A stretch of 64,000 bases of DNA from a phage. Under the pieces are notes generated by a model. That model did no database searches. It was not told where the DNA came from and saw only the letters and a list, made by a program, of their open reading frames with translations. A program made the translations under genes and the position numbers. Below are positions 1 through 64,000 of the stretch, piece by piece. Every line of letters begins with the position of its first letter. The first letter of the stretch is position 1. Where the stretch lies: NCBI GenBank assembly GCA_022897995.1, contig GCA_022897995.1_4763.1. One strand, written 5' to 3'.

Positions 1-123
1 GTAGGCCGTTTTCGTGTATTCTCTTACACATCGCCAGATGGTAGTGTCTACAAATTTGGCTTAGATGAGAACGGAGAGAATGAAAATGAAAGTGTGGGAA
101 CTTTCATGAAATTTGAGTTATAA
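1..123 (+). CDS. 3' end of an unidentified upstream early gene (partial)
   Basis: Frame 1 is open from the window edge to TAA at 121-123; lies upstream of primase as in T4 early region. Confidence 0.3.
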   Translation, partial: VGRFRVFSYTSPDGSVYKFGLDENGENENESVGTFMKFEL

Positions 124-138
124 GAGGTTAATAACATC

Positions 139-693
139 ATGAAACGGTATTGTGATGAACATCCAGAAGAATGGAAAGACCTTGTTTATATGGGCGTATC
201 GTATCCAGAATATGAAATTAGTTCTTATGGTAAACTAAGAAATAAAGCCACTGGCAAGGTCAGATCAACTAAAATAACAAAAGGTTATGTCTCTTGTAAT
301 ATCAGAGATTACGCCAACAGAACAAAGTCAGGCAAGCCAAAGACCGTCGGCGTTTATATTCATAGGGCATTAGCAGAAGCATTTATACCAAATCCAAACA
401 ACTACCCTGTAGTAAATCACAAATTTGGTGATAAAAAAGATTTTGATCTGTATGGCCTTGAGTGGACAACACAAAGAGAAAATCTTATACACGCTAAAGA
501 AGAAGGATTGAACAAAAACTATGGAGAAACACACGGAAACGCAAAGTTAACTGACCATCAAGTAGAAGAGATCAGGTCTAAACAGGGTGTTGCGTCTGTA
601 AAAGAACTTGCTGTAATATACGGAGTGCACACGATAACCATAAGAAGAATATGGAAGAGTCAGACCAGAACATCACGATATAAAGAGAGGTGA
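139..693 (+). CDS. HNH homing endonuclease-like protein (Mob/HNH_3-like)
   Basis: 184 aa; motif NHKFGDKKDFDLYGLEWTTQRENLIHA typical of phage HNH homing endonucleases; C-terminal helix-turn-helix-like segment; RBS GAGG upstream. Confidence 0.65.
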   Translation: MKRYCDEHPEEWKDLVYMGVSYPEYEISSYGKLRNKATGKVRSTKITKGYVSCNIRDYANRTKSGKPKTVGVYIHRALAEAFIPNPNNYPVVNHKFGDKKDFDLYGLEWTTQRENLIHAKEEGLNKNYGETHGNAKLTDHQVEEIRSKQGVASVKELAVIYGVHTITIRRIWKSQTRTSRYKER

Positions 694-697
694 TATT

Positions 698-1726
698 ATG
701 ATATACTACGCAGATTGTGAGATTGCAGAGAAGGCGATATATGGTGAGAGAAACTTTAAACGCCTACACACTCAATCATTTACATTGGTATGCTCATGTC
801 CGATCTGCGGAGATTCCAAAAAGAATAGCACAATGGCGCGTTTCAGAATCTACACTTATAAAGACTCGTTACGTGCATCGTGTTTCAACTGTAACTATAA
901 TCAACCGTTAGGTGAATTTCTCAAACAGTATAAGCCGGACCTATTCAGGGAATGGCTTATGGAACGAAGGAAGGAACAAGGCGACCACAAGAACACCACG
1001 TTCAAGCCACTGAAAAAGGTAGAAAAGCCGGAGATTAAGAAAGTGCAAACATTGCCTTTCTGCGAGAGATTAGATACTCTTCCGGCTAATCATCCTATAA
1101 TAAAGTATGTCAGTGATCGCTGTATTCCTCACGATAAATGGGATCTTCTGTATTTCACGAGAGAATGGCAAAAGGTAGCAAATCACATTAAGGCGGATAC
1201 TTTCAAGAATCCACAACCTGAACCGCGTTTAGTGATTCCTATCTTTAACCGCGAGAACAAGATAGAATCCATTCAGGGGCGAGCATTGAGAAAGGATTAC
1301 GGAAAGACCAAATATATGACGATTAAAACTCATGAGTTAGCGAGTAAGGTCTATGGTCTTGAACGCGCCGATCCGAGTAAACCAGTGTATTTCTTAGAAG
1401 GTCCGATCGATTCATTGTTTATTGATAACGGGTGTGCAATTACTGGCGGTACTTTGGGATTAGATGAAATCCCTTTCCCAGACCAGCGAGTGTTTGTACT
1501 TGATGCGGAACCACGGTCTGCCGATACAATGCACCGACTGGAAAAGTTTATCAATGCAGGGGAAAAGATTGTTTTGTGGGACCGTTGCCCGTGGCATTCT
1601 AAAGACGTTAACGCCATGATTCAGGACGAGGGCGCTACACGCGACCAGATCATGGAATATATCAAAGAGAACACCGTACAAGGTCTGATGGCTAAAATGC
1701 GGTTTATGAAATATTGTAAATTTTAA
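698..1726 (+). CDS. 61: DNA primase (T4 gp61 homolog)
   Basis: 342 aa; zinc-ribbon CPICGDSKK...CFNCNYNQP and downstream blocks (PRLVIPIFN, YFLEGPIDSLFI, DVNAMIQDEGAT) match the T4 gp61 pattern as recalled. Confidence 0.9.
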   Translation: MIYYADCEIAEKAIYGERNFKRLHTQSFTLVCSCPICGDSKKNSTMARFRIYTYKDSLRASCFNCNYNQPLGEFLKQYKPDLFREWLMERRKEQGDHKNTTFKPLKKVEKPEIKKVQTLPFCERLDTLPANHPIIKYVSDRCIPHDKWDLLYFTREWQKVANHIKADTFKNPQPEPRLVIPIFNRENKIESIQGRALRKDYGKTKYMTIKTHELASKVYGLERADPSKPVYFLEGPIDSLFIDNGCAITGGTLGLDEIPFPDQRVFVLDAEPRSADTMHRLEKFINAGEKIVLWDRCPWHSKDVNAMIQDEGATRDQIMEYIKENTVQGLMAKMRFMKYCKF

Positions 1727-1734
1727 TTAATGAG

Positions 1735-2259
1735 GTGAATATGTCAGAATTTAATTCTTGTGCTGGTCTGGTTAACGAAAAAGATATTAACGCGGCTATC
1801 GCCGCATATCATCACGCGATTGCAGAAGGTAAAGATCCGTTTCAGGTGATGCTAGAAATGCAAACTGGTTTGCAGGTTGCACTATCCGAAAAATTTGATT
1901 GGGTCCCAAATCCAACTAAGCTAGAGACTTGCGGTGAAATGCTGGATTGGATGCAACGGATGGATGACGCTATCGCAGACGAAACACGAGAGCTTTACAC
2001 ATCGCTGGGTGGAATGTCCAATGGTAAAGATGCAAGTGCAATCTGGAAAATGTGGAAAAAGAACCACGGGGAAGCGCGAGCGCGTAAATTCTCTGAACTG
2101 TCACCAGAAGATCAGCTTGAAGTGAAATTTGAATTTGTGGACGCGATCCACTTCATTCTGTCAAAGATGATCCCGCTGGGTATTAACGCTCAAGAACTCT
2201 TTATTCTGTACTATCTGAAAAATGCTGAAAACTTCGCCCGTCAAGAACGCGGCTACTAA
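1735..2259 (+). CDS. 56: dCTP pyrophosphatase (T4 gp56 homolog, MazG-like)
   Basis: 174 aa; blocks KDPFQVMLEMQ, KLETCGEMLDWM, SPEDQLEVKFEFVD, LYYLKNAENFARQ match T4 dCTPase as recalled; position directly after gene 61. Confidence 0.85.
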   Translation: MNMSEFNSCAGLVNEKDINAAIAAYHHAIAEGKDPFQVMLEMQTGLQVALSEKFDWVPNPTKLETCGEMLDWMQRMDDAIADETRELYTSLGGMSNGKDASAIWKMWKKNHGEARARKFSELSPEDQLEVKFEFVDAIHFILSKMIPLGINAQELFILYYLKNAENFARQERGY

Positions 2260-2266
2260 AAATTAG

Positions 2267-2295
2267 TTGACGCTACTCTATAATGGTTTTATTAT
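2267..2295 (+). promoter_or_regulatory. Putative sigma70-type early promoter (TTGACG, 17 nt spacer, TATTAT)
   Basis: -35 TTGACG at 2267-2272, -10 TATTAT at 2290-2295; immediately followed by hairpin. Confidence 0.35.
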
Positions 2296-2327
2296 GCCTC
2301 CCGTCGAAAGATTGGAGGCTTTTTTAT
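2296..2327 (+). terminator. Rho-independent terminator-like hairpin after gene 56
   Basis: GCCTCC-loop-GGAGGC stem followed by TTTTTTATT; right arm contains GGAGG 10 nt before the ATG at 2329. Confidence 0.5.
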
Positions 2328-2328
2328 T

Positions 2329-2832
2329 ATGCAATTTACACCAGAAGAACTTAACATCATTGATGAAGTGATGAACTCTAAAGAAAATATCGATATGTCG
2401 ATCCTTAATGGATTGATTGAAAAGACTGAGCGGTTAGTGCATCATGAAGCCTTGTATCGCGGTGTGAGCAAAAGAGAAGGCCGTAAGCTGGATACCTTAA
2501 TTGTAGGTGATTCTTTCGTTGTAGAGCGTCCTATGAGCTTTACGCCACTGCAATCAACAGCAGAGGACTTTGCAACCGATGTTTATGCAACAGGAAAGAT
2601 TATTGCAATAAAACCTACCAAGCCTTGCATGAATTATTACGAACATGCTATTGACCGAGTGGTGTCTAAAGAGTATGACAATCCGACTACTCGACTGTCT
2701 TTGTATGCTATGTTGGCAGATGAGCGCGAGTGCATATACAAGACAGGGACGACCATGATCCTTGATGAGATCGAGGAAGTTTACGCGTGTAACGGCGATC
2801 TGATAGAGATTTACAAATTTTCTTTAATTTAA
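2329..2832 (+). CDS. Putative ADP-ribosyltransferase (ModA/ModB-like)
   Basis: 167 aa; candidate R-S-ExE triad (LYRG, SFT/QST, ERE); sits where modA/modB lie in T4 (between 56 and dda). Confidence 0.45.
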   Translation: MQFTPEELNIIDEVMNSKENIDMSILNGLIEKTERLVHHEALYRGVSKREGRKLDTLIVGDSFVVERPMSFTPLQSTAEDFATDVYATGKIIAIKPTKPCMNYYEHAIDRVVSKEYDNPTTRLSLYAMLADERECIYKTGTTMILDEIEEVYACNGDLIEIYKFSLI

Positions 2833-2835
2833 GTG

Positions 2836-2893
2836 TTGACAGCACAAACCAGATAGACAATAATACACACATACCAACTAAGGAGAATCAATT
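2836..2893 (+). promoter_or_regulatory. Early promoter cassette (TTGACA -35, ATAATA -10, conserved leader and RBS)
   Basis: TTGACA at 2836-2841; leader cacacataccaactaaggagaatcaatt shared with other cassettes; no stem-loop in this copy. Confidence 0.5.
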
Positions 2894-3649
2894 ATGAAAC
2901 TGTTTGCTTTTAAATCTAACGAAGAATTGGCGCTGGTTGTTTTCCGGCTGAACTCTATCATGGCTGGTGCTTCACGTCGCAACAAAGACTTCTCTATGAG
3001 CTTAGTCACTGTGCGTAACATTTACCGTCAGACTCATTGCGCCTATTCCGGTGAGGCTTTCGGTGAAGGTGATGATGGACTCTCCTTAGAGCGCATTGAT
3101 TGCAATCTAGGATATGTTGATGGCAATGTAATTCCGGTTAAACTGAAATACAATTCTTTCCGTGGCAATCACACTATCGAATCTCTTAAAGAGATCCAGG
3201 AACTAGGAACTAACGGTAAACTTTCTGATGATGAAATTGCCCTACGTGCGAAGTACATCGAGTGGATCGAACTTAACGAGAATCGCATCAAAAATCAGGA
3301 AATAGCAATCGAAGAAAAGAAGTTAGCAATCGAGCGCCACAAAAAGCACAACGAACCGGAGAAAGCAGAGGCAGCCGAGCGAGCGATTAAAAATACTCTC
3401 TTCCGTATGGAAGAACGTTATCAGAAAATTGCAGATCTCAAGCAAGCCCTTAGCGAAATCAACAAGAAAGAAGAAAAACTTAAGGCTATTGCAAACAATA
3501 CCGAAATCGTGCTAAAATATACCAGCGTTTTGATTGAATCTCTTTCTAAGTATGAGAACTTAACGCCAGCACAAAAAGAACGCGTGAAATACGGGCTTCC
3601 GATTGATGCGTCGTGGATTGAATTGATGAAAGCGAAGGTAGGTTTATAA
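2894..3649 (+). CDS. Hypothetical protein with coiled-coil C-terminal half
   Basis: 251 aa ORF with RBS AAGGAG; N-terminal SLERID...GNVIPV...NSFRGNH weakly His-Me-finger-like; K/E-rich C-terminal half. Confidence 0.4.
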   Translation: MKLFAFKSNEELALVVFRLNSIMAGASRRNKDFSMSLVTVRNIYRQTHCAYSGEAFGEGDDGLSLERIDCNLGYVDGNVIPVKLKYNSFRGNHTIESLKEIQELGTNGKLSDDEIALRAKYIEWIELNENRIKNQEIAIEEKKLAIERHKKHNEPEKAEAAERAIKNTLFRMEERYQKIADLKQALSEINKKEEKLKAIANNTEIVLKYTSVLIESLSKYENLTPAQKERVKYGLPIDASWIELMKAKVGL

Positions 3650-3963
3650 TGCATGTATTTGCTGTATGTTATCGTGATAAAGACGGATTCTTTCAATACT
3701 CAGTGGACGCGAAAGGTCGCGTCCTAACTTGCGAAACACATGATGCTGCGTTAGCGTCAATGTGTGATCAGATAGATTATTGTGAGAGTCTATTGGCGGG
3801 TGAACCGAAATACAAGGTTGTGCCTAAAAGAAAATTTGGTATAATCCGGTCTTCTGAAATTGTTCGGGATGGTATCGAATATAAAATTCCTGAATATGAA
3901 AAAGAACGGGTACGGCGAGAACTCAATACTATCTGTGTTCGCAAGGTGAGGATTTTAGGATAA
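3649..3963 (+). CDS. Hypothetical protein
   Basis: 104 aa ORF; start overlaps the preceding stop (TAATG); same-strand operon context. Confidence 0.35.
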   Translation: MHVFAVCYRDKDGFFQYSVDAKGRVLTCETHDAALASMCDQIDYCESLLAGEPKYKVVPKRKFGIIRSSEIVRDGIEYKIPEYEKERVRRELNTICVRKVRILG

Positions 3964-5354
3964 TGAGCAGAGTATTAACTTTCGATATGTTAACAGACGG
4001 GCAAAAACATGCTTTTGATGTTCTAATGAAACGCATTGAACAAAAGAAGCATACAACTGTCCGTGGTGCGGCGGGTACTGGTAAAACCGCAATGATGAAA
4101 TTCATTGTTCAGGAAATGGTCCGCCGTGGTGTAACTGGTGTGGTTTTGGCAACGCCTACCCACCAGGCTAAAAAAGTTTTGAGTAAAGCGGTAGGTCGTC
4201 AAGCATTTACTTTACATGCACTACTGCGACTAAACCCGACCAACTATGAAGATACTCAAGTATTTGAGCAAAAAGATACTCCTAAGCTAGATGATGTTCA
4301 GATCATCATTGTTGATGAAGCGAGTATGGTCGATAAGAAACTATTTGATATTCTCATGAAGAGTATCAACGGTCGAATTGTTATTATTGCCGTGGGTGAT
4401 CTGTACCAGTTACGACCAGTTGATCCGAGCGGTGCAACGTCGATCTCTCCTTTCTTCACCGATGAAAGGTTTCAGAATGTAGAACTTACAGAGATTAAAC
4501 GATCTAATGCGCCAATAATTGATGTGGCGACCGCTGTCCGTAATGGTAAATGGGTATTCGAAAAGCAGTGCGGTAACGAGGGTGTATTCCATAGCTCAAC
4601 TCTGCCGGAGTTTATGAAGCATTATTTCGAAACCGTTAAAACGCCGGAAGACCTTCTAGAAAACCGTATTCTGGCCTACACTAACAAGAGCGTCGAAAAA
4701 CTCAATGAAATTGTACGTAAGCGCGTTTATAACACCGATGAACCAGTGATTGTAGATGAAATTCTGGTTACTCAGGAACCATTGATCGAATATCTGCGAG
4801 ATGAACGCGGGAAGAAGATCCCCAATGTTATTTTTAACAATGGTGAGATGATCCGAGTTAAAGAGGTCATCCCGCGTGAATTTACATTACGTTGCACGGG
4901 GGTAGATCCGCAACCAGTTTTAGGCTATACTCTGAAAGTGGAAAGCGTCGATGATGACGAAGACAAAGAAATCCTAAATCAGAAAGTCGGTTTAGATGCG
5001 GTCGGAATCACTACAGATAAACCAGATTTAGTAGAAATCAACATTCTGACAGAACAACGTCAGAAGAACATTTTCTCTATCTATCTGAATACGGTCGCCG
5101 GACAATATCGCGAAATGAAGAAAGAGAATCCAAAATTTAAACCAGATTGGGATTCATTCTGGACGATGAAGCGTATGTTCTTGAATGTAAAAGCATTACC
5201 AGCTTGCACCATTCATAAGTCACAAGGGATCAGCGTAGACCGCGTGTTCCTGTATACTCCTTGCATGTGTACAGACAATGTTGACTTTGAATTGGCAATG
5301 CAGTTATTATATGTGGGTGTTACCCGTGCGAGGTATCGAGTAGACTATATTTGA
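3963..5354 (+). CDS. dda: Dda-like SF1 DNA helicase
   Basis: 463 aa; Walker A GAAGTGKT, IIVDEASMV, and C-terminal blocks (KRSNAPIIDVATAVRNGKW, LLYVGVTRARY) match T4 Dda as recalled. Confidence 0.9.
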   Translation: MSRVLTFDMLTDGQKHAFDVLMKRIEQKKHTTVRGAAGTGKTAMMKFIVQEMVRRGVTGVVLATPTHQAKKVLSKAVGRQAFTLHALLRLNPTNYEDTQVFEQKDTPKLDDVQIIIVDEASMVDKKLFDILMKSINGRIVIIAVGDLYQLRPVDPSGATSISPFFTDERFQNVELTEIKRSNAPIIDVATAVRNGKWVFEKQCGNEGVFHSSTLPEFMKHYFETVKTPEDLLENRILAYTNKSVEKLNEIVRKRVYNTDEPVIVDEILVTQEPLIEYLRDERGKKIPNVIFNNGEMIRVKEVIPREFTLRCTGVDPQPVLGYTLKVESVDDDEDKEILNQKVGLDAVGITTDKPDLVEINILTEQRQKNIFSIYLNTVAGQYREMKKENPKFKPDWDSFWTMKRMFLNVKALPACTIHKSQGISVDRVFLYTPCMCTDNVDFELAMQLLYVGVTRARYRVDYI

Positions 5355-5364
5355 GGAAATTATT

Positions 5365-5532
5365 ATGATTATGCGAAGTATCCCAGAATTTAATGATGTG
5401 ACGGTAAGCCGTCACAATGGAACTGTTACCATGTGCTTTAGATGGGGTCTATACGGCTGGAACGTGTCCGGCGATAGTGAAGCTGCATGTATCAATAAAA
5501 TGATCGAGCATTTCACTAAGCGAGGTTTTTGA
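5365..5532 (+). CDS. Small hypothetical protein (55 aa), paralog A
   Basis: ATG after Dda stop; ends ...AACINKMIEHFTKRGF; below ORF-track size cutoff. Confidence 0.3.
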   Translation: MIMRSIPEFNDVTVSRHNGTVTMCFRWGLYGWNVSGDSEAACINKMIEHFTKRGF

Positions 5533-5533
5533 T

Positions 5534-5710
5534 ATGGCTAATGAAGCTAGAAGAACGAAGGGTTTAGATACGCGGTGTAAGCCAAAAATGACAAACGAAC
5601 AGTTACAGGATTTTTTGGCTGTAGCTCTTAATTCGTCAAAAAAATCTCGTGACTACCAAGCTGAATGTATCAATAAAATCCCAGAACATTCCACTAAGCG
5701 AGGGTTTTGA
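5534..5710 (+). CDS. Small hypothetical protein (58 aa), paralog B
   Basis: Starts 2 nt after paralog A stop; ends ...AECINKIPEHSTKRGF; about 55 nt of the 3' end is a near-repeat of paralog A. Confidence 0.3.
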   Translation: MANEARRTKGLDTRCKPKMTNEQLQDFLAVALNSSKKSRDYQAECINKIPEHSTKRGF

Positions 5711-5711
5711 T

Positions 5712-5954
5712 ATGGTTGTTATTAATAATGTGGCTAATGTAATACATCTACAATCAATTGTCGCGTGGAACCGTCAAAAGATTCATTGTGACTATGCACA
5801 ACATGTAATGAATTTTAACAACAAAGTACGCGCATACATGGCAACGGAACGACTGTTAACCGATAATTACGGTAACGGGATTATTGATTGTAGCGGTTTC
5901 ATTCTGGATAAAAACGATCTGGAGTTGTTCCGGCATATCGCGGAGGATATTTAA
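5712..5954 (+). CDS. Hypothetical protein
   Basis: 80 aa from ATG 5712 (TGATATG junction like the two preceding small ORFs); the track ORF starts further upstream in the same frame. Confidence 0.35.
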   Translation: MVVINNVANVIHLQSIVAWNRQKIHCDYAQHVMNFNNKVRAYMATERLLTDNYGNGIIDCSGFILDKNDLELFRHIAEDI

Positions 5955-5955
5955 A

Positions 5956-6624
5956 ATGCTTCCAGTGGATTTAATGATTGACTTTGAAAGTTTAGGTTAT
6001 CCGCCTGATGGGGTGGTGATCAATATGGCGGCAATCGGGTTTAAAGAAGATCCGCACAATCCACCTACATTTAAAGAACTGGTTGACAATTCCTTTCTGG
6101 TAAAATTTGATATTCCTTCCCAGAAAGGTGTAAGGGTGTTTGATCATGGTGTGGTTGAATGGTGGAAGAATACCGCCTCAGAAGGCATGAGAAAGCAATT
6201 AATCACAAATGGTACGGAAGTATCAACTAAAGAAGGTTTAGCGCGTTTTAACGCATTCTGTGAATCTGTAGGAGTAGATCCGGTTAAATCCGTAATGTGG
6301 TCACGCGGTAATGCGTTTGATATTCCGTTACTAGTTGATATGATCCGCCGTGCACACAATACACGAGAGACGTTCAGCCTTGAACCTGTGCGATTCTGGA
6401 ATATCAGAGATGTTCGCACCGCCATTGAGCGTACATTGATGCATCGCGGGATGTGTGAGTGTCCGTTACCAATGGGTACGCTAGATGGTTTTATCGCACA
6501 TGATGCAATTCATGATTGCGCTCGCGATATTCTTATGCTAATCTATGCACAACGTTATGCTATGGGTCTGGAAGACCTACCAGAAAATCCAGATCCAAAT
6601 TCAGTTAAGAAACAAAGGGGATAA
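5956..6624 (+). CDS. dexA: Exonuclease A (DexA, DEDD 3'-5' exonuclease)
   Basis: 222 aa from ATG 5956; blocks IDFESLGY, VEWWKN, LLVDMIRR, LEPVRFWNIRDVRT, GTLDGFIAHDAIHDCA match T4 DexA as recalled. Confidence 0.8.
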   Translation: MLPVDLMIDFESLGYPPDGVVINMAAIGFKEDPHNPPTFKELVDNSFLVKFDIPSQKGVRVFDHGVVEWWKNTASEGMRKQLITNGTEVSTKEGLARFNAFCESVGVDPVKSVMWSRGNAFDIPLLVDMIRRAHNTRETFSLEPVRFWNIRDVRTAIERTLMHRGMCECPLPMGTLDGFIAHDAIHDCARDILMLIYAQRYAMGLEDLPENPDPNSVKKQRG

Positions 6625-6625
6625 T

Positions 6626-6799
6626 ATGCCATTATACGATTATTCTTGTGAAGAACACGGTCAATTTCAGAAAATCCGCAAAATTTCCGAGCGTGAAAAG
6701 GCAGAATGCCCTGAATGTGGTAAAGAATGCAAACAGGGATTAACTGCCCCGCGCGGGATTAATGGCGGGTACTATGATAAAAATGTGCGCGTGTCATGA
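6626..6799 (+). CDS. FmdB-family-like zinc-ribbon protein
   Basis: 57 aa from ATG 6626; MPLYDYSCEEHG...CPECG pattern typical of FmdB-type zinc ribbons. Confidence 0.45.
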   Translation: MPLYDYSCEEHGQFQKIRKISEREKAECPECGKECKQGLTAPRGINGGYYDKNVRVS

Positions 6800-6808
6800 G
6801 TCATATAC

Positions 6809-6836
6809 TTGACAATCACTCAATTTTTAATATGAT
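6809..6836 (+). promoter_or_regulatory. Putative early promoter upstream of gene 39
   Basis: TTGACA at 6809-6814, 16 nt spacer, TATGAT at 6831-6836. Confidence 0.4.
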
Positions 6837-6898
6837 TGTTGCAGCCGTCTTTGTGGCGGTTGCAGTAAGTTATGGTTATGTTATGAAGAGGTTTAATA

Positions 6899-8722
6899 AT
6901 GAGTGAGTTTCGCATTTTATCTGATCGTGAACATGTCCTTAAGCGTGCAGGAATGTATATAGGATCAACAACTTACGAAGAACATCAACGTTTCCTGTTC
7001 GGTAAATGGACAAAAATTTCATACGTTCCTGGACTGGTTAAAATCATTGATGAGATCATCGACAACTCTGTAGACGAGGCGATCCGCACTAACTTTGAAT
7101 TTGCCAATGTGATTAGCGTCGATATCCAAAACAATATTGTTACGGTAACAGACAATGGTCGCGGTATTCCTCAACATATGGTTACTACCCCAGAGGGCAC
7201 GCAGATTCCGCAACCTGTAGCCGCATGGACACGAACAAAAGCAGGGTCTAACTTTGATGATACCAATCGATTAACGCAAGGGATGAACGGTGTTGGGTCG
7301 TCGTTGTCAAATTTCTTTAGCGATTGGTTTACTGGTGTAACCTGTGACGGCGAAACAGAAATGACCGTTCAATGCACAAACGGTGCTGAAAATATCACAT
7401 GGTCATCAAAACCATCAAAATTGAAGGGAACGAAGGTTACATTTTGTCCAGACTTCGACCACTTCGAAGGTTATATGATGGACAACTCTGTTTTAGATAT
7501 TGTTCATGATCGTCTGCAATCATTGAGCGTAATATTTCCTAAGATCACGTTTAAGTTTAATGGTAAACGTATTGTTAGTAAGTTCAAGGATTATGCTAAA
7601 CTATACAATGATGATCCGTTTGTCATTGAAGATAAAAACTTTTCACTTGCCCTAGTTCCTGCGGTCGAGGGAGAAGGTTTTAAATCAGTATCCTTTGCTA
7701 ATGGTCTGTTTACCAAAAACGGGGGAACACACGTAGACTACGTGACAGATGATCTTTGTGAAGAGATTGTAAAACGAATCAAGAAAGAATATAAGGTTGA
7801 TGTTACTAAAGCTGCGGTTAAGTCTGGATTGACCTGTATTCTTATTGTTCGTGAATTGCCTAACCTTCGTTTTGATTCACAGACAAAAGAACGATTGACT
7901 AACCCGACTGGTGATATCAAGCGTCATATTGATCTTGATTTTAAAAAGCTGGCTAAAGTCATTGCGAAGAAAGAAAACATTATCATGCCTATTATTGCTG
8001 TAGTCCTGGCACGCAAAGAGGCAGCCGATAAAGCGGCAGCGACTAAGGCAGCAAAGGCAGCAAAACGGGCTAAGGTGGCAAAACACGTTAAAGCTAACCT
8101 TATTGGAACTGACGCAGAAACTACCCTGTTTTTGACGGAAGGTGATTCCGCGATCAACTATCTGATCTCTGTACGTGATCAAGATTTACATGGCGGTTTC
8201 CCGTTGCGAGGCAAAACTCTTACAACGTGGGAACAACCGGAGGCAAAGATCGTTAAGAACGCCGAAATTTTTAACATCATGGCGATCACTGGCTTGCAAT
8301 TTGGTGTTGATGCATTGGAAGTTATGCAATACAAAAATATTGCGATTATGACAGACGCTGATACTGACGGGATCGGGTCTATTAAACCTAGTCTGATCTC
8401 TTTCTTTGCACGTTGGCCTGAATTGTTCGAAGATGGACGAATCCGGTTTATCAAAACACCTATTATCATTGCTGAACCAAAGAAAGGTGATGATGTTCGA
8501 TGGTATTATGACCTAGAAGATTTCGAGAACGACCGAGATAATATCAAAGGTTACAACATTCGATATATCAAAGGTTTAGCATCGCTCACAGAATCCGACT
8601 ATCATCGCGTGATCAACGATCCTGTCATGGAGATCATCACGTTACCGGAAAACTATAAAGAGCTATTCGATTTGCTCTATAGTGAAGATGCAGATCAGCG
8701 CAAAATTTGGATGTGTAGCTAA
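6899..8722 (+). CDS. 39: DNA topoisomerase II large (GyrB-like ATPase) subunit, single-ORF gp39 with gp60-equivalent region
   Basis: 607 aa; GHKL ATPase N-terminus, Toprim-like IMTDADTDG; contiguous ORF with an Ala/Lys-rich linker; no bypass or split. Confidence 0.9.
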   Translation: MSEFRILSDREHVLKRAGMYIGSTTYEEHQRFLFGKWTKISYVPGLVKIIDEIIDNSVDEAIRTNFEFANVISVDIQNNIVTVTDNGRGIPQHMVTTPEGTQIPQPVAAWTRTKAGSNFDDTNRLTQGMNGVGSSLSNFFSDWFTGVTCDGETEMTVQCTNGAENITWSSKPSKLKGTKVTFCPDFDHFEGYMMDNSVLDIVHDRLQSLSVIFPKITFKFNGKRIVSKFKDYAKLYNDDPFVIEDKNFSLALVPAVEGEGFKSVSFANGLFTKNGGTHVDYVTDDLCEEIVKRIKKEYKVDVTKAAVKSGLTCILIVRELPNLRFDSQTKERLTNPTGDIKRHIDLDFKKLAKVIAKKENIIMPIIAVVLARKEAADKAAATKAAKAAKRAKVAKHVKANLIGTDAETTLFLTEGDSAINYLISVRDQDLHGGFPLRGKTLTTWEQPEAKIVKNAEIFNIMAITGLQFGVDALEVMQYKNIAIMTDADTDGIGSIKPSLISFFARWPELFEDGRIRFIKTPIIIAEPKKGDDVRWYYDLEDFENDRDNIKGYNIRYIKGLASLTESDYHRVINDPVMEIITLPENYKELFDLLYSEDADQRKIWMCS

Positions 8723-8728
8723 AAATAC

Positions 8729-8790
8729 TTGACATAAAAGGGAGATTCTCTATAATGGGAGTCTCCCTTTTCTTTTATGAGGATTAAACA
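8729..8790 (+). promoter_or_regulatory. PeSL-like promoter cassette overlapping the gene 39 terminator
   Basis: TTGACA 8729-8734, TATAAT 8751-8756 inside the loop of GGGAGA/TCTCCC stem, then T-run. Confidence 0.5.
8740..8776 (+). terminator. Rho-independent terminator after gene 39
   Basis: GGGAGA...TCTCCC hairpin followed by TTTTCTTTT. Confidence 0.5.
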
Positions 8791-9090
8791 ATGAGCAAAA
8801 AGAATAATATGATGATGAGTATGGCAAAGTTTATGGAAGCGGACCTGATCAAAAATACAGTACAACATGAACGCCAGCGAGAAGCCGCAGTGATTGCAGA
8901 ACAAGGTTTTCAGGTTATCCGCAATCCACCTAAAGACACGGTTAAATCGAAATACAGAGACGATCTGAAAGACCATGAAGTACGGGAACTGGTTAATGAT
9001 CTGCGTGACATTGCCATCAAATATCATGGTTATCAGTGCTTACGAGAACTGATTGCATCGCGAGTAATGGATGCCCTGAAAAAAGATTAA
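8791..9090 (+). CDS. Hypothetical protein
   Basis: 99 aa ORF downstream of promoter cassette with RBS GAGGA. Confidence 0.35.
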   Translation: MSKKNNMMMSMAKFMEADLIKNTVQHERQREAAVIAEQGFQVIRNPPKDTVKSKYRDDLKDHEVRELVNDLRDIAIKYHGYQCLRELIASRVMDALKKD

Positions 9091-9096
9091 AATCTG

Positions 9097-9155
9097 TTGA
9101 CACCGGATCGGGGATATATCATAATGTCCCCATCGAAAACAAAAGGTTGACTTAT
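9097..9155 (+). promoter_or_regulatory. PeSL-like promoter cassette
   Basis: TTGACA 9097-9102, CATAAT 9120-9125 between GGGGA and TCCCC arms, leader ccatcgaaaac. Confidence 0.5.
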
Positions 9156-9350
9156 ATGAAACCGTTTAAGAATGAAGAAACTCAAAAATTTTGTGAAAAA
9201 ATTGCAGAAATCTACTTGACAGGGAATAAGGAAAAAGCTAATATTATGTTCAAAGAGTCAGTTTCCATGATGAAAGTAGCACGCTGGGAACTGATCGCAA
9301 TGCAAGACCAAATTCGTTATCTAGTAACAAAGGAGAATCAAAATGCGTAA
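9156..9350 (+). CDS. Hypothetical protein
   Basis: 64 aa from ATG 9156 directly downstream of the cassette; track ORF begins upstream in frame. Confidence 0.3.
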   Translation: MKPFKNEETQKFCEKIAEIYLTGNKEKANIMFKESVSMMKVARWELIAMQDQIRYLVTKENQNA

Positions 9351-9537
9351 CCATTACATCGAACTGACAAGCCGTAGAGTTTCCGATCTGAAAGGCGTAA
9401 TTGCTTACTATGAAGAAGTCCTGAAAAACGAAATTGCCGAGTGGGAACGTAAAGAATACAGCAAGTGCTTAGAGAAAAGCCGCGCTGAACTGGTTGACGC
9501 AGAAGCCCATTTGCAATGGGTGATTGAAAATGTATAA
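9343..9537 (+). CDS. Hypothetical protein
   Basis: 64 aa ORF, start overlaps the preceding stop. Confidence 0.3.
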   Translation: MRNHYIELTSRRVSDLKGVIAYYEEVLKNEIAEWERKEYSKCLEKSRAELVDAEAHLQWVIENV

Positions 9538-9547
9538 GGAGTAGAAA

Positions 9548-9805
9548 ATGAATAGAAGTTTTGATTTTATTTTCGCCAAGTGTCATCGAGAAAAGAAATC
9601 GATGGACCTGTTTATGGAGTGTTTGAGGTATGAATATGCGCATCTTCGTAAACACAAAATTGATCCGCAAGTTTCCTACGAAAACATCAAGAAATATGCG
9701 AAAGAAGTGATTGACAACGATTGCACCGTGACATATAATGCGTTTATTGATTTATGGGCGTGGGATGTAATCTACGCAGAGATGGACAAAGAAGATTTTA
9801 ATTAA
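9548..9805 (+). CDS. Hypothetical protein
   Basis: 85 aa ORF with RBS AAGGAG. Confidence 0.3.
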   Translation: MNRSFDFIFAKCHREKKSMDLFMECLRYEYAHLRKHKIDPQVSYENIKKYAKEVIDNDCTVTYNAFIDLWAWDVIYAEMDKEDFN

Positions 9806-9819
9806 GTGAGGATTATATT

Positions 9820-11928
9820 ATGAAAATGCATATTGATAATGAAGAAGTATTTGGCAGTGACTTGAGCGGTGCGGTTGATTTTTCACTGAAAGCAAGTAGC
9901 AAGGCTTTTATGGTGCTTTCTAAGAACACTTATCAATATTGTGAGCGTGCTTGCGTCCGTGAGTATTCGTGCAATGCTACCGACACTCACAAAGAAGCCG
10001 GAACCTTAGATCGTCCGTTTGATATTCATTTACCGACTGCAATCGAACCGTATTTTTCTGTGCGTGATTATGGTACTGGTATTCCGTCTAAGAAAGAATT
10101 AGAACAACTGTTTACGGTTTACTTTGAATCAACCAAAGACCAGACTAATGATTATATCGGATCTTTTGGTTTGGGTGCGAAGTCTGCTTATAGCTATACC
10201 GACACCTTTACAATCGTAAACTACTACAATGGTCGCGCTTATGGCTTTACTGCATTTGTGCAAAACTCTATGCCGAAAATGGTGCAGATTTTCGACGAAC
10301 CGACCTATGAAGACAATGGTCTGAAAATCACTATTCCGGTGAAAGAAAAAGACATTCAGACATGGCATCGAGAAGCACAATTTGTACTGCGTCATTTTGG
10401 GGAACACAAACCTAATATCAATGCCATCGAAATTAATTATTTCCCTAGCTTTGATAATTATTATGTGTGTAATGGACGTGATAACGATTCCTATGTGGTA
10501 TATGCAATCATGGGTAAGATCCAGTATCCGATCCCGTATGAATATGTTCGCGGAACATGGTTAGAAGCTGTAAACCACCAGCACCAGACCATTTACATTA
10601 ATTTTGAGTTGGGTGATCTGGACCTTATGCCATCGCGTGAAGAAGTTCACTTGTCAATTGAGACTAAAGCGAACATCGAAAAACGCATTGCAGAAATCAA
10701 TGAAATGATGTTGGAAAAGGTTAAAGAGAAGATCGCCAACATTAAAACAGAGCGTAAACTTGCTCAATTTATGAGCGAGTATTCATCGACGCAACGCAAT
10801 ATTATTAGCAAGATGGGTAAGATCGGACAATGGGACGATCCGGTAGCAATCTATAATAAGTTTGTGAATGCGGGTAAATATTCGCCTAATGACGTAGAAG
10901 GTCAGGTGTATACTCTGTATCGTACTCGTCACACAATCAGTAAATTGCGACCTGCTTTCGTTAGCAGTCAATACAACATTACGCATTTTGTATGGATGCA
11001 TAAAGAAGATATTACGTGTCTTATTGATGATACCGATAAACCGAAACTGCGTGCACTGACTCTTAACGGCATGGTCCAGGAATATGGAATCAATAAAAAA
11101 GTACTGGTGTTCCGTCAGAACAACGAAAAACATATGGAGACTTTCGAGTACATCAAACAGTATTATGATGATTCTGAAATGACCGTGATTAAGGTATCAG
11201 AGGCCGATGATCTGCGTGCTAAAGCAGTTAAGCCGGAGAAGACCGAGCGTACACAACGTGAAGCTACTCCCAAGCTGCCTAACGTGTATATCATGGAAAA
11301 GATTGGTGACAGTTGGCATAAAACCAGCCATCACATGAAAGCGGCAGAGATTCGCGAGTTATCAGGCTTGCACATGTTCCGCGTAGGTGATGCATTCGAA
11401 AGCCGTAGCCGTCAATCGATCTATAATGAAAATACATTACATACGGCGCTTGACTACTTCGGGGTAACAAAGTATATTATTACTCGAAACGAGACACAAA
11501 AATATCTCGTTGACGAACAATTGGAATGTGCGCTAGAATTTGTTCGCGGTAAGCTGGCTGGTCTGGCTAAGAAGGTTAAGACCAATCATCTGGGGTATGG
11601 CGAATATCTGGGTGTGATCACTATGTTGTTTCATGACGATGAACTAGAACGCTGTGTTCCAGAATTTATTGACAGACTGTACGGTCGTCATTATAATAAA
11701 GAGGTTTCCAAGTTACTCCTTCATACTCGTTGGATTATGGACGAAGAAACTAAAAAGATTTGTGATGAAAAATTCACGGCAGCAAACGAACGAATTAAAG
11801 CAGTTTGTGCGAAGTTTAAAGAGAATAGCCCGTTACTGTATGATATTGTAGATAACTGGTATCGTATTCTGCATAACGACAAACGCGCACAAGACTTTAT
11901 GAAACTGGTTAAGAATGTTAAATTTTAA
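9820..11928 (+). CDS. rIIA: rIIA protein (GHKL ATPase-like, lysis inhibition/membrane integrity)
   Basis: 702 aa; GHKL-like block YGTGIPSKKELEQLFTVYFESTK...GSFGLGAKSAY; size and position before rIIB as in T4. Confidence 0.85.
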   Translation: MKMHIDNEEVFGSDLSGAVDFSLKASSKAFMVLSKNTYQYCERACVREYSCNATDTHKEAGTLDRPFDIHLPTAIEPYFSVRDYGTGIPSKKELEQLFTVYFESTKDQTNDYIGSFGLGAKSAYSYTDTFTIVNYYNGRAYGFTAFVQNSMPKMVQIFDEPTYEDNGLKITIPVKEKDIQTWHREAQFVLRHFGEHKPNINAIEINYFPSFDNYYVCNGRDNDSYVVYAIMGKIQYPIPYEYVRGTWLEAVNHQHQTIYINFELGDLDLMPSREEVHLSIETKANIEKRIAEINEMMLEKVKEKIANIKTERKLAQFMSEYSSTQRNIISKMGKIGQWDDPVAIYNKFVNAGKYSPNDVEGQVYTLYRTRHTISKLRPAFVSSQYNITHFVWMHKEDITCLIDDTDKPKLRALTLNGMVQEYGINKKVLVFRQNNEKHMETFEYIKQYYDDSEMTVIKVSEADDLRAKAVKPEKTERTQREATPKLPNVYIMEKIGDSWHKTSHHMKAAEIRELSGLHMFRVGDAFESRSRQSIYNENTLHTALDYFGVTKYIITRNETQKYLVDEQLECALEFVRGKLAGLAKKVKTNHLGYGEYLGVITMLFHDDELERCVPEFIDRLYGRHYNKEVSKLLLHTRWIMDEETKKICDEKFTAANERIKAVCAKFKENSPLLYDIVDNWYRILHNDKRAQDFMKLVKNVKF

Positions 11929-11939
11929 GAGGTGATATT

Positions 11940-12071
11940 ATGACTAAACTGACCGCTATCCAGAAAGAAACCATCCGTAAACAATACGCTCGCGGCTTGA
12001 CTAAAGGCGAACTGGCACGAATCTATAATGTGTCAGACCGCACAATCCGCAAGGTTGTAGAAGCAAAATAA
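11940..12071 (+). CDS. Small helix-turn-helix protein (43 aa)
   Basis: ATG 11940 after rIIA stop; GLTKGELARIYNVSDRTIRKVV resembles a classic HTH; below track cutoff. Confidence 0.35.
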   Translation: MTKLTAIQKETIRKQYARGLTKGELARIYNVSDRTIRKVVEAK

Positions 12072-12083
12072 TTCTGGTATAAT
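12055..12083 (+). promoter_or_regulatory. Putative promoter for rIIB
   Basis: TTGTAG 12055-12060, 17 nt spacer, TATAAT 12078-12083. Confidence 0.4.
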
Positions 12084-12133
12084 GATGTGAATCGGGCGGC
12101 GATAGTCGCCCAACTAATAGAGGAATGAATACT

Positions 12134-13126
12134 ATGACTAAAGCAAAAATCACCGTCTCTGACCGTAACGTTCAATGCCTGGATTCTGAAAAACAAATCA
12201 AACTGGCTAAACAGTGGGGCGAAGGTAAGTTTACTACCCGCGAAGCACTTGCGGCAGCATTTGGGGTATCTCGTCGTACTGCCTCCCGTGTATTACTGAT
12301 TCAGAAAGACGCAGTAGCGGAAGGTCGCAAGGCACTAGAAAAACGTAAAGCACGCCGTAAAACCAGTAAAGGAAAAGGCGGTGAACGCGCAAAAAAGCCC
12401 GTGACTACTTCCTCAAAAATCGTAGCAATAGCCTCAACTAAGTTTATTACTATTACATGTGGTGACATTGTTTATACTGCTGATCCGTCGCATGTTAACT
12501 TTAATGAAGCACTGGAAGCGATTAAACATAATGATTTCATCAAAGCTATTACGCTGATTGACATTAAGAAAGCGGTTGAAGTATATTATCACGGCGCTTT
12601 CCGTATCGAAAATGGTATTGTGTATTATCATAATATTGTTCTTGATAATAATCTGACTCGTCGAGTTGTGGAGTCGATTAAAGAGAATAAGCCATATACG
12701 CACTATCTGAACTTCTTTGAGAAGTGCAAGAAAAACCCTAGCCGTAAGGCCGTAGATCGTCTATTTGACTTCTTAGAGCACAACGACATTGAGATCGGGG
12801 AAGATGGTTGTTTCTATGCATGGAAACGTGTTGATGTTGATTATAAAGATTTCTTTACGCATACGTTTGATAATAGCCCAGGTCGCACGGTTAAAATGAA
12901 GCGTAAAGACGTGGACCCAGATGATGATCGCACTTGCTCTAATGGCCTCCACGTTGCAGCGAAACACTATATTCCGCACTATGGCGGTGGACGAGGCCGA
13001 ATCATTAAATGTAAAGTTGATCCGCGTCACGTTGTAAGTATCCCGAAAGATTATGCGAATGCCAAAATGCGCTGTCATCGTTACTATGTGGTTGAAGATG
13101 TAACCGAAGGTTTTAGCCATTACTAA
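12134..13126 (+). CDS. rIIB: rIIB protein
   Basis: C-terminal blocks AVDRLFDFLEHNDIEIGEDGCFYAWK, HTFDNSPGRTVKM, CSNGLHVA, YYVVEDVTEGFSHY match T4 rIIB as recalled; start ambiguous (ATG 12125 or 12134). Confidence 0.85.
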   Translation: MTKAKITVSDRNVQCLDSEKQIKLAKQWGEGKFTTREALAAAFGVSRRTASRVLLIQKDAVAEGRKALEKRKARRKTSKGKGGERAKKPVTTSSKIVAIASTKFITITCGDIVYTADPSHVNFNEALEAIKHNDFIKAITLIDIKKAVEVYYHGAFRIENGIVYYHNIVLDNNLTRRVVESIKENKPYTHYLNFFEKCKKNPSRKAVDRLFDFLEHNDIEIGEDGCFYAWKRVDVDYKDFFTHTFDNSPGRTVKMKRKDVDPDDDRTCSNGLHVAAKHYIPHYGGGRGRIIKCKVDPRHVVSIPKDYANAKMRCHRYYVVEDVTEGFSHY

Positions 13127-13140
13127 CAGAGGAATTAATT

Positions 13141-13467
13141 ATGGTTGATATGAAAGTTACTTGCGAAAGTGCACATGTTGAAGTTGAAAGTAGCCAATAT
13201 TCATTGCGTCCGTCCGGTCGCGTTACTGTGACTATGGATGATGTTGATTTGGTTAATAATGTTAGTGTTGAAGATATCGTTAATGAGTATGATCATAGCG
13301 AACTGCTAGACGCAATTCCTGAACATGTTGTGATCCAGCACGTAGTAAGCAATAATGATCCATCGACTTTCATTAAAGAATACGGCGCTGATGAAATGCT
13401 CGATGAAATTGGCGAAAAGATTGTTATTGCATGGCTTGAAAACAACGGTTATACTGTAGAACAATAA
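13141..13467 (+). CDS. Acidic hypothetical protein
   Basis: 108 aa, strongly D/E-rich; RBS GAGGAA. Confidence 0.4.
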   Translation: MVDMKVTCESAHVEVESSQYSLRPSGRVTVTMDDVDLVNNVSVEDIVNEYDHSELLDAIPEHVVIQHVVSNNDPSTFIKEYGADEMLDEIGEKIVIAWLENNGYTVEQ

Positions 13468-13474
13468 TCAACAT

Positions 13475-13498
13475 AGGCCGCTTTGCGCGGCCTTTCTT
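13475..13498 (+). terminator. Rho-independent terminator-like hairpin
   Basis: AGGCCGC-tttgc-GCGGCCT followed by TTCTT. Confidence 0.4.
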
Positions 13499-13512
13499 AG
13501 AGGGAATACATT

Positions 13513-13806
13513 ATGACGGTCACGGTTATTACCAAATACGACGACGAAAATGTGATTTACGGTGACGTGGTTGTTGTTCACGGTCGTAGCATGAAAGTTA
13601 CTGGTAATTGTAAAGATGGTGCTATTATTTGTGGTGAATTTGTGAGAACAGTCAATCCTATCACCGACGAACAAAAGCGAGTCATTATCAGAAAACTTAA
13701 AGACAGTGGATATTGTAACGTCGTGGTGATTCAAGAAAAAATTGAAGTAGGCCACTTATACACAAATCAGAAAACAATTCCGGTATCAATGGTTAAAGGC
13801 GGTTAA
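13513..13806 (+). CDS. Hypothetical protein
   Basis: 97 aa ORF with RBS GAGGGAA. Confidence 0.35.
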   Translation: MTVTVITKYDDENVIYGDVVVVHGRSMKVTGNCKDGAIICGEFVRTVNPITDEQKRVIIRKLKDSGYCNVVVIQEKIEVGHLYTNQKTIPVSMVKGG

Positions 13807-13808
13807 TA

Positions 13809-14171
13809 ATGCTAGGTCATTCTAAAATAGAAGATTGCTCATTCAGAGCAATGAAAGATGATTTTTCGGTCCTGTACGCGTCTATCCGAGAGTTGTTTGT
13901 AGATTTTAAGCAATTCAGAGAATACAAAGGCGTTAAGATGCGGGAGTGGGTATTCTGGCCTTTCTATATCATTACTCTGTTTTCTATGGTATTTTGTTTT
14001 GTCGGGATCTCTATCGCTAGTTTTGTCACTTGCGTTTTCCTGATTATCAGGTGTATCATGTTTGCTTTGATTGCTGCCCCGTTTATTGTGTCAATCCTTC
14101 CGTTAAAATGGCTATTGGATTGGGCTGATAAATCTGATAAAGTAAAGAATGTGATTTGTAAGCGTGTATGA
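13809..14171 (+). CDS. Predicted small membrane protein
   Basis: 120 aa; long hydrophobic stretch WVFWPFYIITLFSMVFCFVGISIASFVTCVFLIIRCIMFALIAAPFIVSILPL. Confidence 0.45.
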   Translation: MLGHSKIEDCSFRAMKDDFSVLYASIRELFVDFKQFREYKGVKMREWVFWPFYIITLFSMVFCFVGISIASFVTCVFLIIRCIMFALIAAPFIVSILPLKWLLDWADKSDKVKNVICKRV

Positions 14172-14178
14172 GGTGAAG

Positions 14179-15543
14179 ATGGATAAAATTAGTCAAATTG
14201 TAAACACATTTACTTACCGCAGCCTTGAAAGCATTGTACATAATGAAGCTAAGGAATATGCGATCTATTCTGCCGAGGAACGCGGGATTCCTCAATTAGT
14301 GGATGGGCTTAAACCAGTTCAACGCTTTGTTATGGAGTGCGCACTTCAAAAGAGTAAAGGCGACCGTAAGAAATTCCGTAAGATGGCAGATATTGGATCT
14401 GGTGTTGCTGAGTTGGGTTATCACCACGGGGAAACTAATGCCGTAGAAGCCGGATCACTCATGGCGAATACATGGAGCAATAATACTCCACTGCTTGACG
14501 GTCAAGGTAACTTCGGATCGCGTTTAGTCCAGAAAGCAGGTGCGGCACGTTATATCTTTGCTCGTGTTCATGAAAACTTCTTTAAAATCTATAAAGATAT
14601 GAATTGCGCACCTAAACACGAAGATCTGGAACACATCCCGCCAGTGTTCTACTTGCCAGTTGTGCCAATGGTATTGGCTAATGGTATTAGTGGTATTGCT
14701 ACAGGGTATAAAACTGACATTTTACCGCATTCACTGGAAAGCCTTATTGAATGCACAGAGCTAGCACTTGCCGGAAAACTGGATAAAGAACCTAGTGTTC
14801 AATTCCCGAAATTCACGGGTAAAGTTATCCCTCGTGATGACCGAGATGGTGTCATTCTTGAGGGTACATATGAACTAAACGGCAAGACTAAGCTGACAAT
14901 ATCAGAAGTTCCTTATAAGTTCGACCGTGAAGAATATGTAGCGGTACTGGATGCACTGGAAGAAAAAGATCTGATTGTCTCATATAATGACCGTTGCTCT
15001 AAGGATGGATTCAGATTTGAAGTAACACTGAAACGCGATTATTTCAAAAGCGAAGATGAATCCGCTCGACATGAGCAAATCATGAAGGATTTTAAACTAA
15101 CGCAGTTAGTAGCCCAGAATATCGTAGTAGTTAACGAACGTGGTTTAGTTGAAGTATTCGAGAAAGCTAGCGACCTGATCCGTCGATTCGTCGAAATCCG
15201 ATTAGGGTATGTCGATAAACGCATTGAATTGATGCAAGCGGAAACGCTGGAAGCATACAATTATGCAATGGCTAAAGCCGAATTTATCGATCGCGTAATT
15301 AAGGGCGAAATCGAGCTACAGGGCAAGAAAAAGGCCGAGGTAATGCAATCCATCAATGGACATGAAAAACTGCGTCCATACGCCGATAAGCTAGTTTCTA
15401 TGCCATTGTATAGCGTTACTCAAGAAGAGTATGATCGACTGGTCAAAGATGCCGATAAACATCATAGTGAATATGAGTATTGGACAAAGACGACCGCAAT
15501 GAAGGAATATAAGAAAGATCTTAAAGAACTTAAGAAGGGTTGA
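14179..15543 (+). CDS. 52: DNA topoisomerase II medium (GyrA-like) subunit gp52
   Basis: GLKPVQRFV, GYHHGE, LLDGQGNFGSR, YIFARV blocks match T4 gp52 as recalled; ATG 14179 with GAGGTGA RBS preferred over the GTG at 14164. Confidence 0.9.
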   Translation: MDKISQIVNTFTYRSLESIVHNEAKEYAIYSAEERGIPQLVDGLKPVQRFVMECALQKSKGDRKKFRKMADIGSGVAELGYHHGETNAVEAGSLMANTWSNNTPLLDGQGNFGSRLVQKAGAARYIFARVHENFFKIYKDMNCAPKHEDLEHIPPVFYLPVVPMVLANGISGIATGYKTDILPHSLESLIECTELALAGKLDKEPSVQFPKFTGKVIPRDDRDGVILEGTYELNGKTKLTISEVPYKFDREEYVAVLDALEEKDLIVSYNDRCSKDGFRFEVTLKRDYFKSEDESARHEQIMKDFKLTQLVAQNIVVVNERGLVEVFEKASDLIRRFVEIRLGYVDKRIELMQAETLEAYNYAMAKAEFIDRVIKGEIELQGKKKAEVMQSINGHEKLRPYADKLVSMPLYSVTQEEYDRLVKDADKHHSEYEYWTKTTAMKEYKKDLKELKKG

Positions 15544-15545
15544 TT

Positions 15546-15743
15546 ATGAAAGAATATCCAGAAGGCGGTTATATTGCATTTCTGTACAACAATAAAAAGA
15601 TTGTGCCAATTGTCGTTGAAACACTGGAAGAATCCAACCGGATCACCAGTGAATCTCTGAGCAAATTAGCAGAGATGACAAACACGCCAGAACACAGAGC
15701 AAAGATCGACAACTTGATGAAAGAATTATCAGAGAGGAAATAA
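15546..15743 (+). CDS. Hypothetical protein
   Basis: 65 aa from ATG 15546, 2 nt after gp52 stop. Confidence 0.35.
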   Translation: MKEYPEGGYIAFLYNNKKIVPIVVETLEESNRITSESLSKLAEMTNTPEHRAKIDNLMKELSERK

Positions 15744-15746
15744 ATT

Positions 15747-16142
15747 ATGACTGAACGACGCATCACTTCAAATGGTTTGGGTACTCATCATGCATGGATG
15801 GTTGACCCAGACAAAAATCCTTATAAACTTTACGACACAACGATTAAACCGTGGAATAATGGCGTATGGAAAACACCGCCCACAACAGCACCTATTATGA
15901 CAGACCCGAAACCGTTTAGCCCGATGGCGGAACCAGTACAGATTAAGCCGTTACCTTACCAGATAACGACGAATAGCATCGCCAACAAACAAGAAAATGA
16001 TATTGATATGATCTACGAGATGATTAAACTTTGGCGTGATGTTTATCTGGGTGTTCTATGCAACACAGATAAAAGTGCACATGCGGCAGCGGTACTTGCA
16101 TCTCATGCGGTAGACGAAGCCAAAAAGAAATTTAGTAAGTAA
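15747..16142 (+). CDS. Hypothetical protein
   Basis: 131 aa ORF with RBS GAGGAA. Confidence 0.4.
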   Translation: MTERRITSNGLGTHHAWMVDPDKNPYKLYDTTIKPWNNGVWKTPPTTAPIMTDPKPFSPMAEPVQIKPLPYQITTNSIANKQENDIDMIYEMIKLWRDVYLGVLCNTDKSAHAAAVLASHAVDEAKKKFSK

Positions 16143-16151
16143 CTGATTATT

Positions 16152-16182
16152 AAGCCGATCCGTGTGGTCGGCTTTTTTATTT
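16152..16182 (+). terminator. Rho-independent terminator
   Basis: AAGCCGATC-cgtgtg-GTCGGCTT hairpin followed by TTTTTATTTT; near-identical hairpin recurs on the minus strand at 26423-26445. Confidence 0.6.
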
Positions 16183-16192
16183 TAAAAAGTTG

Positions 16193-16254
16193 TTGACTTC
16201 CATAATCCATCATTGCATAATACACACCCATACCAAACGAAAGGAGAATCAAAG
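16193..16254 (+). promoter_or_regulatory. Early promoter cassette (TTGACT, CATAAT, conserved leader)
   Basis: TTGACT 16193-16198, 17 nt spacer, CATAAT 16216-16221, leader acacacccataccaaacgaaaggagaatcaa. Confidence 0.5.
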
Positions 16255-16527
16255 ATGAGCAACGAAAACAGCAAAGTGTTAGCAATTGCCGATAAAGTAG
16301 GTTACTGGAAATGTTGGGATGATATGGAGAAATTAGGCGGTCGATATCTCGATAACTTAGAGTTGCATTATTGCCAAGCGCGTAATGCAGAAGTTGCGGG
16401 AGTAGCAATTGAAGATATTCCGTCTAAGGTCTTCGGATTCTCTAAAGATGATACTTTAGAATATGTTTTCAAGGCTGTTATGGATCAAGCATGGGAAGAC
16501 GCAGAGACACGCGCTCTTGATTGGTGA
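16255..16527 (+). CDS. Hypothetical protein
   Basis: 90 aa from ATG 16255 at fixed distance from the cassette. Confidence 0.35.
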   Translation: MSNENSKVLAIADKVGYWKCWDDMEKLGGRYLDNLELHYCQARNAEVAGVAIEDIPSKVFGFSKDDTLEYVFKAVMDQAWEDAETRALDW

Positions 16528-16531
16528 TAAT

Positions 16532-16693
16532 ATGAACTGGTATAAAATTTGGAAAAATCAGGTGGAGGCTTATCTAGGGTATAAGCCCACCGACAAAGAA
16601 TTACTTGATGCAATGTACGAAGACGGCTTAAATCCGAAAGTAGCCGCGCAAGAATACGCGGAATGGGTGAAGGTCGAAAATAATTTAAAATAG
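16532..16693 (+). CDS. Hypothetical protein
   Basis: 53 aa from ATG 16532. Confidence 0.3.
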   Translation: MNWYKIWKNQVEAYLGYKPTDKELLDAMYEDGLNPKVAAQEYAEWVKVENNLK

Positions 16694-16696
16694 TTG

Positions 16697-16758
16697 TTGA
16701 CGTAAAGAAATGGGAGTAGTATTATACTCCCACACCGAAACGAAAGAAGGAGAATCAC
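16697..16758 (+). promoter_or_regulatory. PeSL-like promoter cassette
   Basis: TTGACG 16697-16702; GGGAGTA/TACTCCC 7 bp stem (16712-16731) with TATTAT -10 in the loop; conserved leader. Confidence 0.55.
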
Positions 16759-16971
16759 ATGAAATCTATTGAGCAAGTAGTAACAGAATTTATGAGCTAC
16801 GAAGGAAACCGCATCTTTGGACGTTCTCAAGTTCGCGAGATCGTAGAAGAAGTTGCGGGAGAGTTTGCGGAATCTGGTCACGTTATCACGCAAGAACGTA
16901 AAGAAGAAGCAGTAAGCCAGATCATGGCTATGCAGAAAATGCGTATTAATGCACGAGCGGGTAAAAATTAA
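16759..16971 (+). CDS. Hypothetical protein
   Basis: 70 aa ORF downstream of cassette. Confidence 0.35.
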   Translation: MKSIEQVVTEFMSYEGNRIFGRSQVREIVEEVAGEFAESGHVITQERKEEAVSQIMAMQKMRINARAGKN

Positions 16972-16978
16972 AAAGTAG

Positions 16979-17041
16979 TTGACACCGGATTATGGGAGTA
17001 GTAAGATACTCCCATCAAGACAAAACATTGAGGAATATATT
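16979..17041 (+). promoter_or_regulatory. PeSL-like promoter cassette
   Basis: TTGACA 16979-16984; GGGAGTA/TACTCCC stem 16994-17013 with TAAGAT in loop. Confidence 0.55.
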
Positions 17042-17842
17042 ATGAAAAACATTATCGCTGCTATCGTTCTTTCTGCTACTGCTTTCGGTGCTAATGCTGC
17101 GTCCTTTGATTGCGCTAAAGCTACTACCAAATCAGAGAAGTTTATTTGTGCTAATGAGTCAATCTCCGCACTGGATTCGAAACTTCATGAAGTATATGTT
17201 AAAGCTGTTAAGATTGATCCGTCTCTGAAACAAGAGCAACGCAACTGGAATAAAACTGTTCGTGATACAATGATCAATATCGGGCAGATTCAGCCACTGG
17301 AGGCTGTATATAACGCTCAAATCCAAAACTTGATGAATGTATTACCTAAAGAAGAAACCTCGTCAGAAAGCGATTCAGAGACTTCTGTGAAGGTTGAAGA
17401 AGAACAACCGAAACAGGAAGAAAAAGTGGTGGAAGAACAGAAGAAAGAAGAAAAAATCTCTGGATCTATCACTTACCAGTGCATTGCAAAATTTACATGG
17501 AAAATCATTGATGGTATTGAAACAGACAGCCGCAAAGATCCATTGTATGGAAACTCTACTTATGGCAACAAGGGCGGAAAGCTGAAAATGACCATGACCG
17601 AAGGTGAATTGTCTTCTTTCGTATATGTTGATGAGCGCGAAGTGTTTAAATCAAATCTGACACGCAGCAAACAATATAAAAATATGGTTGTTGGTATGAG
17701 CAAACCGGATGTAGCAGGATACTTCAACGAGTACAAAATGTGGGTAGGGGAAAACGATGAAATCCGCTTTGAAGTCATCGAGAAAGGTCGCATTAGCTAT
17801 GATTATGGTACTCAATATGTTTGCGAATATAAGAAGGGTTAA
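17042..17842 (+). CDS. Secreted protein with LprI/DUF1311-like N-terminal domain
   Basis: 266 aa from ATG 17042; signal peptide MKNIIAAIVLSATAFGANA; CAKATT..EKFICANESISALDSKL...QRNW pattern; acidic linker then C-terminal domain. Confidence 0.5.
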   Translation: MKNIIAAIVLSATAFGANAASFDCAKATTKSEKFICANESISALDSKLHEVYVKAVKIDPSLKQEQRNWNKTVRDTMINIGQIQPLEAVYNAQIQNLMNVLPKEETSSESDSETSVKVEEEQPKQEEKVVEEQKKEEKISGSITYQCIAKFTWKIIDGIETDSRKDPLYGNSTYGNKGGKLKMTMTEGELSSFVYVDEREVFKSNLTRSKQYKNMVVGMSKPDVAGYFNEYKMWVGENDEIRFEVIEKGRISYDYGTQYVCEYKKG

Positions 17843-18124
17843 ATGATGAAATTTAACAACATGAAGTTTAAAAAAGATTGGTGGGATGCTATGAGAGCTA
17901 ACGACCGAATCGGAATTGGAAAGGCAGAAAAGACAGTTGTTATTGTCAAGTATAAAGCGACGCAAGATCTTTTGATTAAGGAACTCATTCGAGCGGGTAA
18001 CTATCAAACACCGGAAGGTCTTATTGACATGATGGTTGATAACATGTATAGTGACGAACCACCAAACATTAAACAATATTACAAGCAGTATTACCGAAAG
18101 TGGCAGAAGTATAACCGAAAATAG
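17843..18124 (+). CDS. Hypothetical protein
   Basis: 93 aa ORF immediately after preceding stop. Confidence 0.35.
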   Translation: MMKFNNMKFKKDWWDAMRANDRIGIGKAEKTVVIVKYKATQDLLIKELIRAGNYQTPEGLIDMMVDNMYSDEPPNIKQYYKQYYRKWQKYNRK

Positions 18125-18147
18125 TTTGTTGACGTGAGGATTATATT

Positions 18148-18339
18148 ATGGTAATTTTTAATCGCGATGGTATCATAGTTCGGCAACACCCATTCCTTGA
18201 ATACTATCAGGTTGAACAATGGGGATACGGGGATTGCTCTCGATCATACGGTCAAAGCTGGGGATACCGTACAGTTTTTGAATCAACTAATATTAACAAA
18301 GTACGACAGAAAGTTTTAGAACTTCTTAACGATAAGTGA
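18148..18339 (+). CDS. Hypothetical protein
   Basis: 63 aa ORF with GAGGAttatattATG initiation context. Confidence 0.35.
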   Translation: MVIFNRDGIIVRQHPFLEYYQVEQWGYGDCSRSYGQSWGYRTVFESTNINKVRQKVLELLNDK

Positions 18340-18351
18340 GGATATTATATC

Positions 18352-18720
18352 ATGGAAATTCAAAACAATTACGAAAAATGTGTTATTATCAATGATTTGC
18401 AACGTCAATTGCATCATTACGAAACCGATTATAAAACAGCAACCAAAACCGGAAAGTTGAAAGTGTGGGAAGTCTGGTATAACCGAAACTATCTGGGAAG
18501 CATCCACAAACTTGATCGCAGTGATGTTTATACAATGCATGTGGGCGCGTGTGGCGAATCGGATGTAGCATCTAATTTCATGGAAGCACTTGCATTCTAT
18601 GTAGAATATCTGGTAGACTATATCGAGTTGGAAGAGGAAGTTGTAGAATTGCTTCCTCCACCGGAAGAAGCACCGGAAGCAACGATCCTGAAAGCATTAA
18701 AGAAAATCTTTGTTAAGTGA
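18352..18720 (+). CDS. Hypothetical protein
   Basis: 122 aa ORF with GAGGA RBS. Confidence 0.35.
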   Translation: MEIQNNYEKCVIINDLQRQLHHYETDYKTATKTGKLKVWEVWYNRNYLGSIHKLDRSDVYTMHVGACGESDVASNFMEALAFYVEYLVDYIELEEEVVELLPPPEEAPEATILKALKKIFVK

Positions 18721-18728
18721 GGTGAACT

Positions 18729-19061
18729 ATGAAAAATGTACTGATTGTGTGGGAACTGATTCCAGAAACTACTGAATTATACATGGTACAGGTTGACAAT
18801 AAAGAATTTGAAATTCTGAAACGCGTCAACTGCAAATATATTAACATTGATGACATGACCCCAGAAATGGACTATGTAAACTATGCTCTCATGCAGCCTA
18901 GTTGGATTATGGATGAAACTAAAGCAGACGCCGAATCGCTGGGTGTACCGGAAGAAGTATTAGCGAAATGGCATCAATTCAAAGTTGAGATAAAAGAGGG
19001 TGAACCTTTTATCCCTAGCGGTATGATCGACGCGGTGATCGTAACAGGTTTTCATCTGTAA
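18729..19061 (+). CDS. Hypothetical protein
   Basis: 110 aa ORF with GAGGTGA RBS. Confidence 0.35.
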   Translation: MKNVLIVWELIPETTELYMVQVDNKEFEILKRVNCKYINIDDMTPEMDYVNYALMQPSWIMDETKADAESLGVPEEVLAKWHQFKVEIKEGEPFIPSGMIDAVIVTGFHL

Positions 19062-19074
19062 GGACATTTATACA

Positions 19075-19407
19075 ATGTTTAATTATGACAAATATGAATC
19101 ATGGAAAGCATCCGAACTGAAAGAGGCAGCGCGGTTAATCACACCGCGTCTTTATCCGGTACTGTTTAGCGCCGATAAAGTAACAAGGGAAGTAAACGAG
19201 GCGCTATCGGTTTTAGGTTATCTAATCGATAAAGTAGAGAAAACATCGGTATTCACAAATAGTATAGAATATACCCGTTATCGAGTGTTTTTAGATTCCT
19301 TGCTCGTTGTTATTAAAGCACTAAATGATCATAACTACACCATGAACATGACGAAAATAATCGACGAAGCAAGAATTATGACAGAGAATATTTTCGGAAG
19401 ATTTTGA
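19075..19407 (+). CDS. Hypothetical protein (paralog of 19522-19836)
   Basis: 110 aa; C-terminal ...IIDEARIMTENIFGRF resembles ...IIDARKLAENVYGKFPE of the downstream ORF. Confidence 0.35.
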   Translation: MFNYDKYESWKASELKEAARLITPRLYPVLFSADKVTREVNEALSVLGYLIDKVEKTSVFTNSIEYTRYRVFLDSLLVVIKALNDHNYTMNMTKIIDEARIMTENIFGRF

Positions 19408-19409
19408 TT

Positions 19410-19529
19410 ATGAAAGATGATGAATCATTGAAAATTGCACTGGTTATGCTATTACAAGGTATAGAATTAGCAAACCACGAAAAAATGTTGATACAACAGC
19501 GTGAAATTATGAGAGGTGATTATGAGTGA
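19410..19529 (+). CDS. Small hypothetical protein (39 aa)
   Basis: ATG overlaps preceding stop (TGATTATG); below track cutoff. Confidence 0.25.
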   Translation: MKDDESLKIALVMLLQGIELANHEKMLIQQREIMRGDYE

Positions 19530-19836
19530 TATTAAAACCGATGAAGAAATGCAGGATATTGCAAAGGAATTAACCACCATCATGATCCGTCGCGGATCGT
19601 ATAATGCAAAAACCATTATCGATGAAGTCAATACAGCGGTTAAGGCAATCGAGAAAGTAAAGTCAGACGTTGCATTTGAAAGATACACATGGGAAGATAT
19701 TCGCAATCGAAGCCGCTATAATTTCTTTGTTGATTGTATTATGTCAATGACTGAACACTACGGGCATAGCATGAACGACATTATCATCGATGCGCGTAAA
19801 TTAGCAGAGAATGTTTACGGGAAGTTTCCAGAATGA
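19522..19836 (+). CDS. Hypothetical protein (paralog of 19075-19407)
   Basis: 104 aa from ATG 19522; shared C-terminal motif with upstream paralog. Confidence 0.35.
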   Translation: MSDIKTDEEMQDIAKELTTIMIRRGSYNAKTIIDEVNTAVKAIEKVKSDVAFERYTWEDIRNRSRYNFFVDCIMSMTEHYGHSMNDIIIDARKLAENVYGKFPE

Positions 19837-20081
19837 GATTAGAGCAAGCGATTGTTTATTTTGAGATGGGTTATGATATTGCTCGTGTAGAATGGGAAGA
19901 TGGTGATTTTGTACGATTGATCGATCTTCCAGAAACAGCTATTGCACTGGTCAAAGTAGAAAACGGCATACAACGCAATTACGCGTTTTCTGACGAAGAC
20001 AAACAAGCCGATGACTGGTACGCTACCTGTTTTCATCATACAGCGTCAAAATGTGATTCAGGGGCTTCTATGCGCCAATAA
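19833..20081 (+). CDS. Hypothetical protein
   Basis: 82 aa ORF, ATGA overlap with previous gene. Confidence 0.35.
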   Translation: MRLEQAIVYFEMGYDIARVEWEDGDFVRLIDLPETAIALVKVENGIQRNYAFSDEDKQADDWYATCFHHTASKCDSGASMRQ

Positions 20082-20085
20082 AAAA

Positions 20086-20116
20086 GAAGGGGAAGCCTTT
20101 CGGCTTCCCCTTTAAG
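20086..20116. terminator. Bidirectional terminator between converging early (+) and late (-) genes
   Basis: A-run, GAAGGGGAAGCC-tttc-GGCTTCCCCTT hairpin, T-run; between the stop at 20081 and the holin stop at 20117. Confidence 0.6.
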
Positions 20117-20773
20117 TTATCTAATCCTTCCGAGGATTCTGGCAGATTGATTGCAAAGAGTATCTAAATTCTCAATGTCAATATCCGGTTTATTCTTCCA
20201 TGCAATGGAGATACTACCAGAATAGACATTATCGAGATTGAATATAGGGCAAGAATACATAAACCCTATATCGATACTCTCTAATTTCTTTTCTCTTGAT
20301 GGAATATACTGGAAATCTTTATCGGTAAAATATGATTTACCTAAAAGATGCCTACGATATTCTTCACTCGTTTTATTGATAGGGAATCCGCCTAAATTTT
20401 TTTCATCGATTGTGTGCGGTAGCTTTCCTTCATACGCCACCAAATCAACAAAATAGTTTAGGTTTTTCGGACGAAAACTAAAAACAGCAGAAAAATCGGC
20501 ATCAGCCGATACATGAACTATCTGTAACTGCTCCTGTGCTGCATTATCAAAATTGCGGTCTTTCTCTACCTGGAGAACGTGAGCATAAGTCTCATAACGA
20601 GTCTCTTTATACAATGCAAATAACTCGTTTTTACTATAAACGACAAATGCTAATATAGACAACACGACGGCAGCAAAAACACGAAGTACGAGCAACTCCG
20701 TGCTTTTAGTTGTGAAAATAGCGCGCAGGACATTTGAGATAGCAAAGTCTTTCCCTTTTTCAGAAACTTGCAT
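20117..20773 (-). CDS. t: Holin (T4 gene t homolog)
   Basis: 218 aa, same length as T4 T; blocks QLQIVHVSADADFSAVFSFRPKNLNYFVDLVAYEGKLP and YSCPIFNLDNVYSGSI match T4 T as recalled. Confidence 0.85.
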   Translation of the reverse strand: MQVSEKGKDFAISNVLRAIFTTKSTELLVLRVFAAVVLSILAFVVYSKNELFALYKETRYETYAHVLQVEKDRNFDNAAQEQLQIVHVSADADFSAVFSFRPKNLNYFVDLVAYEGKLPHTIDEKNLGGFPINKTSEEYRRHLLGKSYFTDKDFQYIPSREKKLESIDIGFMYSCPIFNLDNVYSGSISIAWKNKPDIDIENLDTLCNQSARILGRIR

Positions 20774-20806
20774 ATAATGCCCTAAGATAACTATGACAGT
20801 GTACTC

Positions 20807-21046
20807 TTATTTAGGTAGTTGACTATCACTAGATTTATCTTGCTCGTTACTATCTTCTGACTGATCTTTATTAAACTCCTTATAAAGTTCTTCCACAAAA
20901 CGATCATCAATTGGCGTATTGGTATAAGCCGCAAGACGACGAGCGCAATAGAAGAAAATTTTAGTGAGCATCTTTTCACTAATTAACTTTGATAATAGTT
21001 TCATTCCGAAACTAGACAAAGCACCAATAACGATATTATAGACCAT
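20807..21046 (-). CDS. Small hypothetical protein between gene 38 and t
   Basis: 79 aa; strong RBS AAGGAG 8 nt upstream; N-terminal hydrophobic helix, acidic C-terminus. Confidence 0.4.
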   Translation of the reverse strand: MVYNIVIGALSSFGMKLLSKLISEKMLTKIFFYCARRLAAYTNTPIDDRFVEELYKEFNKDQSEDSNEQDKSSDSQLPK

Positions 21047-21109
21047 AGCCGTTTCTCCTTAGTAGTTCCCTTCCGTGGGAGTTTTCCTTAATTCTTTTTA
21101 TAATTACGT

Positions 21110-21889
21110 CTAAACAGCCGGTCCGTAAATAGCTCCGCGATTTATCCACGTTGGAGCAGACCCTATAACAGCATAACCAGCACCGCCGCCGTTATATTCT
21201 GTGCCGGTACCGTGAGTATTACATCTACCTCCTGCGGAGCCAACTTCGCCGCCATTCCCGCCTGTATATGCACTAAGAGACCCCTCACCGACAGATCCTG
21301 CACCCGGAGCGTAAATGGAGCCAGCGGTTGCACCAGAACTCATATGAGAGGAAGACCCGCCACCACCGAATGGGCGACCACCGCCACCACCAAATACTAG
21401 TCTACCCCTGTTACCGCCGCCACCGCCGCCACCGCCGCCAGCGATAGCACCGCCATTATTAATTCTTAGCCTCCCACCAATATCATTTTGAATACAATGA
21501 CCCCCAGATGAGCCAGGACTATTACTACCGCCATTACCGCCACGACCATACATCGTTACGCCGTGTATATTTAACTGAACATATTCATTTGGTGTATCCC
21601 CGTACATGAAGAATAAAGGAACATCTTTAGAATATGATACTAAATCACCTGTAATATTAAACACTATAGGTGTACTACCTGCCTCAAAGCATCTATCACG
21701 GAACCACTGACCATTGAAGTTATGGTCTGCTCCAAGTGTATGAATAATTTCTCGCGAGCGACCTGCAAATTGACTCATCCAGCAAGGAACACCCAATCTT
21801 AGTTGACCAGCCGCTTGACTCATCCACCGTTGTCCTGTTTCATTTGCGGCTGAACTTCCAATCCAACCGGGAACACCAACTACTGCCAT
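21110..21889 (-). CDS. 38: Long tail fibre adhesin gp38 (T2-type, glycine-rich motifs)
   Basis: 259 aa; several poly-Gly stretches separated by variable segments; directly downstream of gp37. Confidence 0.8.
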
Positions 21890-21925
21890 AATTTATACTC
21901 CAAAGGGGGCAATGCCCCCTTGTTG

Positions 21926-24694
21926 TTAGAATTTAAAATATTTACTAATTTTGCGAGCAATTTTAGTAAAGAAAGGAGTTTTCAATTCTTTAATTTCTTC
22001 ACTCATTTCCTGAATAGCCTTAATTAAAAGAGCATTCACTGCCGAGTTAGAAATTGTCAGAACGTCAGATCCATCAACTTCAACTTTCGATACAGCTTCC
22101 GGCAATTCTTTTTCAAGATCCTGAGCAATAATACCAGCTTCACGTTTAATCACACTACGATCTTTAATAGACTTAACTTTATCGTAAGTATAAACTTTCA
22201 GACGGCATACTTTTTCAAGTGCTCCGTTTTCTAACTCTTCTTTATTAATCTTAAGACGGTCATCAGAACGAATATAAACATCGTTAAAGTTACCATTACC
22301 AGGACAGTAAAAAGTACCATCATGATGGAACTCGAATACAGCTTGAGGATGACCAGCCGCTGGCGATGCCTCCGCAGATCCAACACGAATAATTGCTTGT
22401 CCCCAATTGTTAGGAACACGACGCATACCAAAATCGACGGCAGTTGTATATCCTTGATTGGTGATTAAACTTCTGCCTTTAATAATTGGGTAATAACTGT
22501 CTGGTCCAACATAGCCGTGGTCAACAAATATCGGCGCTTCTAATCCCCATTGGTCGTTCCAACTTCCAGATTGGCTAGCAGTCCAACGTTCACCATGAAC
22601 ATAGAATCGAACGTTATTGACATGAGTCATTTCGATGCCTTTTGGACTTAGTGCGATATCCCCCGCGTTTGTAATGTATATGGCAGCATTAGTAGCATAA
22701 CTATAGAACGCTAATCCATTATCAGCACCACCTTTACCGATATACCAGTTGTTATTATCAGCACAAGTACCCAACAAATATACCGACGAATCTCCCGTTT
22801 CAGCATTAATGGTAATAGCGTCAGAACCACGATTAACTTTCAGTTTCCCAAAGAATGTATTTTGAATGGTGTTATCACCTTTACGCTCAAATTCGGCTAA
22901 AAATCCTTTTGAGTCACGAAGACTTAAAACGTTATTTCGACCTATATTGCTTGCCCCCCAATGGACGATTTCCATATAGTCCATAGATTGACGAGAACCA
23001 GCTTTAAAGAAAAGATTGTCCTCAAGACGAGTGCTGCCATCAATTCCAAGATGCAAACAACGAGCGGTTTCAGTACCACCTAAATATAATCCACCGTCCG
23101 CAAAATTATAGCTGAATGGTCTGCGATTATTCCAACTACCAAAAGAATCTTTTAAATTGGTAGTAAGAATATGGAAATTAGAACCATCATTGCGTAACAT
23201 CAAACCATAGTTACCGCCTTTGACAGCCAAACGAGCATTTTCAGACAATGCAACTTCGCCATTCATTACAATTTTCTGGCCTTTACCACCAGAAATCTGT
23301 AATTCACCGTTTTCGAGCAAGTTTATCGAGTTTTGACCGTTATCGTTCCACCAAATAAAATCTTTGGTCTGACCATCACCGAAACCAAACCAGCCATTAC
23401 GAACATCTTGTCCAGTGCGATAATCCATAAAATTAAAATGGCTTGCTTCGTTTGGTCCTCGACGAATGTCAATACCGGCATTACCAACACCACCATCCAA
23501 CGTTAATCTCTTGACATGTAACCCGGTTACAGCCGAAAGCAATAATTCCTGACTTGTATCTTCGTATCCAGTAGCAAGACGATATGAGTTAGCATCAACT
23601 GTCTCATGCCAGATAGTGGCAGGAGCACAACTACGGAAGCGACGCAACATCTTTTTAGCATTTGTCGGTTGTTCGTTCAAATGCTCAATGTCATATTGGC
23701 CTTGAGAATTAGCACCAAAATTTAATGTCCCGTGGTTGCGATGAGTACTAAATGAAGTGATTGTATAAGCATCGAACTTTGTTTCAGCTTCCGGTAATTG
23801 ACCTCCTATAAATTGTGGTTTATCATATAAAGTCAGGTTAACATCAGGGCTAGTCTGGTATTCAGCCAACACAAATCCAGTATGACCGGAATAGCTACCG
23901 TATATATCATAAGAGTCACCACCAGTAGGAATAGCACAAAACTTCTGGTCTATATACCAGATGGTCATATAAGCGTTAAACACAACACCAACCGGATTTC
24001 CATTCCCGCTACGCAGAACCAATTCAATAATATTAGCTTGCCCGGTCTGTCCTACATTATAACCATTACCACCAACCAATCTAATTTTAGCACTACGCCC
24101 ATATTGTTGTGGTAGATATACTGTCGCGATTTTAAACCAACCGAACTCAATTCCAAAATCAAGTGTCTTTTGGAACATCCGATCTACTTCTTGTTTGCTG
24201 TACACATTCAATTCCGACGGACTAGGCTTATCACCTTCGTGATACATGCGATATGAATATGCCAATACACCATCAGCGTTATAACCATAGGTTTTTACAG
24301 TAGGAACAACGTTAGAACCATAAGTAAAATCCAACCCACGAGCATGATTTATACCGCTAGGATGGGGAATATGCAAAGCCAATGCTAGATGACCATCCAT
24401 ATCATTAGTACGAAATGCCCCAAATTTATCAAGATTTCGTGAGGTCGGGTCATCGAAATAGTTTGCGGTATTACTCCACACAAGGTCATCCACAACCACG
24501 CGGCCTCTTACATCAAAGCCTTTGTCATAAACAGGAGGGCAGCTTAAATTAACAATTTGCCCATCATCATTTTTTGTAAGCAGATATTGGTCTGCTAAGT
24601 TAATTGCCAACTCTCCCGGATTCATCGTACCAGCATCCGGTTTACGTCCGGCTGCGCTAGTGCGTTTAAACTGGATTCTGTTTAAATCTGCCAT
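21926..24694 (-). CDS. 37: Long tail fibre distal subunit gp37
   Basis: 922 aa; N-terminus MADLNRIQFKRTSAAG...GELAINL matches T4 gp37 N-terminus as recalled. Confidence 0.85.
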   Translation of the reverse strand: MADLNRIQFKRTSAAGRKPDAGTMNPGELAINLADQYLLTKNDDGQIVNLSCPPVYDKGFDVRGRVVVDDLVWSNTANYFDDPTSRNLDKFGAFRTNDMDGHLALALHIPHPSGINHARGLDFTYGSNVVPTVKTYGYNADGVLAYSYRMYHEGDKPSPSELNVYSKQEVDRMFQKTLDFGIEFGWFKIATVYLPQQYGRSAKIRLVGGNGYNVGQTGQANIIELVLRSGNGNPVGVVFNAYMTIWYIDQKFCAIPTGGDSYDIYGSYSGHTGFVLAEYQTSPDVNLTLYDKPQFIGGQLPEAETKFDAYTITSFSTHRNHGTLNFGANSQGQYDIEHLNEQPTNAKKMLRRFRSCAPATIWHETVDANSYRLATGYEDTSQELLLSAVTGLHVKRLTLDGGVGNAGIDIRRGPNEASHFNFMDYRTGQDVRNGWFGFGDGQTKDFIWWNDNGQNSINLLENGELQISGGKGQKIVMNGEVALSENARLAVKGGNYGLMLRNDGSNFHILTTNLKDSFGSWNNRRPFSYNFADGGLYLGGTETARCLHLGIDGSTRLEDNLFFKAGSRQSMDYMEIVHWGASNIGRNNVLSLRDSKGFLAEFERKGDNTIQNTFFGKLKVNRGSDAITINAETGDSSVYLLGTCADNNNWYIGKGGADNGLAFYSYATNAAIYITNAGDIALSPKGIEMTHVNNVRFYVHGERWTASQSGSWNDQWGLEAPIFVDHGYVGPDSYYPIIKGRSLITNQGYTTAVDFGMRRVPNNWGQAIIRVGSAEASPAAGHPQAVFEFHHDGTFYCPGNGNFNDVYIRSDDRLKINKEELENGALEKVCRLKVYTYDKVKSIKDRSVIKREAGIIAQDLEKELPEAVSKVEVDGSDVLTISNSAVNALLIKAIQEMSEEIKELKTPFFTKIARKISKYFKF

Positions 24695-24731
24695 TTTATA
24701 AAATCCTTAAACGGTTATTAGAATAATATTA

Positions 24732-24757
24732 TTTAGAAAAGCGGGGAGAATCCCCGC
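24732..24757 (-). terminator. Terminator-like hairpin between genes 36 and 37
   Basis: On minus strand GCGGGGA-ttc-TCCCCGC followed by TTTTC; same stem as the promoter cassette hairpin at 40712-40729. Confidence 0.4.
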
Positions 24758-24762
24758 TAAAA

Positions 24763-26253
24763 TTAGAAAGTACCAAAATCAATCACCGCATTAAGTGGAA
24801 CCGCGCCAACTTCGGCAGGGGTGGGTTTATGCCCTTCGTGGTAAAGTTCAAAGGTATCGGTGTCCTGAGTATTGTCACGGGATTTAACGAAAATAATTTT
24901 AGAATCATGTGTGATTCCTAGTTTCTCGTGCGCTTTAATATCACTAACACGATGAATCATTGCTGTACCATTTAAGCTATTAAGTCCAGCGTAGCAATTA
25001 TCACCATTATAGTTAGATTCTGTGGTATGAACGCCGTTCGCAGCAGGAACCGTCAAAGCGCCAGTCATGGTATCGCCAGTCACATTAACATAGCGAATAT
25101 CAGCCAATTTACGGTGATCTACATAGTTCCATGCAGTCCATGATTCATTAGAACACGAACGCCAGCACATCGGATGGTCAATAGATTCAGGATAATACAC
25201 CTGAACAATTCGACGAGTACCGACCGCATCTTCTGGGCGATATACCATCAAAACGCCGTTATAATAGCTATCAGACGGTTTATTAGTACCTGACCCAGCA
25301 TTTTCCACACGATAGATACCGCGATTAATAAGAGTGTTCCAATCAACGTTTCCAATGATGGTTGGATTTGCTACCATTGATTTTTTCTCAAAGTAGCTCA
25401 AACGAACCAATTCATTAGGACCAGCCGGATCGTTTGTCGCCAACATTCTAGGCGCTTGCAAGTTACCTTCCATAATATCACCAGCACGTTTAACCTGTGC
25501 ATCATTGGTGACATTGCCTAGTCCAACATCGGCTTTAGTTGGTTTATTGTTGGTGTGATAAAAACGACCTTCTCTGCCATTAACAAAAATGGTAGGCTCA
25601 TCTTTACTTCGGAAGACCAACGTATCAAGAACGTTGCCATAATAGATCTTAGTCGCATCAAAATTAATTAAATCACGCTCCCTTGCAATTAATTTCGAAT
25701 CAACCGATAGTTTAACAGTGACAGTGTTTAAATTATATGTTCCTGTGAGGGTATCACCGCGACGAGACACCAAATCTAAATCATTATTCGTTGGTTTATT
25801 AACAGGGCTATAGACGCGTTGACCTGTGTCTTTAATGGTTGTCCCTTCGATAGTCCCTTTAGTTTTAAAATCACCTGTGGTAGTGTCAATATAAGCCATG
25901 ATAACATCATCACGAGCATTAACAAAACCAATAGATTTCCACGAATGCAAACCCCAACTTACACCATCAAAGTTAGCCGCATCACTATTTCCTTTAAAGA
26001 TCCCGTTCTTTTTGGTTTCTCCACCGGATGCGCTACCTACGCTTAAACCTTCCTCAAAATGGACCAGTTTCTGAAATGTACCTCCTTCGGATGCACTAAC
26101 AGCATCAAAATCGGCAGCCGAAGGTTTATCAAAAGCGGTATAGATTTTATGACCTTTGTAGAAAAGCTGATCCCCCGCTGGCTGGATCGTCAAGTTTCCT
26201 TGCGTCCAAATGGGAGATCCGCCTACAGTAGATCCATGTTTCAAATCTGCCAT
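24763..26253 (-). CDS. 36: Long tail fibre protein gp36 (enlarged, 496 aa)
   Basis: N-terminus MADLKHGSTVGGSPIWTQGN...PAGD matches T4 gp36 N-terminus as recalled; much longer than the 221 aa T4 protein. Confidence 0.75.
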   Translation of the reverse strand: MADLKHGSTVGGSPIWTQGNLTIQPAGDQLFYKGHKIYTAFDKPSAADFDAVSASEGGTFQKLVHFEEGLSVGSASGGETKKNGIFKGNSDAANFDGVSWGLHSWKSIGFVNARDDVIMAYIDTTTGDFKTKGTIEGTTIKDTGQRVYSPVNKPTNNDLDLVSRRGDTLTGTYNLNTVTVKLSVDSKLIARERDLINFDATKIYYGNVLDTLVFRSKDEPTIFVNGREGRFYHTNNKPTKADVGLGNVTNDAQVKRAGDIMEGNLQAPRMLATNDPAGPNELVRLSYFEKKSMVANPTIIGNVDWNTLINRGIYRVENAGSGTNKPSDSYYNGVLMVYRPEDAVGTRRIVQVYYPESIDHPMCWRSCSNESWTAWNYVDHRKLADIRYVNVTGDTMTGALTVPAANGVHTTESNYNGDNCYAGLNSLNGTAMIHRVSDIKAHEKLGITHDSKIIFVKSRDNTQDTDTFELYHEGHKPTPAEVGAVPLNAVIDFGTF

Positions 26254-26286
26254 AAAGTAACCTCAAAAATTAGTTATAGTTCCGAG

Positions 26287-26294
26287 TATTTATA
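26287..26294 (-). promoter_or_regulatory. T4-type late promoter TATAAATA upstream of gene 36
   Basis: Reverse complement of tatttata at 26287-26294, about 33 nt upstream of the gene 36 ATG. Confidence 0.55.
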
Positions 26295-26409
26295 GAATGT
26301 TAACAAAATATCGCTTCGCGACGTGCCGTAGGCACTGACTATTTTTTAGCCGAAACAAATTTTCTATTATTCTAAAGATCTTTCTTCGTTTTGGTTATGT
26401 TTTAACCAA

Positions 26410-26445
26410 CTGTATAAAAATAAAGCCGACCACATGGATCGGCTT
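26410..26445 (-). terminator. Rho-independent terminator after gene 35
   Basis: On minus strand AAGCCGATCC-atgtg-GTCGGCTT followed by TATTTTTAT; near-identical to the plus-strand terminator at 16152-16182. Confidence 0.55.
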
Positions 26446-26455
26446 GTTAAAAATG

Positions 26456-27595
26456 TTAATCAACATCGAACTCTTTAAAGTTGTTGGATGTGATGTGTTT
26501 ATTATCTCTAGGCAGTTTAAGAAGACTCATTACAGGGTTAGTAAAATCACCGTTATCCTGAATATGAGTTGTTCTAACACCATTAACACCAAATGAAGTA
26601 GGACCAGTAGTTTTGACGACTCCACTGATCGGCGTTATTAGTATGTTTCTAACCTTAACAACACCTTCATTGGAGTTGGTTGGATATCTGATACAACCAG
26701 TTACTACACTATCAACTCCTTCCGGTACGGTATAGACGGCTTCAAACTTTTCCCATTGATCTTTCTGGCTGGCATTATAACGAACGCCAGTTTGATATTG
26801 TCCATCAGTGAAGTAGTTGTGATAGAAACGCGCTGTTACGTTGGCTGCGGCTGCGGCACTATCACGGAACAATTCAAAGGATATTGATAGTTTGTCACCT
26901 GCCTTTATGTTAAAATATTCAAGTGGTGCGCTGATCTCATCATGAGGCCATTGTATTAGCTCGAAATGTTCGGCATCTTCGCTAACATACTCGACCGGAT
27001 AATCTAAAAATCGTTGTGGTGTTCCTGTGACCGCAAGATCATCTATAGTATCATAGACTTTCTCAATCTGTATAGACGAATCTTGCCCTTCTCCGTGAGT
27101 TGCTTGCATACCTTCACAAACAATTTTACCCATTTTAGTAGAATAAATTGCTGCATACGATACACGAGGCATTTGCTGTAATAGAATATAATTAGGGAAA
27201 GACACAGATCCTAACTTAGCAAATATGCCATCACTTACAACATCTGCAAATAGTTCTCCATGTGATGCCATTGCGATAATATAATCACCTTTCAGTAAAG
27301 AAAGATAATCACGCATTGCCAATACAGCACCACGACCATAGAATACCTTTTCTTCGTGCAATTGTCCAGTTGGAGTAAGAACTTTAAAGTTTAGGCCAGT
27401 CTCATAGCCAGTCCCGACGATCTCCACTCCATTAAATCTAATCCTTGCTGGTTTGGAAGAATCCGCATTAGATCCGCGCACTTCCAGCTTATACATCACA
27501 GAGTTGTTTTCTGAAATGCTTGTAAATGTCGCGGAGTCTTCGTCGAAATGCGCAAACTTAATTCCAGTATTGCGTAATTCTATCTCTTGTGTCAT
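26456..27595 (-). CDS. 35: Long tail fibre hinge protein gp35
   Basis: 379 aa; size and position between 34 and 36 as in T4. Confidence 0.75.
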   Translation of the reverse strand: MTQEIELRNTGIKFAHFDEDSATFTSISENNSVMYKLEVRGSNADSSKPARIRFNGVEIVGTGYETGLNFKVLTPTGQLHEEKVFYGRGAVLAMRDYLSLLKGDYIIAMASHGELFADVVSDGIFAKLGSVSFPNYILLQQMPRVSYAAIYSTKMGKIVCEGMQATHGEGQDSSIQIEKVYDTIDDLAVTGTPQRFLDYPVEYVSEDAEHFELIQWPHDEISAPLEYFNIKAGDKLSISFELFRDSAAAAANVTARFYHNYFTDGQYQTGVRYNASQKDQWEKFEAVYTVPEGVDSVVTGCIRYPTNSNEGVVKVRNILITPISGVVKTTGPTSFGVNGVRTTHIQDNGDFTNPVMSLLKLPRDNKHITSNNFKEFDVD

Positions 27596-27630
27596 AATAA
27601 CCCCATAGGGGGCTTTCGCCCCCCTTTTAA

Positions 27631-30600
27631 TTAGTCTTCCCAGATAAAATCTACGGTACGAGTCAGATTATTGGCAATGATTTTAACATTACCAACCTTG
27701 ATCCAGTCACGAACCGTCATAGAGTTCATTAAACCACCTTCGGCAACAACTGCCCCGATTTCCTGAGCGGTAGGCTTGTTCTGTTTGGTGTAAATTTCGC
27801 CCCATGCGGTCCATTGACCATCTGTACCGGAACGGATATAATGCTTATGAGTACCATCAGGCGACCAGATTTGGGTAAGGCCGTTTTCATCAGTACCCCA
27901 TTGCATCAATGTACCATTTTTCTTTTCTGGGTAGGTTTCTTTGATGTTTTGGGTCGTTACTCGCATGTTCCAGAAGCCAATGTTACCAATTGCTGGTGCA
28001 GTAGTAGCGATCGCTTCATGCTTAACTGATACAATAGACGCGTTATCCATAATCAATTTACCAGTCATTGTATCGCCAGCATTCTTAACAAACTGACGGT
28101 TGAGAACTTCGTCTGCGTTTCCTGCGTGGACGATCTGATATTTCTGTCCTGCGATCTCTGTAGTCAGATTCTGATAACCTGCTTTGATGTTAACACTTCC
28201 ACCGTGACCGATATTCAACATACCATCAGGGGAACGAGTCATTGCCGGATTAGACTGATCAACAATGTATAAACCGCCTTGTTTCGCATACAGGTTACGA
28301 CCTGCAATAAAGTCTCGATATGCTGCCGCGTCGCCATTATGTTCCATAGCAAAGGCGTAATGCTCAACAGATCCAGAATCGTCAATCTTACAGAAAGCGA
28401 TAGCATCACTATTAACTGCTTGCGCCGTTCCAGTACCACCAACGATAAGAGACCATGAGTTTTCCATACCTTCTGACAAGGTTGTGCCATGCAGAGTAAT
28501 TCCGGTGTGACCATCAACTCCACGCTCGCCCAATACCAGATGACCATTACTCGGATCATCAGTTGAGTTCTTAGTCACAAAGAGAGTTTCAAAGGAACCG
28601 GATTTTAAGCACTCTAAATCGCCCTCTACGTTGACGTTTTTCTTAAAGGTGTAATTACTCTCGATGGTCTGGTCAATGTCTCTACGCGCCCATTTAGCGG
28701 CCTCTACGTTGCCCAACTTCAAACTATTCTGAGCGGTTGCCATCTTAGGTAAGAAATTAGCAAGTGTGTAGTTTAATCCTTTCGGAGTTACCGCAATCCC
28801 GTCATGCTGATATTCATCAAGCTCTTGAGTAGAACCTTGCAGATCGTCACCAACAAAACAGTTTTCTTGTGTTGCTACTTTCAGGAATCCGCGACGGGCT
28901 TCCGTTGCTTGCCATGTTTCTTCTGTCTGCGCAACATACTTGAAGTTTTTAGGCGAAATTGCTACGTTGTCCATAGTACCAGCGACGGTTTCGGCTTGAG
29001 TACCGACTCGGATAATACCTTCTTTACCCTCGGTGGCCTTTTTGCCTTGCAGCTTTTTAGGAGTAATGATCGTAGCGTCATCTTCTCCTGCGTCCGTAAG
29101 CTGACTAGTTGCAACTTTCGCGACGCCTTTTGTATCTTCGGTTGCATCAAGACCACTGATCATGATACCCTGCCACAAGTCACCAGTAAGGTTAAGTCCT
29201 TGAGTCGGATCTACTTTCAAACGCTGTGCGTTCTCAAAGAAGGTTTTAATCTTCAATGGGGTAGAAATGCGAGCGTCGTCACGACCTGCGTCGAACTCTT
29301 CTTGAGTTGCAATTTCTGCTAAACCATGTAAAGTTTCCGTAGCACGGCGAGTATGCAGTTTTTTAGGTGTGATAATATGTTTATCACTTTGGCCTAAGTT
29401 AGTTTCTTCCTGCGTAGCAATTTCAGCGATACCAGTACGGGATTCGGTAGCAGTACGCTTGGTTAACGTGCGAGTGGTGATCAGCAATGCATCTTGCGGG
29501 GTTGATTCAGTAGCCCCTTGCACTTCCGCGTCAGTTGCCAGATACCCAACACCACGAGAAGTTTCAGTAGCTTTAACTTCGTTGATGTTTTGCGGAGTAA
29601 CGATTTTAGCGTGGTCGTTGATGTTATAGATCCCCGTGCCAGCTTCACCCCTTCGAGCGGCAGCATTACCGCCTACCTGAACAATTTCAGCGATACCAGC
29701 AAGATCCTCGGACGCGCGACGTTCTTCTAACTTCTTAGGAGTGATTGCGCGAGTATCGTCTAAACCTTCGTTGGTTTCATGTTGAGTTGCAATTTCCATC
29801 ACACCACGACGGTCTTCGGTAGCAACACAGTCATTTAACTTTTTAGGTGTAACGATAACATCATCCAGGAAGTTGGAACCAGTATCTTGATGCGTTTCCG
29901 CTTGAGTTGCAATGCGAGCAATACCGCGTCGAGTTTCGTTGGCTGTTTTATTGGCCAGAACCTTTGGAGTCACCGCAACTTCGTCGCTAGGATCATCTTC
30001 ATGGTTTTTGTTTGTTTCATCCTGGTTAGCCAGTGCAATTACACCAACTCGATCTTTACGGGTAGGATCTACTCGTTCTACAATCGGGTGAGCATGTGCT
30101 ACCAACCAGTGTTTCTTACCGTCATCACCTTCTGAATAAGAGAACTCCAGATAAGGTACATAATCATTTGCAGCGTTGAAAGACAATTCAGACACTTCCG
30201 TCCATGTATCGGTCCCATTGAATGGGTACTCGCTACGCTTAGGAAACTGAACCATGTTTTTCTGCATAAGAATTTTTGTATCTTCTGCGGCGGTAATGAT
30301 TCGGCAGGTCTGGTTTCCGTGCATATACTGCATAGAAACTTGGATACGATCGCCAGGCTCGACGTTAGTCGGTAAGGTCAGAGTAACATCATGATCACCA
30401 AATACAGCAACATAGCTATTAGGAGATAGGCGAGTATCATCAATGATTGGATTCAAGCGAACCGACTGATCACCATCCCACACACGCCATAAGTTTTCCG
30501 GCTTGTCAAAGATGAATACACCATGACCGCTACGCTTACCAACAATTTCTTTTAACCCGAAAGTACCGATTGATTGTTCTTGCGCACCTTCATGCACTTT

Positions 30601-31371
30601 TACCGTAACATGGTTGGTTGCCGTCAATCCGTCAAGATCGGTAGTCTGGATCATATCACCGTTATTAGCAAACTTAGGAAGCATCAAAACGATGTTACCT
30701 AAAGAACTACGACGGAATACCTGATCACCGTTTTGCATCTGAATCGGATCAATAGATGGTTGTGCATATACCCCGCGCGGCTCTGTTCCCGTCTGGTAAA
30801 CGTGCCAGCGATTGCGAACAAAAATGAAGTAGTTCATTGCATAAGGGGTAGTACAATACCATTTGCGGTTGTTTACCACACCGTTATGATAGAACTCATG
30901 ACCAGCCGCAAGGAACGATAACTCATTAACACCGCACTTGCCACCGATATCTTTTACTGTTATAGTGTCGCCCTCTGCCGGATTAGTAGGCATTGAGAAT
31001 GTCAAGTTTGCAAACTGACAGTCCGCTGCGATATAATCACCGGACTTTAAAGGAGTATCGCCGGAAGTTGCTGCAACATAATCCCAACGTGGGTCCGTGC
31101 GCAGTGCTTGCCATTTAGTCGGGTCAAAGTCACCTGCTGGTTTTGCGATATCTTCTTTTGCATAATACGGGCGGTTTTGATATATTGTAGTTCCGTATTG
31201 ATCATAACCGCGAGTTGTGTCATACTGAGTAATACCATTATGGTAATTGAAAAATTCAACGTTGACCGCATCCGTTGATGTGTTTTTATCTGCGTATGCT
31301 ACATTGACGACCTTTTCATTACCAGCGTCAAAGCCAAATGTGGCCTTGAAATGTTGAGAAAAATCTGCCAT
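27631..31371 (-). CDS. 34: Long tail fibre proximal subunit gp34
   Basis: 1246 aa; KPAGDFDPTKWQALRTD and repeated TPKKL/ATE motifs as in T4 gp34. Confidence 0.85.
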   Translation of the reverse strand: MADFSQHFKATFGFDAGNEKVVNVAYADKNTSTDAVNVEFFNYHNGITQYDTTRGYDQYGTTIYQNRPYYAKEDIAKPAGDFDPTKWQALRTDPRWDYVAATSGDTPLKSGDYIAADCQFANLTFSMPTNPAEGDTITVKDIGGKCGVNELSFLAAGHEFYHNGVVNNRKWYCTTPYAMNYFIFVRNRWHVYQTGTEPRGVYAQPSIDPIQMQNGDQVFRRSSLGNIVLMLPKFANNGDMIQTTDLDGLTATNHVTVKVHEGAQEQSIGTFGLKEIVGKRSGHGVFIFDKPENLWRVWDGDQSVRLNPIIDDTRLSPNSYVAVFGDHDVTLTLPTNVEPGDRIQVSMQYMHGNQTCRIITAAEDTKILMQKNMVQFPKRSEYPFNGTDTWTEVSELSFNAANDYVPYLEFSYSEGDDGKKHWLVAHAHPIVERVDPTRKDRVGVIALANQDETNKNHEDDPSDEVAVTPKVLANKTANETRRGIARIATQAETHQDTGSNFLDDVIVTPKKLNDCVATEDRRGVMEIATQHETNEGLDDTRAITPKKLEERRASEDLAGIAEIVQVGGNAAARRGEAGTGIYNINDHAKIVTPQNINEVKATETSRGVGYLATDAEVQGATESTPQDALLITTRTLTKRTATESRTGIAEIATQEETNLGQSDKHIITPKKLHTRRATETLHGLAEIATQEEFDAGRDDARISTPLKIKTFFENAQRLKVDPTQGLNLTGDLWQGIMISGLDATEDTKGVAKVATSQLTDAGEDDATIITPKKLQGKKATEGKEGIIRVGTQAETVAGTMDNVAISPKNFKYVAQTEETWQATEARRGFLKVATQENCFVGDDLQGSTQELDEYQHDGIAVTPKGLNYTLANFLPKMATAQNSLKLGNVEAAKWARRDIDQTIESNYTFKKNVNVEGDLECLKSGSFETLFVTKNSTDDPSNGHLVLGERGVDGHTGITLHGTTLSEGMENSWSLIVGGTGTAQAVNSDAIAFCKIDDSGSVEHYAFAMEHNGDAAAYRDFIAGRNLYAKQGGLYIVDQSNPAMTRSPDGMLNIGHGGSVNIKAGYQNLTTEIAGQKYQIVHAGNADEVLNRQFVKNAGDTMTGKLIMDNASIVSVKHEAIATTAPAIGNIGFWNMRVTTQNIKETYPEKKNGTLMQWGTDENGLTQIWSPDGTHKHYIRSGTDGQWTAWGEIYTKQNKPTAQEIGAVVAEGGLMNSMTVRDWIKVGNVKIIANNLTRTVDFIWED

Positions 31372-31399
31372 TATTGGGTCTCCTTTTATAGTATGTTCA

Positions 31400-31407
31400 T
31401 ATTTATA
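31400..31407 (-). promoter_or_regulatory. T4-type late promoter TATAAATA upstream of gene 34
   Basis: Reverse complement of tatttata at 31400-31407, about 29 nt upstream of the gene 34 ATG (31371). Confidence 0.6.
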
Positions 31408-31443
31408 AAATAAGGCTTGATAGAAACAAAAGAGGATGATATT

Positions 31444-31629
31444 ATGGTTAAAGTTAATTTGTCAGACGGTGCAAAATGGGTAGTTGACAGAATCCCAGAT
31501 AAGGATTATAATCATTTCCGTGCCGAATTAAACAATGCTATTCTGCGAGTTATGGAGAAATACGGGTATGATCGTGAAGTATCTAGCTCGTTTGATGAGT
31601 CTGTTGTTGTGAGAGTGGAGAGAACTTAA
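31444..31629 (+). CDS. Hypothetical protein
   Basis: 61 aa from ATG 31444 with RBS AAGAGGA; track ORF starts at an upstream TTG. Confidence 0.35.
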   Translation: MVKVNLSDGAKWVVDRIPDKDYNHFRAELNNAILRVMEKYGYDREVSSSFDESVVVRVERT

Positions 31630-31631
31630 TT

Positions 31632-32579
31632 ATGACGTATAACCCGTTTACAAAAACTACCGCTACACTTAATGATTTTTTTGATGACCCAGAAGATAAA
31701 CTGCCGGAAGGTGTGCATTTGATTGATATGTCGCAGCTTATGATTGCTACTATCTCTCATACATTTAAGCCGGAAGATCCGATTAATGAAGGTATGATCC
31801 GTCATCTTATCCTTGACACCATGCGTTATAATATGACAAAATTCAAAGAGCAATACCCGATTACGGTACTTGCCTTTGACTCTAGCAAAGGTTACTGGCG
31901 ACGTGATATCGCACCTTATTACAAGCGTAACCGTAAGGAAAAGCGAGACGCAGATCCGCGTGATTGGGATATGATCTTTGCGGCGATCAATAAGATCACC
32001 GAAGAGTTTAAAGAGAACATGCCTTATCACGTTATTAAGGTTGACAAAGTTGAAGCGGATGATATAATCGCTGTGTTAACTAAAAAGTTTTCTGTAGAAG
32101 GTCGCCAGGTGCTAATCAACTCCGGCGATGGTGACTACACACAGTTACACAAATACAAAAATGTGAAACAGTGGGCGCCAGTACAGAAAGCATGGAAGAA
32201 GTGCAAATATGGTAGCCCATACAAAGACCTTATGGTAAAATGTGTTAAGGGTGACGCAAAAGACGGTGTAGCCTCTGTCAAATGTCGTAGTGATTTTATT
32301 ATCTCTCGACTGGAAGGGGAACGGGCTAAACCAGTTGCAACCAAATGGTTAGAGCAAATTTTCGATGCCGAAGATCCAAAGTCTTTGATGACAGAGGAAG
32401 AAGCACGACGCTTTGACGAAAACCGCGAACTTATTGATTTTGAATTTATTCCTGATAACATTGAGTATGAAATTTTGTTAGCATGGGAAAAATCTAAACC
32501 AGCACCACGCGGTAAAATTTATAACTATTTTGTAACAAATGCGTTAGTTAAAATGTTGCAGAAAATTGGTGAGTTCTAA
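31632..32579 (+). CDS. rnh: RNase H / 5'-3' flap exonuclease (T4 rnh homolog)
   Basis: 315 aa; FEN-family acidic blocks (LIDMSQL, VLAFDS, EADDIIAVL, INSGDGD); position before dsbA as in T4. Confidence 0.85.
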   Translation: MTYNPFTKTTATLNDFFDDPEDKLPEGVHLIDMSQLMIATISHTFKPEDPINEGMIRHLILDTMRYNMTKFKEQYPITVLAFDSSKGYWRRDIAPYYKRNRKEKRDADPRDWDMIFAAINKITEEFKENMPYHVIKVDKVEADDIIAVLTKKFSVEGRQVLINSGDGDYTQLHKYKNVKQWAPVQKAWKKCKYGSPYKDLMVKCVKGDAKDGVASVKCRSDFIISRLEGERAKPVATKWLEQIFDAEDPKSLMTEEEARRFDENRELIDFEFIPDNIEYEILLAWEKSKPAPRGKIYNYFVTNALVKMLQKIGEF

Positions 32580-32589
32580 GGGTTGACAC

Positions 32590-33186
32590 ATGAAAGAACT
32601 TGAATTAAAATACTATGCACACTCACAGGAAGGTGTAGAAACAATCCATGATGTGTGGGTAGCAATGTATGACGGGTACAATCTCGTAGACCGTGATAAC
32701 ATACTAAAACACGAATTTTATTATGATACAGAAGACCATGCATTACGCAAAAAAGGAATTTATGCACGACTTGACGTTTACAGGTCATTGGTCATGGTAA
32801 AAATTGGCGATAGTGAATCGGGACTCTTCAACCGAGAAGAAATTACTTTTTCAACAATGGATGATTTCTATCATTATGTTGATAGTCTGGGCGTTAACTC
32901 CGACCTTATTGTGCCTTTACTGCAAATAATGACACATCGCAAGTCATTGACTCTAGATATGGGTTGTGGTATAGTGGAAATGTGCAAAGACACTTTCTAT
33001 TATCGCAAAGTAGGCGAAAGAATGGGCGACGCTCACTATGAAATTGAGTTCGAGTTAAAATCGGGTGATGAAAAAGCACTTGACATTATCCGAGAAATGA
33101 TGCTAGAATATGTAGGTGATGACTTACGTCCTAGCGAAATATCAAAAGCTGAACGTGGTTTTCAATTAATGACTAAAGAGGGTTAA
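32590..33186 (+). CDS. CYTH-like domain protein (triphosphate tunnel metalloenzyme / CyaB-like fold)
   Basis: 198 aa; N-terminal ELELK (ExExK) motif, later HYEIEFELK, alternating charged beta-strand pattern; inserted between rnh and dsbA. Confidence 0.5.
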   Translation: MKELELKYYAHSQEGVETIHDVWVAMYDGYNLVDRDNILKHEFYYDTEDHALRKKGIYARLDVYRSLVMVKIGDSESGLFNREEITFSTMDDFYHYVDSLGVNSDLIVPLLQIMTHRKSLTLDMGCGIVEMCKDTFYYRKVGERMGDAHYEIEFELKSGDEKALDIIREMMLEYVGDDLRPSEISKAERGFQLMTKEG

Positions 33187-33190
33187 TATT

Positions 33191-33466
33191 ATGGCTGAAC
33201 AGAAAAAAGAAAAAGTAGTATTTGATGAAGCAGTACACGGAAATACCCTGGCACAACTGATTAAAGAAGCCAGCGATCAGAAAACCATTCAAGAAGCATA
33301 TGGCGATAAGATCAAAGAGATCAAACAGCGTGCTAAAGAAGAATTAGGCGTAGATGGTAAAATGTGGGGCATTCTGTTTAAACTGTATCACCAGCAACAG
33401 CGCGAAACCTTCGAAGCAGAACGCGACGAAGCGGTAGAACTCTATGATCGGGTGTTCAATGCTTAA
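33191..33466 (+). CDS. dsbA: Late-transcription dsDNA-binding protein DsbA-like
   Basis: 91 aa; position and size as T4 dsbA; blocks VVFDEAVHG, LIKEASD, AKEELGVDGKM, AVELYD match as recalled. Confidence 0.55.
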   Translation: MAEQKKEKVVFDEAVHGNTLAQLIKEASDQKTIQEAYGDKIKEIKQRAKEELGVDGKMWGILFKLYHQQQRETFEAERDEAVELYDRVFNA

Positions 33467-33713
33467 TGAACATGCGGTAAAAGCCGCGAATAAAACAGCA
33501 AACGGTCTTGCAATCGAAAAACTGGTTGTTGAAGAGGGATTGACTTATCTTGAAGCGACAACGCAGTTTGTAGAGGAAAACTCTATAGAATATGGTCACT
33601 ATCAGAAATATATTCCTGTGTCCATTATTGACAAGATCACACAAGAATGTATAGTAAATAGAACGCTCAGGAAGGGAGTGATCGACGAACCGACCAACAC
33701 TCTCGATATTTAA
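33459..33713 (+). CDS. 33: Putative late transcription coactivator gp33-like
   Basis: 84 aa from ATG 33459 overlapping dsbA end; assigned by position between dsbA and 59 only. Confidence 0.4.
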   Translation: MLNEHAVKAANKTANGLAIEKLVVEEGLTYLEATTQFVEENSIEYGHYQKYIPVSIIDKITQECIVNRTLRKGVIDEPTNTLDI

Positions 33714-33722
33714 GGGGTATGT

Positions 33723-34403
33723 ATGATCAGAAACCGTCTTCCTCCAGATCCAGATATGCGAATTAATGCTAAATCTGTGTATATGTTATATTGCATGATG
33801 AAAGCTCATATGAACGGGCGTTATGATTGCGTAAAATATAATTGGAGGATGCGGTTATCTGATGCCGCATTCAATAAACGCAGAGATAAGTATTATTTCG
33901 CAAAATTAGCGGAAAAGTACAATCTAAGAGAATTATACTTCCTATTCCTAAGCAATCTGGTAGCTAATACCGATGCATGGGTAGGTGAAATCACTGATGT
34001 TGACGCATACGGCTTTTATATGGAATACATAGGAAAGATAACCGATGCAGCAACAAGATTTGACGATGACGTTAAAAGTCTGGTATACTTCTCAGAGAAA
34101 CGCGGGGTTACTCTTAAAGAGCTAATTACATACAATCCCGCAACCGAAACTAGCGGTATATTTAAACTACTGCAAAATCGGATTATATCGTTTGAGTCGT
34201 TTATGTTGTTAGATAGCTTTCTAAATATAATCGACGAACACGACAAGGTAGCCAAAGACTTGATTTGGCAAACTTATAGTGTTAAAATGAAGGCGTACAA
34301 GAAACTACTTGTTATTGACGCCGCAAAAGCAAGAGCATTATTTGTTAAAGTAGTTAAAGAGTGTAAAGAAATATCTCAATTAAAAGCCGAAACAAATAGT
34401 TGA
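33723..34403 (+). CDS. 59: Helicase loader gp59
   Basis: 226 aa; blocks KSVYMLYCMMKAHMNGRYD, KYNWRMRLSDAAFNKRRDKYYF, LSNLVANTDAWVGEI, LLDSFLNIIDEHD match T4 gp59 as recalled. Confidence 0.85.
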   Translation: MIRNRLPPDPDMRINAKSVYMLYCMMKAHMNGRYDCVKYNWRMRLSDAAFNKRRDKYYFAKLAEKYNLRELYFLFLSNLVANTDAWVGEITDVDAYGFYMEYIGKITDAATRFDDDVKSLVYFSEKRGVTLKELITYNPATETSGIFKLLQNRIISFESFMLLDSFLNIIDEHDKVAKDLIWQTYSVKMKAYKKLLVIDAAKARALFVKVVKECKEISQLKAETNS

Positions 34404-34427
34404 CAAGTAAACTTAAATCTGTATAAT
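34400..34427 (+). promoter_or_regulatory. Strong promoter for gene 32 (TTGACA, 16 nt spacer, extended -10 TGTATAAT)
   Basis: TTGACA 34400-34405, TG at 34420-34421, TATAAT 34422-34427; overlaps the end of gene 59. Confidence 0.55.
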
Positions 34428-34463
34428 AGTCTAGTAAATTAATCAAAAGAAGGAATAGTGAAT

Positions 34464-35405
34464 ATGTTTAAACGCCAAGATTCTTCCAAACTGCAAGCTC
34501 AACTGGCCGCACTGAAAGGTGGCAACGGTTTCTCCAAAGAAGATCCGAAAGAGTGGAAGATTAAGACTGATGCAGCAGGTAACGGTGAAGCCCTGATTCG
34601 CTTCCTGCCGTCTAAGACAGAAGACGGTCTGCCGATTGTGAAACTGGTAAACCATTCCTTCAAAGTTAATGGAAAATGGTATTGGGAAAACTGCTCCAGC
34701 ACCCACGGTGATTTTGATTCTTGCCCTGTGTGCAAATATATTAACGAAAAAGACCTGTACAATACCGATAAAACAGAATGGCAACTGATTAAGCGTAAAG
34801 CGTCTTACTACGCAAACATTCTGGTACTGAAAGATCCTCAAGCACCAGAAAATGAAGGTAAGGTATTCAAATTCCGCTTCGGTCAGAAAATTTATGATAA
34901 GATCGTTGCGATGGTGAACGTGAATACCGACATGGGCGAAGTTCCGGTAGATGTAACTTGTGTGTTCTCTGGCGCTAACTTCCTCCTGAAAGCTAAGAAG
35001 GTTGATAAACACCAGAACTATGATGATTCTCGTTTCATGCAGCAATCACAGCTTCCGAAAATTGAAGACGAAGCATATCAGAAATATCTGATGGAAAACA
35101 TGGTTGATCTGGGTGAAATTGTAGCACCGAGCCAGTTTAAACCGTTTGATGAACTGGAAACCAAATTTAAGAAAACTATGGGCGTGTCTATGGTAGCGGG
35201 TGCTGCGGCTTCCAGTGCTGCGGCAGCGATTAACAGCCAGCTTGACGATTTTGATGCTCAGATGAATGCATTCGATGCTGGTATTACCGCAGCTAGCACG
35301 GCGGCAGATTCTTCCGCTGATGACCTGATGGCATCGCTGGATCTGGGTGGCGGTACTTCCTCCGCTTCTGATCTGGATGACCTGGATTCTCTGTTAGCGA
35401 TGTAA
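34464..35405 (+). CDS. 32: Single-stranded DNA-binding protein gp32
   Basis: 313 aa from ATG 34464; MFKRQ..., LIRFLPSK, zinc ligands in [13 protein letters not shown], acidic Ser/Asp-rich C-terminus; matches T4 gp32. Confidence 0.9.
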
Positions 35406-35416
35406 TGAATTTTACA

Positions 35417-35443
35417 GCCTCCCTTCGGGGAGGCTTTTTTATT
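35417..35443 (+). terminator. Rho-independent terminator after gene 32
   Basis: GCCTCCC-ttcg-GGGAGGC followed by TTTTTTATT. Confidence 0.65.
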
Positions 35444-35467
35444 GCCTAAAAATTTATGAAAAAGGTG

Positions 35468-35495
35468 TTGACATGTTGGCGAGGTAATGTATAAT
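35468..35495 (+). promoter_or_regulatory. Promoter (TTGACA, extended -10 TGTATAAT)
   Basis: TTGACA 35468-35473, 16 nt spacer, TATAAT 35490-35495. Confidence 0.5.
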
Positions 35496-35524
35496 GAACT
35501 AATCGAAACAACGGAGGATTAACA

Positions 35525-35854
35525 ATGTTTTTGAATGCTACCCTTTCCCAGAAAAGTGATAAAATCGAACTTCTGTATGTCATTGCTGATGTAGACGTAC
35601 AACGAAGAAATATAGATTTAAAAATTCACAAATATTATACTATGAGCGAATATCACGAAATCGAGATCCCACATAGTGTGTATCCCGCATTATTGTTAGG
35701 AAAAGGAAATCTAAGTGAATATTCTTTGAAAGTCATCAAAGATTCTAAATCAATGCTTGCTCATATGGAAAAAGATTTTCTTGATGAAGTTTCCGCGCTA
35801 GTTATTAAACTGAAAGAAGAAACAGCACCGCTTTTCATGGAACAAAAAGGTTGA
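35525..35854 (+). CDS. Hypothetical protein
   Basis: 109 aa ORF with RBS GGAGGA. Confidence 0.35.
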   Translation: MFLNATLSQKSDKIELLYVIADVDVQRRNIDLKIHKYYTMSEYHEIEIPHSVYPALLLGKGNLSEYSLKVIKDSKSMLAHMEKDFLDEVSALVIKLKEETAPLFMEQKG

Positions 35855-35878
35855 CTCCGAACACAGATGATGTATAAT
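35851..35878 (+). promoter_or_regulatory. Promoter (TTGACT, extended -10 TGTATAAT)
   Basis: TTGACT 35851-35856, 16 nt spacer, TATAAT 35873-35878. Confidence 0.5.
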
Positions 35879-35909
35879 ACAAACATCAAAACAAAGAGAG
35901 GATTATATT

Positions 35910-36239
35910 ATGTGGACAGTAGAACAAATCGTAGATGAAACAGTAAGTATTATCGCATGTGGCACTATTGAAGAATGCCTTAAAGCCGCTAACCGTGAAT
36001 GTATTACGGTTTATGAAGCCCGTCGCGGTGATGGTACTGTGTTAACAAGCGACTATCGATATGAACCAAAAATGATTACCTTTCGTTTTTGGGAAAATGG
36101 TGTTAATGTTGGGGTATCTCACTTAAAACGTTTTCGTGATTATTCTGACCGTTATTTCATCACACCGGATAACGGTCAAGAATTTAAGACAGCAATCACC
36201 GAAGAAAATGTAAACGAAAACTTCTTTAAACTGATTTGA
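35910..36239 (+). CDS. Hypothetical protein
   Basis: 109 aa ORF with GAGAGGAttatattATG context. Confidence 0.35.
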   Translation: MWTVEQIVDETVSIIACGTIEECLKAANRECITVYEARRGDGTVLTSDYRYEPKMITFRFWENGVNVGVSHLKRFRDYSDRYFITPDNGQEFKTAITEENVNENFFKLI

Positions 36240-36253
36240 CAGGAGATTATATT

Positions 36254-36823
36254 ATGATTCAATGTGTATTTGCGATTGGTGACACTAAAATGTCAGATGA
36301 AAATTGGGCGTTTGGTTTTAAAGGCGGTTTACCGTGGGGTCGTCCAATCAAAAAGGATATGGAAAACTTTAAAATCCGCACTATTGGCGAGGTTGATTTT
36401 GCTGCGGTAGTAATGGGACGTAATACCTTTGAAAGTCTGCCTAAAGCACTTTGGGGACGTTTGAATGTGGTTGTTAGCACCGATACCAGCAAGCCAGAAC
36501 CGAAAGCTAAAAACGGCGACCAACCTGATGTGTATACTGGAATTGAATTGAAGGATCTGTTAAAAGCCCTAGAGAAAACGCAAGGTTTGGTAAGTGTTAT
36601 CGGTGGACCTTCCCTGATTGAAAACGCAGTTGACTTTGCGGACCGTATTGTGTTAACGTATGTTCAACGTTCAGGGATCAACGATCCATTTGAATATGAT
36701 GTTGGTATCTCTAAGGAAATGATTCATGAATTATATTTTGACTTTGCAACAAAAGAAGAACATAATTACTTCCTTGATAATTACCTGATCAGCGAACAAA
36801 TTTTAGAACGTAAGAAGGTGTAA
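36254..36823 (+). CDS. frd: Dihydrofolate reductase (frd)
   Basis: 189 aa from ATG 36254; DHFR-like pattern (FAIGD, GLPWG, VVMGRNTFESLP, VIGGPSL); position before td as in T4. Confidence 0.8.
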   Translation: MIQCVFAIGDTKMSDENWAFGFKGGLPWGRPIKKDMENFKIRTIGEVDFAAVVMGRNTFESLPKALWGRLNVVVSTDTSKPEPKAKNGDQPDVYTGIELKDLLKALEKTQGLVSVIGGPSLIENAVDFADRIVLTYVQRSGINDPFEYDVGISKEMIHELYFDFATKEEHNYFLDNYLISEQILERKKV

Positions 36824-36824
36824 C

Positions 36825-36917
36825 ATGAAAATTCTGACAGATTATGAGTGCAAACATTGTGGTGGATCTTTGATGTTTGCTGGTAGTCGGTGTTTACACT
36901 GCGGACGGGAACAATAA
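36825..36917 (+). CDS. Tiny zinc-ribbon peptide (30 aa)
   Basis: CKHCGG...RCLHCG; ATG 2 nt after frd stop and TAATG overlap with next ORF. Confidence 0.25.
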   Translation: MKILTDYECKHCGGSLMFAGSRCLHCGREQ

Positions 36918-37180
36918 TGAAAATCAGTATTATTCGATTATGGTCGGCAACCAATGAAAACTACGCAGTAGCAGAAGATTTTTACGGGTTGCAATATCTC
37001 TATGATGAATCGAAAGCGTCATGGTTTCCTGTACAAGAAAATAGCGATATATCAAGACCTGTTACTGTATTCGGTCCAGACGATATTTTTATTAACATTA
37101 GCGAGACAGTAGCAAAACTGCGTAAGAAAGCAAAGAAAAAGGGGAAGTGGGATGAAAGAATATTTGAAACTGTTGCGTGA
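36917..37180 (+). CDS. Hypothetical protein
   Basis: 87 aa from ATG 36917; overlaps td start. Confidence 0.35.
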   Translation: MKISIIRLWSATNENYAVAEDFYGLQYLYDESKASWFPVQENSDISRPVTVFGPDDIFINISETVAKLRKKAKKKGKWDERIFETVA

Positions 37181-38384
37181 TGTTCTTGATAATGGCTGGC
37201 CTCGTGAAGACCGCACGGGGGTAGGTACGCTCTCTAAATTCGGCGCAGAGATGCGAATTGATTTAAGCAAGGGTTTCCCATTACTGACCACTAAAAAGAT
37301 GGCTACAGCCTCTGTAATTGGCGAATTGCTATGGTTTATGGAGGGATCACTTGACCGCCGTCGCTTACAGGAAATTACACGCGGTCAGTTTGACGAAGAA
37401 GCCTTCGACATTTGGCGTGGCAACTGTCTTGATATGAAAGAAAAGAATCCTTTGCGATTCAATGGTTATAATGTCGGCAATATGTATGGTATGGCGTGGC
37501 GACGCAAACCGATTCATCCACACGGTGAAATCAAAATTAAGCGCGTTAAGAGCAAATATACACATACATTTAAGCACCCGTGGGTAGAAGACTTTACGCC
37601 AACCAATGAAACAGAAGACCGTTTATGTGCTATCTGGCGTGGTATGCGTTATGAAGAGTTTGATTCTGAATATAATCTATTCTTAATAGCAGACCACTGG
37701 AAGACTCAATCTAATTTTGTTAATGATGCATATTGCTTGTGGGGATTCCAGGAATGGGTAGATGATGGTTATTTCGGTTATCTGCTTGATAGTGATTATC
37801 TGGGAGGGGATATTTTAGCGCCAGATACCACGATCTTTGCTAGTATGGACGTAGACACATCGAGCACTAAAGACGATGAAGAATATGTCTATCGCCCGAA
37901 GATTTGGGAAGACCAGTTACAAAACGTGATTGAACAAATTAAAAACAATCCAACGGATCGACGTATCATCATTGACTCATGGAACGTACAAGGAACACAT
38001 AATGCTGTATTGGGTGTATGTCATCCGTTCGTACAATTCTATGTCAATGAAGGTAAACTGTCTTGTATGTGGTTTCAGCGAAGCGTAGACAGCTTTTTGG
38101 GCTTGCCCTTTAACGTCGCCAGCTATGCGCTGTTAACTCACATCATAGCGAAAATGTGTGATCTTGAGGTAGGGGAACTGATTTTCTCTGGTGGAGATAC
38201 TCACATTTACAAAAACCATTTTGATCAAGTTATGGAACAGTTAAGCCGTGTTCCTTTTGATAAACCAACAATTGAGTTGCCGGAATTTAAATCTTTAGAT
38301 GAGGTATTGACAAAGACTCCGAAAGACTTTAAAATTCACAACTATCAAAGCCATCCAGCAATCACCGCTCAAATGGCAGTATAA
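37152..38384 (+). CDS. td: Thymidylate synthase (td) with large in-frame insertion
   Basis: 410 aa; N-terminal (DRTGVGT, FPLLTTKK) and C-terminal (DRRIIIDSWN, CHPFVQFYV, QRSVDSFLGLPFNVASYALLTHI, SGGDTHIY) ThyA blocks; about 130 aa between WRRK and IWEDQL has no ThyA counterpart. Confidence 0.85.
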   Translation: MKEYLKLLRDVLDNGWPREDRTGVGTLSKFGAEMRIDLSKGFPLLTTKKMATASVIGELLWFMEGSLDRRRLQEITRGQFDEEAFDIWRGNCLDMKEKNPLRFNGYNVGNMYGMAWRRKPIHPHGEIKIKRVKSKYTHTFKHPWVEDFTPTNETEDRLCAIWRGMRYEEFDSEYNLFLIADHWKTQSNFVNDAYCLWGFQEWVDDGYFGYLLDSDYLGGDILAPDTTIFASMDVDTSSTKDDEEYVYRPKIWEDQLQNVIEQIKNNPTDRRIIIDSWNVQGTHNAVLGVCHPFVQFYVNEGKLSCMWFQRSVDSFLGLPFNVASYALLTHIIAKMCDLEVGELIFSGGDTHIYKNHFDQVMEQLSRVPFDKPTIELPEFKSLDEVLTKTPKDFKIHNYQSHPAITAQMAV

Positions 38385-38452
38385 ACAAAGGGGGCGAAAG
38401 CCCCCAATATGGAGGATAAACTTGTTCCTGCTAAAATATGAAGTGAGGTAAT

Positions 38453-40696
38453 ATGATTAAAAATGTTGTTAAGTCTTCCGGTCTGACTGTTCCGTTTGAA
38501 AAAGAAAAAGTAATGAAAATTCTGGAAGCGGCAGCCGAAGGTCATAACGTTGATCCATATGAATTGTTTGATATGGTTGAACCACTTCTGACAGAAGGTA
38601 TGTCTACCAATGATATCCAGAAAGTATTGATTAAGGTCGCCGCAGATAACATTACTGTAGAAACACCTGATTATCAATATGTAGCAAGTAACCTTGCAAT
38701 GTTCGCGCTTCGTAAATCAGTATACGGTCAATTCCAACCTATTGATTTTTATAGCCATATTGAGCGTAATATTGCAACCGGAAAATATGATCGCGAAATT
38801 CTGCAAAAGTATTCCCGCGAAGAAGTGGAATATCTGGAGAAATTCATCGACCATAAACTTGATTTTAAAATGACCTATGCTGGTGCGATGCAGTTAAAAG
38901 AGAAATATCTTGTTCAGGATCGCAGCACTAAGAAAATCATTGAAACACCGCAATTTGCGTATATGCTGATCGGTATGTGCTTGCATCAAGAAGAGACAGA
39001 AAATCGACTTGAACATGTGATTGATTTTTATAATGCTGTTGCGAATAAGCAAATCTCTCTTCCTACTCCGATTATGGCGGGTGTGCGTACTCCAACACGA
39101 CAATTTAGTTCGTGTGTGGTGATTGAAAGTGATGACTCATTGCAGGGTATTAATGAAACCGCAAATGCAATCATCAAGTATATTAGCAAGCGTGCTGGTA
39201 TCGGTATCAACGCTGGCATGATTCGCGCGGAAGGATCTAAGATCGGGCATGGTGAAGTTCGTCATACTGGTGTTATCCCATTCTGGAAGCATTTTCAGAC
39301 TGCCGTTAAGTCATGCTCACAAGGCGGTATTCGTGGCGGGGCAGCGACTCTCTATTACCCAATGTGGCATTTAGAATTTGAAAGTCTTATTGTGTTGAAG
39401 AATAACAAAGGGGTAGAAGACAACCGCATTCGCCATCTTGATTACGGCGTACAGATTAATAACCTGATGGTAGAGCGATTCCTTAAACGGGATTACATTA
39501 CTCTGTTTAGTCCAGATGTTGCGGGTGGCTTGTTGTGGGATCTGTACTTCCGAGATGAGGAAGGTTTCCGCCAGCTTTACGAAAAACTGGAAAAAGATCC
39601 GAGTGTTCGTAAAACTCGTGTTAAAGCCGAAGACCTATTTTTAGCGGTGGCAATTGAACGTTTTAACACTGGTCGAATCTATCCGGCGTTCACAGACAAC
39701 ATGAACAATCACGGGGCGTTTATTCGCAATGTAGCACCGATTAAACAATCTAACCTGTGTTGTGAAATTGCACTTCCTACTAAACCGATGGGTCGTGATG
39801 ATTCAGAGATCAGCCTATGTACTTTGGCAGCATATGTTTTAGGTAATTTCGATATCGAAAATATGGAAGAAGTAGAACGCATTGCTATGGTTATGGTGCG
39901 TGCACTTGACAACCTGTTAGATTATCAGGATTATCCTGTAGAACAAGCTCTGACAGCCAAAAAACGTCGCTCTCTGGGTGTTGGTGTGACTAACTTTGCA
40001 TCATATCTGGCGGATAATTTCTTCACATATGAAGACGCTAACGAGTTTACGCATAAAACGTTTGAACGCTTGCAATATGCTCTGATTAAGGCTAGTGTGC
40101 AACTGGCTAAAGAGAAGGGTGCTTGCGAACTGATGCACGAAACACGTTATGGACGCGGTGAACTGCCTATCGACTGGTACAAAAAGACAGTAGATGAACT
40201 GGTTGATCCGGTGTATGAGATGGATTGGGAAGAACTGCGCGAAGACCTGAAAAAATATGGCATTCGTAACAGTACGCTTTCGGCGCTGATGCCTTGTGAG
40301 TCGTCTTCTCAGGTGTCTAACAGCACAAACGGTATTGAACCGCCTCGCGGGATTGTATCGGTTAAAGGATCGAAAGAAGGGCAATTTAATCAGGTTATTC
40401 CGAACGTAGAGAATAATGCTGATGTTATTGACTTGCTTTGGACACTGATCAAGAAAGGTAACAAGCCTTATCTGACACTGGCAGCGATCATGCAGAAGTT
40501 TGTCGATCAGGCGATTAGTTCCAATACATCCTACGATCCAAGCACTTATAAGACTGGTAAAGTCGATATTGCTGATGTATTAGATGATATGTTGTTTGCT
40601 CAATATTACGGCCTCAAGACACTGTATTACGCTAACGTGCGTGATGGTGCTGATGGTACGGAAGACGCTAGCGAATGTTCATCTTGCAAACTGTAA
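38453..40696 (+). CDS. nrdA: Ribonucleotide reductase large subunit NrdA
   Basis: 747 aa; ATP-cone N-terminus, class I RNR blocks (PDYQYVASNLAMFALRK, SNLCCEI, C-terminal CxxC); no intron. Confidence 0.9.
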   Translation: MIKNVVKSSGLTVPFEKEKVMKILEAAAEGHNVDPYELFDMVEPLLTEGMSTNDIQKVLIKVAADNITVETPDYQYVASNLAMFALRKSVYGQFQPIDFYSHIERNIATGKYDREILQKYSREEVEYLEKFIDHKLDFKMTYAGAMQLKEKYLVQDRSTKKIIETPQFAYMLIGMCLHQEETENRLEHVIDFYNAVANKQISLPTPIMAGVRTPTRQFSSCVVIESDDSLQGINETANAIIKYISKRAGIGINAGMIRAEGSKIGHGEVRHTGVIPFWKHFQTAVKSCSQGGIRGGAATLYYPMWHLEFESLIVLKNNKGVEDNRIRHLDYGVQINNLMVERFLKRDYITLFSPDVAGGLLWDLYFRDEEGFRQLYEKLEKDPSVRKTRVKAEDLFLAVAIERFNTGRIYPAFTDNMNNHGAFIRNVAPIKQSNLCCEIALPTKPMGRDDSEISLCTLAAYVLGNFDIENMEEVERIAMVMVRALDNLLDYQDYPVEQALTAKKRRSLGVGVTNFASYLADNFFTYEDANEFTHKTFERLQYALIKASVQLAKEKGACELMHETRYGRGELPIDWYKKTVDELVDPVYEMDWEELREDLKKYGIRNSTLSALMPCESSSQVSNSTNGIEPPRGIVSVKGSKEGQFNQVIPNVENNADVIDLLWTLIKKGNKPYLTLAAIMQKFVDQAISSNTSYDPSTYKTGKVDIADVLDDMLFAQYYGLKTLYYANVRDGADGTEDASECSSCKL

Positions 40697-40706
40697 AAAA
40701 TAAGTG

Positions 40707-40766
40707 TTGACGCGGGGAGAAATCCCCGCTATAATTCAACCATCAAAAACAAGTGAGGATTTTATT
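40707..40766 (+). promoter_or_regulatory. PeSL-like promoter cassette
   Basis: TTGACG 40707-40712; GCGGGGA-gaaa-TCCCCGC stem 40712-40729; TATAAT 40730-40735. Confidence 0.55.
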
Positions 40767-40934
40767 ATGACCAAATTAAAATGTGTTGCTGTAGATTTTG
40801 AGCTAGCTGATAGCTTTGTTGTCGGTGATGAATATGATGCTCGACATGATGGGGCTTGCTACTACGTTGAGGATGAATACGGCGTAGAATGGGCTATTCT
40901 TCCTGATGATAAATGCTTTGAGGTTGTCGAATAA
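40767..40934 (+). CDS. Small acidic hypothetical protein (55 aa)
   Basis: ATG 40767 with GTGAGGAttttattATG context downstream of cassette. Confidence 0.3.
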   Translation: MTKLKCVAVDFELADSFVVGDEYDARHDGACYYVEDEYGVEWAILPDDKCFEVVE

Positions 40935-41107
40935 TGGCTACTGTATGGTTATTGATTGCAATCAGCAATTCAATGTATAATTACGGAAATATGTCAAGCA
41001 TTGAATTTGCAACAAAGCAGGATTGCGTTAAAGCTCGCGAGATTATCCGCGAAGACAATAAACGCTTTATGAATCTGTACTGTGTTGAAAAGCAGAAGGT
41101 GAACTAA
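40934..41107 (+). CDS. Small protein, tandem paralog 1 (57 aa)
   Basis: MATVWLLIAISNS... hydrophobic N-terminus, two Cys; TAATG overlaps on both sides; below track cutoff. Confidence 0.35.
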   Translation: MATVWLLIAISNSMYNYGNMSSIEFATKQDCVKAREIIREDNKRFMNLYCVEKQKVN

Positions 41108-41274
41108 TGGCTACAATATGGTTATTGCTTTCCGTTAGCGTAGGCTCATATAATAAAGGAACTGTTACCAGCGTGGAGTTTTCATCACATCAAAGTTGTT
41201 TTGAAGCCGTGCAGGAATTGCAACAGGATAACGAAATAAAAAGAAATACTAAGTTCTTTTGTGTTAAAAAGTGA
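41107..41274 (+). CDS. Small protein, tandem paralog 2 (55 aa)
   Basis: MATIWLLLSVSVGS... same architecture as paralog 1. Confidence 0.35.
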   Translation: MATIWLLLSVSVGSYNKGTVTSVEFSSHQSCFEAVQELQQDNEIKRNTKFFCVKK

Positions 41275-41289
41275 TAGTGAGGTGAATTA

Positions 41290-42450
41290 ATGAGCGTATT
41301 TAACCGCGAACATGTTGATATTATGAACGAACCGATGTTTCTGGGTAGTGGGTTGGGTATCGCTCGCTATGATATTCAGCGTCATCAAGTATTTGAAGAA
41401 CTGATCGAAAAGCAATTGTCATTTTTCTGGCGTCCAGAAGAGATTTCACTTGCAACCGACCGCATACAATATCTTAATATGGGTGACGTTGAAAAGCGTT
41501 TCTTTACCGAAAACTTGAAGTATCAGACATTACTTGATTCTATTCAAGGTCGCGCACCGTCCGCAGCATTTGGTCCAATTGTATCTGATCCAACTCTCGA
41601 TACATGGTTGCAAACATGGACATTCAGCGAAACGATTCATAGCCGAAGCTATACACACATTATGCGTAACTGTTTCATTGACCCGGCTAGTGAGTTTGAC
41701 CAGATCATCGATAACCCCGCTATCATGAAGCGAGCGGAATCTATCGGGCAATATTATGATGATGTTCTTTATTGGATTCGTAAGTATGAGAATGCAAAAG
41801 AAGATCTCCGCTATTGGGAAGAACGAGACGACCAGACAGCATTAAATGATGCAAGAATATTTTTTGAAGATACAAAACGAGATCTGATGGCTTCGATTTA
41901 TCTGTGTGCACACTGCGTCAATGCACTGGAAGCAATCCGCTTTTATGTGTCCTTTGCATGTACTTTCAGCTTTGCCGAACGTGGTTTACTGGAAGGTAAC
42001 GCGAAGATCATGAAATTTATTGCGCGTGATGAACAACTTCATTTAAAAGGCACACAATACATTATTCGTCAATGGCAAACAGGGGCTGATGGTGATGAGT
42101 GGAAACAGATTGCGGAAGAACTTGAAGACGAAGCAACGAAAATCTTTCTGGATGTTGTCGAGCAAGAGAAAGAATGGGTAGATCACTTATTCGCAATGGG
42201 GGCAATTCCTAATCTGTCACCGGAAATTCTGAAAACCTATGTAGAATACCTGGCCGATTCCCGTATGCGTGCTGCCGGACTGAAAAGCCCGTTTAGTGTT
42301 CGTCGTCATCCGTTACCGTGGATGCGTAAATGGTTGAACTCTGACGAAGTACAGAATGCAGCGCAGGAAGTAGAGATTATGTATCTGGTATCTCAGGTTA
42401 ATACCGATTTAACAGACGATGACTACAACCGATTCGGGAAATATCTATGA
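41290..42450 (+). CDS. nrdB: Ribonucleotide reductase small subunit NrdB
   Basis: 386 aa; di-iron/tyrosyl radical fold blocks; uninterrupted (no intron). Confidence 0.9.
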   Translation: MSVFNREHVDIMNEPMFLGSGLGIARYDIQRHQVFEELIEKQLSFFWRPEEISLATDRIQYLNMGDVEKRFFTENLKYQTLLDSIQGRAPSAAFGPIVSDPTLDTWLQTWTFSETIHSRSYTHIMRNCFIDPASEFDQIIDNPAIMKRAESIGQYYDDVLYWIRKYENAKEDLRYWEERDDQTALNDARIFFEDTKRDLMASIYLCAHCVNALEAIRFYVSFACTFSFAERGLLEGNAKIMKFIARDEQLHLKGTQYIIRQWQTGADGDEWKQIAEELEDEATKIFLDVVEQEKEWVDHLFAMGAIPNLSPEILKTYVEYLADSRMRAAGLKSPFSVRRHPLPWMRKWLNSDEVQNAAQEVEIMYLVSQVNTDLTDDDYNRFGKYL

Positions 42451-42923
42451 TATATTTTGTCGATTTAGATTTTACGATCACAGATCCAACACATCGACTA
42501 GCAAAGATGCCAACCGAAAATCTTGATAAAGTCGAGTCATGGATCGAATATAACAAGGCATGTGGGGGAGATTCCCCCATTTACGATGTAATTCGTGTTA
42601 TTAATGCCCTTTCCGACAACGGGCATTTGATTTACATCCTCACCGGACGAAGTTCACATGCTTACATGGAAACGGTGGAATGGTTGATCGCTAATGATGT
42701 GTGTTTCGATAAAATCTTTATGAGAGGTCGCAATGATTCCCGTAAAGACTATCACATCAAATTAGAGGTAATTAAATCCTTTGATAAAGATGAAGTGGTG
42801 GGAGTATTCGAAGATAACCCAGAAGTGATTAAAGTTCTCCGAGAAAACGGCTATCGTGTCTTTGACGTAGGAAATCACAAAGATAAGACGCGAGCGGATA
42901 TTGCAAATCACGGTCATGATTAA
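42447..42923 (+). CDS. HAD-superfamily phosphatase-like protein
   Basis: 158 aa; N-terminal VDLDFTITD (DxDxT), later ILTGR and C-terminal Asp; resembles the phosphatase domain of polynucleotide kinase. Confidence 0.5.
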   Translation: MIYFVDLDFTITDPTHRLAKMPTENLDKVESWIEYNKACGGDSPIYDVIRVINALSDNGHLIYILTGRSSHAYMETVEWLIANDVCFDKIFMRGRNDSRKDYHIKLEVIKSFDKDEVVGVFEDNPEVIKVLRENGYRVFDVGNHKDKTRADIANHGHD

Positions 42924-42934
42924 TGTTTGTTCAA

Positions 42935-42960
42935 AGTCGCCCATAGTGGCGACTTTTTTG
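42935..42960 (+). terminator. Rho-independent terminator
   Basis: AGTCGCC-catagt-GGCGACT followed by TTTTTTG. Confidence 0.6.
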
Positions 42961-42970
42961 TTATTGGGTG

Positions 42971-43023
42971 TTGACAATCGGATCTTGCCATAGCATAATA
43001 CCCCCATCGAAACGGAGGAACAT
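42971..43023 (+). promoter_or_regulatory. Early promoter cassette (degenerate stem)
   Basis: TTGACA 42971-42976, 17 nt spacer, CATAAT 42994-42999, leader acccccatcgaaacggagga. Confidence 0.5.
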
Positions 43024-43242
43024 ATGGAAACAGAAGAACAAGTCATTGCATATTTTCATCGTAAAAAGATGAAACTTAGAATCGAAAAACAGTACATCAA
43101 TCACTATATTGACCGAGTCCACTTAACAAGTACACCTTACCTATTCCGGTTGATAAACCCTCGAAAACGGTGGGATAAGTTGGATAGAAACACAAAAATA
43201 ATTGATAAGCTCACCCAATGGTGGAATGAATACAACAAGTAA
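43024..43242 (+). CDS. Hypothetical protein
   Basis: 72 aa ORF downstream of cassette. Confidence 0.35.
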   Translation: METEEQVIAYFHRKKMKLRIEKQYINHYIDRVHLTSTPYLFRLINPRKRWDKLDRNTKIIDKLTQWWNEYNK

Positions 43243-43249
43243 AAAGTAG

Positions 43250-43311
43250 TTGACACTGAATAACGGGGGTAGTAATATACCCCCATCGAAAAGAAACAAA
43301 GGAGAATCAAA
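43250..43311 (+). promoter_or_regulatory. PeSL-like promoter cassette
   Basis: TTGACA 43250-43255; GGGGGTA/TACCCCC stem 43265-43284 with TAATAT in loop. Confidence 0.55.
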
Positions 43312-43530
43312 ATGAAATTTACTTGCACCGACTCTATCAGCAAACACTTTGTAGTAGGCGAAGTATACGAATCTACTACCATTCGCCAGCGTGACCTGAT
43401 GGGTCGCCTTTACAATCAGCCAATATTCATTATTGGCGAAGAATTGTTCTACATTGAAAACCGTCCGTGGGTTGCTTTCAATAAACGAGGGCGCAAGGTA
43501 GCAAAATTCGAACTTGTCATTAAAAAGTAG
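43312..43530 (+). CDS. Hypothetical protein
   Basis: 72 aa ORF downstream of cassette. Confidence 0.35.
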   Translation: MKFTCTDSISKHFVVGEVYESTTIRQRDLMGRLYNQPIFIIGEELFYIENRPWVAFNKRGRKVAKFELVIKK

Positions 43531-43600
43531 TTGACAGCATGAAACGGGGGTAGTAATATACCCCCATCGAAACGAAACTAACTTACTAAGGAGTATCAAG
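43531..43600 (+). promoter_or_regulatory. PeSL-like promoter cassette (near-duplicate of 43250-43311)
   Basis: TTGACA 43531-43536; GGGGGTA/TACCCCC stem 43546-43565. Confidence 0.55.
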
Positions 43601-43999
43601 ATGATTAAATTTCAAACTCGCAAAGACGTTCTGGACTTCGTTAAAGTTTTCGGTTACGCTGCATTGCAACATGCAATGGACAAAATGACCATCTCCCCAG
43701 ATCAGACTATGCTGATCCGTATGGTTAAAGCAACCGCCTACAAAAACGACATTACCCTCTCAGAAATCAACGACGGCAATACTGTCCGCGAGGTAATTGT
43801 TTCTTTCGAATCACCGAAAATTGGCGGTTTTCATACCACGATGTTAGGTGAAATCACTGTCACTGTATACGGGCAAGGTGGCGGAGTGTTTACCGTCAAA
43901 GAAGCAATGGAAAACGGAACACTGAACAAAGAAAAACTGGAATTTGTCCTGAAAATCATCAAGGAGCGTAACGAAGCTCGCGATATTCTGGAAAGTTAA
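43601..43999 (+). CDS. Hypothetical protein
   Basis: 132 aa ORF with RBS AAGGAG. Confidence 0.4.
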   Translation: MIKFQTRKDVLDFVKVFGYAALQHAMDKMTISPDQTMLIRMVKATAYKNDITLSEINDGNTVREVIVSFESPKIGGFHTTMLGEITVTVYGQGGGVFTVKEAMENGTLNKEKLEFVLKIIKERNEARDILES

Positions 44000-44006
44000 T
44001 AAGGTG

Positions 44007-44031
44007 GGCGGGAGAAATCCCGCCTTTGTTG
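44007..44031 (+). terminator. Rho-independent terminator-like hairpin
   Basis: GGCGGGA-gaaa-TCCCGCC followed by TTTGTTG. Confidence 0.45.
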
Positions 44032-44049
44032 TGACGTGAGGAAAGGATA

Positions 44050-44513
44050 ATGATTAATGAGCTAATAGAAAACTATGGATTCGTTAAATATTCATGTTTA
44101 GAGTGTAAAGATGGTGATGTGATTCTACCGCCTCAGAAGAACCGTTTAAATGTTCTTTACGCTATTGTGGTTGATGATGAACTGGTATATATATTGGTCA
44201 GACTGTTAATCTCAGAAAGCGGATCAATTATTACCGGACTAGCATTAACAGACAGACACCAACGGCGGATACTCGCAAGAGTAAGAATATTCATAAGGCG
44301 CTAGAGGAAGGGAAGACAGTAACATTCTATTACCGCCAGTGCTTTGAGTTATATATTGAGAATCCAACGGGTAAAGATATTATAAGCACTGCCGATATCG
44401 AAGAACCTGTTTTGATCACCAAATTTAAACCAGAATGGAACACAAATTATGTCAACAAAAGAAAACAACAAAAAAGTTTTAGCATTGTTCAAAAATCTGA
44501 TGGCACTATGTGA
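44050..44513 (+). pseudogene. denA: Endonuclease II (DenA)-like GIY-YIG nuclease gene interrupted by a frameshift in a (TA)4 tract
   Basis: Frame from ATG 44050 gives ...NVLYAIVVDDELVYI then stops at 44304; the +2 frame from 44190 continues YIGQTVNLRKRINYYR...FELYIENP to TGA 44511-44513; joint is tatatata at 44186-44193. Confidence 0.5.
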
Positions 44514-45618
44514 CGGATCTGATACGTTCTATTACAAAGATGAAATTACGGCGATGCAAACCCGTATGCGCATTTTTAGCTATCTGTACTTGAGCAAACC
44601 GGAAATGTGGAATAAACCAGATGCGTTAGAGTGTCGCGGGATCATGTTTGAAATCGATGATAAAGACCGACCAGTCCGCATTGCATCTCGTCCTATGGAG
44701 AAGTTTTTTAATTTAGGCGAGAATGACCGCGCTCGCTTTAAGCCGGAAGAGGTGGAAATGGTCATGGACAAAATGGACGGTAGTCTAGTAAGCACATACA
44801 TTGATAACGGCTATGTTCAGTTGAAGTCTAAAGCGGCATTGTACTCAAGCCAGGCAGAGAGAGCAAACGGTCTTCTGTATTCAGAGAAGTATGCGGAACT
44901 ACGTGCTAAGATCGCCGATATTGGATCTGATTATACTTTCAACTTTGAATATACAGCACCAAGCAACCGAATTGTTGTAGAATACAACGAACCGTCGCTG
45001 ACACTTCTGAATGTACGCCATAACGTCACAGGAGAGTATGTACCGCATCAAATTATATTCTCCGATGCAATCCTGCGTCCTCATTTGGTAAATGCGTTAC
45101 AGGTTGATTCAGCGCGTTTTAGCAATATTCTTGATGAAGTTCGGGTAGCGGAAGGTATCGAGGGAATTGTTGCACGAACCAAAGACGGTCAGATGTTCAA
45201 GGTGAAAAGTGAATGGTATATTGGTGTGCATAACATTAAAAACACATCGATGTTTCCTAATAACCTGATCTACTATGTAGTAGAAAGCGAAACCGATGAT
45301 TTGCGTGCTGCATATGAAGGTGAACCGGAAGCACTGGAACGAATCGAGCTATTCGAGGAAGCATTCAGGTCTATTCTTCGCAATGCCTTCACGACAGCAA
45401 CAGAATTTTATAACACACACGCGGGAGAAGACAGAAAGACATATGCATCCAATGCGACTATCGAATCACGTAAACATGGTGATGCACAAGCATATATTTT
45501 CATGTGTCTGATGATTGCATTTGATGGTCTTGATTATGACCGTATTCTGGCTTCAATGAAAACTTACTATATACGGAATTATAAGAAACTGATTCCGGCT
45601 GATAAGATTGATTGGTAA
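44449..45618 (+). CDS. rnlA: RNA ligase 1 (T4 gp63/RnlA homolog)
   Basis: 389 aa; ALECRGIMFE, RIASRPMEKFFNLGEN, KxDG ligase motif (DKMDGSLVS), RKTYAS; matches T4 Rnl1. Confidence 0.85.
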   Translation: MSTKENNKKVLALFKNLMALCDGSDTFYYKDEITAMQTRMRIFSYLYLSKPEMWNKPDALECRGIMFEIDDKDRPVRIASRPMEKFFNLGENDRARFKPEEVEMVMDKMDGSLVSTYIDNGYVQLKSKAALYSSQAERANGLLYSEKYAELRAKIADIGSDYTFNFEYTAPSNRIVVEYNEPSLTLLNVRHNVTGEYVPHQIIFSDAILRPHLVNALQVDSARFSNILDEVRVAEGIEGIVARTKDGQMFKVKSEWYIGVHNIKNTSMFPNNLIYYVVESETDDLRAAYEGEPEALERIELFEEAFRSILRNAFTTATEFYNTHAGEDRKTYASNATIESRKHGDAQAYIFMCLMIAFDGLDYDRILASMKTYYIRNYKKLIPADKIDW

Positions 45619-45624
45619 TAATAA

Positions 45625-45650
45625 GCGGGGCTTGCCCCGCCTTTTGTCGT
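45625..45650 (+). terminator. Terminator-like hairpin after RNA ligase
   Basis: GCGGGG-cttg-CCCCGC followed by CTTTTGT. Confidence 0.45.
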
Positions 45651-45660
45651 TGGGGGTAAT

Positions 45661-45984
45661 ATGTCAAAGCTGATATACATTGTTATCATATCTGTGTTGT
45701 TGGGGGTAGGTGGCAATATGTGGTGGGAAAATAAAAAGGAGGTGGACCGATTAAATCAGGAATTTACAGAGTATAAGAAAAAGACAGATGAGAAGATGAA
45801 GATTGTAGACTCTCTACAAAAGGAGATGTACGGGATAAGAACTAAGTTTGCGGAAGAACAAAACAAAGCAATGAAAGACGCTACACGAGGATATGTAGTA
45901 GCACAAAAACCTAAGTTGGTAGAGAAACAGCTTAATGATTCATTTAAGGAGTTTACCGAAGAATTAAAGGAGGCTACTAAATGA
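45661..45984 (+). CDS. Putative i-spanin (inner-membrane spanin subunit)
   Basis: 107 aa; N-terminal TM LIYIVIISVLLGVGG then coiled-coil; position matches T4 pseT.3. Confidence 0.5.
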   Translation: MSKLIYIVIISVLLGVGGNMWWENKKEVDRLNQEFTEYKKKTDEKMKIVDSLQKEMYGIRTKFAEEQNKAMKDATRGYVVAQKPKLVEKQLNDSFKEFTEELKEATK

Positions 45985-46433
45985 GCATAGAAATATTGCC
46001 TACGCAAGAGCAGATAAGCAATTTTAATCTGGTTGATTATCTGGGGATAGGTGCAAGCATTATTATCCTGATGGTGTTTTCAATTTTCGTGATACACTGG
46101 ATGTTTAAGAAAGCACATAAGAATTTTCAGACCGCCATAATCCATGTCTTCGCTGTACCTATTGTATTTGCTCTTTCTTCGTGTACAATGGACCATTATT
46201 CACAGGAACCGAAATTACATCCTCCACTACCAGCACCAATAGAAAAAGTTGACATTGACCTGAAAGTGGATACAATAGACGGTAAACCTAGAGTTTCTAT
46301 GTCGTGGGAGGACTCCCAAAAATTCAGAGTCTGGCTTGCGGATATCAAGAGATATACACTTGAAAGTAAGTTGATCATGTGTTATTATCGCAAAGAACTT
46401 AATGAGGAACGGTGCAAACCGAAGGAGAAATAA
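45981..46433 (+). CDS. Putative o-spanin (outer-membrane lipoprotein) with N-terminal extension
   Basis: 150 aa; internal lipoprotein signal MFKKAHKNFQTAIIHVFAVPIVFALSSC (lipobox LSSC, possible internal start near 46101) preceded by a hydrophobic segment; ATGA overlap with i-spanin. Confidence 0.45.
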   Translation: MSIEILPTQEQISNFNLVDYLGIGASIIILMVFSIFVIHWMFKKAHKNFQTAIIHVFAVPIVFALSSCTMDHYSQEPKLHPPLPAPIEKVDIDLKVDTIDGKPRVSMSWEDSQKFRVWLADIKRYTLESKLIMCYYRKELNEERCKPKEK

Positions 46434-47311
46434 TGCCGAAATGTGAAGTGATTTTAACCGTTGGTTGTTCTGGGTCCGGTAAAACTACATGGGCTATGGA
46501 AACATGTAAACGGTTTAGTAATTATCGTAATGTGAATCGTGATGACCTTCGTCTTATGTTGTTTGGTGTTGACTCGCATTTGAAATACAAGTATACTAAG
46601 GAAAAAGAAAAGCTGGTAGAGTCTATTCAGAGAATGATTGCTCGCGAGACTCTATCACGCGGATTGAGTATCATTATCTCTGATACCAACCTGAAAGAAA
46701 AACATCGTGTATTCTACAAAGAACTTGCAAAAGAATTTAACGCGGTGTATACTGAACAAGTGTTCAATGAATCATTTGAGACACTAAAGAAACGTAATTT
46801 CTATCGTGGAGAGAAAGCAATTCCACTTTCTCATTTGCGTAACCAATTTTATCTGATGCAGGAATATATGGGTCAAGAAGTATACAAACCGAATACCATG
46901 CTGCCAAAGGCAGTGATCTTTGATATTGATGGGACATTAGCGGATAAAGGCGGTCGTCATCCGTTTGACTGGACAAAGGTCAAAGAAGATAAACCGCGTC
47001 CGCAAGTGATCGAAATGCTTAAACTGTATCGTGACAATGGCTATCGTATCATTACGTGCTCAGGTCGTGAGGATGTTTGCGAGGAAGATACGCTGCAATG
47101 GTTGCGTGAACAAGGTATCGAACCTAGCGATCACTTCCAGCGTGAAACTAATGATCGACGTCCAGACCATGAGGTGAAGAAAGAGATCTTTTTCTCGGAA
47201 ATTGCACCGCGTTATCATGTTGTTTTGGCGGTAGATGACCGTGATCAAGTGGTTGACATGTACCGCACAATCGGTGTAGAATGTTTTCAGGTTAACTACG
47301 GAGACTTTTAA
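46433..47311 (+). CDS. pseT: Polynucleotide kinase / 3'-phosphatase (PseT)
   Basis: P-loop GCSGSGKTTW, HAD motif DIDGTL, C-terminal VDDRDQVVDMYRTIGVECFQV match T4 PseT; start ATG 46433 (TAATG overlap). Confidence 0.9.
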   Translation: MPKCEVILTVGCSGSGKTTWAMETCKRFSNYRNVNRDDLRLMLFGVDSHLKYKYTKEKEKLVESIQRMIARETLSRGLSIIISDTNLKEKHRVFYKELAKEFNAVYTEQVFNESFETLKKRNFYRGEKAIPLSHLRNQFYLMQEYMGQEVYKPNTMLPKAVIFDIDGTLADKGGRHPFDWTKVKEDKPRPQVIEMLKLYRDNGYRIITCSGREDVCEEDTLQWLREQGIEPSDHFQRETNDRRPDHEVKKEIFFSEIAPRYHVVLAVDDRDQVVDMYRTIGVECFQVNYGDF

Positions 47312-47514
47312 TGTTTAACGATAAACTCAAGCAATTAGGCGAAGCACTTGCTAAACGTGGTTTTAATGTTGACATTGAACCAGCACCAATTAACCCGTTT
47401 AGCAATGAGCGTCGTAGTGTATATGTCATTATGCGAAATGATCATGGTGTGAATACATTCAGTGTAAAACAGTATAGCGACGGATCGGTAGAATACTTTC
47501 GCGTATACGGTTAA
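47311..47514 (+). CDS. Hypothetical protein
   Basis: 67 aa ORF, TAATG overlap with pseT. Confidence 0.35.
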   Translation: MFNDKLKQLGEALAKRGFNVDIEPAPINPFSNERRSVYVIMRNDHGVNTFSVKQYSDGSVEYFRVYG

Positions 47515-47535
47515 TTATCTGGTGAGGATTATATT

Positions 47536-48042
47536 ATGTTGTCACAGACTTACATGCAGATCGCCTATCTGATCGCAAAGAACTCTAAATGTGTTTCGTG
47601 GAAGGTAGGCGCACTAATTGAAAAAGACGGGCGAATCATTTCTACTGGATTTAATGGCACTCCAGCAGGGCAAGTAAATTGTAGCTGTCATGCACATAAA
47701 AGCGGTTGGCTGGATGATGAAGGCAAAATGATCCCTGAAAAGCGACCGGAGCATAGCGCATGGTCACAGAAAAACGAGATCCACGCTGAATTAAATGCTA
47801 TTTTGTTTGCTGCCCGTAGCGGTGTATCGATTGAAGGCGCTAGTATGTGGTGTACTGCTTCACCGTGTCCAGATTGCGCTAAAGCAATTGCAAACAGTGG
47901 AATTAAACATCTATACTATTGCGATACATACGACCGAAATGGTGGGCGTGATTGGGCTGATATTTTGGATAAAGCCGACATTACGGTTACGCGTATTCCA
48001 AAAGCCTTATTGACTGATTTGAAGGGTATTGATAATGACTGA
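47536..48042 (+). CDS. cd: dCMP deaminase (cd)
   Basis: 168 aa; zinc-binding HAE...PCPDC cytidine/dCMP deaminase motifs. Confidence 0.85.
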   Translation: MLSQTYMQIAYLIAKNSKCVSWKVGALIEKDGRIISTGFNGTPAGQVNCSCHAHKSGWLDDEGKMIPEKRPEHSAWSQKNEIHAELNAILFAARSGVSIEGASMWCTASPCPDCAKAIANSGIKHLYYCDTYDRNGGRDWADILDKADITVTRIPKALLTDLKGIDND

Positions 48043-48349
48043 ACAAATTGATAATATCGCACTTCGTGAAGCACTCAAGAAAATGTTTTCGGTCGGTACT
48101 CACTCTTTGCAGTTTACTAAGAAAGATGGTACTGTCCGCGAGATGATCGCCACGCGAGATCCGGCACTGATGCCGTTTGAAACATACGAAAAGTGGTTAG
48201 TTCCGAATGTTGAAAAACCGCGTAAAGAATCAGAAACATCTTTGCCAGTATATGAAATTGCGGTTGAAGGTTTTCGTAGCTTCGGGCTTGATAGTCTGAT
48301 TCATGTAGACGGGCGGACTCCAGCGCAGATCATCGAAATTTATAAATAA
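48035..48349 (+). CDS. Hypothetical protein
   Basis: 104 aa from ATG 48035 overlapping cd stop. Confidence 0.35.
   Translation: MTEQIDNIALREALKKMFSVGTHSLQFTKKDGTVREMIATRDPALMPFETYEKWLVPNVEKPRKESETSLPVYEIAVEGFRSFGLDSLIHVDGRTPAQIIEIYK
48341..48348 (+). promoter_or_regulatory. T4-type late promoter TATAAATA upstream of gene 31
   Basis: Exact TATAAATA at 48341-48348, about 42 nt upstream of the ATG at 48391. Confidence 0.5.
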
Positions 48350-48390
48350 TTCATCATTAAACTGTATTGATTTGAAGAGGTAATAAAATT

Positions 48391-48714
48391 ATGACCGTTA
48401 AAACTCCTAAAGCACTTGGTGACTATGTGATCATTGAAGCTAAAGCAGAAAGCGCAGGGACCGAAGTTAAAAGCTCTATGGGTATCATTATTGAGCAAAA
48501 GCGCACTATGGGCGAGATTCCGCTGGTAGGTAAGATTATTGATATTGGTGAAACTGTAGATAAAGAATTGCTGGGTAAAATTGTTCTACTGCCACATGGC
48601 AAGATGAATAAAGTTCCTCATCCAGACGTTATTAACGGCGTTAAGAAGGAAGAAGAGATCGACCTGAAATGGACTGTAACGCACAAACAGAATATTGTGG
48701 TAGTTTACGGTTAA
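48391..48714 (+). CDS. 31: Putative co-chaperonin gp31 (GroES-like)
   Basis: 107 aa; size and position between cd and ligase as in T4; GroES-like beta-rich pattern; assigned mainly by synteny. Confidence 0.5.
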   Translation: MTVKTPKALGDYVIIEAKAESAGTEVKSSMGIIIEQKRTMGEIPLVGKIIDIGETVDKELLGKIVLLPHGKMNKVPHPDVINGVKKEEEIDLKWTVTHKQNIVVVYG

Positions 48715-48725
48715 TGATTTTAAAC

Positions 48726-48752
48726 GGCGGGAAATAATCCCGCCTATATTTT
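48726..48752 (+). terminator. Terminator-like hairpin
   Basis: GGCGGGA-aataa-TCCCGCC followed by TATATTTTGG. Confidence 0.4.
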
Positions 48753-48796
48753 GGCTATATGATTTTGTAAGTTATTGATTATTAAGGAATTTTATT

Positions 48797-48961
48797 ATGA
48801 AAACTATGAATGTAAACATCCACGAAATCCATACCGAAGTATTCACCGAAGAAGACCAGTTTGGTGTATGGGTAAATCCTCATTCGATTACTATCGATAT
48901 TCCTCATGACGATTATGATCCGTTCTCTCTGATTAGCGAGATTAGTTTCAATGACTTCTGA
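48797..48961 (+). CDS. Small acidic hypothetical protein (54 aa)
   Basis: ATG 48797; below track cutoff; overlaps start of next gene. Confidence 0.3.
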   Translation: MKTMNVNIHEIHTEVFTEEDQFGVWVNPHSITIDIPHDDYDPFSLISEISFNDF

Positions 48962-49430
48962 AATTGATATCTATGCGGGTGGACCTTATCCATCGGGTGA
49001 ATTGAGCAACTTCAATAAAAGACCATTCCGTCTATTTGGTTGCGATATTAACAGCACAGAAGGATTTTTACAGGGATTAAGATTCAAGAATCCAGAAAAG
49101 CAAAGAGAAATCTTTTTGATGCACGGTGGCAAAGCAAAAAGAACCGGAAGAACTGAAAAGATTGAGAATCACATGCTATATTTTCAGGGTCGCCCGATTC
49201 ATCGAATGAGTGAGCATTATTACAGACTGGTACATCTGGCATTTGTTACGATGGCACGGAATAACCCAGAATTTTGTAAAGCATTACTCGCTACCGGAAA
49301 TAAGAAATTACGTCATAGCATAGGTGGAACTGATCCGTTAAAGACTATATTGACCGAATCAGAATTTTGTAGTATCCTCAATGATATTCGTGAACGTTTA
49401 ACAAAACGAGGTGAAAATGTCAATTCTTAA
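48951..49430 (+). CDS. NADAR/YbiA-like domain protein (DUF1768-like)
   Basis: 159 aa; LSNF...PF, STEGFLQGLRF, GRTEK, ALLATGNKKL resemble NADAR family blocks. Confidence 0.5.
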   Translation: MTSEIDIYAGGPYPSGELSNFNKRPFRLFGCDINSTEGFLQGLRFKNPEKQREIFLMHGGKAKRTGRTEKIENHMLYFQGRPIHRMSEHYYRLVHLAFVTMARNNPEFCKALLATGNKKLRHSIGGTDPLKTILTESEFCSILNDIRERLTKRGENVNS

Positions 49431-50913
49431 TATCATTAACCAGCTTGCAGCAACAGACAAAACATCGCTGAAAGAAAAGATTCTGAAAGAATCTGCAAGC
49501 AATGAAACGCTGAAAGAATGCTTTTATCTGGCATATTGCAAACAGGTTACGTTTGGCGTAAAGAAATACGATAAACCATCGCGCTATTCGTCTGTATTGT
49601 CTTTATCCGGTGCATTACAAGTCTTTAAAAATAAACTTGCCACGCGTCAAGTAACTGGTAATGCTGCATTACAGCTAGTTACCGATACTCTGACTTGCTT
49701 GTCAGAAGACGATGCTAAAGTTGCAATGATGGTATTGAATCGAGACCTAGAATGCGGTTGTTCCGCTACCACCGCAAACAAGGTATGGAAGAAACTGATC
49801 CCCCAGCAACCATGCCACCTTGCATCGTCATATTCTGATAAGGCTATTGCTAATATCAAATATCCGGCGTATGCACAGCTTAAAAGCGATGGCGCTCGTG
49901 GTATGGCTGATATTGACGGGGAAACATTAGCAATCTATACCCGTTCAGGTAATATCTATCAGGGACTTGATGATTTGTTTTCTGTTTTAGAGCGTCTACG
50001 AGGCCGTGGAATTGTTCTAGATGGCGAATTGGTATATATGCCTACCCTTTCGCAAACACCAGCGCAGAACTTCGTTGAGAGCGTTTATGATGGTACTCTG
50101 TCATGGATATTTGAAGAAGAGGAAATGCCATTAACGCCAGTAGCGGAAGCAGTGAAAGAATCCGTTGTTGCAGATCGTCAGACCGGAAATGGTATCCTCA
50201 ACAAATCACTGAAAGGAACTATTCCAAAAGAAGAAGCCCAATGTATTGTTTACACTGTCTGGGATGTTATCGACCGTGATGTGTATTACGGAAACGAGAA
50301 AGCAACGAAGCAATATAAAGATCGATTCGAAGAACTAAAACAGATTGTTGAAGAACTTAACGATCCTCGTGTGCAGATAATCGAAAATACTGTAGTTAAC
50401 AATATCGATGAAGCTCGCGAAGTATATCATCGCTATGTAAACATGGGCTTAGAAGGTATTATCCTTAAAAATTTACATGGTGTATTTGAAGATCGTCGCA
50501 GTAAAGATCAGGTTAAATTTAAAGAAGTGATTGACTTCGACGCGGAAATTGTTGATGTATATCCGCATAGTAAAGATCCTAATAAGGTAGGCGGTTTTAC
50601 TGTCCGTAGTGCGTGCGGACGAATGATGACTAACACCGGGTCGGGATTGACAGACACCACAACCGAAAAAGGTGATGATGGTATCGAACGTGTGATTCCG
50701 TTAGATCGTCGAAATGAACTCGACCGAGAAATGTTATGGGCTGACCGTCATAACCTGATTGGAAAAGTCATTGAGATGACATGCAACGGGTATATCCGCA
50801 GCAAATCACGTAAAGAAGATGAACCGGAGTTCTCTTTATTTCTCCCGATCATCAAACGTATTCGCTACGACAAGACCACTGCAAATACAGTAAAAGAGGT
50901 ATTCGATGTGTGA
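49417..50913 (+). CDS. 30: ATP-dependent DNA ligase gp30
   Basis: Adenylation motif KSDGAR, LDGELVY, EGIILK, and C-terminal blocks match T4 DNA ligase as recalled; ATG 49417 preferred over GTG 49411. Confidence 0.9.
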   Translation: MSILNIINQLAATDKTSLKEKILKESASNETLKECFYLAYCKQVTFGVKKYDKPSRYSSVLSLSGALQVFKNKLATRQVTGNAALQLVTDTLTCLSEDDAKVAMMVLNRDLECGCSATTANKVWKKLIPQQPCHLASSYSDKAIANIKYPAYAQLKSDGARGMADIDGETLAIYTRSGNIYQGLDDLFSVLERLRGRGIVLDGELVYMPTLSQTPAQNFVESVYDGTLSWIFEEEEMPLTPVAEAVKESVVADRQTGNGILNKSLKGTIPKEEAQCIVYTVWDVIDRDVYYGNEKATKQYKDRFEELKQIVEELNDPRVQIIENTVVNNIDEAREVYHRYVNMGLEGIILKNLHGVFEDRRSKDQVKFKEVIDFDAEIVDVYPHSKDPNKVGGFTVRSACGRMMTNTGSGLTDTTTEKGDDGIERVIPLDRRNELDREMLWADRHNLIGKVIEMTCNGYIRSKSRKEDEPEFSLFLPIIKRIRYDKTTANTVKEVFDV

Positions 50914-51382
50914 TAATGAAGGGGCGAAAGCCCCTAAACCTAAAAAATTGTCAAAGAAAGAGCAACGCCAGATCCTGAAAATGAAATACGGTGGACGTTG
51001 TGCCTATTGTGGCGAGGAACTAGGGGATCGCTGGCACGCAGACCACATCAAACCAGTATTGCGACGCTCAAAAGTAGTCTATGATGAAAATGGACGAATT
51101 GCCCGTAATGATGATGGATCGTGGAAGTATAAGGTTGTAGGAATGCATAAACCGGAGCACGATATACTTGATAACATGAATCCGGCTTGTGTGCAATGCA
51201 ATCTTTACAAAAGCTGTATGGGCTTAGAATACTGGCGTAAGTGTATACGCGAGAACTTCCAGAAGTACATTCAACGTAACATGGGATTACGTGCGGCTAA
51301 ACGCTTTGGCTTGCTTTCAATCCACGATCAACCAGTAGAATTTTATTTCGAAAAGTACGAGCGCGAGCATCAAGAAAAATAA
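50906..51382 (+). CDS. HNH endonuclease
   Basis: 158 aa; CAYCGEELGDRWHADHIKP...NMNPACVQCN gives the CxxC...HxDH...N...CxxCN HNH pattern; overlaps ligase stop by 8 nt. Confidence 0.65.
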   Translation: MCDNEGAKAPKPKKLSKKEQRQILKMKYGGRCAYCGEELGDRWHADHIKPVLRRSKVVYDENGRIARNDDGSWKYKVVGMHKPEHDILDNMNPACVQCNLYKSCMGLEYWRKCIRENFQKYIQRNMGLRAAKRFGLLSIHDQPVEFYFEKYEREHQEK

Positions 51383-51396
51383 TTCAAAAAAAGTTG

Positions 51397-51459
51397 TTGA
51401 CAGGGGATCACCGATCCCCTATACTACACACATACCGAAACGAACTAGGAGAATCAATT
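51397..51459 (+). promoter_or_regulatory. PeSL-like promoter cassette
   Basis: TTGACA 51397-51402; perfect GGGGATC-acc-GATCCCC hairpin fills the spacer; TATACT 51420-51425; conserved leader. Confidence 0.6.
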
Positions 51460-51639
51460 ATGAACTTCAACGAAATCATCGCTAAAATCCGCTACAACGA
51501 AGAAACCATTGAACTGATGCAAAACAATATCACCAATGGTTATATGATTGCAGCGTCACAAGAAATCATTGATTTGACAGTAGCAGAAAATGCTCAGTTG
51601 AAACATCAACTTTCAACGGCTGGCGTGATTGTTATGTAA
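51460..51639 (+). CDS. Small hypothetical protein (59 aa)
   Basis: ATG 51460 at fixed distance from cassette. Confidence 0.3.
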   Translation: MNFNEIIAKIRYNEETIELMQNNITNGYMIAASQEIIDLTVAENAQLKHQLSTAGVIVM

Positions 51640-51656
51640 TAAAGAGAGGTGACTAA

Positions 51657-51989
51657 ATGGCAAAAGTTCAGGTAGGCGAGGTCTTCAAAATGGAAGACCA
51701 TACCGTAGAAGAGATGAAAGGCGCAGTATTGAAAGTAATTAATTCAATGTGGCGTAGTGTTCTTTACATCAACTTTATCGACGGTGATGTGTGGTGGGCT
51801 AGTGATAACGTTAAATGGGGCGTTAAATGGGACGAAGAAGGCAATATGGTCATCAAGTTCTACAAAGGTCATACTCACTGGTTAGGAACAGAGGATGTTG
51901 TAGAAGTTCTGGCGGTTGATGTTATGCCAGGAGAGATCGAAAGTCTTAGCGGAACCGCAAAAGAAGCATTGACACGCCATTTCGTGTGA
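51657..51989 (+). CDS. Hypothetical protein
   Basis: 110 aa ORF with RBS GAGAGGTGA. Confidence 0.35.
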   Translation: MAKVQVGEVFKMEDHTVEEMKGAVLKVINSMWRSVLYINFIDGDVWWASDNVKWGVKWDEEGNMVIKFYKGHTHWLGTEDVVEVLAVDVMPGEIESLSGTAKEALTRHFV

Positions 51990-52046
51990 TGTAATATAAC
52001 AATCATCGGGAGGGGCAATACTCTCCCACAAATTGAGGATAATATT

Positions 52047-52355
52047 ATGGAACGTACCAATTTGTTTGTAACCGAACCTTTCGTTGAAGGCAACAAGAAC
52101 CTTGCTAATACGGTTATTCTTTACGAAGATTGGATCTTTTACATTGACGAGAATTTAGACGTATATTGTCGTCCAACTCCAAATGACTCATTCTATATCG
52201 AAGAAAACGATACACATAATCATTGGTATAACGGAAACGACGAAACAGACCTTGCTATTGTTCTCGAATCAGGTGTAGAATCGGAACATGCAGATGAAGT
52301 AGCGGATAAATTTGTACAATACGCATATAAAGATAAAGATGAGGATGAAGAATAA
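52047..52355 (+). CDS. Acidic hypothetical protein
   Basis: 102 aa, highly D/E-rich with poly-acidic C-terminus. Confidence 0.35.
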   Translation: MERTNLFVTEPFVEGNKNLANTVILYEDWIFYIDENLDVYCRPTPNDSFYIEENDTHNHWYNGNDETDLAIVLESGVESEHADEVADKFVQYAYKDKDEDEE

Positions 52356-52362
52356 AAAGTTG

Positions 52363-52425
52363 TTGACAGGGGATCGGTGATCCCCTATACTACACACATA
52401 CCAACGAGATATAGGAGAATCAAAA
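52363..52425 (+). promoter_or_regulatory. PeSL-like promoter cassette
   Basis: TTGACA 52363-52368; GGGGATC-ggt-GATCCCC hairpin; TATACT 52386-52391. Confidence 0.6.
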
Positions 52426-52593
52426 ATGTTCCAGACTAAAGCAGAATGCGAAGCATACATTGTAGCAAACCACGGTGAAGACTACCTGAAATTCGATATC
52501 GTAGTAGCACAGAAGATCACCGGAATGGTTGCAAAATATCTGGGTGTTAAAGAAGGTTACTATCCAAGCAACGCACCAGAAATTAACAAATAA
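52426..52593 (+). CDS. Small hypothetical protein (55 aa)
   Basis: ATG 52426 downstream of cassette; below track cutoff. Confidence 0.3.
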   Translation: MFQTKAECEAYIVANHGEDYLKFDIVVAQKITGMVAKYLGVKEGYYPSNAPEINK

Positions 52594-52607
52594 TTTTATA
52601 AAAAGTG

Positions 52608-52676
52608 TTGACAGGGGAGACACCCTCCCCTATAATATACACATCGAAACGAGATACCAATTAGGAGAATCAAACA
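52608..52676 (+). promoter_or_regulatory. PeSL-like promoter cassette
   Basis: TTGACA 52608-52613; GGGGAG-acacc-CTCCCC hairpin; TATAAT 52631-52636. Confidence 0.6.
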
Positions 52677-52928
52677 ATGGCTAACATCGAAACCGCAAAG
52701 AAAATCGCTAAAGACCTGAACGTTAAAGGCTTCCGTAAACTGAAATTACAGCGTGTACGCTACACCATCGGCAAACAGTGCTCTTTCATGAGCGAAGAAG
52801 TTGCTAACAGCCTCATCGATAACCTGATCGCGGCTGGCTGGGAAGTTACGGATCTGAAAACTTGCAGCGAACTGGCTAACAAAGGTCTTTTAGATTCTGT
52901 TACTATCAAACCAATGGGGGCAGCGTGA
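52677..52928 (+). CDS. Hypothetical protein
   Basis: 83 aa ORF downstream of cassette. Confidence 0.35.
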   Translation: MANIETAKKIAKDLNVKGFRKLKLQRVRYTIGKQCSFMSEEVANSLIDNLIAAGWEVTDLKTCSELANKGLLDSVTIKPMGAA

Positions 52929-53641
52929 AACAAAAATTAATATTCTGCAACTTTGACGGATCGGGGATAATGGGGCTAGAATGGGCTAAAGCAGGTCATA
53001 AGGTGATCTGCTTTAATGCTGACGATGGCGACCACGGTACATACAAAAAGTATAATACCAGATTTGAACATCCAAACATTACCTATGTAAACACATGGAT
53101 TGATTTGAACTGGCTGGAAAGAGCAATGGACCTTGAATGGGGGAAACCGGATATTATCTTTGCATTCCCACCGTGCACAAATTTAGCTGTTAGTGGCGCT
53201 GCACACTTTGAACGAAAGAAACGAGAGCAAGGACCATTGATTCAAGTTCATGATGTGAGGGCAGCTAAAATAACCGCTTATTTGGGTGAATGGCTAGGAG
53301 TTCCCTACATGATAGAGAATCCTGTAAGCGTTATCTCTAGCATGTGGCGTAAGCCTGATTACATGTTCCATCCGTGGGAATATGGTGGTTATTTGCCGGA
53401 AGATGATAAACATCCTACGTTTCCTGAGTATATCGCCGCCCGTGATATGTACCCGAAAAAGACTTGCTTATGGACCGGACAAGGCTTTATAATGCCAGAA
53501 AAGAAACCGTTGCCGATTAATAAAGGGTACAGTAAACAGCATTCTAAGCTAGGCGGGAAAGGAACCAGAACAAAGACTATCAGGTCACTTACCCCGCGAG
53601 GATTTGCAAAGGCAGTATTTGAAGCCAATAAGGATCTATAA
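52925..53641 (+). CDS. Truncated DNA C5-cytosine methyltransferase-like protein
   Basis: 238 aa (GTG start overlapping previous stop); motif I-like FDGSGIMG, motif IV-like FAFPPCTNLAVSG (catalytic Cys), motif VI-like MIENPV; no target-recognition domain. Confidence 0.45.
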   Translation: MKQKLIFCNFDGSGIMGLEWAKAGHKVICFNADDGDHGTYKKYNTRFEHPNITYVNTWIDLNWLERAMDLEWGKPDIIFAFPPCTNLAVSGAAHFERKKREQGPLIQVHDVRAAKITAYLGEWLGVPYMIENPVSVISSMWRKPDYMFHPWEYGGYLPEDDKHPTFPEYIAARDMYPKKTCLWTGQGFIMPEKKPLPINKGYSKQHSKLGGKGTRTKTIRSLTPRGFAKAVFEANKDL

Positions 53642-53970
53642 TGAGATTGTTTAAGTATTCTCTAACGTCAAATTACGATAAACAAGGTCATTGCATCCGT
53701 TGCCCTAATTGCCATAGCCATAACATTGAAAGCAAGATCACCGATCATATTGATGGACTTTGGTCGCCAGCAAGCGAGATAGAATACTATTGCGCTGATT
53801 GTGGAATTGTAGTAGCATATTGGGCATACGGATCATATGATCCTTACTTCCAGATGGGAGAGCGTTCAATCCCTGCTCTTATCTGGAGAATTAAGAACAA
53901 TATCCGGCATTCATGGGATGAGTTCTTAAAAGATATTGATTTACGTGATGATCCATTCAGGAGACTATAA
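53641..53970 (+). CDS. Zinc-ribbon protein
   Basis: 109 aa; CIRCPNC...CADCG four-Cys pattern; ATGA overlap with preceding gene. Confidence 0.35.
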   Translation: MRLFKYSLTSNYDKQGHCIRCPNCHSHNIESKITDHIDGLWSPASEIEYYCADCGIVVAYWAYGSYDPYFQMGERSIPALIWRIKNNIRHSWDEFLKDIDLRDDPFRRL

Positions 53971-53971
53971 C

Positions 53972-54487
53972 ATGAACAGATTAACGCCTAAACGCCGTTA
54001 CTATACCAATACTAAAAACTTTGTCATCTCTGTTTATGAGGCGTGGTTAGAAGATGGATATATCAACATGAACCCAGATTATCAGCGTCCTTTAGTATGG
54101 GACACCGAAAACAAACGTATGTTTATCGAAAACCTGATTAATGATTTTCCGGTTGGTGCTATCGCAATGGCTAAGATTGATGATGGCTCTCGCTATGAGA
54201 TCGAAATCGTGGACGGTAAACAGCGTTTAAACGCAATATTCTCTTTCATGAAGGATGAGTTTAGCATTGCTGGTAATGATGATTCTATGCTGTATTACAG
54301 CGATTTTACGCCAGCAGAAAAGCGACGTTTCCGAAATCTCGGACTACCAGCGATCATGATGGAAGAGAGCACACGAGAAGACCGATTAGAGTATTTCTAC
54401 AAAACAAACTTTTTCGGTGTGCCTCAATCGGAAGAACATCGCCAGCACGTAATTGCCCTATTGCAAGATGAGCAATTAAAAAAATAA
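53972..54487 (+). CDS. DUF262/ParB-like nuclease domain protein
   Basis: 171 aa from ATG 53972; NPDYQRPLVW...FPVGAIAM...IVDGKQRLNAIFSF resembles the DUF262 N-terminal domain of GmrSD-type enzymes. Confidence 0.45.
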   Translation: MNRLTPKRRYYTNTKNFVISVYEAWLEDGYINMNPDYQRPLVWDTENKRMFIENLINDFPVGAIAMAKIDDGSRYEIEIVDGKQRLNAIFSFMKDEFSIAGNDDSMLYYSDFTPAEKRRFRNLGLPAIMMEESTREDRLEYFYKTNFFGVPQSEEHRQHVIALLQDEQLKK

Positions 54488-54498
54488 CTAAAAAGTTG

Positions 54499-54563
54499 TT
54501 GACATAACAGAGGGTGTATATCATAATACACCCATACCGAAACGAACTACTAAGGAGTATCAA
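54499..54563 (+). promoter_or_regulatory. PeSL-like promoter cassette
   Basis: TTGACA 54499-54504; GGGTGTAT/ATACACCC 8 bp stem 54512-54533 with CATAAT in loop. Confidence 0.55.
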
Positions 54564-54776
54564 ATGGCTAACATCGAAATCATCATTACCGACGTAACTT
54601 ATGACCGCATCAACGAAATCGGTACTGCATTACTGGAAGATGGAACAACTCGTACCATCAACTACGCAGAATACGTTGAAATGCGCGGTTGGATTAAACG
54701 AGTAGGAAAATATATCCTGATTGAAAAAGACTATTCAGGATACACCTTAGAGCAATTGCTTGATGGTGCATTATAA
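54564..54776 (+). CDS. Hypothetical protein
   Basis: 70 aa ORF downstream of cassette. Confidence 0.35.
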   Translation: MANIEIIITDVTYDRINEIGTALLEDGTTRTINYAEYVEMRGWIKRVGKYILIEKDYSGYTLEQLLDGAL

Positions 54777-54781
54777 TAAAA

Positions 54782-54804
54782 AGGGGGCGTTAAGCCCCTT
54801 TTTC
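54782..54804. terminator. Terminator-like hairpin
   Basis: A-run, GGGGC-gttaa-GCCCC, T-run. Confidence 0.45.
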
Positions 54805-54844
54805 ATAAATATAGGTTTATAGGTTATCAACTAGAGGATATAAA

Positions 54845-56896
54845 ATGTTTAACTTAGAAATCGACGATCTAATGATTGAATCTTTCGAGAAATGGCTGTT
54901 GACGGAAGAGGAAGAAAACTTTGGCAGTATTGCTCCGGTACAGTGCTTAAAGCCTAAGCAGAATCCTAAACAGCTTTTTGCAGTACAGACACGCGATAAA
55001 GATGTGATTGTCCGTCTTTGCAACTTCACCAACAAAACACCTAAAATTGTTCGTATGGGTGACAAGACCGCACATGTTGTACTGTGCGAAATGAACAAAA
55101 GCGGTCGTATTGTACAGCTTAAAAATGGTCTAGGCGATAACCCGATTGCAGTTATGGCAAGTGCTTTTGATGTGGTTATGGAAACAGCCCGTAAAGCGCA
55201 ATTAGACGCTGTTATGTTCCGTTTTAACGTATCCCGCATGAAAGGTAAGACCGAACTGGTTAAGCGCGTTATAGAGCGTTTGGTGCGTCGTACACCGAAG
55301 TTCGAAGTATTCCAGCAGGAAGTAATGACCAGCAAAAAGATCGCTTTGGTTGTTGTCAAGCGTCGCGGGATGGCGATTGATAAGATTAAAGGGATTAAAC
55401 TTGATGATTCCCTGTTCACTAAAGTAGAAAGTGATTTAGGTGATCGCTGGGTATCTAAGGCTACTGGCGAATCTCTGACTAAAGATGAAGCGTATGCGGC
55501 TAGCCTTGCATCAGAAGAAGAACGAAACGCGGAAGCGGAACAACGTGTAGCGGCTAAATCTCGTTTGACTAAAGAAGAAATGCTGAAAACTCAAGCGACC
55601 TATAACAGCGACTATGTGAATCATCCAGAAAAAATTAATCTTAAACCGGAAGAAGATATCACCGAAGCCGAACCTAAGAAACAGTTTAATACTCTGATTG
55701 ATCGTCAAGCCTTAGAACGTTCAACCGCTCGTTCTCTGAATGACTGGACAAGTGATATTATCACTCGCTATGGTTTCATGCGTACTATTTTTGAAAGCGA
55801 AGCCGATGCAAAATACGCAGTAAGCGAACTGGTAAAAGTTCAGGACCAATATGATCCGTTGTCTGCGGAAGTTATCGCAGCATCAATCAAACGCTTAAAA
55901 GAAATCATGAATGAAGAAGTGTTTGAAAACAAGATCACCGCCCTAGCAATGGATCGAGTAGACCAGTCTATGCCAGCAGATGTAAAGGCTGAAATGTTGC
56001 GTAGTCACATCACGCAGATTAAAACCGATGCCCTACGTAATGTTGCTTCCGGTATGTTTGAAGCAATTGCTAGCAACATGGGTGAAATGATGGCAGATAT
56101 TGATCTTGATCTGCCGGGCGCGGAAGGTTTTGTGTTGAGCGAGTATGCCGATGCAGCATACATCAATATGAACAACTTCCTAACCGACCGTAAGCTGGAA
56201 GAGTTTGACGGCATCGCAGATCCAGAAGAATTGGTCAAGATGTGCGATGCACTGGATAATGCCTTCTCTAACTATGGCGTTAAACTTGATCCGGGTACTA
56301 TTCTGTATCGTGGTATGGACTTCCGGTCTCAAATGTGGGAAACTGCACGTAAGCAAAAAGCGTTTTACTTTAAAAACTATGTGAGCACTTCCCTTGCACC
56401 TAACATTTTTGGCGGCTGGAATGCAAACGTGGCTAGTGCCGTTGCTGGTGTTGATTCTATGGCTGGATCTCGCGGTGAAGGTGGCGCTAATGTTGCTTTC
56501 TCCATTGCTGGCGCGGAAAACATCCCTGTATTGCCAGTAGGTAACAAGGCATTTGCTTACAAAGAATGCGAGATTTTACTTCCTCGCGGCGTTGTGTTAT
56601 CCTTTGATACGGTAACTCGTGCCACGGCATCGACGGATTCACAAGAAACTTATTACATTGAGGCACATATTATGAACAAAAATGAACTGGCAGCATTACA
56701 AGAATCTGGCGAGATGATCGCGGACGGTGATGCATTCATCCGTGAAGGTGTTGTTAAACCTGCTTCTGACCTGTCTTTCTCCAGCTTTATTACCGAAGCT
56801 AAAACCGAACGTAAGAAAGCAGATAAGGCAACTCTACGTCAGCTTATCGCTGATCTGGTATCTGTAGACGCAATGCCAGATAAATTTAAAATGTAA
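54845..56896 (+). CDS. alt: ADP-ribosyltransferase Alt
   Basis: 683 aa (T4 Alt is 682); ART triad LYRG...FYFKNYVSTSLAPNIFGGW...ECEILLPRG; position between 30 and the baseplate block. Confidence 0.85.
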   Translation: MFNLEIDDLMIESFEKWLLTEEEENFGSIAPVQCLKPKQNPKQLFAVQTRDKDVIVRLCNFTNKTPKIVRMGDKTAHVVLCEMNKSGRIVQLKNGLGDNPIAVMASAFDVVMETARKAQLDAVMFRFNVSRMKGKTELVKRVIERLVRRTPKFEVFQQEVMTSKKIALVVVKRRGMAIDKIKGIKLDDSLFTKVESDLGDRWVSKATGESLTKDEAYAASLASEEERNAEAEQRVAAKSRLTKEEMLKTQATYNSDYVNHPEKINLKPEEDITEAEPKKQFNTLIDRQALERSTARSLNDWTSDIITRYGFMRTIFESEADAKYAVSELVKVQDQYDPLSAEVIAASIKRLKEIMNEEVFENKITALAMDRVDQSMPADVKAEMLRSHITQIKTDALRNVASGMFEAIASNMGEMMADIDLDLPGAEGFVLSEYADAAYINMNNFLTDRKLEEFDGIADPEELVKMCDALDNAFSNYGVKLDPGTILYRGMDFRSQMWETARKQKAFYFKNYVSTSLAPNIFGGWNANVASAVAGVDSMAGSRGEGGANVAFSIAGAENIPVLPVGNKAFAYKECEILLPRGVVLSFDTVTRATASTDSQETYYIEAHIMNKNELAALQESGEMIADGDAFIREGVVKPASDLSFSSFITEAKTERKKADKATLRQLIADLVSVDAMPDKFKM

Positions 56897-56913
56897 TTTT
56901 TAAGAAATAATGG

Positions 56914-56974
56914 TTGACTCAAACGGGGACTAGTTTTATACTAGCCCCGTTTTCTGTTATATGGGAGGTTTAAA
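56914..56974 (+). promoter_or_regulatory. PeSL-like promoter cassette
   Basis: TTGACT 56914-56919; ACGGGGACTAG/CTAGCCCCGT stem; TATACT 56937-56942. Confidence 0.5.
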
Positions 56975-57799
56975 ATGTTCAAACAATTACAGGATTTTCG
57001 TCTTTCAGAAGAATCACGCGAATCAATGATGGAACGTATGGATAATTACATAGAAACATATGGCATTGAGGGGATTAATGGTTACATGATCACTGAGATG
57101 ATCAGCGATCAGATTAATTTTGATGATTATGTGAAGATTATCCGCTTCCTTGAGCGTGAGACACAAGATTATGGATTTGTCAAGAAAATCATTAATGTGA
57201 TGTATGAAGTACACTCCGAAGATTTTGGAGATAATGTATTCAAACATTACAAACATAACAACATAACCCCAGCAGAATATAATGCAATCTGTGATTATGT
57301 GTCTGAACAATACGAATGGGTAAATGGTGCTCTCTTAGGGGAAGAAGACATGACCGACGAGATATCAGAAATTGTTGATTTGATGGATTGTGTCATGGAT
57401 AAAACCGAAAAGTTAAACGGTACTCTTTATCGCGGTCAACATCTTGACATTCAGACAATAGAGCGTATTATTGAAGATAAGGAATTTACCTTTAAAAACT
57501 TTGTGTCAACCAGCATGACACCAATCATCTTTGGAGGCTGGCTTTCAAATAGCACTAGCCTTTATTGTGAGAATCGATATGAATCCATGACCGGAAAGAT
57601 GCAACATTCTTGTAATGTATCATGGGTAATTGACGTAAAAGATCATAAAGGTTTTGTTGTTGGATCAATTGCATGGAATCCTTGCGAATGTGAAGTAATT
57701 TTACCGCGCGGGACTTGCATAAAGGTAAACGACGTAGTAGAATCCTTCGGCGATGAGAATCGTAGACAATTTACAATTTTCGGTGAGGTGACTAAATGA
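56975..57799 (+). CDS. Short Alt-like ADP-ribosyltransferase paralog
   Basis: 274 aa; LYRGQHLD...FTFKNFVSTSMTPIIFGGW...CECEVILPRG parallel the catalytic motifs of Alt but without its long N-terminal region. Confidence 0.6.
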   Translation: MFKQLQDFRLSEESRESMMERMDNYIETYGIEGINGYMITEMISDQINFDDYVKIIRFLERETQDYGFVKKIINVMYEVHSEDFGDNVFKHYKHNNITPAEYNAICDYVSEQYEWVNGALLGEEDMTDEISEIVDLMDCVMDKTEKLNGTLYRGQHLDIQTIERIIEDKEFTFKNFVSTSMTPIIFGGWLSNSTSLYCENRYESMTGKMQHSCNVSWVIDVKDHKGFVVGSIAWNPCECEVILPRGTCIKVNDVVESFGDENRRQFTIFGEVTK

Positions 57800-58281
57800 A
57801 AATGATTAAACTGATTGGTCTTGCGGCTGCATTCATGCTTACTGGTTGTGCTAACATGGAAGCTATGATGAATGCTAAATCAGATCCGGTTTTCTTGCTT
57901 CGTGAATGTAAAGCAGCATATGCAAGCGATGACCAGATCGAATCGTGCTTTATTTCTAAAATGGAACGTCGAGACGTGGATCGCGTTAAAGTTGGTTTAG
58001 CACCACAAACGCAGATGTTCAAAGATGCGATCAAAGAAGCGCGGGAAGAGAAAGCACGAGAAGAAAAGAAGCGTCAAGAAGAATTGCGCAAACAGAAAGA
58101 AGAGTCTATACAACTTGAGAAGATGAAAGCAAGGGATCGTTGTATTATCATGTCTGACATGCAGATAGAGCAAGAAGCAAGAAAAGCAGCATTAAACGGT
58201 GATTATGACCGTTATGAAGAACTTAACAGCGCAGAATTTCAAGCTAAGGCACTAAAATATTGCAATGATTTAGCAAAATAA
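57796..58281 (+). CDS. Predicted lipoprotein with coiled-coil region
   Basis: 161 aa; signal peptide with lipobox LTGC; K/E-rich coiled-coil central segment. Confidence 0.5.
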   Translation: MKMIKLIGLAAAFMLTGCANMEAMMNAKSDPVFLLRECKAAYASDDQIESCFISKMERRDVDRVKVGLAPQTQMFKDAIKEAREEKAREEKKRQEELRKQKEESIQLEKMKARDRCIIMSDMQIEQEARKAALNGDYDRYEELNSAEFQAKALKYCNDLAK

Positions 58282-58309
58282 AAAGGCGGGGATAATCCCC
58301 GCCTTTCGC
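58280..58309. terminator. Bidirectional terminator between lipoprotein gene (+) and baseplate gene 54 (-)
   Basis: AAAAA, GGCGGGG-ataat-CCCCGCC hairpin, TTTCGC; flanked by converging stops. Confidence 0.6.
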
Positions 58310-58312
58310 TTA

Positions 58313-59245
58313 TCAGAACCAGTTAGTGACAGTATTCACCACACGCCCACCAACGCCATTTAGACGCGATAAAGCATTACCAGCAGCAGATAACCCACTA
58401 TCAAGTAAATTGTTGCCGAAAGTGTTTGTTATTGCGTTTATTGCCTTATCCTCAATCCATTCTCGCGCAGCTTGCTCTCCTACAGCACCAGTTTGCATAG
58501 AACGATATGCAAAAGTAACATCGAATGTTGTGATTTCATTATTGTTTTCATAGGTTAATTCCGGTGCACTCACACCAACAGGAACACAACCATTAAACAT
58601 CATGATCGTGTGAGGTACTCCCATTCGGTTATGTAAGTTGACCTGAATATCTGCTTCAACGTCAACAGGAAGCGCACGAAGCCCTGTAACGGGGTCTTCT
58701 ACTGAGTTAACCCAATCCTGCATTGCTCTATAGTTTGATGCGCTAGAGTCCATTCTAAAGCTCAATACAAGCGGATCAAAATCACGTCCGGTAATTCGAA
58801 TGTTTGGCGCATTGTGGTTACGGTCCATTTCATAACTCAATCTGTTTTCTGGAACCTTAACAGCATACACCAGAAGACCGCTTGTCTTATATGCCATATT
58901 GAACCAGTCAAGCGCATATGTACCAACATCAAATTGCCCCAGAAGAGATTGAACTACGCGGGATGACATTGCACCTAAAAGATACTTTTTGACACCGGAT
59001 GAATCAACAGCACGCCTAACACCCTGTACAGCAAGATTTGTTAATGCGTCCGTATAATCACCGCGAGTAATCCCGAAATAGTCATTTAATGCATTTGGTA
59101 TAATATCATATACCGCACCACCCATACTTTCTAGGATCGCTTGTGTCTTATTACTTGGAGTGGTGGCAAATGCCACGCTGAATAAGTTAGATCGCTGAAA
59201 GTCAAGGTTAGCGGCTTGTTCGTTAAAATCATTTAAATCAAACAT
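58313..59245 (-). CDS. 54: Baseplate tail-tube initiator gp54
   Basis: 310 aa; size and order (54-48-29-28-27-51) as in T4. Confidence 0.7.
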   Translation of the reverse strand: MFDLNDFNEQAANLDFQRSNLFSVAFATTPSNKTQAILESMGGAVYDIIPNALNDYFGITRGDYTDALTNLAVQGVRRAVDSSGVKKYLLGAMSSRVVQSLLGQFDVGTYALDWFNMAYKTSGLLVYAVKVPENRLSYEMDRNHNAPNIRITGRDFDPLVLSFRMDSSASNYRAMQDWVNSVEDPVTGLRALPVDVEADIQVNLHNRMGVPHTIMMFNGCVPVGVSAPELTYENNNEITTFDVTFAYRSMQTGAVGEQAAREWIEDKAINAITNTFGNNLLDSGLSAAGNALSRLNGVGGRVVNTVTNWF

Positions 59246-60303
59246 TATACCGCACTCCCAAATATAGTACCACGGGAAAGTGTCAAGATCTCTCTAAATG
59301 ATACTTCCAGAACAAATGTACTAGGCAAGTTAGGAGAAATAGCAAGACCATTAAACTTACCATCAGGCGACTTGTCCAGACGTACACTTGAGATCTGAGC
59401 GGGACCAAATGCATCGCTACGCCCTTCAAATGATGTACGCTTACCGAAGTTAGAGATCATCCATATTGTCGGGTTAGATACAGTAATTACGTTTGATAGA
59501 AAATCGGTGATCCCTTCAAACAGAGTATCATTTCTCTTCGCTTCCTCTGGAGTGGATTTTCTCAATAGTGTATTTTTATACCACGCATCAACTTCCGCTT
59601 TTAATTCTTTTGCGGTGCTGGAAATACCACTAGAACCATAAGACAATTCTAAAAACGTTTCGTATATGATCAGAATATTGCGAAGGTCTTCAATACTACG
59701 TGGGGTTAGATGCCATACGTAGTTTTTAGTTCGTGCGTCAGCACCCGCATACATGCTTCGCGCAGTATTATAAATCTGTTCACCGTGATCGGCAAGGTAT
59801 CCACCAGTAATACTTTCGATACCACCAAAAACGGCAGTAGATGCCATATTAGAAAGAGCACCGCCTAAAGTACCACCGCCACGAGAAATAACAGATTCAC
59901 CAACATCATTAAACTTATGGCTAGCAGCGTCAACGTCAGATTGACTACGAGGAAGAAGAATATTAGCAATTGCCTCGCGGTCAAATGCAGCATTTCTCCC
60001 TCCCAAATTTAAATCAAAACCAGCGATATTAACACTACCACCAAAACCGCTAGCAACATTTTTCTTTTTCCTGAAATCACGCAGCGATCCAGTAGTACGA
60101 GATGTGTAATCGTATGCAGTGAATAACAGACCATTATTATATAAGTCGTTGATATAATAACCGCTAGCATCATTGCCGCTAGCACGTTCAGCGGGGAATT
60201 GAGCGGTTAATGTTTTCCCTTTATTTTTTGAGGTAAAACCAGCGGAGGTTTTAACCCCCGCTTTAAAGCTATCAACGGCATCATTGATAACACTAATTTT
60301 CAT
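59245..60303 (-). CDS. 48: Baseplate tail-tube cap gp48
   Basis: 352 aa; synteny and size as in T4. Confidence 0.7.
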   Translation of the reverse strand: MKISVINDAVDSFKAGVKTSAGFTSKNKGKTLTAQFPAERASGNDASGYYINDLYNNGLLFTAYDYTSRTTGSLRDFRKKKNVASGFGGSVNIAGFDLNLGGRNAAFDREAIANILLPRSQSDVDAASHKFNDVGESVISRGGGTLGGALSNMASTAVFGGIESITGGYLADHGEQIYNTARSMYAGADARTKNYVWHLTPRSIEDLRNILIIYETFLELSYGSSGISSTAKELKAEVDAWYKNTLLRKSTPEEAKRNDTLFEGITDFLSNVITVSNPTIWMISNFGKRTSFEGRSDAFGPAQISSVRLDKSPDGKFNGLAISPNLPSTFVLEVSFREILTLSRGTIFGSAV

Positions 60304-62036
60304 TAAAAGTTCCCCATATTAATTGTACCGGGGGCATCAATTCTAGTTGTTGGTGCACCCTGTTTAATAGTTCTATTGTTTGTTACAATTTGTGTATTAT
60401 TTACGTTTGAGGTCTGATTTGTCGTTTGTTGCTTGATTGCAGCTTGTTTCTGCATTTGTTCAGTACGTTCCGCTTGTTTTGCTGTTTCCGTTTCAGTTGC
60501 CGGAACTGGCTGTGTTTGCACAACACCCTTAGTTTTATCAGCATACATCTCATCAAATTTTTCAATAAGACGCTCTAACTGAGAACGATCACTTTCAACT
60601 AATGTAGGATCTTGAACTTGCTCACGGTAAACATCAATATCCTTTTTCAACTCTCCAATTTTTTCTTTGTCATAGTCACCGCTCAAGTTCTCCATAACTT
60701 CATTAATATTATTGATCGCGCCCTCGCTTTTAATTCTAAGTTTACGACTAGCAGATCGTTGTTCAGCAGAAACAGACTCATATTCCCCGCGTTTTAATTC
60801 TTCTTGTCTTTTCTCTGCGTCAACATCCTTTTGATCTCGCCAACCCAGACTAACAAGACCTTCGTTAACTTTATCCTTAATAGAATCACCGATAGCTTCG
60901 CCAATATCACGGGCTTTTCCGGTCCACCCTGTGCGCTCTCCATACTTGTCTTCTTCGTGTTCAGACTCGACCTTATCCATTAATTCGAGTTCTCTTTCAT
61001 TTGGCGTATAGCCTTGAGCGACAGCAGATTTTAAAGCACCATATTCTAACTTATCGGCATAATCACCCATACCAGGGATCATGCGAAGAATTTTAGCAAT
61101 ACCAGTAGTGATAATTCGATCAAGTTGGATAAAGGTTTTATAGAATGCATCACCAATACCCATAACAAGAGATTTAATTAATTCTCCATATTCGCCTTTA
61201 GACCAATAATCTCGAACTTGACGAATAGTTGTTAGAATATCACTAATTGGTCCAGCCCATTCTCCGGCCTTATCCATAAATTCATCAAATTTTGTTTCGA
61301 ATAAATCACTCCAATATCTGAAATGAATCATAAGGGTATCAATGGCAAAAACAATACCCATCAAAATAGCGCCCCATTTTGCGGCTTCTGCCATAGCGGT
61401 CAAGGTGATCTTAAATAACATCCCTAAGACCTTATTAGAGATACCTATGGTTTCTTTAAATCCTCCACGAACAACTTTAAGAAGATTTTCCATAGAATCC
61501 GCATTGCGCTTATCTGCGGCGTTCTTTTTCTTCCGTTCCTCAACATCTGGTTTTTTCTTTGGAAGACCTTGATAGTTGTCATTATTAGGATGTTCCGGTA
61601 CAGTAGGCAAAACTGGCTGAGGTGATGGCATTGTTTGCGGTTGTTCCGGTTTTTTCAGTGCTTCTTCAATCGCACCAATACCGCTAGCCATTTTACTGAC
61701 AACACCAAATCTACGTTCCATCATAACACCAAAACCACGTAATTTCTCATTCATCTGAGAAGAGAAATTATTGAGTTTTTGCAATTCTTCATATGTTTTT
61801 TGGGTATTGCCAGCGGTAGATTGTGTATTCTCTGCCGTCAATTCATTGGCTGCGGTGTTATCCTCTACAGCACCAACAACTTCATTAGATTTTTGTTCTA
61901 CTGTCTCCGCCACCAATTCGGTAGCGGCTTGCAAATTATCAATAGAATCAAGTTTATCTAATTTGTTAAGTTTATCAATCGGGTTTTCTTCCGCTTCCTT
62001 GCGCATCCCGCGAAATGATGTTAATGCGTCATTCAT
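60303..62036 (-). CDS. 29: Baseplate hub / tail length determinator gp29
   Basis: 577 aa (T4 590); synteny. Confidence 0.7.
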   Translation of the reverse strand: MNDALTSFRGMRKEAEENPIDKLNKLDKLDSIDNLQAATELVAETVEQKSNEVVGAVEDNTAANELTAENTQSTAGNTQKTYEELQKLNNFSSQMNEKLRGFGVMMERRFGVVSKMASGIGAIEEALKKPEQPQTMPSPQPVLPTVPEHPNNDNYQGLPKKKPDVEERKKKNAADKRNADSMENLLKVVRGGFKETIGISNKVLGMLFKITLTAMAEAAKWGAILMGIVFAIDTLMIHFRYWSDLFETKFDEFMDKAGEWAGPISDILTTIRQVRDYWSKGEYGELIKSLVMGIGDAFYKTFIQLDRIITTGIAKILRMIPGMGDYADKLEYGALKSAVAQGYTPNERELELMDKVESEHEEDKYGERTGWTGKARDIGEAIGDSIKDKVNEGLVSLGWRDQKDVDAEKRQEELKRGEYESVSAEQRSASRKLRIKSEGAINNINEVMENLSGDYDKEKIGELKKDIDVYREQVQDPTLVESDRSQLERLIEKFDEMYADKTKGVVQTQPVPATETETAKQAERTEQMQKQAAIKQQTTNQTSNVNNTQIVTNNRTIKQGAPTTRIDAPGTINMGNF

Positions 62037-62551
62037 GATAGGCGATCCAATATGTTAATTCCACCATAGATAGTACCTTCCGGTGTATCCAGTGCAATAG
62101 TTTTTCTTAATCCTGTAGCCCAATCCATAATAAAAGCTGGGAAATCATGGAAGTCTACGCTAGGATCGTGATAATGATGACTCAAGAAATCAGCGTCATC
62201 GATAATAGGGTCAGAAGTATACATTGGATTTTTAAATTTAAAGACTTTACCATTTAAAGTAAATTCAGTCTCTGTACAAATATACACATCAGACAGCTTA
62301 AGACCATCTTTTTCTTCCAGACACTTACCATTAAACGCACAAAGGTTAAGCATAACCAATTCAGACTCGGCAGCGTTTAACCCAGGACAGATTGAATCAA
62401 GAAGAATCTTTAATGTTTCATCACAGCTACGAACATCTTTTAATAATCGATGTTGCTTAATCCCCATTTTTGGGATCTTGATATGTTTCCCGTTTATCTC
62501 TAATTTTTTTACAGGAACAACAAATTTTAACATAGGTTTAGTTTCTGTCAT
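62033..62551 (-). CDS. 28: Baseplate distal hub subunit gp28
   Basis: 172 aa (T4 177); synteny. Confidence 0.65.
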   Translation of the reverse strand: MTETKPMLKFVVPVKKLEINGKHIKIPKMGIKQHRLLKDVRSCDETLKILLDSICPGLNAAESELVMLNLCAFNGKCLEEKDGLKLSDVYICTETEFTLNGKVFKFKNPMYTSDPIIDDADFLSHHYHDPSVDFHDFPAFIMDWATGLRKTIALDTPEGTIYGGINILDRLS

Positions 62552-63660
62552 TATATCTTACCTTCAAATTTGACTTCCTGTAATTCTTCGCTGTTACCGA
62601 TCATATACAGGTGAGTTAATGATTGCTCTCGGCTAATTTCATGCACAACTTCGTCAACAATAAAATCATTGCGTGCTTGTTGTTTCTCATCAAAGAATCG
62701 AATAACCATACCGGGGCGCAACGAAAAATTACCGTGACACACGGCGGTAGCATACGAATCATATTGTTCTATTGTGGCAAGTTTAGAACCTTCCAAAAAC
62801 GCATTCTTATAAGTTAAATCGCCGTAAGCGCCACCATGAGCAAAGTGTGCAATATTATCCCCATTACCAACAACAATTTTATTATACTGCTTAGTAACAA
62901 AATCAATAGTTGTGTATGTCACATTGCTAAATGAATTTTTAACTTTAGCATTGCTCTTAGTCTGCCACTCGAAATTAAAAACCATCAGATTAGGCGACAT
63001 ATCAATAAATTGCCCCATGAGTCTAGGCTCACAGATTATAGCTGGTATTGGCTCATTTTTTAATATTGTATCGTGTCCAGCGATCGTTATACCATCAAAA
63101 TCTTCCCAGCAATACACGAAAGACTCGGTTTCTACGCTTTGCCCGTATGCCCTCACAAAATCCATATAGTCATTTATGGTACTAACCCACGGACAGCGAG
63201 GAATAACAACGTTATCACCCTTTATAGTAGGTTTCCATAAAGGAACTTCCTTATAGATGGCATCAATCATGCTAGTTACGTTATTAACAGCGTTATTTGT
63301 CAATGAGCGAGAAAATTTAAGGTTTAGTGTTTCGTGATAGCTCTTTAACTGGAATGTTAAAATGTTGTCAGATTTTTGGTCAATTGTTACATTACTATGA
63401 GAGATCCCATAGATTCGGTTGAAAACTTCATCTGTATTAGCAGTGGATAGCGAAATCTGAATGATCTCTCTCCCGTTTAATTTTGTATGCATCGCCTTAT
63501 TATCATAGAATTGCAACAATCCTTCGTTCACCCCACGAATCGAATCACGCAGAGTCATTGTAACAAAGGTAGCACCCAATTCTATAAAGCGATGATTTAG
63601 AAACGCCTCATAATCCTGATAAAGTTTTATTGAGACATTAGGAAACCCCGTTCTTTGCAT
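62551..63660 (-). CDS. 27: Baseplate hub subunit gp27
   Basis: 369 aa; N-terminus MQRTGFPNVSIKLYQDY...NEGLLQFYD resembles T4 gp27 N-terminus as recalled. Confidence 0.75.
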   Translation of the reverse strand: MQRTGFPNVSIKLYQDYEAFLNHRFIELGATFVTMTLRDSIRGVNEGLLQFYDNKAMHTKLNGREIIQISLSTANTDEVFNRIYGISHSNVTIDQKSDNILTFQLKSYHETLNLKFSRSLTNNAVNNVTSMIDAIYKEVPLWKPTIKGDNVVIPRCPWVSTINDYMDFVRAYGQSVETESFVYCWEDFDGITIAGHDTILKNEPIPAIICEPRLMGQFIDMSPNLMVFNFEWQTKSNAKVKNSFSNVTYTTIDFVTKQYNKIVVGNGDNIAHFAHGGAYGDLTYKNAFLEGSKLATIEQYDSYATAVCHGNFSLRPGMVIRFFDEKQQARNDFIVDEVVHEISREQSLTHLYMIGNSEELQEVKFEGKI

Positions 63661-64000
63661 TGTTTGCCTCTTTTACGTCTTTCTCGACCAGTGTCAGTGC
63701 AATGTTTCTCTCGACTGGTAACATATCCATAAGATCACTGATAGAATAATTTGATTTTGCCAATAGATGGTTTATTCGATAAAAGATGAATAACTCATCT
63801 GGATTCAACAACAATTTGAATAATGGAAGAAGACCTATGTATTTCAGGTCATGACTTTCACAACAAGATATCTTTTGTTCGATCTTGATTGTGTGCATCT
63901 GCTTAACAACTTCTTCAAATTCAGCAAATGAGATTGAATCGATAACCTGTTCTCTAACTTCTTCCGGTAATTCAGTCCATAGATAATCATTAATACCATC
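63638..64000 (-). CDS. 51: Baseplate hub assembly catalyst gp51 (partial, 5' end beyond window)
   Basis: Reading frame is open from the window edge (no stop between 64000 and 63899) to the stop at 63638; position upstream of gene 27 as in T4. Confidence 0.45.
   Translation of the reverse strand, partial: DGINDYLWTELPEEVREQVIDSISFAEFEEVVKQMHTIKIEQKISCCESHDLKYIGLLPLFKLLLNPDELFIFYRINHLLAKSNYSISDLMDMLPVERNIALTLVEKDVKEANNAKNGVS

Follow-up and report, generated by a model that had tools for sequence, protein, structure and literature searches.

Many of the small early genes in the 64,000-nt stretch of phage DNA analysed here (the window) are preceded by a recurring unit that combines a sigma-70 type promoter with a GC-rich inverted repeat, which raises the question of what these units are and what purpose, if any, the hairpin serves. 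The window comes from a Krischvirus, an RB49-like T4-type coliphage, with ~96-97% identity to RB49, Phi1 and JSE. Coliphages RB49 and phi1 are known to carry composite regulatory cassettes termed PeSLs (promoter-early stem-loops), which were defined by a sigma-70 consensus with AT-rich upstream sequence, a polyG..polyC stem-loop in any of five positions, and a Shine-Dalgarno (SD) sequence and ATG, and which prefer hyperplastic regions (Arbiol, Comeau, Kutateladze, Adamia and Krisch, 2010, Genome Biol Evol, PMC2839356). Every sequence feature of this definition is present in the window cassettes; several share their core with a cassette of RB49, Phi1 or Brandy, and many cores differ from published ones by 0-2 bases. 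Because the genome is that of an RB49-like Krischvirus, all published features are found and identical or near-identical copies occur in RB49 and Phi1, it is highly likely that the repeats are PeSLs, and that they serve to insulate small genes and, as proposed below, provide patches for recombination. The first-pass annotation was right to compare them with mobile regulatory cassettes of RB49-like phages; this is a correct re-identification of published elements and not a discovery. There is no difference in kind between the two sets, which share genus and architecture (AT-rich upstream sequence, sigma-70 promoter, polyG/polyC stem-loop positions, SD/ATG), lie upstream of small ORFans and are associated with indels (Arbiol et al., 2010). 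The hyperplastic region bounded by the HNH gene and alt spans only 3.4 kb in the window versus ~9.7 kb in RB49, so it holds fewer cassettes. Across five genomes the family comprises 91 instances with 71 unique cores, on the early-gene strand only.

All 15 copy starts listed initially mark where a -35 hexamer of the form TTGAC(A/T/G) begins, and the inverted repeats quoted with them were found at 51403, 52369, 16712, 16994, 43265, 43546, 40712 and 54512. Under leave-one-out scoring with a position-weight model of the upstream block and the -10/discriminator block, 14 of these 15 copies reached 17-43 bits, the exception being 8729 (4.4; 16-bp spacer). Taking at least 16 bits to define a strong copy, a scan of the window returned 16 sites, all on the + (early-gene) strand, against a chance expectation of 0 (40 second-order Markov randomisations, both strands). 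These are the 15 listed copies, all of them real, and one at 35468 that the estimate of about 15 had overlooked (Table 1); the span given for the family, 16193-56974, also omitted three of its own members (2836, 8729 and 9097). An unbiased repeat finder recovered the same cassettes (families D1, D2, D5, D6 and D9), and a plain sigma-70 consensus scan showed no enrichment over chance (115 vs ~72, and 54 vs 48 in another scan). The signal is the extended cassette rather than the two promoter hexamers. The ATG does not lie at a fixed distance, as had been stated: the -10 to ATG interval ranges from 24 to 41 nt across copies, the one roughly constant interval being that from SD to ATG (10-14 nt).

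Table 1. Strong cassette copies (at least 16 bits) and weaker candidates in the window, named by the first position of the -35.
Copy	Footprint	Strand	ATG	Promoter and leader	Hairpin	Context
2836	2816..2896	+	2894	37 bits; AT-rich upstream, TTGACA, 17-bp spacer, AATAAT, leader ACACACATACCAAC, SD AAGGAG	none (MFE 0, z +0.3)	srd homolog
8729	8709..8793	+	8791	16-bp spacer; TATAAT in loop	long, 8736-8771, then TTTTCTTTT; full intrinsic-terminator shape; -22.5 kcal, z -5.7	downstream of gene 39; kept in RB49
9097	9077..9158	+	9156		-10-straddling GGGGATAT-n6-ATGTCCCC, 9106-9134, one U.G wobble; z -2.3	
16193	16152..16257	+	16255	TTGACT	upstream-terminator subclass, 16152-16174 + T-run, then AT-rich stretch; no embedded stem (core z +0.6)	
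16697	16677..16761	+	16759	TTGACG	-10-straddling (T)GGGAGTA-n6-TACTCCC(A), 16711-16732; z -3.6	
16979	16959..17044	+	17042		-10-straddling ATGGGAGTA-n6-TACTCCCAT, 16992-17015; z -3.4	synteny breakpoint 16964-16981; RB49 ORF263 missing from window
35468	35416..35527	+	35525	29 bits; TTGACA, 16-bp spacer, TATAAT	terminator AGCCTCCC-TTCG-GGGAGGCT, 35416-35435 + T-run	after gene 32; left edge of replaced module (RB49 ORF240 endonuclease vs 109-aa ORF in window)
40707	40687..40769	+	40767	TTGACG, TATAAT	spacer-filling GCGGGGA-GAAA-TCCCCGC, 40712-40729; z -4.4	downstream of nrdA; identical in 4 relatives
42971	42933..43026	+	43024	shortest leader, 24 nt	upstream-terminator subclass, 42933-42956 + T-run	
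43250	43230..43314	+	43312		-10-straddling GGGGGTA-n6-TACCCCC, 43265-43284; z -3.2	RB49/Phi1 orthologs with G.U at one pair (TACTCCC)
43531	43511..43603	+	43601		GGGGGTA-n6-TACCCCC, as in 43250, 43546-43565; z -3.2	synteny breakpoint 43518-43612; RB49 ORF226 missing from window
51397	51377..51462	+	51460		spacer (A)GGGGATC-ACC-GATCCCC(T), 51402-51420; z -4.6	
52363	52343..52428	+	52426		spacer GGGGATC-GGT-GATCCCC, 52368-52386	ortholog of RB49 PeSL206/205 (44/46 core bases identical); junction of ~4-kb absence (RB49 ORF192-204)
52608	52588..52679	+	52677	perfect TTGACA-17-TATAAT	spacer GGGGAG-n5-CTCCCC, 52613-52631; z -3.6	RB49/Cognac ortholog: stem unchanged, loop completely different
54499	54479..54566	+	54564		-10-straddling GGGTGTAT-n6-ATACACCC, 54512-54533; z -4.1	junction of ORF186 absence
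56914	56894..56977	+	56975	TTGACT, TATACT	long, across -10, 56921-56952, between AAA and TTTTCTGTT; terminator shape; z -5.3	downstream of alt; identical in 4 relatives
2267 (weaker candidate)	2247..2331	+	2329	12 bits; TTGACG, TATTAT	GCCTCC..GGAGGC, 2296-2319 + T6, directly 3' of -10; predicted +1 within 5' arm	modB
34400 (weaker candidate)	34380..34466	+		13 bits; TTGACA-16-TATAAT	none	upstream of gene 32; 'early RB49 promoter' annotated in NC_005066
35851 (weaker copy)	35831..35912	+	35910	TTGACT-16-TATAAT	none significant	right edge of replaced module (breakpoint 35844)

The embedded stem-loop, initially described as part of the cassette, was confirmed in 12 of the 16 strong copies (z between -2.3 and -5.7 relative to dinucleotide shuffles), within the -35/-10 spacer or straddling the -10, but the other four lack it. 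At 16193, 35468 and 42971 its place is taken by a terminator hairpin plus T-run, 15-50 nt ahead of the -35. These three and copies 8729 and 56914 have the full shape of a stem followed by a U-tract. No U-tract follows 10 of the 12 embedded stems, whose tails read for example ATCGAAAC or TATACTAC, and a generic terminator scan of positions 40000-58000 flagged no embedded + strand stem. Hairpins are present in 45 of the 71 unique cores of the wider family, with ~20 stem sequences in 7 registers and loops of 3-6 nt across the five genomes; counted from the start of the -35, these hairpins end at +23 to +41, and the predicted +1 is near +35.

Absence of stem conservation in relatives had been named beforehand as a result that would speak against the cassettes. 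Comparison of orthologous sites in four relatives shows stems preserved and loops free to vary, with 3/262 substitutions in stems (2 of them wobble) versus 10/75 in loops (Fisher P = 3e-5), stem evolution being ~12 times slower. Together with the 12 significant hairpins, the variety of stems and registers, and one stem pair that runs through an A-U, G.U and G-C series (A-U 8, G-C 4, G.U 2), this supports the claim that the hairpin itself is under selection. The accompanying claim of compensatory changes was overstated: there is little strict covariation, as many stems are not homologous to one another and occupy different registers instead of forming covarying columns of one helix. Shuffle-based covariation tests are inflated by the relatedness of the sequences. 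Thermodynamics did not reveal the selected strand, as one test seemed sense-biased and a symmetric test showed no bias.

In the reading we propose, each unit fills the interval between the stop codon of one gene and the ATG of the small early gene that follows. It contains an A/T-rich UP-like stretch together with a near-consensus sigma-70 promoter, which unmodified host RNA polymerase would use as soon as the cell is infected. The GC-rich stem-loop is placed 5' of the -35, within the spacer or over the -10, and the unit further has a leader rich in A and C and a strong Shine-Dalgarno sequence. The 5' arm of embedded stems is upstream of the predicted +1 in every case and, because of this promoter geometry, the stem-loop would form only in read-in RNA and never in the cassette's own transcript. 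There it would terminate or attenuate incoming transcription, and each small gene would become an insulated, self-expressing module. In published reporter assays the PeSL206/205 promoter yielded ~13,000 Miller units, and the stem-loop of PeSL211/210, a spacer-type stem without a U-tract, lowered lacZ about as much as rrnB T1. Copy 52363 is orthologous to the former, and both 51397 and 52363 share the GGGGATC stem type of the latter. We infer that copies with U-tracts terminate transcription; that the -10-straddling stems without one may do so is uncertain. No transcription start or 3'-end mapping for this phage was found in the accessible literature. The operator and RNA-processing roles suggested in the first-pass annotation receive no support, since the stems have no common recognition sequence and the hairpin, lying upstream of or across the predicted +1, would be absent from the cassette's own transcript.

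The suggested role as recombination joint is supported by the comparison of flanking ORFs with relatives that had been proposed as a check. Synteny with relatives breaks at 15 places, seven of which overlap the footprint of a strong cassette (binomial P about 1e-5, under a null that ignores indels being tolerated mainly in intergenic DNA); the number rises to 10 of 15 once weaker promoter copies are included, with 5 of 15 away from any cassette. Among the 25 relatives listed, 23 have match left ends at query 370-390 or 1354-1355, which are the upstream edges of copies 51397 and 52363. Copy 51397 is a chimera, its left flank matching Phi1 PeSL212/210 and its right flank PeSL210/209, and ORF210 (and 211) is therefore absent from the window. 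Excision of an ORFan210 mini-circle has been published (Arbiol et al., 2010), and copy 51397 would be the single chimeric product expected from it. Both the window and Cognac have lost ORF186 through different crossovers: in the window (copy 54499) within the shared upstream/-35 block, and in Cognac within the leader block. As these two blocks are nearly identical between copies, they probably act as short homology patches for the phage's homologous recombination machinery, through which genes between cassettes would be deleted, inserted or swapped; the comparative breakpoints show this exchange, and the enzymology is surmised. That cassettes mark every hyperplastic region proved only partly correct, as there is none at variable positions 1-686, 5537-5658, 17443-17812 and 52926-52941 or at the tail-fibre tip.

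The stems, especially those straddling the -10 without a U-tract, could instead serve mainly as 3'-end barriers against 3'-to-5' exonucleases, protecting an upstream message whose end was made elsewhere, by termination or processing. In E. coli and T4, mRNAs are well known to be stabilised by stable hairpins at their 3' ends, and both the U-runs missing from most embedded stems and the terminator scan, which flagged no embedded + strand stem in the region covered, would fit such a role; the single spacer-type stem assayed lowered lacZ expression downstream, an outcome for which effects other than termination could also account. However, that stem acted like a strong terminator despite having no U-tract, and the classical terminators at the equivalent place in three copies suggest that termination is the required function. 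Protection as the main role is thus unlikely, although it is compatible with termination and the two are not mutually exclusive.

We consider it very improbable that the palindromes are protein-binding sites, either operators of an early-transcription repressor or targets of a dedicated recombination protein, the latter having been a speculation of the original PeSL authors for GGGG...CCCC. G-runs and C-runs are common to many stems, which overlap core promoter elements, and GATC occurs in 31 of 71 spacers. Nevertheless, the diversity of stems, registers and loop lengths leaves no common sequence and no fixed position, and loops that change completely while pairing is kept indicate structure rather than a sequence-specific site. 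The mapped crossovers fall in the upstream/-35 and leader blocks and none in stems, and the published RB49 mini-circle crossover lies inside a loop, again arguing against a fixed site. That the hairpins are incidental, copies resembling each other as recent duplicates of one strong promoter with functionless inverted repeats, is already disfavoured and scarcely credible. Copies within one region can be very similar (51388 vs 52354, 85% over 75 nt in the repeat finder), and the inflation of the covariation tests also leaves room for this reading; however, unrelated stems occupy the same promoters, 12 of the 16 copies are far stabler than shuffles, stems are slower to change than their loops, and where the embedded stem is missing a terminator hairpin stands just upstream instead (except strong copy 2836, which has no hairpin). 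At the site orthologous to 54499, Cognac has another stem class, the hairpin being kept despite the change of type.

The PeSL cassettes resemble several other systems. Integron gene cassettes and phage 'morons', a comparison made by the original PeSL authors themselves, likewise consist of small genes, complete in themselves and often orphans, that travel as units together with their expression signals. In RB49 and phi1, in contrast to integrons, neither an integrase nor an attC-type site is known in addition to the usual T4-type recombination machinery, and exchange in the window appears to use short homology within the cassette; morons are not thought to move via their own regulatory sequences. 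Rho-independent terminators share with the window cassettes a GC-rich stem-loop that ends a transcription unit, but ten embedded stems have no U-tract, and all 12 embedded stems run into the promoter of the next gene, whose -10 is either in the loop or immediately 3' of the stem. PeSL-like promoter-terminator motifs in T4/PST and KVP40/nt-1 (Comeau, Arbiol and Krisch, 2014, PMC4122927) and the elements that flank T-even internal-protein genes also place an early promoter and a stem-loop at the edges of variable genes, and modular shuffling has been proposed for them as for the window cassettes. The elements of the T-even internal-protein locus have T4-type early promoters and weaker, AT-richer stems and are, according to their authors, analogs and not homologs, whereas the copies in the window are genuinely homologous to those of RB49.

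Megablast searches of three stretches of the window against GenBank phages place it among the RB49-like T4-type coliphages of the genus Krischvirus, at 96-97% identity to RB49, Phi1, JSE, Brandy and others, none of which it matches exactly. The minus strand of the RB49 record corresponds to the plus strand of the window, and the early and replication genes thus run from left to right (Table).

The first-pass annotation had listed 15 starts of a recurring early-promoter cassette with a stem-loop, each of which proved to coincide with the initial T of a TTGAC(A/T/G) hexamer (this coordinate names the copies here), and the inverted repeats it quoted were all found at their positions. Plain sigma-70 scans were not enriched over shuffles (a lenient consensus scan gave 115 matches where about 72 were expected, the two hexamers alone being uninformative, and a second scanner gave 54 where 48 were expected), and we therefore used an extended position-weight model consisting of a 26-nt upstream/-35 block and a 17-nt -10/discriminator block, with a cut-off of at least 16 bits. 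This model returned 16 sites in the window, all on the plus strand, and no match in 40 second-order Markov randomisations scanned on both strands; 15 of the sites are the copies already listed and one, 35468, is additional. The family was also recovered without prior information by an unbiased repeat finder (repeats D1, D2, D5, D6 and D9), and it is the extended unit, unlike the two hexamers alone, that is decisive for the family being real. Among three weaker copies (Table), 34400 corresponds to a promoter upstream of gene 32 that the NC_005066 record labels 'early RB49 promoter'. The lenient consensus scan alone picked up two more promoter-like sites, 6809 and 51969. The site at 51969 does not reach the cut-off of the model and is perhaps no promoter; it is followed, downstream of the predicted start, by a hairpin at 52008-52027 (GGGAGGG..CTCTCCC; window 51992-52049) that would lie in the site's own leader, unlike those of all strong copies.

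All 16 strong copies carry near-consensus sigma-70 elements (-35 TTGACA with at most one mismatch, TATAAT-like -10 with at most two), separated by a spacer of 17 bp in 14 copies and of 16 bp in two. Most have the motif (T)AAAAAGT(T/A)G immediately before the -35, in an A/T-rich upstream stretch that often holds the stop codon of the preceding gene, and the upstream block supplies 17-28 bits of the cassette score. The -10 is followed by a C/A-rich discriminator and leader (ACACACATACCGAAACGA or ACCCCCATCGAAACGA), a strong Shine-Dalgarno sequence (AGGAGAATCAA or GAGGATT) and, in 16/16 copies, an ATG that starts an ORF with a homolog among the annotated RB49 genes. The fixed distance that had been claimed for this ATG holds only for its spacing from the Shine-Dalgarno sequence (10-14 nt), the distance from the -10 ranging from 24 to 41 nt.

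Table. Coordinates in the window of cassette classes, associated motifs, gene blocks and cassette-bounded gene losses.
Feature	Position or copy	Detail
Spacer-filling stems	40707, 51397, 52363, 52608	
-10-straddling stems	9097, 16697, 16979, 43250, 43531, 54499, 8729, 56914	-10 hexamer in loop
Classical terminator hairpin with T-run	16193, 35468, 42971	15-50 nt upstream of -35; no embedded stem
Weaker promoter copies	2267, 34400, 35851	
GATC examples	51403-51419, 52369-52385, 9105-9109; loci L001-L006 of relatives	promoter spacers
Early/replication genes		left to right, plus strand; include gene 61, rIIA, rIIB, gene 52, rnh, gene 32, nrdA, nrdB, rnlA, gene 30, alt
Tail-fibre genes	20117-31371	opposite strand to early genes
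Baseplate genes	58313 onward	opposite strand to early genes
RB49 ORF263 absent	junction cassette 16979	
RB49 ORF226 absent	junction cassette 43531	
RB49 ORF210-211 absent	junction cassette 51397	
RB49 ORF192-204 absent	junction cassette 52363	~4 kb
RB49 ORF186 absent	junction cassette 54499	
D3 module copies	9792-9827, 18120-18155, 35882-35917, 40739-40774, 48769-48804	variants near 17027, 52030

These units fit the definition of promoter early stem-loops (PeSLs) by Arbiol et al. (2010; PMC2839356), a concept that Comeau et al. (2014; PMC4122927) carried over to further T4-type phages. The observation of the first-pass annotation thus stands with small corrections, and its main interpretation is right. 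The cassettes are a feature already described for this phage group, with 51-52 PeSLs reported per genome (PMC2839356). RB49, Phi1, Cognac and Brandy share identical or near-identical cores with the window at orthologous sites, and 52363 is the ortholog (44/46 core bases) of PeSL206/205, the one PeSL with published strong promoter activity in vivo (PMC2839356). No later transcriptomic or start/end-mapping study of Krischvirus or PeSLs was found in the literature searched. PeSLs are among the few concrete mechanisms proposed for the shuffling of accessory genes in large virulent phages with essential operons left intact, and the window is a further natural isolate fitting this model, which does not change existing knowledge; it provides a useful confirmation and a good guide to annotating Krischvirus genomes, where the cassettes allow early transcription units and probable indel sites to be predicted.

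A stable stem-loop is present in 15/16 strong copies, filling the spacer in four, lying across the -10 in eight and upstream of the -35 in three, and these positional subclasses are among the five described for PeSLs, whose stems often pair a polyG with a following polyC run (PMC2839356); no hairpin was found in 2836, and the weak copy 2267 has a stem-loop downstream of its -10. In 12 of the 16 cores, folding is much more stable than in dinucleotide shuffles (z = -2.3 to -5.7), and the same 12 also lie below the 5th percentile obtained with random 45-nt windows from this genome. Stems are mostly 7-9 bp long, reaching about 15 bp at 8729, which together with 56914 forms a long, U-tract-bearing pair within the -10-straddling set. 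With +1 predicted as the seventh base after the -10, the 5' arm lies upstream of +1 in every embedded stem, and by this geometry the structure would form only in RNA arriving from upstream, the cassette's own transcript presumably being unable to form it.

The same model, applied to regions retrieved for RB49, Phi1, Cognac and Brandy, brought the collection to 91 instances with 71 unique cores, every instance lying on the early strand. Of the unique cores, 45 contain a hairpin with an energy of -8 kcal or lower, in seven registers and with about 20 stem sequences; the recurring element is a hairpin and not one sequence. Pairs were counted in 21 -10-straddling stems, where one pair is A-U in eight, G-C in four and G.U in two, and where a single-helix covariation score of 0.205 compares with 0.128 in shuffles (reached by 1/500). 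This is modest support for selection on the stem, and a control slid by -2 was also 68% paired because two registers were mixed. The mixing led to a re-analysis by register and to a comparison of stem with loop substitutions in orthologs. All relatives keep the hairpin at sites with alignable flanks, and among distinct variants substitutions affect 3/262 stem positions vs 10/75 loop positions (Fisher P = 3e-5). Two of the three stem substitutions yield G.U and one opens a terminal A-U, and there are loops wholly replaced over an unchanged stem (52613-52631, ACACC to GATAA; 52368-52386, GGT to ACC in Phi1). At 54499, Cognac has a spacer-type stem vs the -10-straddling stem of the window; the class of hairpin can change while a hairpin is retained. 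An energy comparison directed at the strand under selection gave a sense bias with sense-chosen hairpins that was gone under symmetric selection.

The Dam site GATC is present in 31 of the 71 unique promoter spacers vs about 0.1 expected per spacer, mostly within GGGGATC..GATCCCC stems or at +9 to +10 from the start of the -35 (examples in the Table). Across the 71 cores it comes largely from one stem family.

The statistics from shuffles and substitutions rule out that the palindromes are incidental. A protein operator or a dedicated recombinase site is unlikely; an operator should present a shared recognition sequence at a fixed position, whereas the stems comprise some 20 sequences in seven registers with variable loops, and the loops are swapped while pairing is kept, and for either kind of site the mapped crossovers lie outside the stems. 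Operator and cruciform readings were both rejected on stem diversity and on the shortness (7-9 bp) of most stems. For termination, a GC-rich stem followed directly by a U-rich tract, as in intrinsic terminators, is found at 8729, 56914, 16193, 35468 and 42971, and the U-tract is missing from the other ten hairpin-bearing copies. A terminator scan of the plus strand over 40000-58000 flagged only 42933 among the cassette hairpins and none of the embedded stems, and as a class the embedded stems do not qualify as canonical terminators. The GGGGATC stems of 51397 and 52363 are of the type assayed as a terminator in PeSL211/210, whose stem-loop reduced lacZ expression to an extent comparable with rrnB T1 (PMC2839356). 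Canonical terminators with a GC-rich stem and T-run and without a cassette promoter lie on the plus strand at 44006-44025, 45625-45640 and 48726-48744. Rfam 15 gave no match at gathering score over the whole window.

The stems devoid of a U-tract may instead be stabilisers of 3' ends, which is compatible with the PeSL model and agrees with both the missing U-tracts and the terminator scan. For 9097, 16697, 16979, 43250, 43531 and 54499 in particular, we regard it as doubtful that the stems are 3'-end stabilisers, pause/hand-over sites or single-stranded DNA structures seeding recombination rather than terminators; at a hand-over site, an incoming polymerase could be cleared exactly at the next promoter. 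If true, the cassette family would hold two functionally distinct hairpin classes. A related possibility is that the conserved A/C-rich leader (AUACCGAAACGA or AUCGAAACGA), followed by its GGAG Shine-Dalgarno sequence, has a function of its own as an RNA element, such as a context for RegB cleavage, and is more than a homology patch; RB49 encodes a divergent RegB, which cleaves Shine-Dalgarno sequences of the GGAG type (PMC3014915). Any RNA processing in the cassette would be likelier at the leader GGAG than at the hairpin. Novelty, if any, may be expected only in the -10-straddling class and the conserved leader.

The role of the cassettes as joints is seen in the comparison with relatives. 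Local blastn shows collinearity breaking at 15 junctions, and a strong cassette footprint lies at seven of these (P ~1e-5 against a uniform null, which is generous in that indels are tolerated mostly between genes); weaker promoter copies at three further breakpoints bring the total to 10/15. Thirteen of the 16 copies lie within variable clusters of small ORFs or on their borders, and several RB49 genes are missing at cassette-bounded junctions (Table), in line with the module exchange that had been proposed. Between 35468 and 35851 a module is replaced, and the window has a 109-aa ORF vs the ORF240 endonuclease in RB49. The corresponding interval between gene 32 and ORF239 (35525-35854) holds a roughly 1.4-kb ORF240 endonuclease gene in RB49 and Phi1, is arranged in Brandy as in the window, and in Cognac has a 330-bp ORF plus a larger ORF.

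In the first database search, matches to 23 of the 25 relatives listed had their left ends at query 370-390 or 1354-1355, where cassettes 51397 and 52363 have their upstream edges. In Phi1, ORFan210 is flanked by two cassettes; the window has the single cassette 51397, which combines the left flank of the first Phi1 cassette with the right flank of the second, and Brandy has the same single-cassette arrangement. An ORFan210 mini-circle has been detected by inverse PCR (PMC2839356), and the topology at 51397 matches that predicted for its excision, the genomic footprint alone being visible here. ORF186 is missing in both the window and Cognac. At this junction the window switches from '187/186' to '186/185' within a shared TAAAAAGTTGTTGACA block and keeps a -10-straddling stem, and Cognac switches within a shared CATACCGAAACGAA leader and keeps a spacer-type stem. 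These are two independent deletions between the same cassette pair with different crossover points, in which the two conserved cassette blocks served as homology patches.

The earlier claim that cassettes mark every hyperplastic region holds only in part. No cassette lies at the remaining five junctions (1-686, 5537-5658, 17443-17812, the tail-fibre tip and 52926-52941); the cassettes are a major route of change in these regions but not the sole one. RB49 has nothing equivalent to the first 686 nt (ORF 139-693, 184 aa) at the matching position. The indel 5537|5658 relative to RB49 (small ORF 5534-5710) is flanked by a 58-nt direct repeat (5480-5537 and 5658-5715, 86% identical) covering gene end, Shine-Dalgarno sequence and start codon, an example of gene gain or loss outside the cassettes. 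The distal tail-fibre/adhesin region at 21100-24174 is strongly diverged (73% identity or no match) and has no cassette. A second translation-initiation module, (GT)GAGGATTATATTATG, is conserved upstream of several genes (repeat family D3; Table), and the breakpoint of the ORF207 indel (52033-52049) lies inside one such module, so that conserved ribosome-binding regions may also act as recombination patches. On the minus strand, gene 34 (27631-31371) contains five 37-nt units (D4) over 29301-29937 at spacings of 108, 120, 252 and 120 nt, presumably a periodic protein repeat of the proximal tail-fibre subunit.

Follow-up and report, generated by a model that had tools for sequence, protein, structure and literature searches.

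A gene in 64,000 nucleotides of phage DNA (GenBank assembly GCA_022897995.1, contig GCA_022897995.1_4763.1; the whole stretch is termed the window) encodes a predicted secreted two-domain protein in which a nearly constant N-terminal part is joined to a C-terminal β-barrel that exists as several deeply diverged alleles, and the gene is shared between virulent T4-type phages and E. coli prophages. This cassette-like polymorphism and the traffic between virulent and temperate phages are the new observations of this analysis. The protein seems less like a proven lysozyme inhibitor than like a factor of variable specificity for envelope protection or exclusion and, as a possible reading advanced tentatively, may be a polymorphic superinfection-exclusion or immunity factor that protects the envelope of the infected or lysogenic cell.

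Phage, Locus, and Early Promoter

The 3-kb stretch around the gene was 97.5% identical at the DNA level to Enterobacteria phage GEC-3S and 97.1% to Phi1, both belonging to Krischvirus (RB49-like, T4-type Straboviridae). The locus is in the hyperplastic early region, with topoisomerase gene 52 on one side and holin t, 2.3 kb from the studied gene, on the other, and the early genes share its orientation. The coding sequence (17042–17842 on the + strand including the stop; PHROG 14799) extends for 266 codons from the ATG at 17042 to the stop at 17840–17842. The open reading frame is real, given a Shine-Dalgarno sequence GAGGAA (17031–17036, + strand; direct reading of the sequence) 5 nt upstream of the ATG and the identical start annotated for the homologous coding sequence of GEC-3S (BN201_0263). 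A PHROG scan of the protein matched phrog_14799, 4675, and 33858 only; no paralogue was found in the genome, and the protein gave no match among the NCBIfam models, to any PADLOC-DB defense family at E up to 1, or in a PDB sequence search with the family profile.

A sigma-70-type early promoter precedes the gene (16979–17014 on the + strand, including an overlapping palindrome), with a -35 box TTGACA at 16979–16984, a 17-nt spacer, and a -10 box TAAGAT at 17002–17007, scoring 10 of 12 matches over 16979–17007 in a promoter scan, and a promoter is annotated at the homologous position of GEC-3S. The palindrome TGGGAGTA-N7-ACTCCCA at 16993–17014 overlaps this promoter to give a PeSL-like promoter/stem-loop cassette and occurs as two exact copies in the window (16711–16732 and 16993–17014) vs. 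0.03 expected by chance. Each copy overlaps the -10 box of a TTGAC-type promoter, and the pair, which brackets a 70-aa ORF at 16759–16971, resembles the PeSL cassettes known from RB49 and phi1 (PMC2839356). Close to this point (~16969), RB49 and UPWr_E1 carry roughly 200 bp extra including another small ORF (RB49p263). The earlier proposal that the protein is expressed from the early region agrees with the promoter type and the orientation of the gene, while the timing itself is a prediction from the promoter motif.

Two further genes of the same region are of interest in their own right. An 82-aa ORF just upstream of holin t (19833–20081, + strand) matched the Pfam Tad2-like family (Thoeris anti-defense 2, PF11195) with 27.1 bits vs. 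a cutoff of 25 and is a candidate anti-Thoeris gene in Krischvirus by sequence similarity. A glycine-rich gp38-type tail-fiber adhesin of 259 aa (21110–21889, - strand) shared 95% identity with that of phage vB_EcoM_NBG2, a phage listed among others of mainly T4-/T2-type, and 94.6% with those of the Krischvirus phages kvi and FL20, with no gp38 gene at this position in GEC-3S, otherwise the closest relative around the studied gene. The phage is therefore mosaic in its host-range module. The holin of the window was 100% identical to that of Krischvirus LF73P4, and thus the holin, gp38, and studied-gene loci have different best relatives and no single GenBank genome is best at all three.

Protein Architecture

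The protein begins with a Sec signal peptide (17042–17098, + strand; aa 1–19), recognized from sequence features and hydropathy as MKNIIAAIVLSATAFGANA followed by AS, in which MK and a 13-residue hydrophobic core (Kyte-Doolittle 11-mer maximum of 2.47) lead to ANA in front of AS at a signal peptidase I AxA site. The AlphaFold2 (AF2) model had a pLDDT <50 for residues 1–20. A lipobox was not found at the ANA/ASFDC junction, where Cys24 is preceded by SFD and no [LVI][ASTVI][GAS]C motif occurs, and the AASFDC junction was invariant in distant homologues. The mature protein is consequently predicted, from these sequence features, to be soluble and periplasmic and not a lipoprotein.

The signal peptide is followed by a helical DUF1311/LprI_N domain (17099–17350, + strand; aa 20–103; helices 30–37, 39–58, 62–80, and 83–98) containing Cys24 and Cys36, a disordered linker (17351–17455, + strand; aa 104–138), and the polymorphic eight-stranded β-barrel, here of allele class A1 (17456–17839, + strand; aa 139–266). 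The linker is acidic and rich in E/K/S/Q by composition, with 13 Glu, 1 Asp, and 6 Lys giving a net charge of -8, and had a pLDDT <50, while the barrel was modeled with eight β-strands at a pLDDT of about 85. This layout matches the sequence-only reading, which had described a cleavable signal peptide (here with canonical Sec/SPase I features in the sequence), an acidic linker, and a second domain, and had quoted the motifs FDCAKATT, FICANE, LDSKL, and QRNW, all of which were found in the protein.

The DUF1311 Head and the Lysozyme Inhibitor Label

The N-terminal domain matched Pfam PF07007 (LprI/DUF1311) with 24.3 bits vs. a curated cutoff of 22 (E 4.4e-5), a borderline match covering aa 24–76 on profile positions 1–71 of 106 and also obtained for eight of the nine homologues scanned (22.4–30 bits). 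The domain superposes on the helical-bundle fold of Pseudomonas putida PP0307 (PDB 3GI7), and the profile match above the Pfam threshold together with this fold upheld the resemblance to DUF1311/LprI_N that had been noticed by eye. The assignment is correct but already in public annotation: a weak DUF1311 match was listed for RB49ORF260c in 2006 (PMC1524935), the RB49 orthologue is named [quoted passage not shown] in UniProt, and the E. coli copies are named “lysozyme inhibitor LprI family protein” in RefSeq.

The name and the function are separate matters for this family. Mycobacterium tuberculosis LprI combines a DUF1311 domain with an MliC domain, and its lysozyme inhibition has been attributed to the latter (PMC7933661). 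According to the authors of the ScwA study, the MliC domain is sufficient for lysozyme resistance, and a role of PF07007 in lysozyme resistance has no experimental support (PMC7933661). Salmonella ScwA, a periplasmic DUF1311 protein, gave no lysozyme protection and instead controls the levels of MltD, which it raises, with overproduction leading to lysis (PMC7933661); direct published evidence that the DUF1311 domain itself inhibits lysozyme is lacking, ScwA being a negative case (PMC7933661). Other members of the family have been described or predicted as periplasmic immunity proteins directed at T6SS effectors that target the cell wall: the EHEC DUF1311 protein Etsi4 counters the periplasmic toxicity of Etse4 and rescues E. 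coli, and LprI-domain genes adjoining lysozyme-like T6SS effectors are predicted to be orphan immunity proteins in T6SS islands. Four cysteines are conserved in ScwA and its orthologues (PMC7933661), and the phage N-domain has Cys24 and Cys36 only, the remaining two (Cys147 and Cys261) being in the barrel. Annotation as “lysozyme inhibitor LprI family protein,” which has spread through RefSeq and UniProt, calls for caution, being unsupported for the truly conserved part of the protein.

Fold and Homology of the C-Terminal Barrel

As the name “lysozyme inhibitor” derives from M. tuberculosis LprI, the phage barrel was checked as a cryptic MliC domain. An hhalign comparison of the C-domain alignment with an MliC alignment (PF09864) built around the verified E. 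coli MliC sequence gave a probability of 1.9% with only a short SFVY(D) segment aligned, the SxSGAxY motif was not seen on reading the C-domain sequences, and MliC and PliC were absent from the top 50 Foldseek-PDB matches of the C-domain. Many unrelated barrels (Cap15 8.3 and designed barrels 8.1) scored equal to or better than MliC, PliC, and PhiA, which inhibit lysozyme or peptidoglycan hydrolases in the periplasm. An identity as MliC/PliC was thus rejected by sequence and had no specific support at the level of the fold. The earlier description of the protein as lysozyme-inhibitor-like holds as far as DUF1311 membership is concerned, and for the rest goes back to the family name, the barrel having no detectable MliC homology.

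The barrel appears to have a generic up-and-down lipocalin-like fold and is an orphan family in sequence. The best Foldseek match to lipocalin/calycin barrels had an E of 5.4e-3 and a TM of 0.40 on the target with no sequence signature, and the C-domain gave no match in Pfam at E up to 10 or in a profile search of PDB sequences. Cys147 is in the first barrel strand and Cys261 in the last, and the two may form a disulfide. A C-domain profile search of 1.84 billion cluster representatives recovered its own cluster and three giant PKD-repeat proteins only. The profile weakly matched four to nine repeats in each of these PKD-domain proteins (P0022–P0024; E 1.6e-6 to 2.5e-4) through a stretch containing W-x3-DG, which is probably motif-level noise; the DG of this stretch is conserved across all barrel classes.

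A Constant Head With Interchangeable Barrels

The homologues compared were nearly invariant from the signal peptide through the DUF1311 domain and most of the linker, and variable in the C-domain. Across eight DNA-backed copies, the N-terminal part (aa 1–105) was 93–100% identical and the C-domain 11–57% identical between classes. At least five C-domain classes (A1, A2, A3, A4, and B) were distinguished, all at one Krischvirus locus: A1 in the window, GEC-3S, Phi1, and others (11 GenBank records), A3 in RB49 and about 45 records, and A4 in UPWr_E1. The model of a type-B protein again had helices and eight strands, at lower confidence (pLDDT 60).

The transition between the two parts is also abrupt in the DNA. 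The window was 97–100% identical to RB49 and UPWr_E1 up to ~17431, inside the linker, about 50% identical from 17432 to ~18119, and 95–100% identical again beyond ~18119, which places sharp recombination breakpoints at ~17432 within the linker on the left and ~18120 on the right. Synonymous divergence by the Nei-Gojobori method followed the same division, with dS of 0.09–0.28 and dN/dS of 0–0.2 in the N-terminal part and dS of at least 1.1 in the barrel even within class A1, and a barrel dN/dS of 0.1–0.24 for diverged pairs. The saturated dS and low dN/dS of the barrels indicate that they are old functional lineages joined by recombination to a young or homogenized head and not products of recent hypermutation. 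Recent diversifying selection was considered and rejected, as the diverged pairs are under purifying selection and their dS is saturated; only one very close pair had a dN/dS near 1 from 3 synonymous vs. 11 nonsynonymous changes, which are too few to interpret.

The divergent block continues into a 93-aa ORF (17843–18124, + strand) that begins directly past the stop of the studied gene (TAAATG). This ORF matched no family in Pfam, PADLOC, or NCBIfam; its identity was 51% with the RB49 allele and 74% with that of L012, and the stretch LIxELIxAGNYQTPxGLIDMMV forms a conserved core. RB49 and UPWr_E1 share the downstream ORF yet have barrels only 38% identical, so that the barrel is exchanged independently. 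A toxin-immunity reading of the gene pair was rejected, since barrel and downstream ORF do not co-vary strictly and the prophage can do without the ORF. Because the divergent block includes the downstream ORF, the pattern could partly be the ordinary mosaicism of a hyperplastic region and not selection for specificity.

Prophage Copies and Distant Relatives

The first 381–414 nt of the gene were found in 26 of 5426 complete E. coli genomes at 94–97% identity, and at the five loci inspected the gene was the terminal one of a prophage integrated at or within hicB, beside hicA and yncJ. The prophage barrels were of class A2 (12 genomes), B-like (6 genomes), or A4-like. In the DEC5A prophage (L002), 26 codons of the Krischvirus downstream gene (MMQFNSMKITQKWWDAMKANHQNDIN and then a stop) remain behind the copy at about 12785–12865, which points to capture from a Krischvirus-type genome with retention of the gene without its neighbor, and the prophage copy is probably a stand-alone cargo gene. 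This is a clear case of a temperate element capturing an early-region gene from a virulent phage. The prophage carried by the E. coli chromosomes L002, L014, L016, and L017 has terminase gpA, portal, and capsid genes of lambda type, and hicB is truncated in three of these four strains. A weak promoter-like site lies 40 nt upstream of the prophage LprI-like gene and a terminator-like hairpin downstream.

More distant relatives had N-domains about 36–49% identical and different C-termini, and occurred in T4-like phages of Klebsiella (Marfa and others) and Aeromonas, in Salmonella SSU5, and in one lambda-like phage, where it is flanked by an ea22-like gene and xis/int. In Klebsiella phage Marfa (L003), the DUF1311 homologue (2501–3259) is five genes from a spackle homologue (144–425), and spackle and the DUF1311 protein are therefore not mutually exclusive in T4-like phages. 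The Marfa DUF1311 protein has 252 aa and a non-barrel C-terminus, and its gene is between the primase (61) and dCTPase (56) genes.

Proposed Function and Alternatives

No co-variation of the barrel alleles with gp5, holin T, or gp38 was found. Whatever the barrel allele, identity was at least 98.8% for the gp5 tail lysozyme across about 60 Krischvirus genomes and at least 97.7% for holin T, and the T2-type gp38 of the window is common to kvi and FL20, which have an A3 barrel, and absent from GEC-3S, which has A1. This makes less likely an arms race with the lysozyme of the phage itself, a partnership in lysis inhibition, and receptor masking, and the lack of linkage suggests a target encoded elsewhere than in the phage genome. 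In addition, retention of the gene by a virulent phage, apparently as an early gene, and by a prophage is as expected of an exclusion or protection function.

In the exclusion/immunity mechanism proposed here, the invariant DUF1311 head would be a conserved handle tethered by the acidic flexible linker of ~35 residues to the lipocalin-like barrel, of which at least five ancient allelic classes would be exchanged by recombination within the linker. Acting early and in the periplasm in vivo, a timing and location that we infer along with the binding partner and the exclusion or protection phenotype, the protein would bind and neutralize proteins entering the periplasm from outside, with tail or ejection proteins of superinfecting phages and peptidoglycan hydrolases as candidate targets. 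The head may contact a conserved muramidase-type target or an envelope component, and the barrel allele may set which foreign target is recognized. The DUF1311 proteins that act in the periplasm on wall enzymes or toxins (Etsi4, the T6SS LprI-domain proteins, and ScwA) count for this reading, as do the deep barrel divergence with its sharp breakpoints, of the kind seen in specificity determinants, and the negative searches for a spackle homologue in this type of phage. The missing PADLOC match, the borderline PF07007 match, the two head cysteines vs. four in ScwA, the negative lysozyme result for ScwA, and the alternatives of ordinary mosaicism or a small ligand count against it. A wider form, which we regard as rather doubtful, would make the protein the founding member of a polymorphic periplasmic exclusion/immunity family with a constant DUF1311 head and interchangeable lipocalin-like barrels, each recognizing a distinct invader protein from a phage or a toxin; frequency-dependent selection would keep the alleles, and virulent T4-like phages and E. 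coli prophages would trade them.

The sequence-only reading had raised a functional analogue of T4 spackle or a modulator of lysis as possibilities, and the “lysozyme inhibitor/spackle analogue” interpretation is a hypothesis resting on the family name. In its strict form, the protein would bind and inhibit the gp5 lysozyme domain of superinfecting Krischvirus or T-even phages in place of a missing Sp. An Sp homologue was indeed not found by PHROG scan in the syntenic 41–61 interval of GEC-3S, nor by tblastn in the window and the remaining 100 kb of GEC-3S (best E of 0.05, inside the helicase gene). As a positive control of the PHROG scan, Marfa Sp matched phrog_1586 at 1.5e-25; the sensitivity of the Sp searches is limited for a protein as short as T4 Sp, which has 97 aa. 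A predicted periplasmic and apparently early protein like Sp, from a family linked to muramidase-type effectors and with an invariant N-domain that would suit an invariant gp5, fits this role as well. Against these points, Marfa carries Sp plus a homologue of the studied protein, the protein matched its own PHROG families and not the spackle family phrog_1586, the polymorphic barrel would have no role since it does not track gp5, and the prophage copies would exclude only the virulent type of phage, so that a strict spackle analogue is unlikely.

An immunity-type cargo against cell-wall hydrolases of bacterial or animal origin (T6SS muramidase/amidase effectors, bacteriocins, or host lysozyme), as opposed to a phage-vs.-phage weapon, is similarly improbable. 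It draws on the rescue of E. coli from Etse4 by Etsi4, the LprI-domain orphan immunity genes of T6SS islands, the RefSeq label on the E. coli copies, and the position at the prophage end, which is a typical cargo site, but no effector gene adjoined any copy examined and the benefit to a virulent phage within a single lytic cycle is not clear. Neither the ScwA result nor the lack of MliC homology in the C-domain fits protection from lysozyme.

A role in modulating the peptidoglycan enzymes of the host or the timing of lysis, either as ScwA acts on lytic transglycosylases or by lysis inhibition, is still less probable. The effects of ScwA on MltD and on lysis upon overproduction and the short distance to holin t are in its favor, but holin T is near constant whatever the allele, conserved periplasmic enzymes of the host would leave five deep allelic classes unexplained, and the gene is retained alone in the prophage. 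Finally, an eight-stranded lipocalin-like barrel could equally bind a small ligand, and periplasmic capture of a lipid, siderophore, or signal molecule with alleles differing in ligand is a very improbable account of the protein.

Returning to the exclusion/immunity reading, if the barrel alleles set its specificity, the gene would represent a compact and naturally modular system in which to study the policing of the periplasm by phages and prophages, adding a mechanism beside T4 Imm and Sp and the T5 Llp/Cor-type receptor blockers. It could also help to explain the differing mutual interference of related therapeutic Krischvirus phages in cocktails.

Comparison With Known Systems

The protein shares secretion (by prediction for the phage protein) and a C...C ... 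QRxW pattern with the DUF1311 family (3GI7, Etsi4, and ScwA), members of which act periplasmically on cell-wall-related proteins. It differs in that the phage head matches about two thirds of the profile with two cysteines and not four, is fused via an acidic linker to a polymorphic β-barrel, and is encoded in a virulent T4-like phage behind an apparent early promoter. The order of a DUF1311 domain and then a small eight-stranded β-barrel is as in M. tuberculosis LprI, both proteins being exported (by prediction for the phage protein), whereas the phage barrel lacks detectable MliC homology and a visible SxSGAxY motif and its signal peptide, unlike that of the LprI lipoprotein, lacks a lipobox. 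T4 Spackle (Sp, gene 61.3; PHROG 1586) is likewise a small- to medium-sized periplasmic protein with a Sec signal in the early repertoire of a T4-type phage, features that are predicted for the studied protein, but the two have no sequence relation, and the 266-aa two-domain protein is highly polymorphic while Sp is highly conserved across 178 homologues (PMC7677548).

The genetic organization resembles conserved-N/variable-C cassettes such as polymorphic toxins and tail-fiber adhesins in its near-identical 5′ part, strongly diverged 3′ alleles, and abrupt breakpoints. Unlike polymorphic toxins, it has no toxin signature, strict co-variation with the downstream ORF is missing, and that ORF was lost in the prophage. 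It also resembles the PeSL-mediated shuffling of RB49-type phages in that a PeSL-like element precedes the gene in a hyperplastic region (PMC2839356), whereas its left breakpoint is within the coding linker and not at the PeSL.

Follow-up and report, generated by a model that had tools for sequence, protein, structure and literature searches.

The gene that separates rnh from dsbA in the 64,000-nucleotide stretch of phage DNA analyzed here (the window) appears, from sequence profiles and a predicted structure, to encode a stand-alone CYTH/TTM (triphosphate tunnel) protein of the bacterial YgiF-like branch that carries no CHAD domain. By analogy with characterized relatives, this protein is most likely a hydrolase-type TTM enzyme that would depend on Mg2+ or Mn2+ and act through two metals, a reading to which we assign a probability of roughly 75%.

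Similarity of this gene to CYTH proteins and to YgiF has been on public record since 2003-2006, and the gene is an uncharacterized member of a known enzyme family. The original RB49 record describes RB49ORF244c as "similar to ... HI1598, ygiF", and Nolan et al. (2006) listed the gene with a CYTH Pfam match (E = 0.0026); krischvirus records label it mostly "hypothetical protein" and, in a few cases, "adenylate cyclase" or "inorganic triphosphatase". A literature search on the function of phage CYTH/TTM proteins yielded nothing beyond entries in tables and one general comment on jumbo phages, and no functional study. Searches of the phage protein against PADLOC and NCBIfam gave no match and no meaningful match, respectively.

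Genomic location and distribution of the CYTH gene

The ORF listing of the window holds an ATG-started frame of 198 codons plus a stop codon (Table 1), the translation of which has ELELK at residues 3-7 and an EIEFELK block at residues 151-157, as the original prediction had described. Gaps of 10 nt and 4 nt separate the frame from the rnh stop codon and the start of dsbA, respectively, and a putative Shine-Dalgarno-like sequence precedes it. We consider it a real gene rather than a chance frame because dN/dS is approximately 0.25-0.3 across 10 krischvirus alleles, and because both the frame and its motifs are kept in homologues with identities down to approximately 33%. With a GC content of 0.38, as compared to 0.41 for the window, its composition is phage-like.

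The window represents a Krischvirus (RB49-like coliphage) genome, and a 3.1-kb region is 95-96% identical to SSG23, JSE, RB49, and GEC-3S. By tblastn, the gene was found in 59 phage records, all of them krischviruses; it is present at the same position in 59/59 sequenced krischviruses, with protein identities to the window allele of 82-92% and Skers (58%) as the exception. RB49ORF244c, phi1 ORF245, and the other krischvirus orthologues in this 82-92% range represent the same gene at the same locus. The window allele is a distinct variant among these orthologues; the best database record is 91.9% identical to it, and metagenomic proteins reach 99%. In one isolate (G2494) the gene is split by a frameshift, and it may therefore be dispensable.

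An exhaustive search, which covered 1.84 billion representative proteins, recovered close family members with E-values of 1e-101 and 6e-75 and two distant members with E-values of 1e-30 and 3e-15, followed by cellular CYTH proteins at 1e-13 or weaker. The nearest cellular relatives in this search (E = 1e-13 to 1e-4) were stand-alone bacterial and archaeal CYTH proteins of approximately 200 aa, a group that includes BH2851 (PDB 2gfg), NeuTTM, and SaTTM and that has the same domain-only architecture and size as the phage protein; all cellular relatives tested (30/30) carry Pfam CYTH. By sequence, the phage CYTH clade thus appears to be an isolated branch. The three most distant members (P0043, P0044, and P0045) are encoded on short contigs from metagenomes, where dsbA and gp33 directly follow the gene; the only one of these contigs to extend further upstream (L005) has rnh ahead of it. 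When P0044 and P0045 were used in tblastn searches against 50,697 phage records, only krischviruses were matched, and a pattern scan of IMG/VR yielded only two near-identical loci.

Because distant uncultured relatives keep the gene upstream of dsbA-33, it is an old resident of the rnh-dsbA locus in a wider, mostly uncultured clade. The original prediction had placed the gene outside the T4 rnh-dsbA-33-59-32 block and had called it inserted. The former statement is correct, as T4 rnh and dsbA are adjacent, only 8 nt apart, with no gene in between; the latter holds relative to T4, but not for the RB49 clade and its uncultured relatives, in which the gene is long established. Recent acquisition from the host was considered and rejected, given an identity to YgiF of only 21-23%, the phage-like composition, and the synteny in distant relatives. 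Among the phages, it belongs to the accessory genes specific to the RB49-like lineage.

Table 1. Positions of genes, protein motifs, and promoter-like motifs in and around the CYTH gene (window coordinates).
Feature	Position	Strand	Details
rnh (T4 RNase H)	31632-32579		Pfam PF09293/PF02739; this and the other neighboring genes were identified by Pfam and PHROG scans
Shine-Dalgarno-like AAGGG	32578-32582	+	Putative, from sequence; 7 nt 5' of the ATG, overlaps rnh stop
Sigma-70-like motif TTGACA-N17-TAAAAT	32583-32611	+	11/12 matches; overlaps the start and ExExK codons
CYTH/TTM protein gene	32590-33186	+	198 aa plus stop; orthologue of RB49ORF244c / phi1 ORF245
E3-L-E5-L-K7 (ExExK)	32596-32610	+	E3/E5 correspond to YgiF metal-site-2 ligands Glu4/Glu6 in alignments with YgiF and bacterial CYTH proteins
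Hypervariable mosaic patch	about 32620-33040	+	Codons about 11-150, inside the CYTH ORF
Y58-A-R60-L-D62	32761-32775	+	Family version of the small-x-R-x-R strand; register from MAFFT and hhalign
K71 to R82-E-E84	32800-32841	+	Basic and acidic tunnel residues, strands beta4 and beta5
R117 to E130-x-C-x-D134	32938-32991	+	Tunnel residues, strands beta6 and beta7; conserved in alignments A1, A2, and A3
E151-I-E153-F-E155-L-K157	33040-33060	+	ExE motif intact, invariant in the family
Sigma-70-like motif TTGACA-N18-TAGAAT	33080-33109	+	Extended -10 TG; 11/12 matches; in the conserved 3' end of the ORF
S185-K-A-E-R189-G190 (SKxxRG)	33142-33159	+	C-terminal plug helix; predicted helix 186-196
dsbA	33191-33466		Pfam PF11126
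gp33	33444-33713		Pfam PF16805
gp59	33723-34403		
gp32	34458-35405		

Family assignment and predicted fold

In a single-sequence search, the Pfam CYTH model (PF01928) scored 27.7 bits (E = 2.9e-6), a modest margin above the gathering score of 23.2; the match runs from end to end, with residues 1-190 aligned to model positions 1-178 of 179. A profile constructed from 15 family members had E. coli YgiF as its sole PDB match, over the whole tunnel domain (E = 0.004), and comparison with 30 bacterial CYTH proteins by hhalign gave a probability of 99.8% (E = 1e-27). The AlphaFold2 model computed from the family alignment (pLDDT 87.6, pTM 0.80) contains eight main strands and a C-terminal helix, arranged as an eight-stranded antiparallel beta-barrel tunnel that is closed by this helix. 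When this model was compared to the PDB with Foldseek, the best match was YgiF (5a60; E = 8e-12, TM 0.77), followed by 47 matches with a TTM fold, including BH2851, SaTTM, ThTPase, AtTTM3, class IV cyclase, VTC, Mediator Med18/20, and capping-enzyme triphosphatases. The CYTH assignment of the original prediction, which had named a profile search and a structure prediction as its checks and the lack of a CYTH match together with an unrelated fold as the outcome that would speak against it, is borne out by the profile score, by the profile-profile comparison, and by a predicted TTM fold with YgiF at the top.

By both sequence and fold, the nearest enzyme type is thus the YgiF-type bacterial inorganic triphosphatase. 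YgiF (PDB 5a60/5a61) is a CYTH-CHAD protein, whereas the phage protein consists of the tunnel domain only; it ends at residue 198, directly after this domain, and a search for the CHAD polyphosphate-binding domain gave zero matches.

Tunnel residues and register of the RxR strand

The mechanism of this enzyme type was defined by Martinez et al. (2015) through structures and mutants of YgiF and AtTTM3. In YgiF, the substrate and Glu160 coordinate metal 1, while Glu4, Glu6, and Glu162 coordinate metal 2, which activates the water for attack; Arg56 is essential for catalysis, and mutation of the neighboring second Arg in AtTTM3 had little effect (PMC4641920). By alignment, E153 and E155 of the phage protein correspond to YgiF Glu160 (metal site 1) and Glu162 (metal site 2), respectively, and the two glutamates of the ExExK motif correspond to the remaining metal 2 ligands (Table 1). 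The residues E3, E5, K7, R60, K71, R82, E84, R117, D134, E151, E153, E155, K157, K186, and R189 show no variation within the phage family, and E130 is found in at least 90% of its members. Specifically, E3, E5, and K7 are invariant both in the phage-family alignment A1 and in alignment A2, Y58, R60, and D62 are all invariant in A1, and the K71, R82, and E84 codons do not vary in A1 and are shared by at least 90% of the sequences in alignments A2 and A3. These invariant residues coincide with columns that are conserved among bacterial CYTH relatives, and the phage SKxxRG motif has aligned counterparts in YgiF (SKAARG) and in bacterial CYTH proteins (SKaeRG). In addition to Tyr58, a set of aromatic residues (Y9, F80, F136, and Y138) lines the tunnel in a family-specific manner.

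Alignment methods differed with regard to the residue opposite the catalytic Arg of YgiF, with HMMER placing Tyr58 rather than Arg60 at this position, whereas MAFFT and hhalign both placed Arg60. The distance between the invariant Asp of the YxD motif and the first Arg is 14 residues in all bacterial relatives that have both motifs (26/26), and D46 and R60 of the phage protein are likewise 14 apart; the hairpin that follows the strand comprises 10, 13, or 17 residues in bacterial relatives and 11 in the phage protein. We chose the R60 register because the Asp-to-first-Arg spacing is constant while the length of the following hairpin varies, and we rejected the HMMER register, with which MAFFT, hhalign, and the constant spacing of 14 disagree. 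Under the HMMER register, the protein would lack the catalytic Arg, which would cast doubt on hydrolysis.

With the register set in this way, R60 would be the catalytic first Arg, D62 would stand in place of the second Arg, and Y58 would occupy a position that is aromatic only in ThTPases. The phage strand hence keeps the first Arg but departs from the YgiF-type small-x-R-x-R pattern with both arginines, as it has Asp62 for the second Arg and Tyr58 for the small residue. The Tyr58 position is aromatic in none of the 26 scored bacterial relatives (0/26), and the second Arg is also missing in a few of them (R-V-E and R-I-Q variants); the combination of Y58 and D62 was absent from the bacterial relatives examined.

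Hydrolase versus cyclase activity

The original prediction had left open whether the protein is a triphosphatase or a CyaB-type adenylyl cyclase. Class IV cyclases (e.g., Aeromonas CyaB and YpAC-IV; PDB 2fjt and 3n10) have the superfamily and the tunnel fold in common with the phage protein, and a cyclase that makes cAMP or another cNMP could reprogram CRP-dependent regulation in the host or interfere with cyclic-nucleotide defence signaling. According to Vogt et al. (2021), however, true class IV cyclases have an HFxxxxExExK motif, a small (neutral) residue that replaces the first Arg of the RxR strand, and an Ala that replaces the second Glu of the beta8 ExE motif (PMC8233210), and the phage protein fails all three of these sequence determinants. 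Only M-K precede its ExExK motif, which makes HFxxxxExExK impossible; R60 is kept in place of a small residue, as judged from MAFFT, hhalign, and spacing, with HMMER alone disagreeing; and E153-F-E155 is intact and invariant, with no cyclase-type ExA. Furthermore, class IV cyclase structures rank well below YgiF in the fold comparison, and YgiF, the closest relative, showed no detectable cyclase activity (PMC3440374). A cyclase is hence highly improbable, and the triphosphatase half of the original alternative is favored.

For a hydrolase-type enzyme, the chemistry can be proposed from the characterized relatives, to be combined with the predicted fold, the residue matches, and the absence of a cyclase signature described here. 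The triphosphate of the substrate would be gripped in the beta-barrel tunnel by K7, R60, K71, R82, R117, and K186/R189, with R60 as the probable catalytic arginine. One metal would be bound through E153; a second metal, bound by E3, E5, and E155, would activate a water for attack on the terminal (gamma) phosphate, which would yield orthophosphate and a diphosphate compound.

Candidate substrates

Tripolyphosphate is the default substrate if the activity of the closest characterized relative is taken as a guide. YgiF is a specific tripolyphosphatase that does not hydrolyze ATP, GTP, or ITP (PMC3440374). This strict PPPi specificity appears unsafe to extrapolate to the phage protein, since Y58 and D62 do not occur together in the bacterial relatives examined. 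In addition, a plain PPPase would bring no obvious benefit to the phage, because the E. coli pyrophosphatase already provides ample PPPase activity; the bulk of the PPPase activity of E. coli comes from inorganic pyrophosphatase (PMC3440374).

ThTPases have an aromatic residue two positions ahead of the first Arg (W/YxRxR; PMC8233210), and the mammalian 25-kDa ThTPase (PDB 3bhd and 5a64) has both arginines of this motif. By contrast, the phage strand reads Y-x-R-x-D, with Y58 and R60 present and Asp62 at the position of the second Arg, and the phage protein is less similar overall to ThTPase than to YgiF. The family-invariant Tyr58 and Asp62 suggest an altered substrate, possibly an organic triphosphate rather than plain tripolyphosphate.

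One such substrate could be the 5' end of RNA. As an RNA 5'-triphosphatase, the protein would either feed host 5'-ppp mRNAs into decay by RppH and RNase E or adjust the ends of phage RNAs or primers. The TTM superfamily includes Cet1-type and viral capping RNA triphosphatases, to which the model has significant fold matches, and the gene is located among RNA/DNA-processing and transcription genes (rnh, dsbA, and 33); moreover, no E. coli enzyme has yet been assigned to the conversion of ppp-RNA to pp-RNA (PMC8565310), an activity for which the downstream pathway would be ready. In structure and profile comparisons, the Cet1-like and viral capping-enzyme RNA triphosphatases were not closer to the phage protein than the small-molecule TTMs, and we regard this specific role as very unlikely.

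A conserved tunnel within a rapidly diverging gene

The CYTH protein diverges considerably faster than the products of the neighboring genes. Compared to Skers, it is 58.6% identical, while RNase H, DsbA, and gp33 are 96-100% identical; compared to the uncultured loci L005-L007, it is 33-48% identical, while DsbA and gp33 are 69-81% identical. This divergence is concentrated in a mosaic patch that covers most of the ORF (Table 1), in which DNA identity to Skers is 42-68% (from about 32600 to 33020), as opposed to 93-100% in the flanks, and recovers within the last 50 codons. Nucleotide diversity among the ten other krischvirus alleles is 0.09-0.13 in the patch and mostly 0.01-0.05 outside of it. 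The most variable parts of the protein are the two N-terminal helices.

Pairwise dN/dS (Nei-Gojobori, 10 krischvirus alleles) is 0.24-0.28 for the CYTH gene and 0.27-0.32 for codons 1-150, as compared to 0.00-0.08 for rnh, dsbA, gp33, and gp59. Purifying selection thus still acts on the gene, and positive selection is not shown by these pairwise values, all of which are below 1. Since dS is also raised (approximately 0.33 versus 0.06-0.16 in the neighbors) with dN/dS at 0.24-0.32, the patch reflects older allele lineages carried from phage to phage by recombination, and not only fast amino-acid change.

Within the predicted barrel, conservation follows the orientation of the side chains. Invariant residues occupy 29 of the 45 inward-facing but only 5 of the 45 outward-facing strand positions (Fisher p = 2e-7); as known catalytic residues served to set the inward parity, 8 of these 29 positions are invariant by construction, and the contrast is still large without those eight. 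Inside the variable patch, the same contrast is seen (21/36 inward-facing versus 1/36 outward-facing positions invariant). An invariant tunnel with a fast-changing exterior fits an active enzyme with a surface that is either weakly constrained or driven by conflict; the tunnel is strongly constrained, whereas the exterior diverges fast and is swapped among phages by recombination.

These data also bear on whether the protein has kept the CYTH fold but lost catalysis, and would now act by binding or as a sponge, or be a remnant in decay. Loss of the second Arg (D62), the frameshifted copy in isolate G2494, and a constraint that is relaxed relative to the neighboring genes are in line with such a protein. 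However, all metal ligands as well as the catalytic Arg stay unchanged in homologues down to approximately 33% identity, tunnel-lining positions are selectively conserved with dN/dS well below 1, and the gene is kept in 59/59 krischvirus genomes, which leaves an inert protein barely credible.

The divergence pattern is furthermore relevant to a nucleotide triphosphatase with a role in host conflict, which would act on a signal or toxic nucleotide (e.g., a modified (d)NTP or an alarmone-type molecule) and of which the surface would escape host sensors or inhibitors; the original prediction had likewise raised a role in host or defence nucleotide signaling, which is speculative. In support of such a role, Tyr58 is found at the position where ThTPases stack the organic moiety, a phosphate-binding Arg is replaced by D62, and Y9, F80, F136, and Y138 add further family-specific aromatic lining; dN/dS is 3-10 times that of the neighbors, with allele replacement around an invariant tunnel; the gene is a lineage-specific accessory gene; and CYTH triphosphatases have been proposed as modifiers of nucleotide pools in jumbo phages (PMC7824862). 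On the other hand, YgiF does not hydrolyze ATP, GTP, or ITP (PMC3440374), dN/dS is below 1, relaxed constraint and recombination explain the pattern equally well, and no link was found in PADLOC or in the literature. We therefore rate this role as distinctly unlikely. Put more broadly, the protein could be a host-takeover or counter-defence factor that cleaves the gamma phosphate of a specific organic triphosphate (a nucleotide signal, a toxic nucleotide, or an RNA 5' end), with Tyr58 and Asp62 setting its specificity and the exterior as the footprint of an arms race; in this broad form, the proposal is still unlikely. The reading that we prefer is the more general one of a hydrolase-type TTM enzyme.

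Promoter-like motifs and expression

The CYTH gene probably shares early transcripts with the rnh-dsbA-33-59-32 cluster of replication and transcription genes. A consensus scan of the + strand of 31300-34500 found 24 sigma-70-like motifs where 10.5 +/- 3.3 were expected; perfect matches (12/12) are located upstream of the CYTH gene at 31484 and 32041, and these two motifs could drive early transcription through the predicted CYTH gene. A further sigma-70-like motif with an extended -10 is embedded in the conserved 3' part of the ORF (33080-33109). All 11 aligned krischvirus sequences share this motif, Skers having one substitution in the -10 hexamer, and the distant loci L006 and L007 have strong promoter-like motifs just 5' of dsbA, at different positions. 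The location of this motif suggests a putative embedded promoter placed to drive dsbA-33-59. The promoter-like motif that overlaps the start of the ORF (32583-32611) could be coincidental; TTGACA immediately before the ATG is also found in L005 and L006.

The latter two motifs bracket the variable patch, which recalls the PeSL model of RB49 and phi1. As described by Arbiol et al. (2010), PeSLs in these phages consist of an AT-rich intergenic region with a sigma-70 promoter and a GGGG...CCCC stem-loop and flank a variable ORF (PMC2839356). PeSL cassette shuffling was rejected as the cause of the patch, as no terminator or stem-loop was found on the + strand of 31300-34500 and the promoter-like motifs are in coding sequence; the bracketing may be a coincidence.

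Implications

To our knowledge, CYTH/TTM enzymes are widespread and their physiological roles mostly unknown, including that of E. coli YgiF. On present evidence, the krischvirus gene is a reasonable candidate for a screen and no surprise, its domain identity being already in public records. It is mildly interesting for its Y-x-R-x-D strand variant, for its fixed place by replication and late-transcription genes, and for the combination of an invariant tunnel with a recombining exterior; together, these features make it a fair candidate for a function in host interaction. Should 5'-ppp RNA be the substrate, the protein would represent a first case from a bacterial virus of the "missing" ppp-to-pp step upstream of RppH. 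More generally, one small gene in culturable phages of an E. coli host provides a tractable system for the role of TTM proteins in vivo, and this system could show whether triphosphate compounds matter in the conflict between phage and host.

Sigma-70-like promoter motifs and the CYTH start codon

Across positions 31300-34500 of the window, the + strand was found to carry 24 sigma-70-like promoter motifs, as compared to 10.5 +/- 3.3 in shuffled sequences, representing an excess; three of these motifs are perfect 12/12 matches (see table). At 32583-32611, the hexamer TTGACA is located immediately 5' of the start codon of the CYTH gene, which encodes a predicted triphosphate-tunnel enzyme, and this hexamer is also retained directly before the CYTH start in two distant uncultured relatives, i.e., loci L005 (at approximately 1880) and L006 (at approximately 25). 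The -10-like hexamer that follows TTGACA is made up of the codons for the N-terminal ExExK hallmark themselves (GAA TTA AAA TA); judged from sequence, the pair may represent either a coincidence or a predicted internal promoter.

Features of the region surrounding the CYTH gene
Feature	Position	Strand	Location or basis
Small ORF, 70 aa	31417-31629	+	Between gene 34 and rnh; phrog_3594, function unknown
12/12 sigma-70-like motif	31484	+	Inside small ORF 31417-31629
12/12 sigma-70-like motif	32041	+	Inside rnh coding sequence
Perfect (12/12) sigma-70 consensus, TTGACA-N16-TATAAT	34400-34427	+	Consensus scan

The gp59-gp32 junction and neighboring gene calls

The gp59-gp32 junction (window 34404-34480; locus L001, 5802-6398; locus L002, 1910-2542) represents a hotspot, with a nucleotide diversity of 0.25-0.29. 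While the divergent krischvirus Skers carries an HNH homing endonuclease at this junction, T4 carries SegG, and Cognac carries an additional ORF, the spacer in the window is just 54 nt long and is accompanied by a perfect sigma-70 consensus (34400-34427). Mechanical ORF calling placed the gp32 start at GTG 34458 (MNMFKRQ...); based on the T4 gp32 N-terminus, we assume that ATG 34464 (MFKRQ...), two codons further on, is the more likely start. The small ORF upstream of rnh, which showed no match in a Pfam scan, is conserved in krischviruses, where it corresponds to RB49ORF246c, and it also occurs in the distant locus L005.

Split and truncated CYTH copies and divergence in rnh

In one sequenced krischvirus, vB_EcoM_G2494 (MK327935.1, 146593-147185), the CYTH gene is annotated as two ORFs; the CYTH match covers 593 nt in two pieces, a pattern consistent with a frameshift. 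In addition, a CYTH version shortened to 130 aa (P0035) was found in metagenomes and is also present in BFVD (A0A482GBZ4). These split and shortened copies could stem from errors in sequencing, or they could hint that the phage can do without the gene.

Besides the divergent stretch inside the CYTH ORF, a second one of smaller size is located in the 3' part of rnh (32420-32540). At 32420-32479, identity to Skers is as low as 0.62, while krischviruses compared with one another show a nucleotide diversity of up to 0.10 at 32452-32541, as compared to 0.01-0.05 in the remainder of rnh; this local drop in identity, together with the raised diversity, suggests that the C-terminal end of RNase H has also been touched by mosaic exchange.
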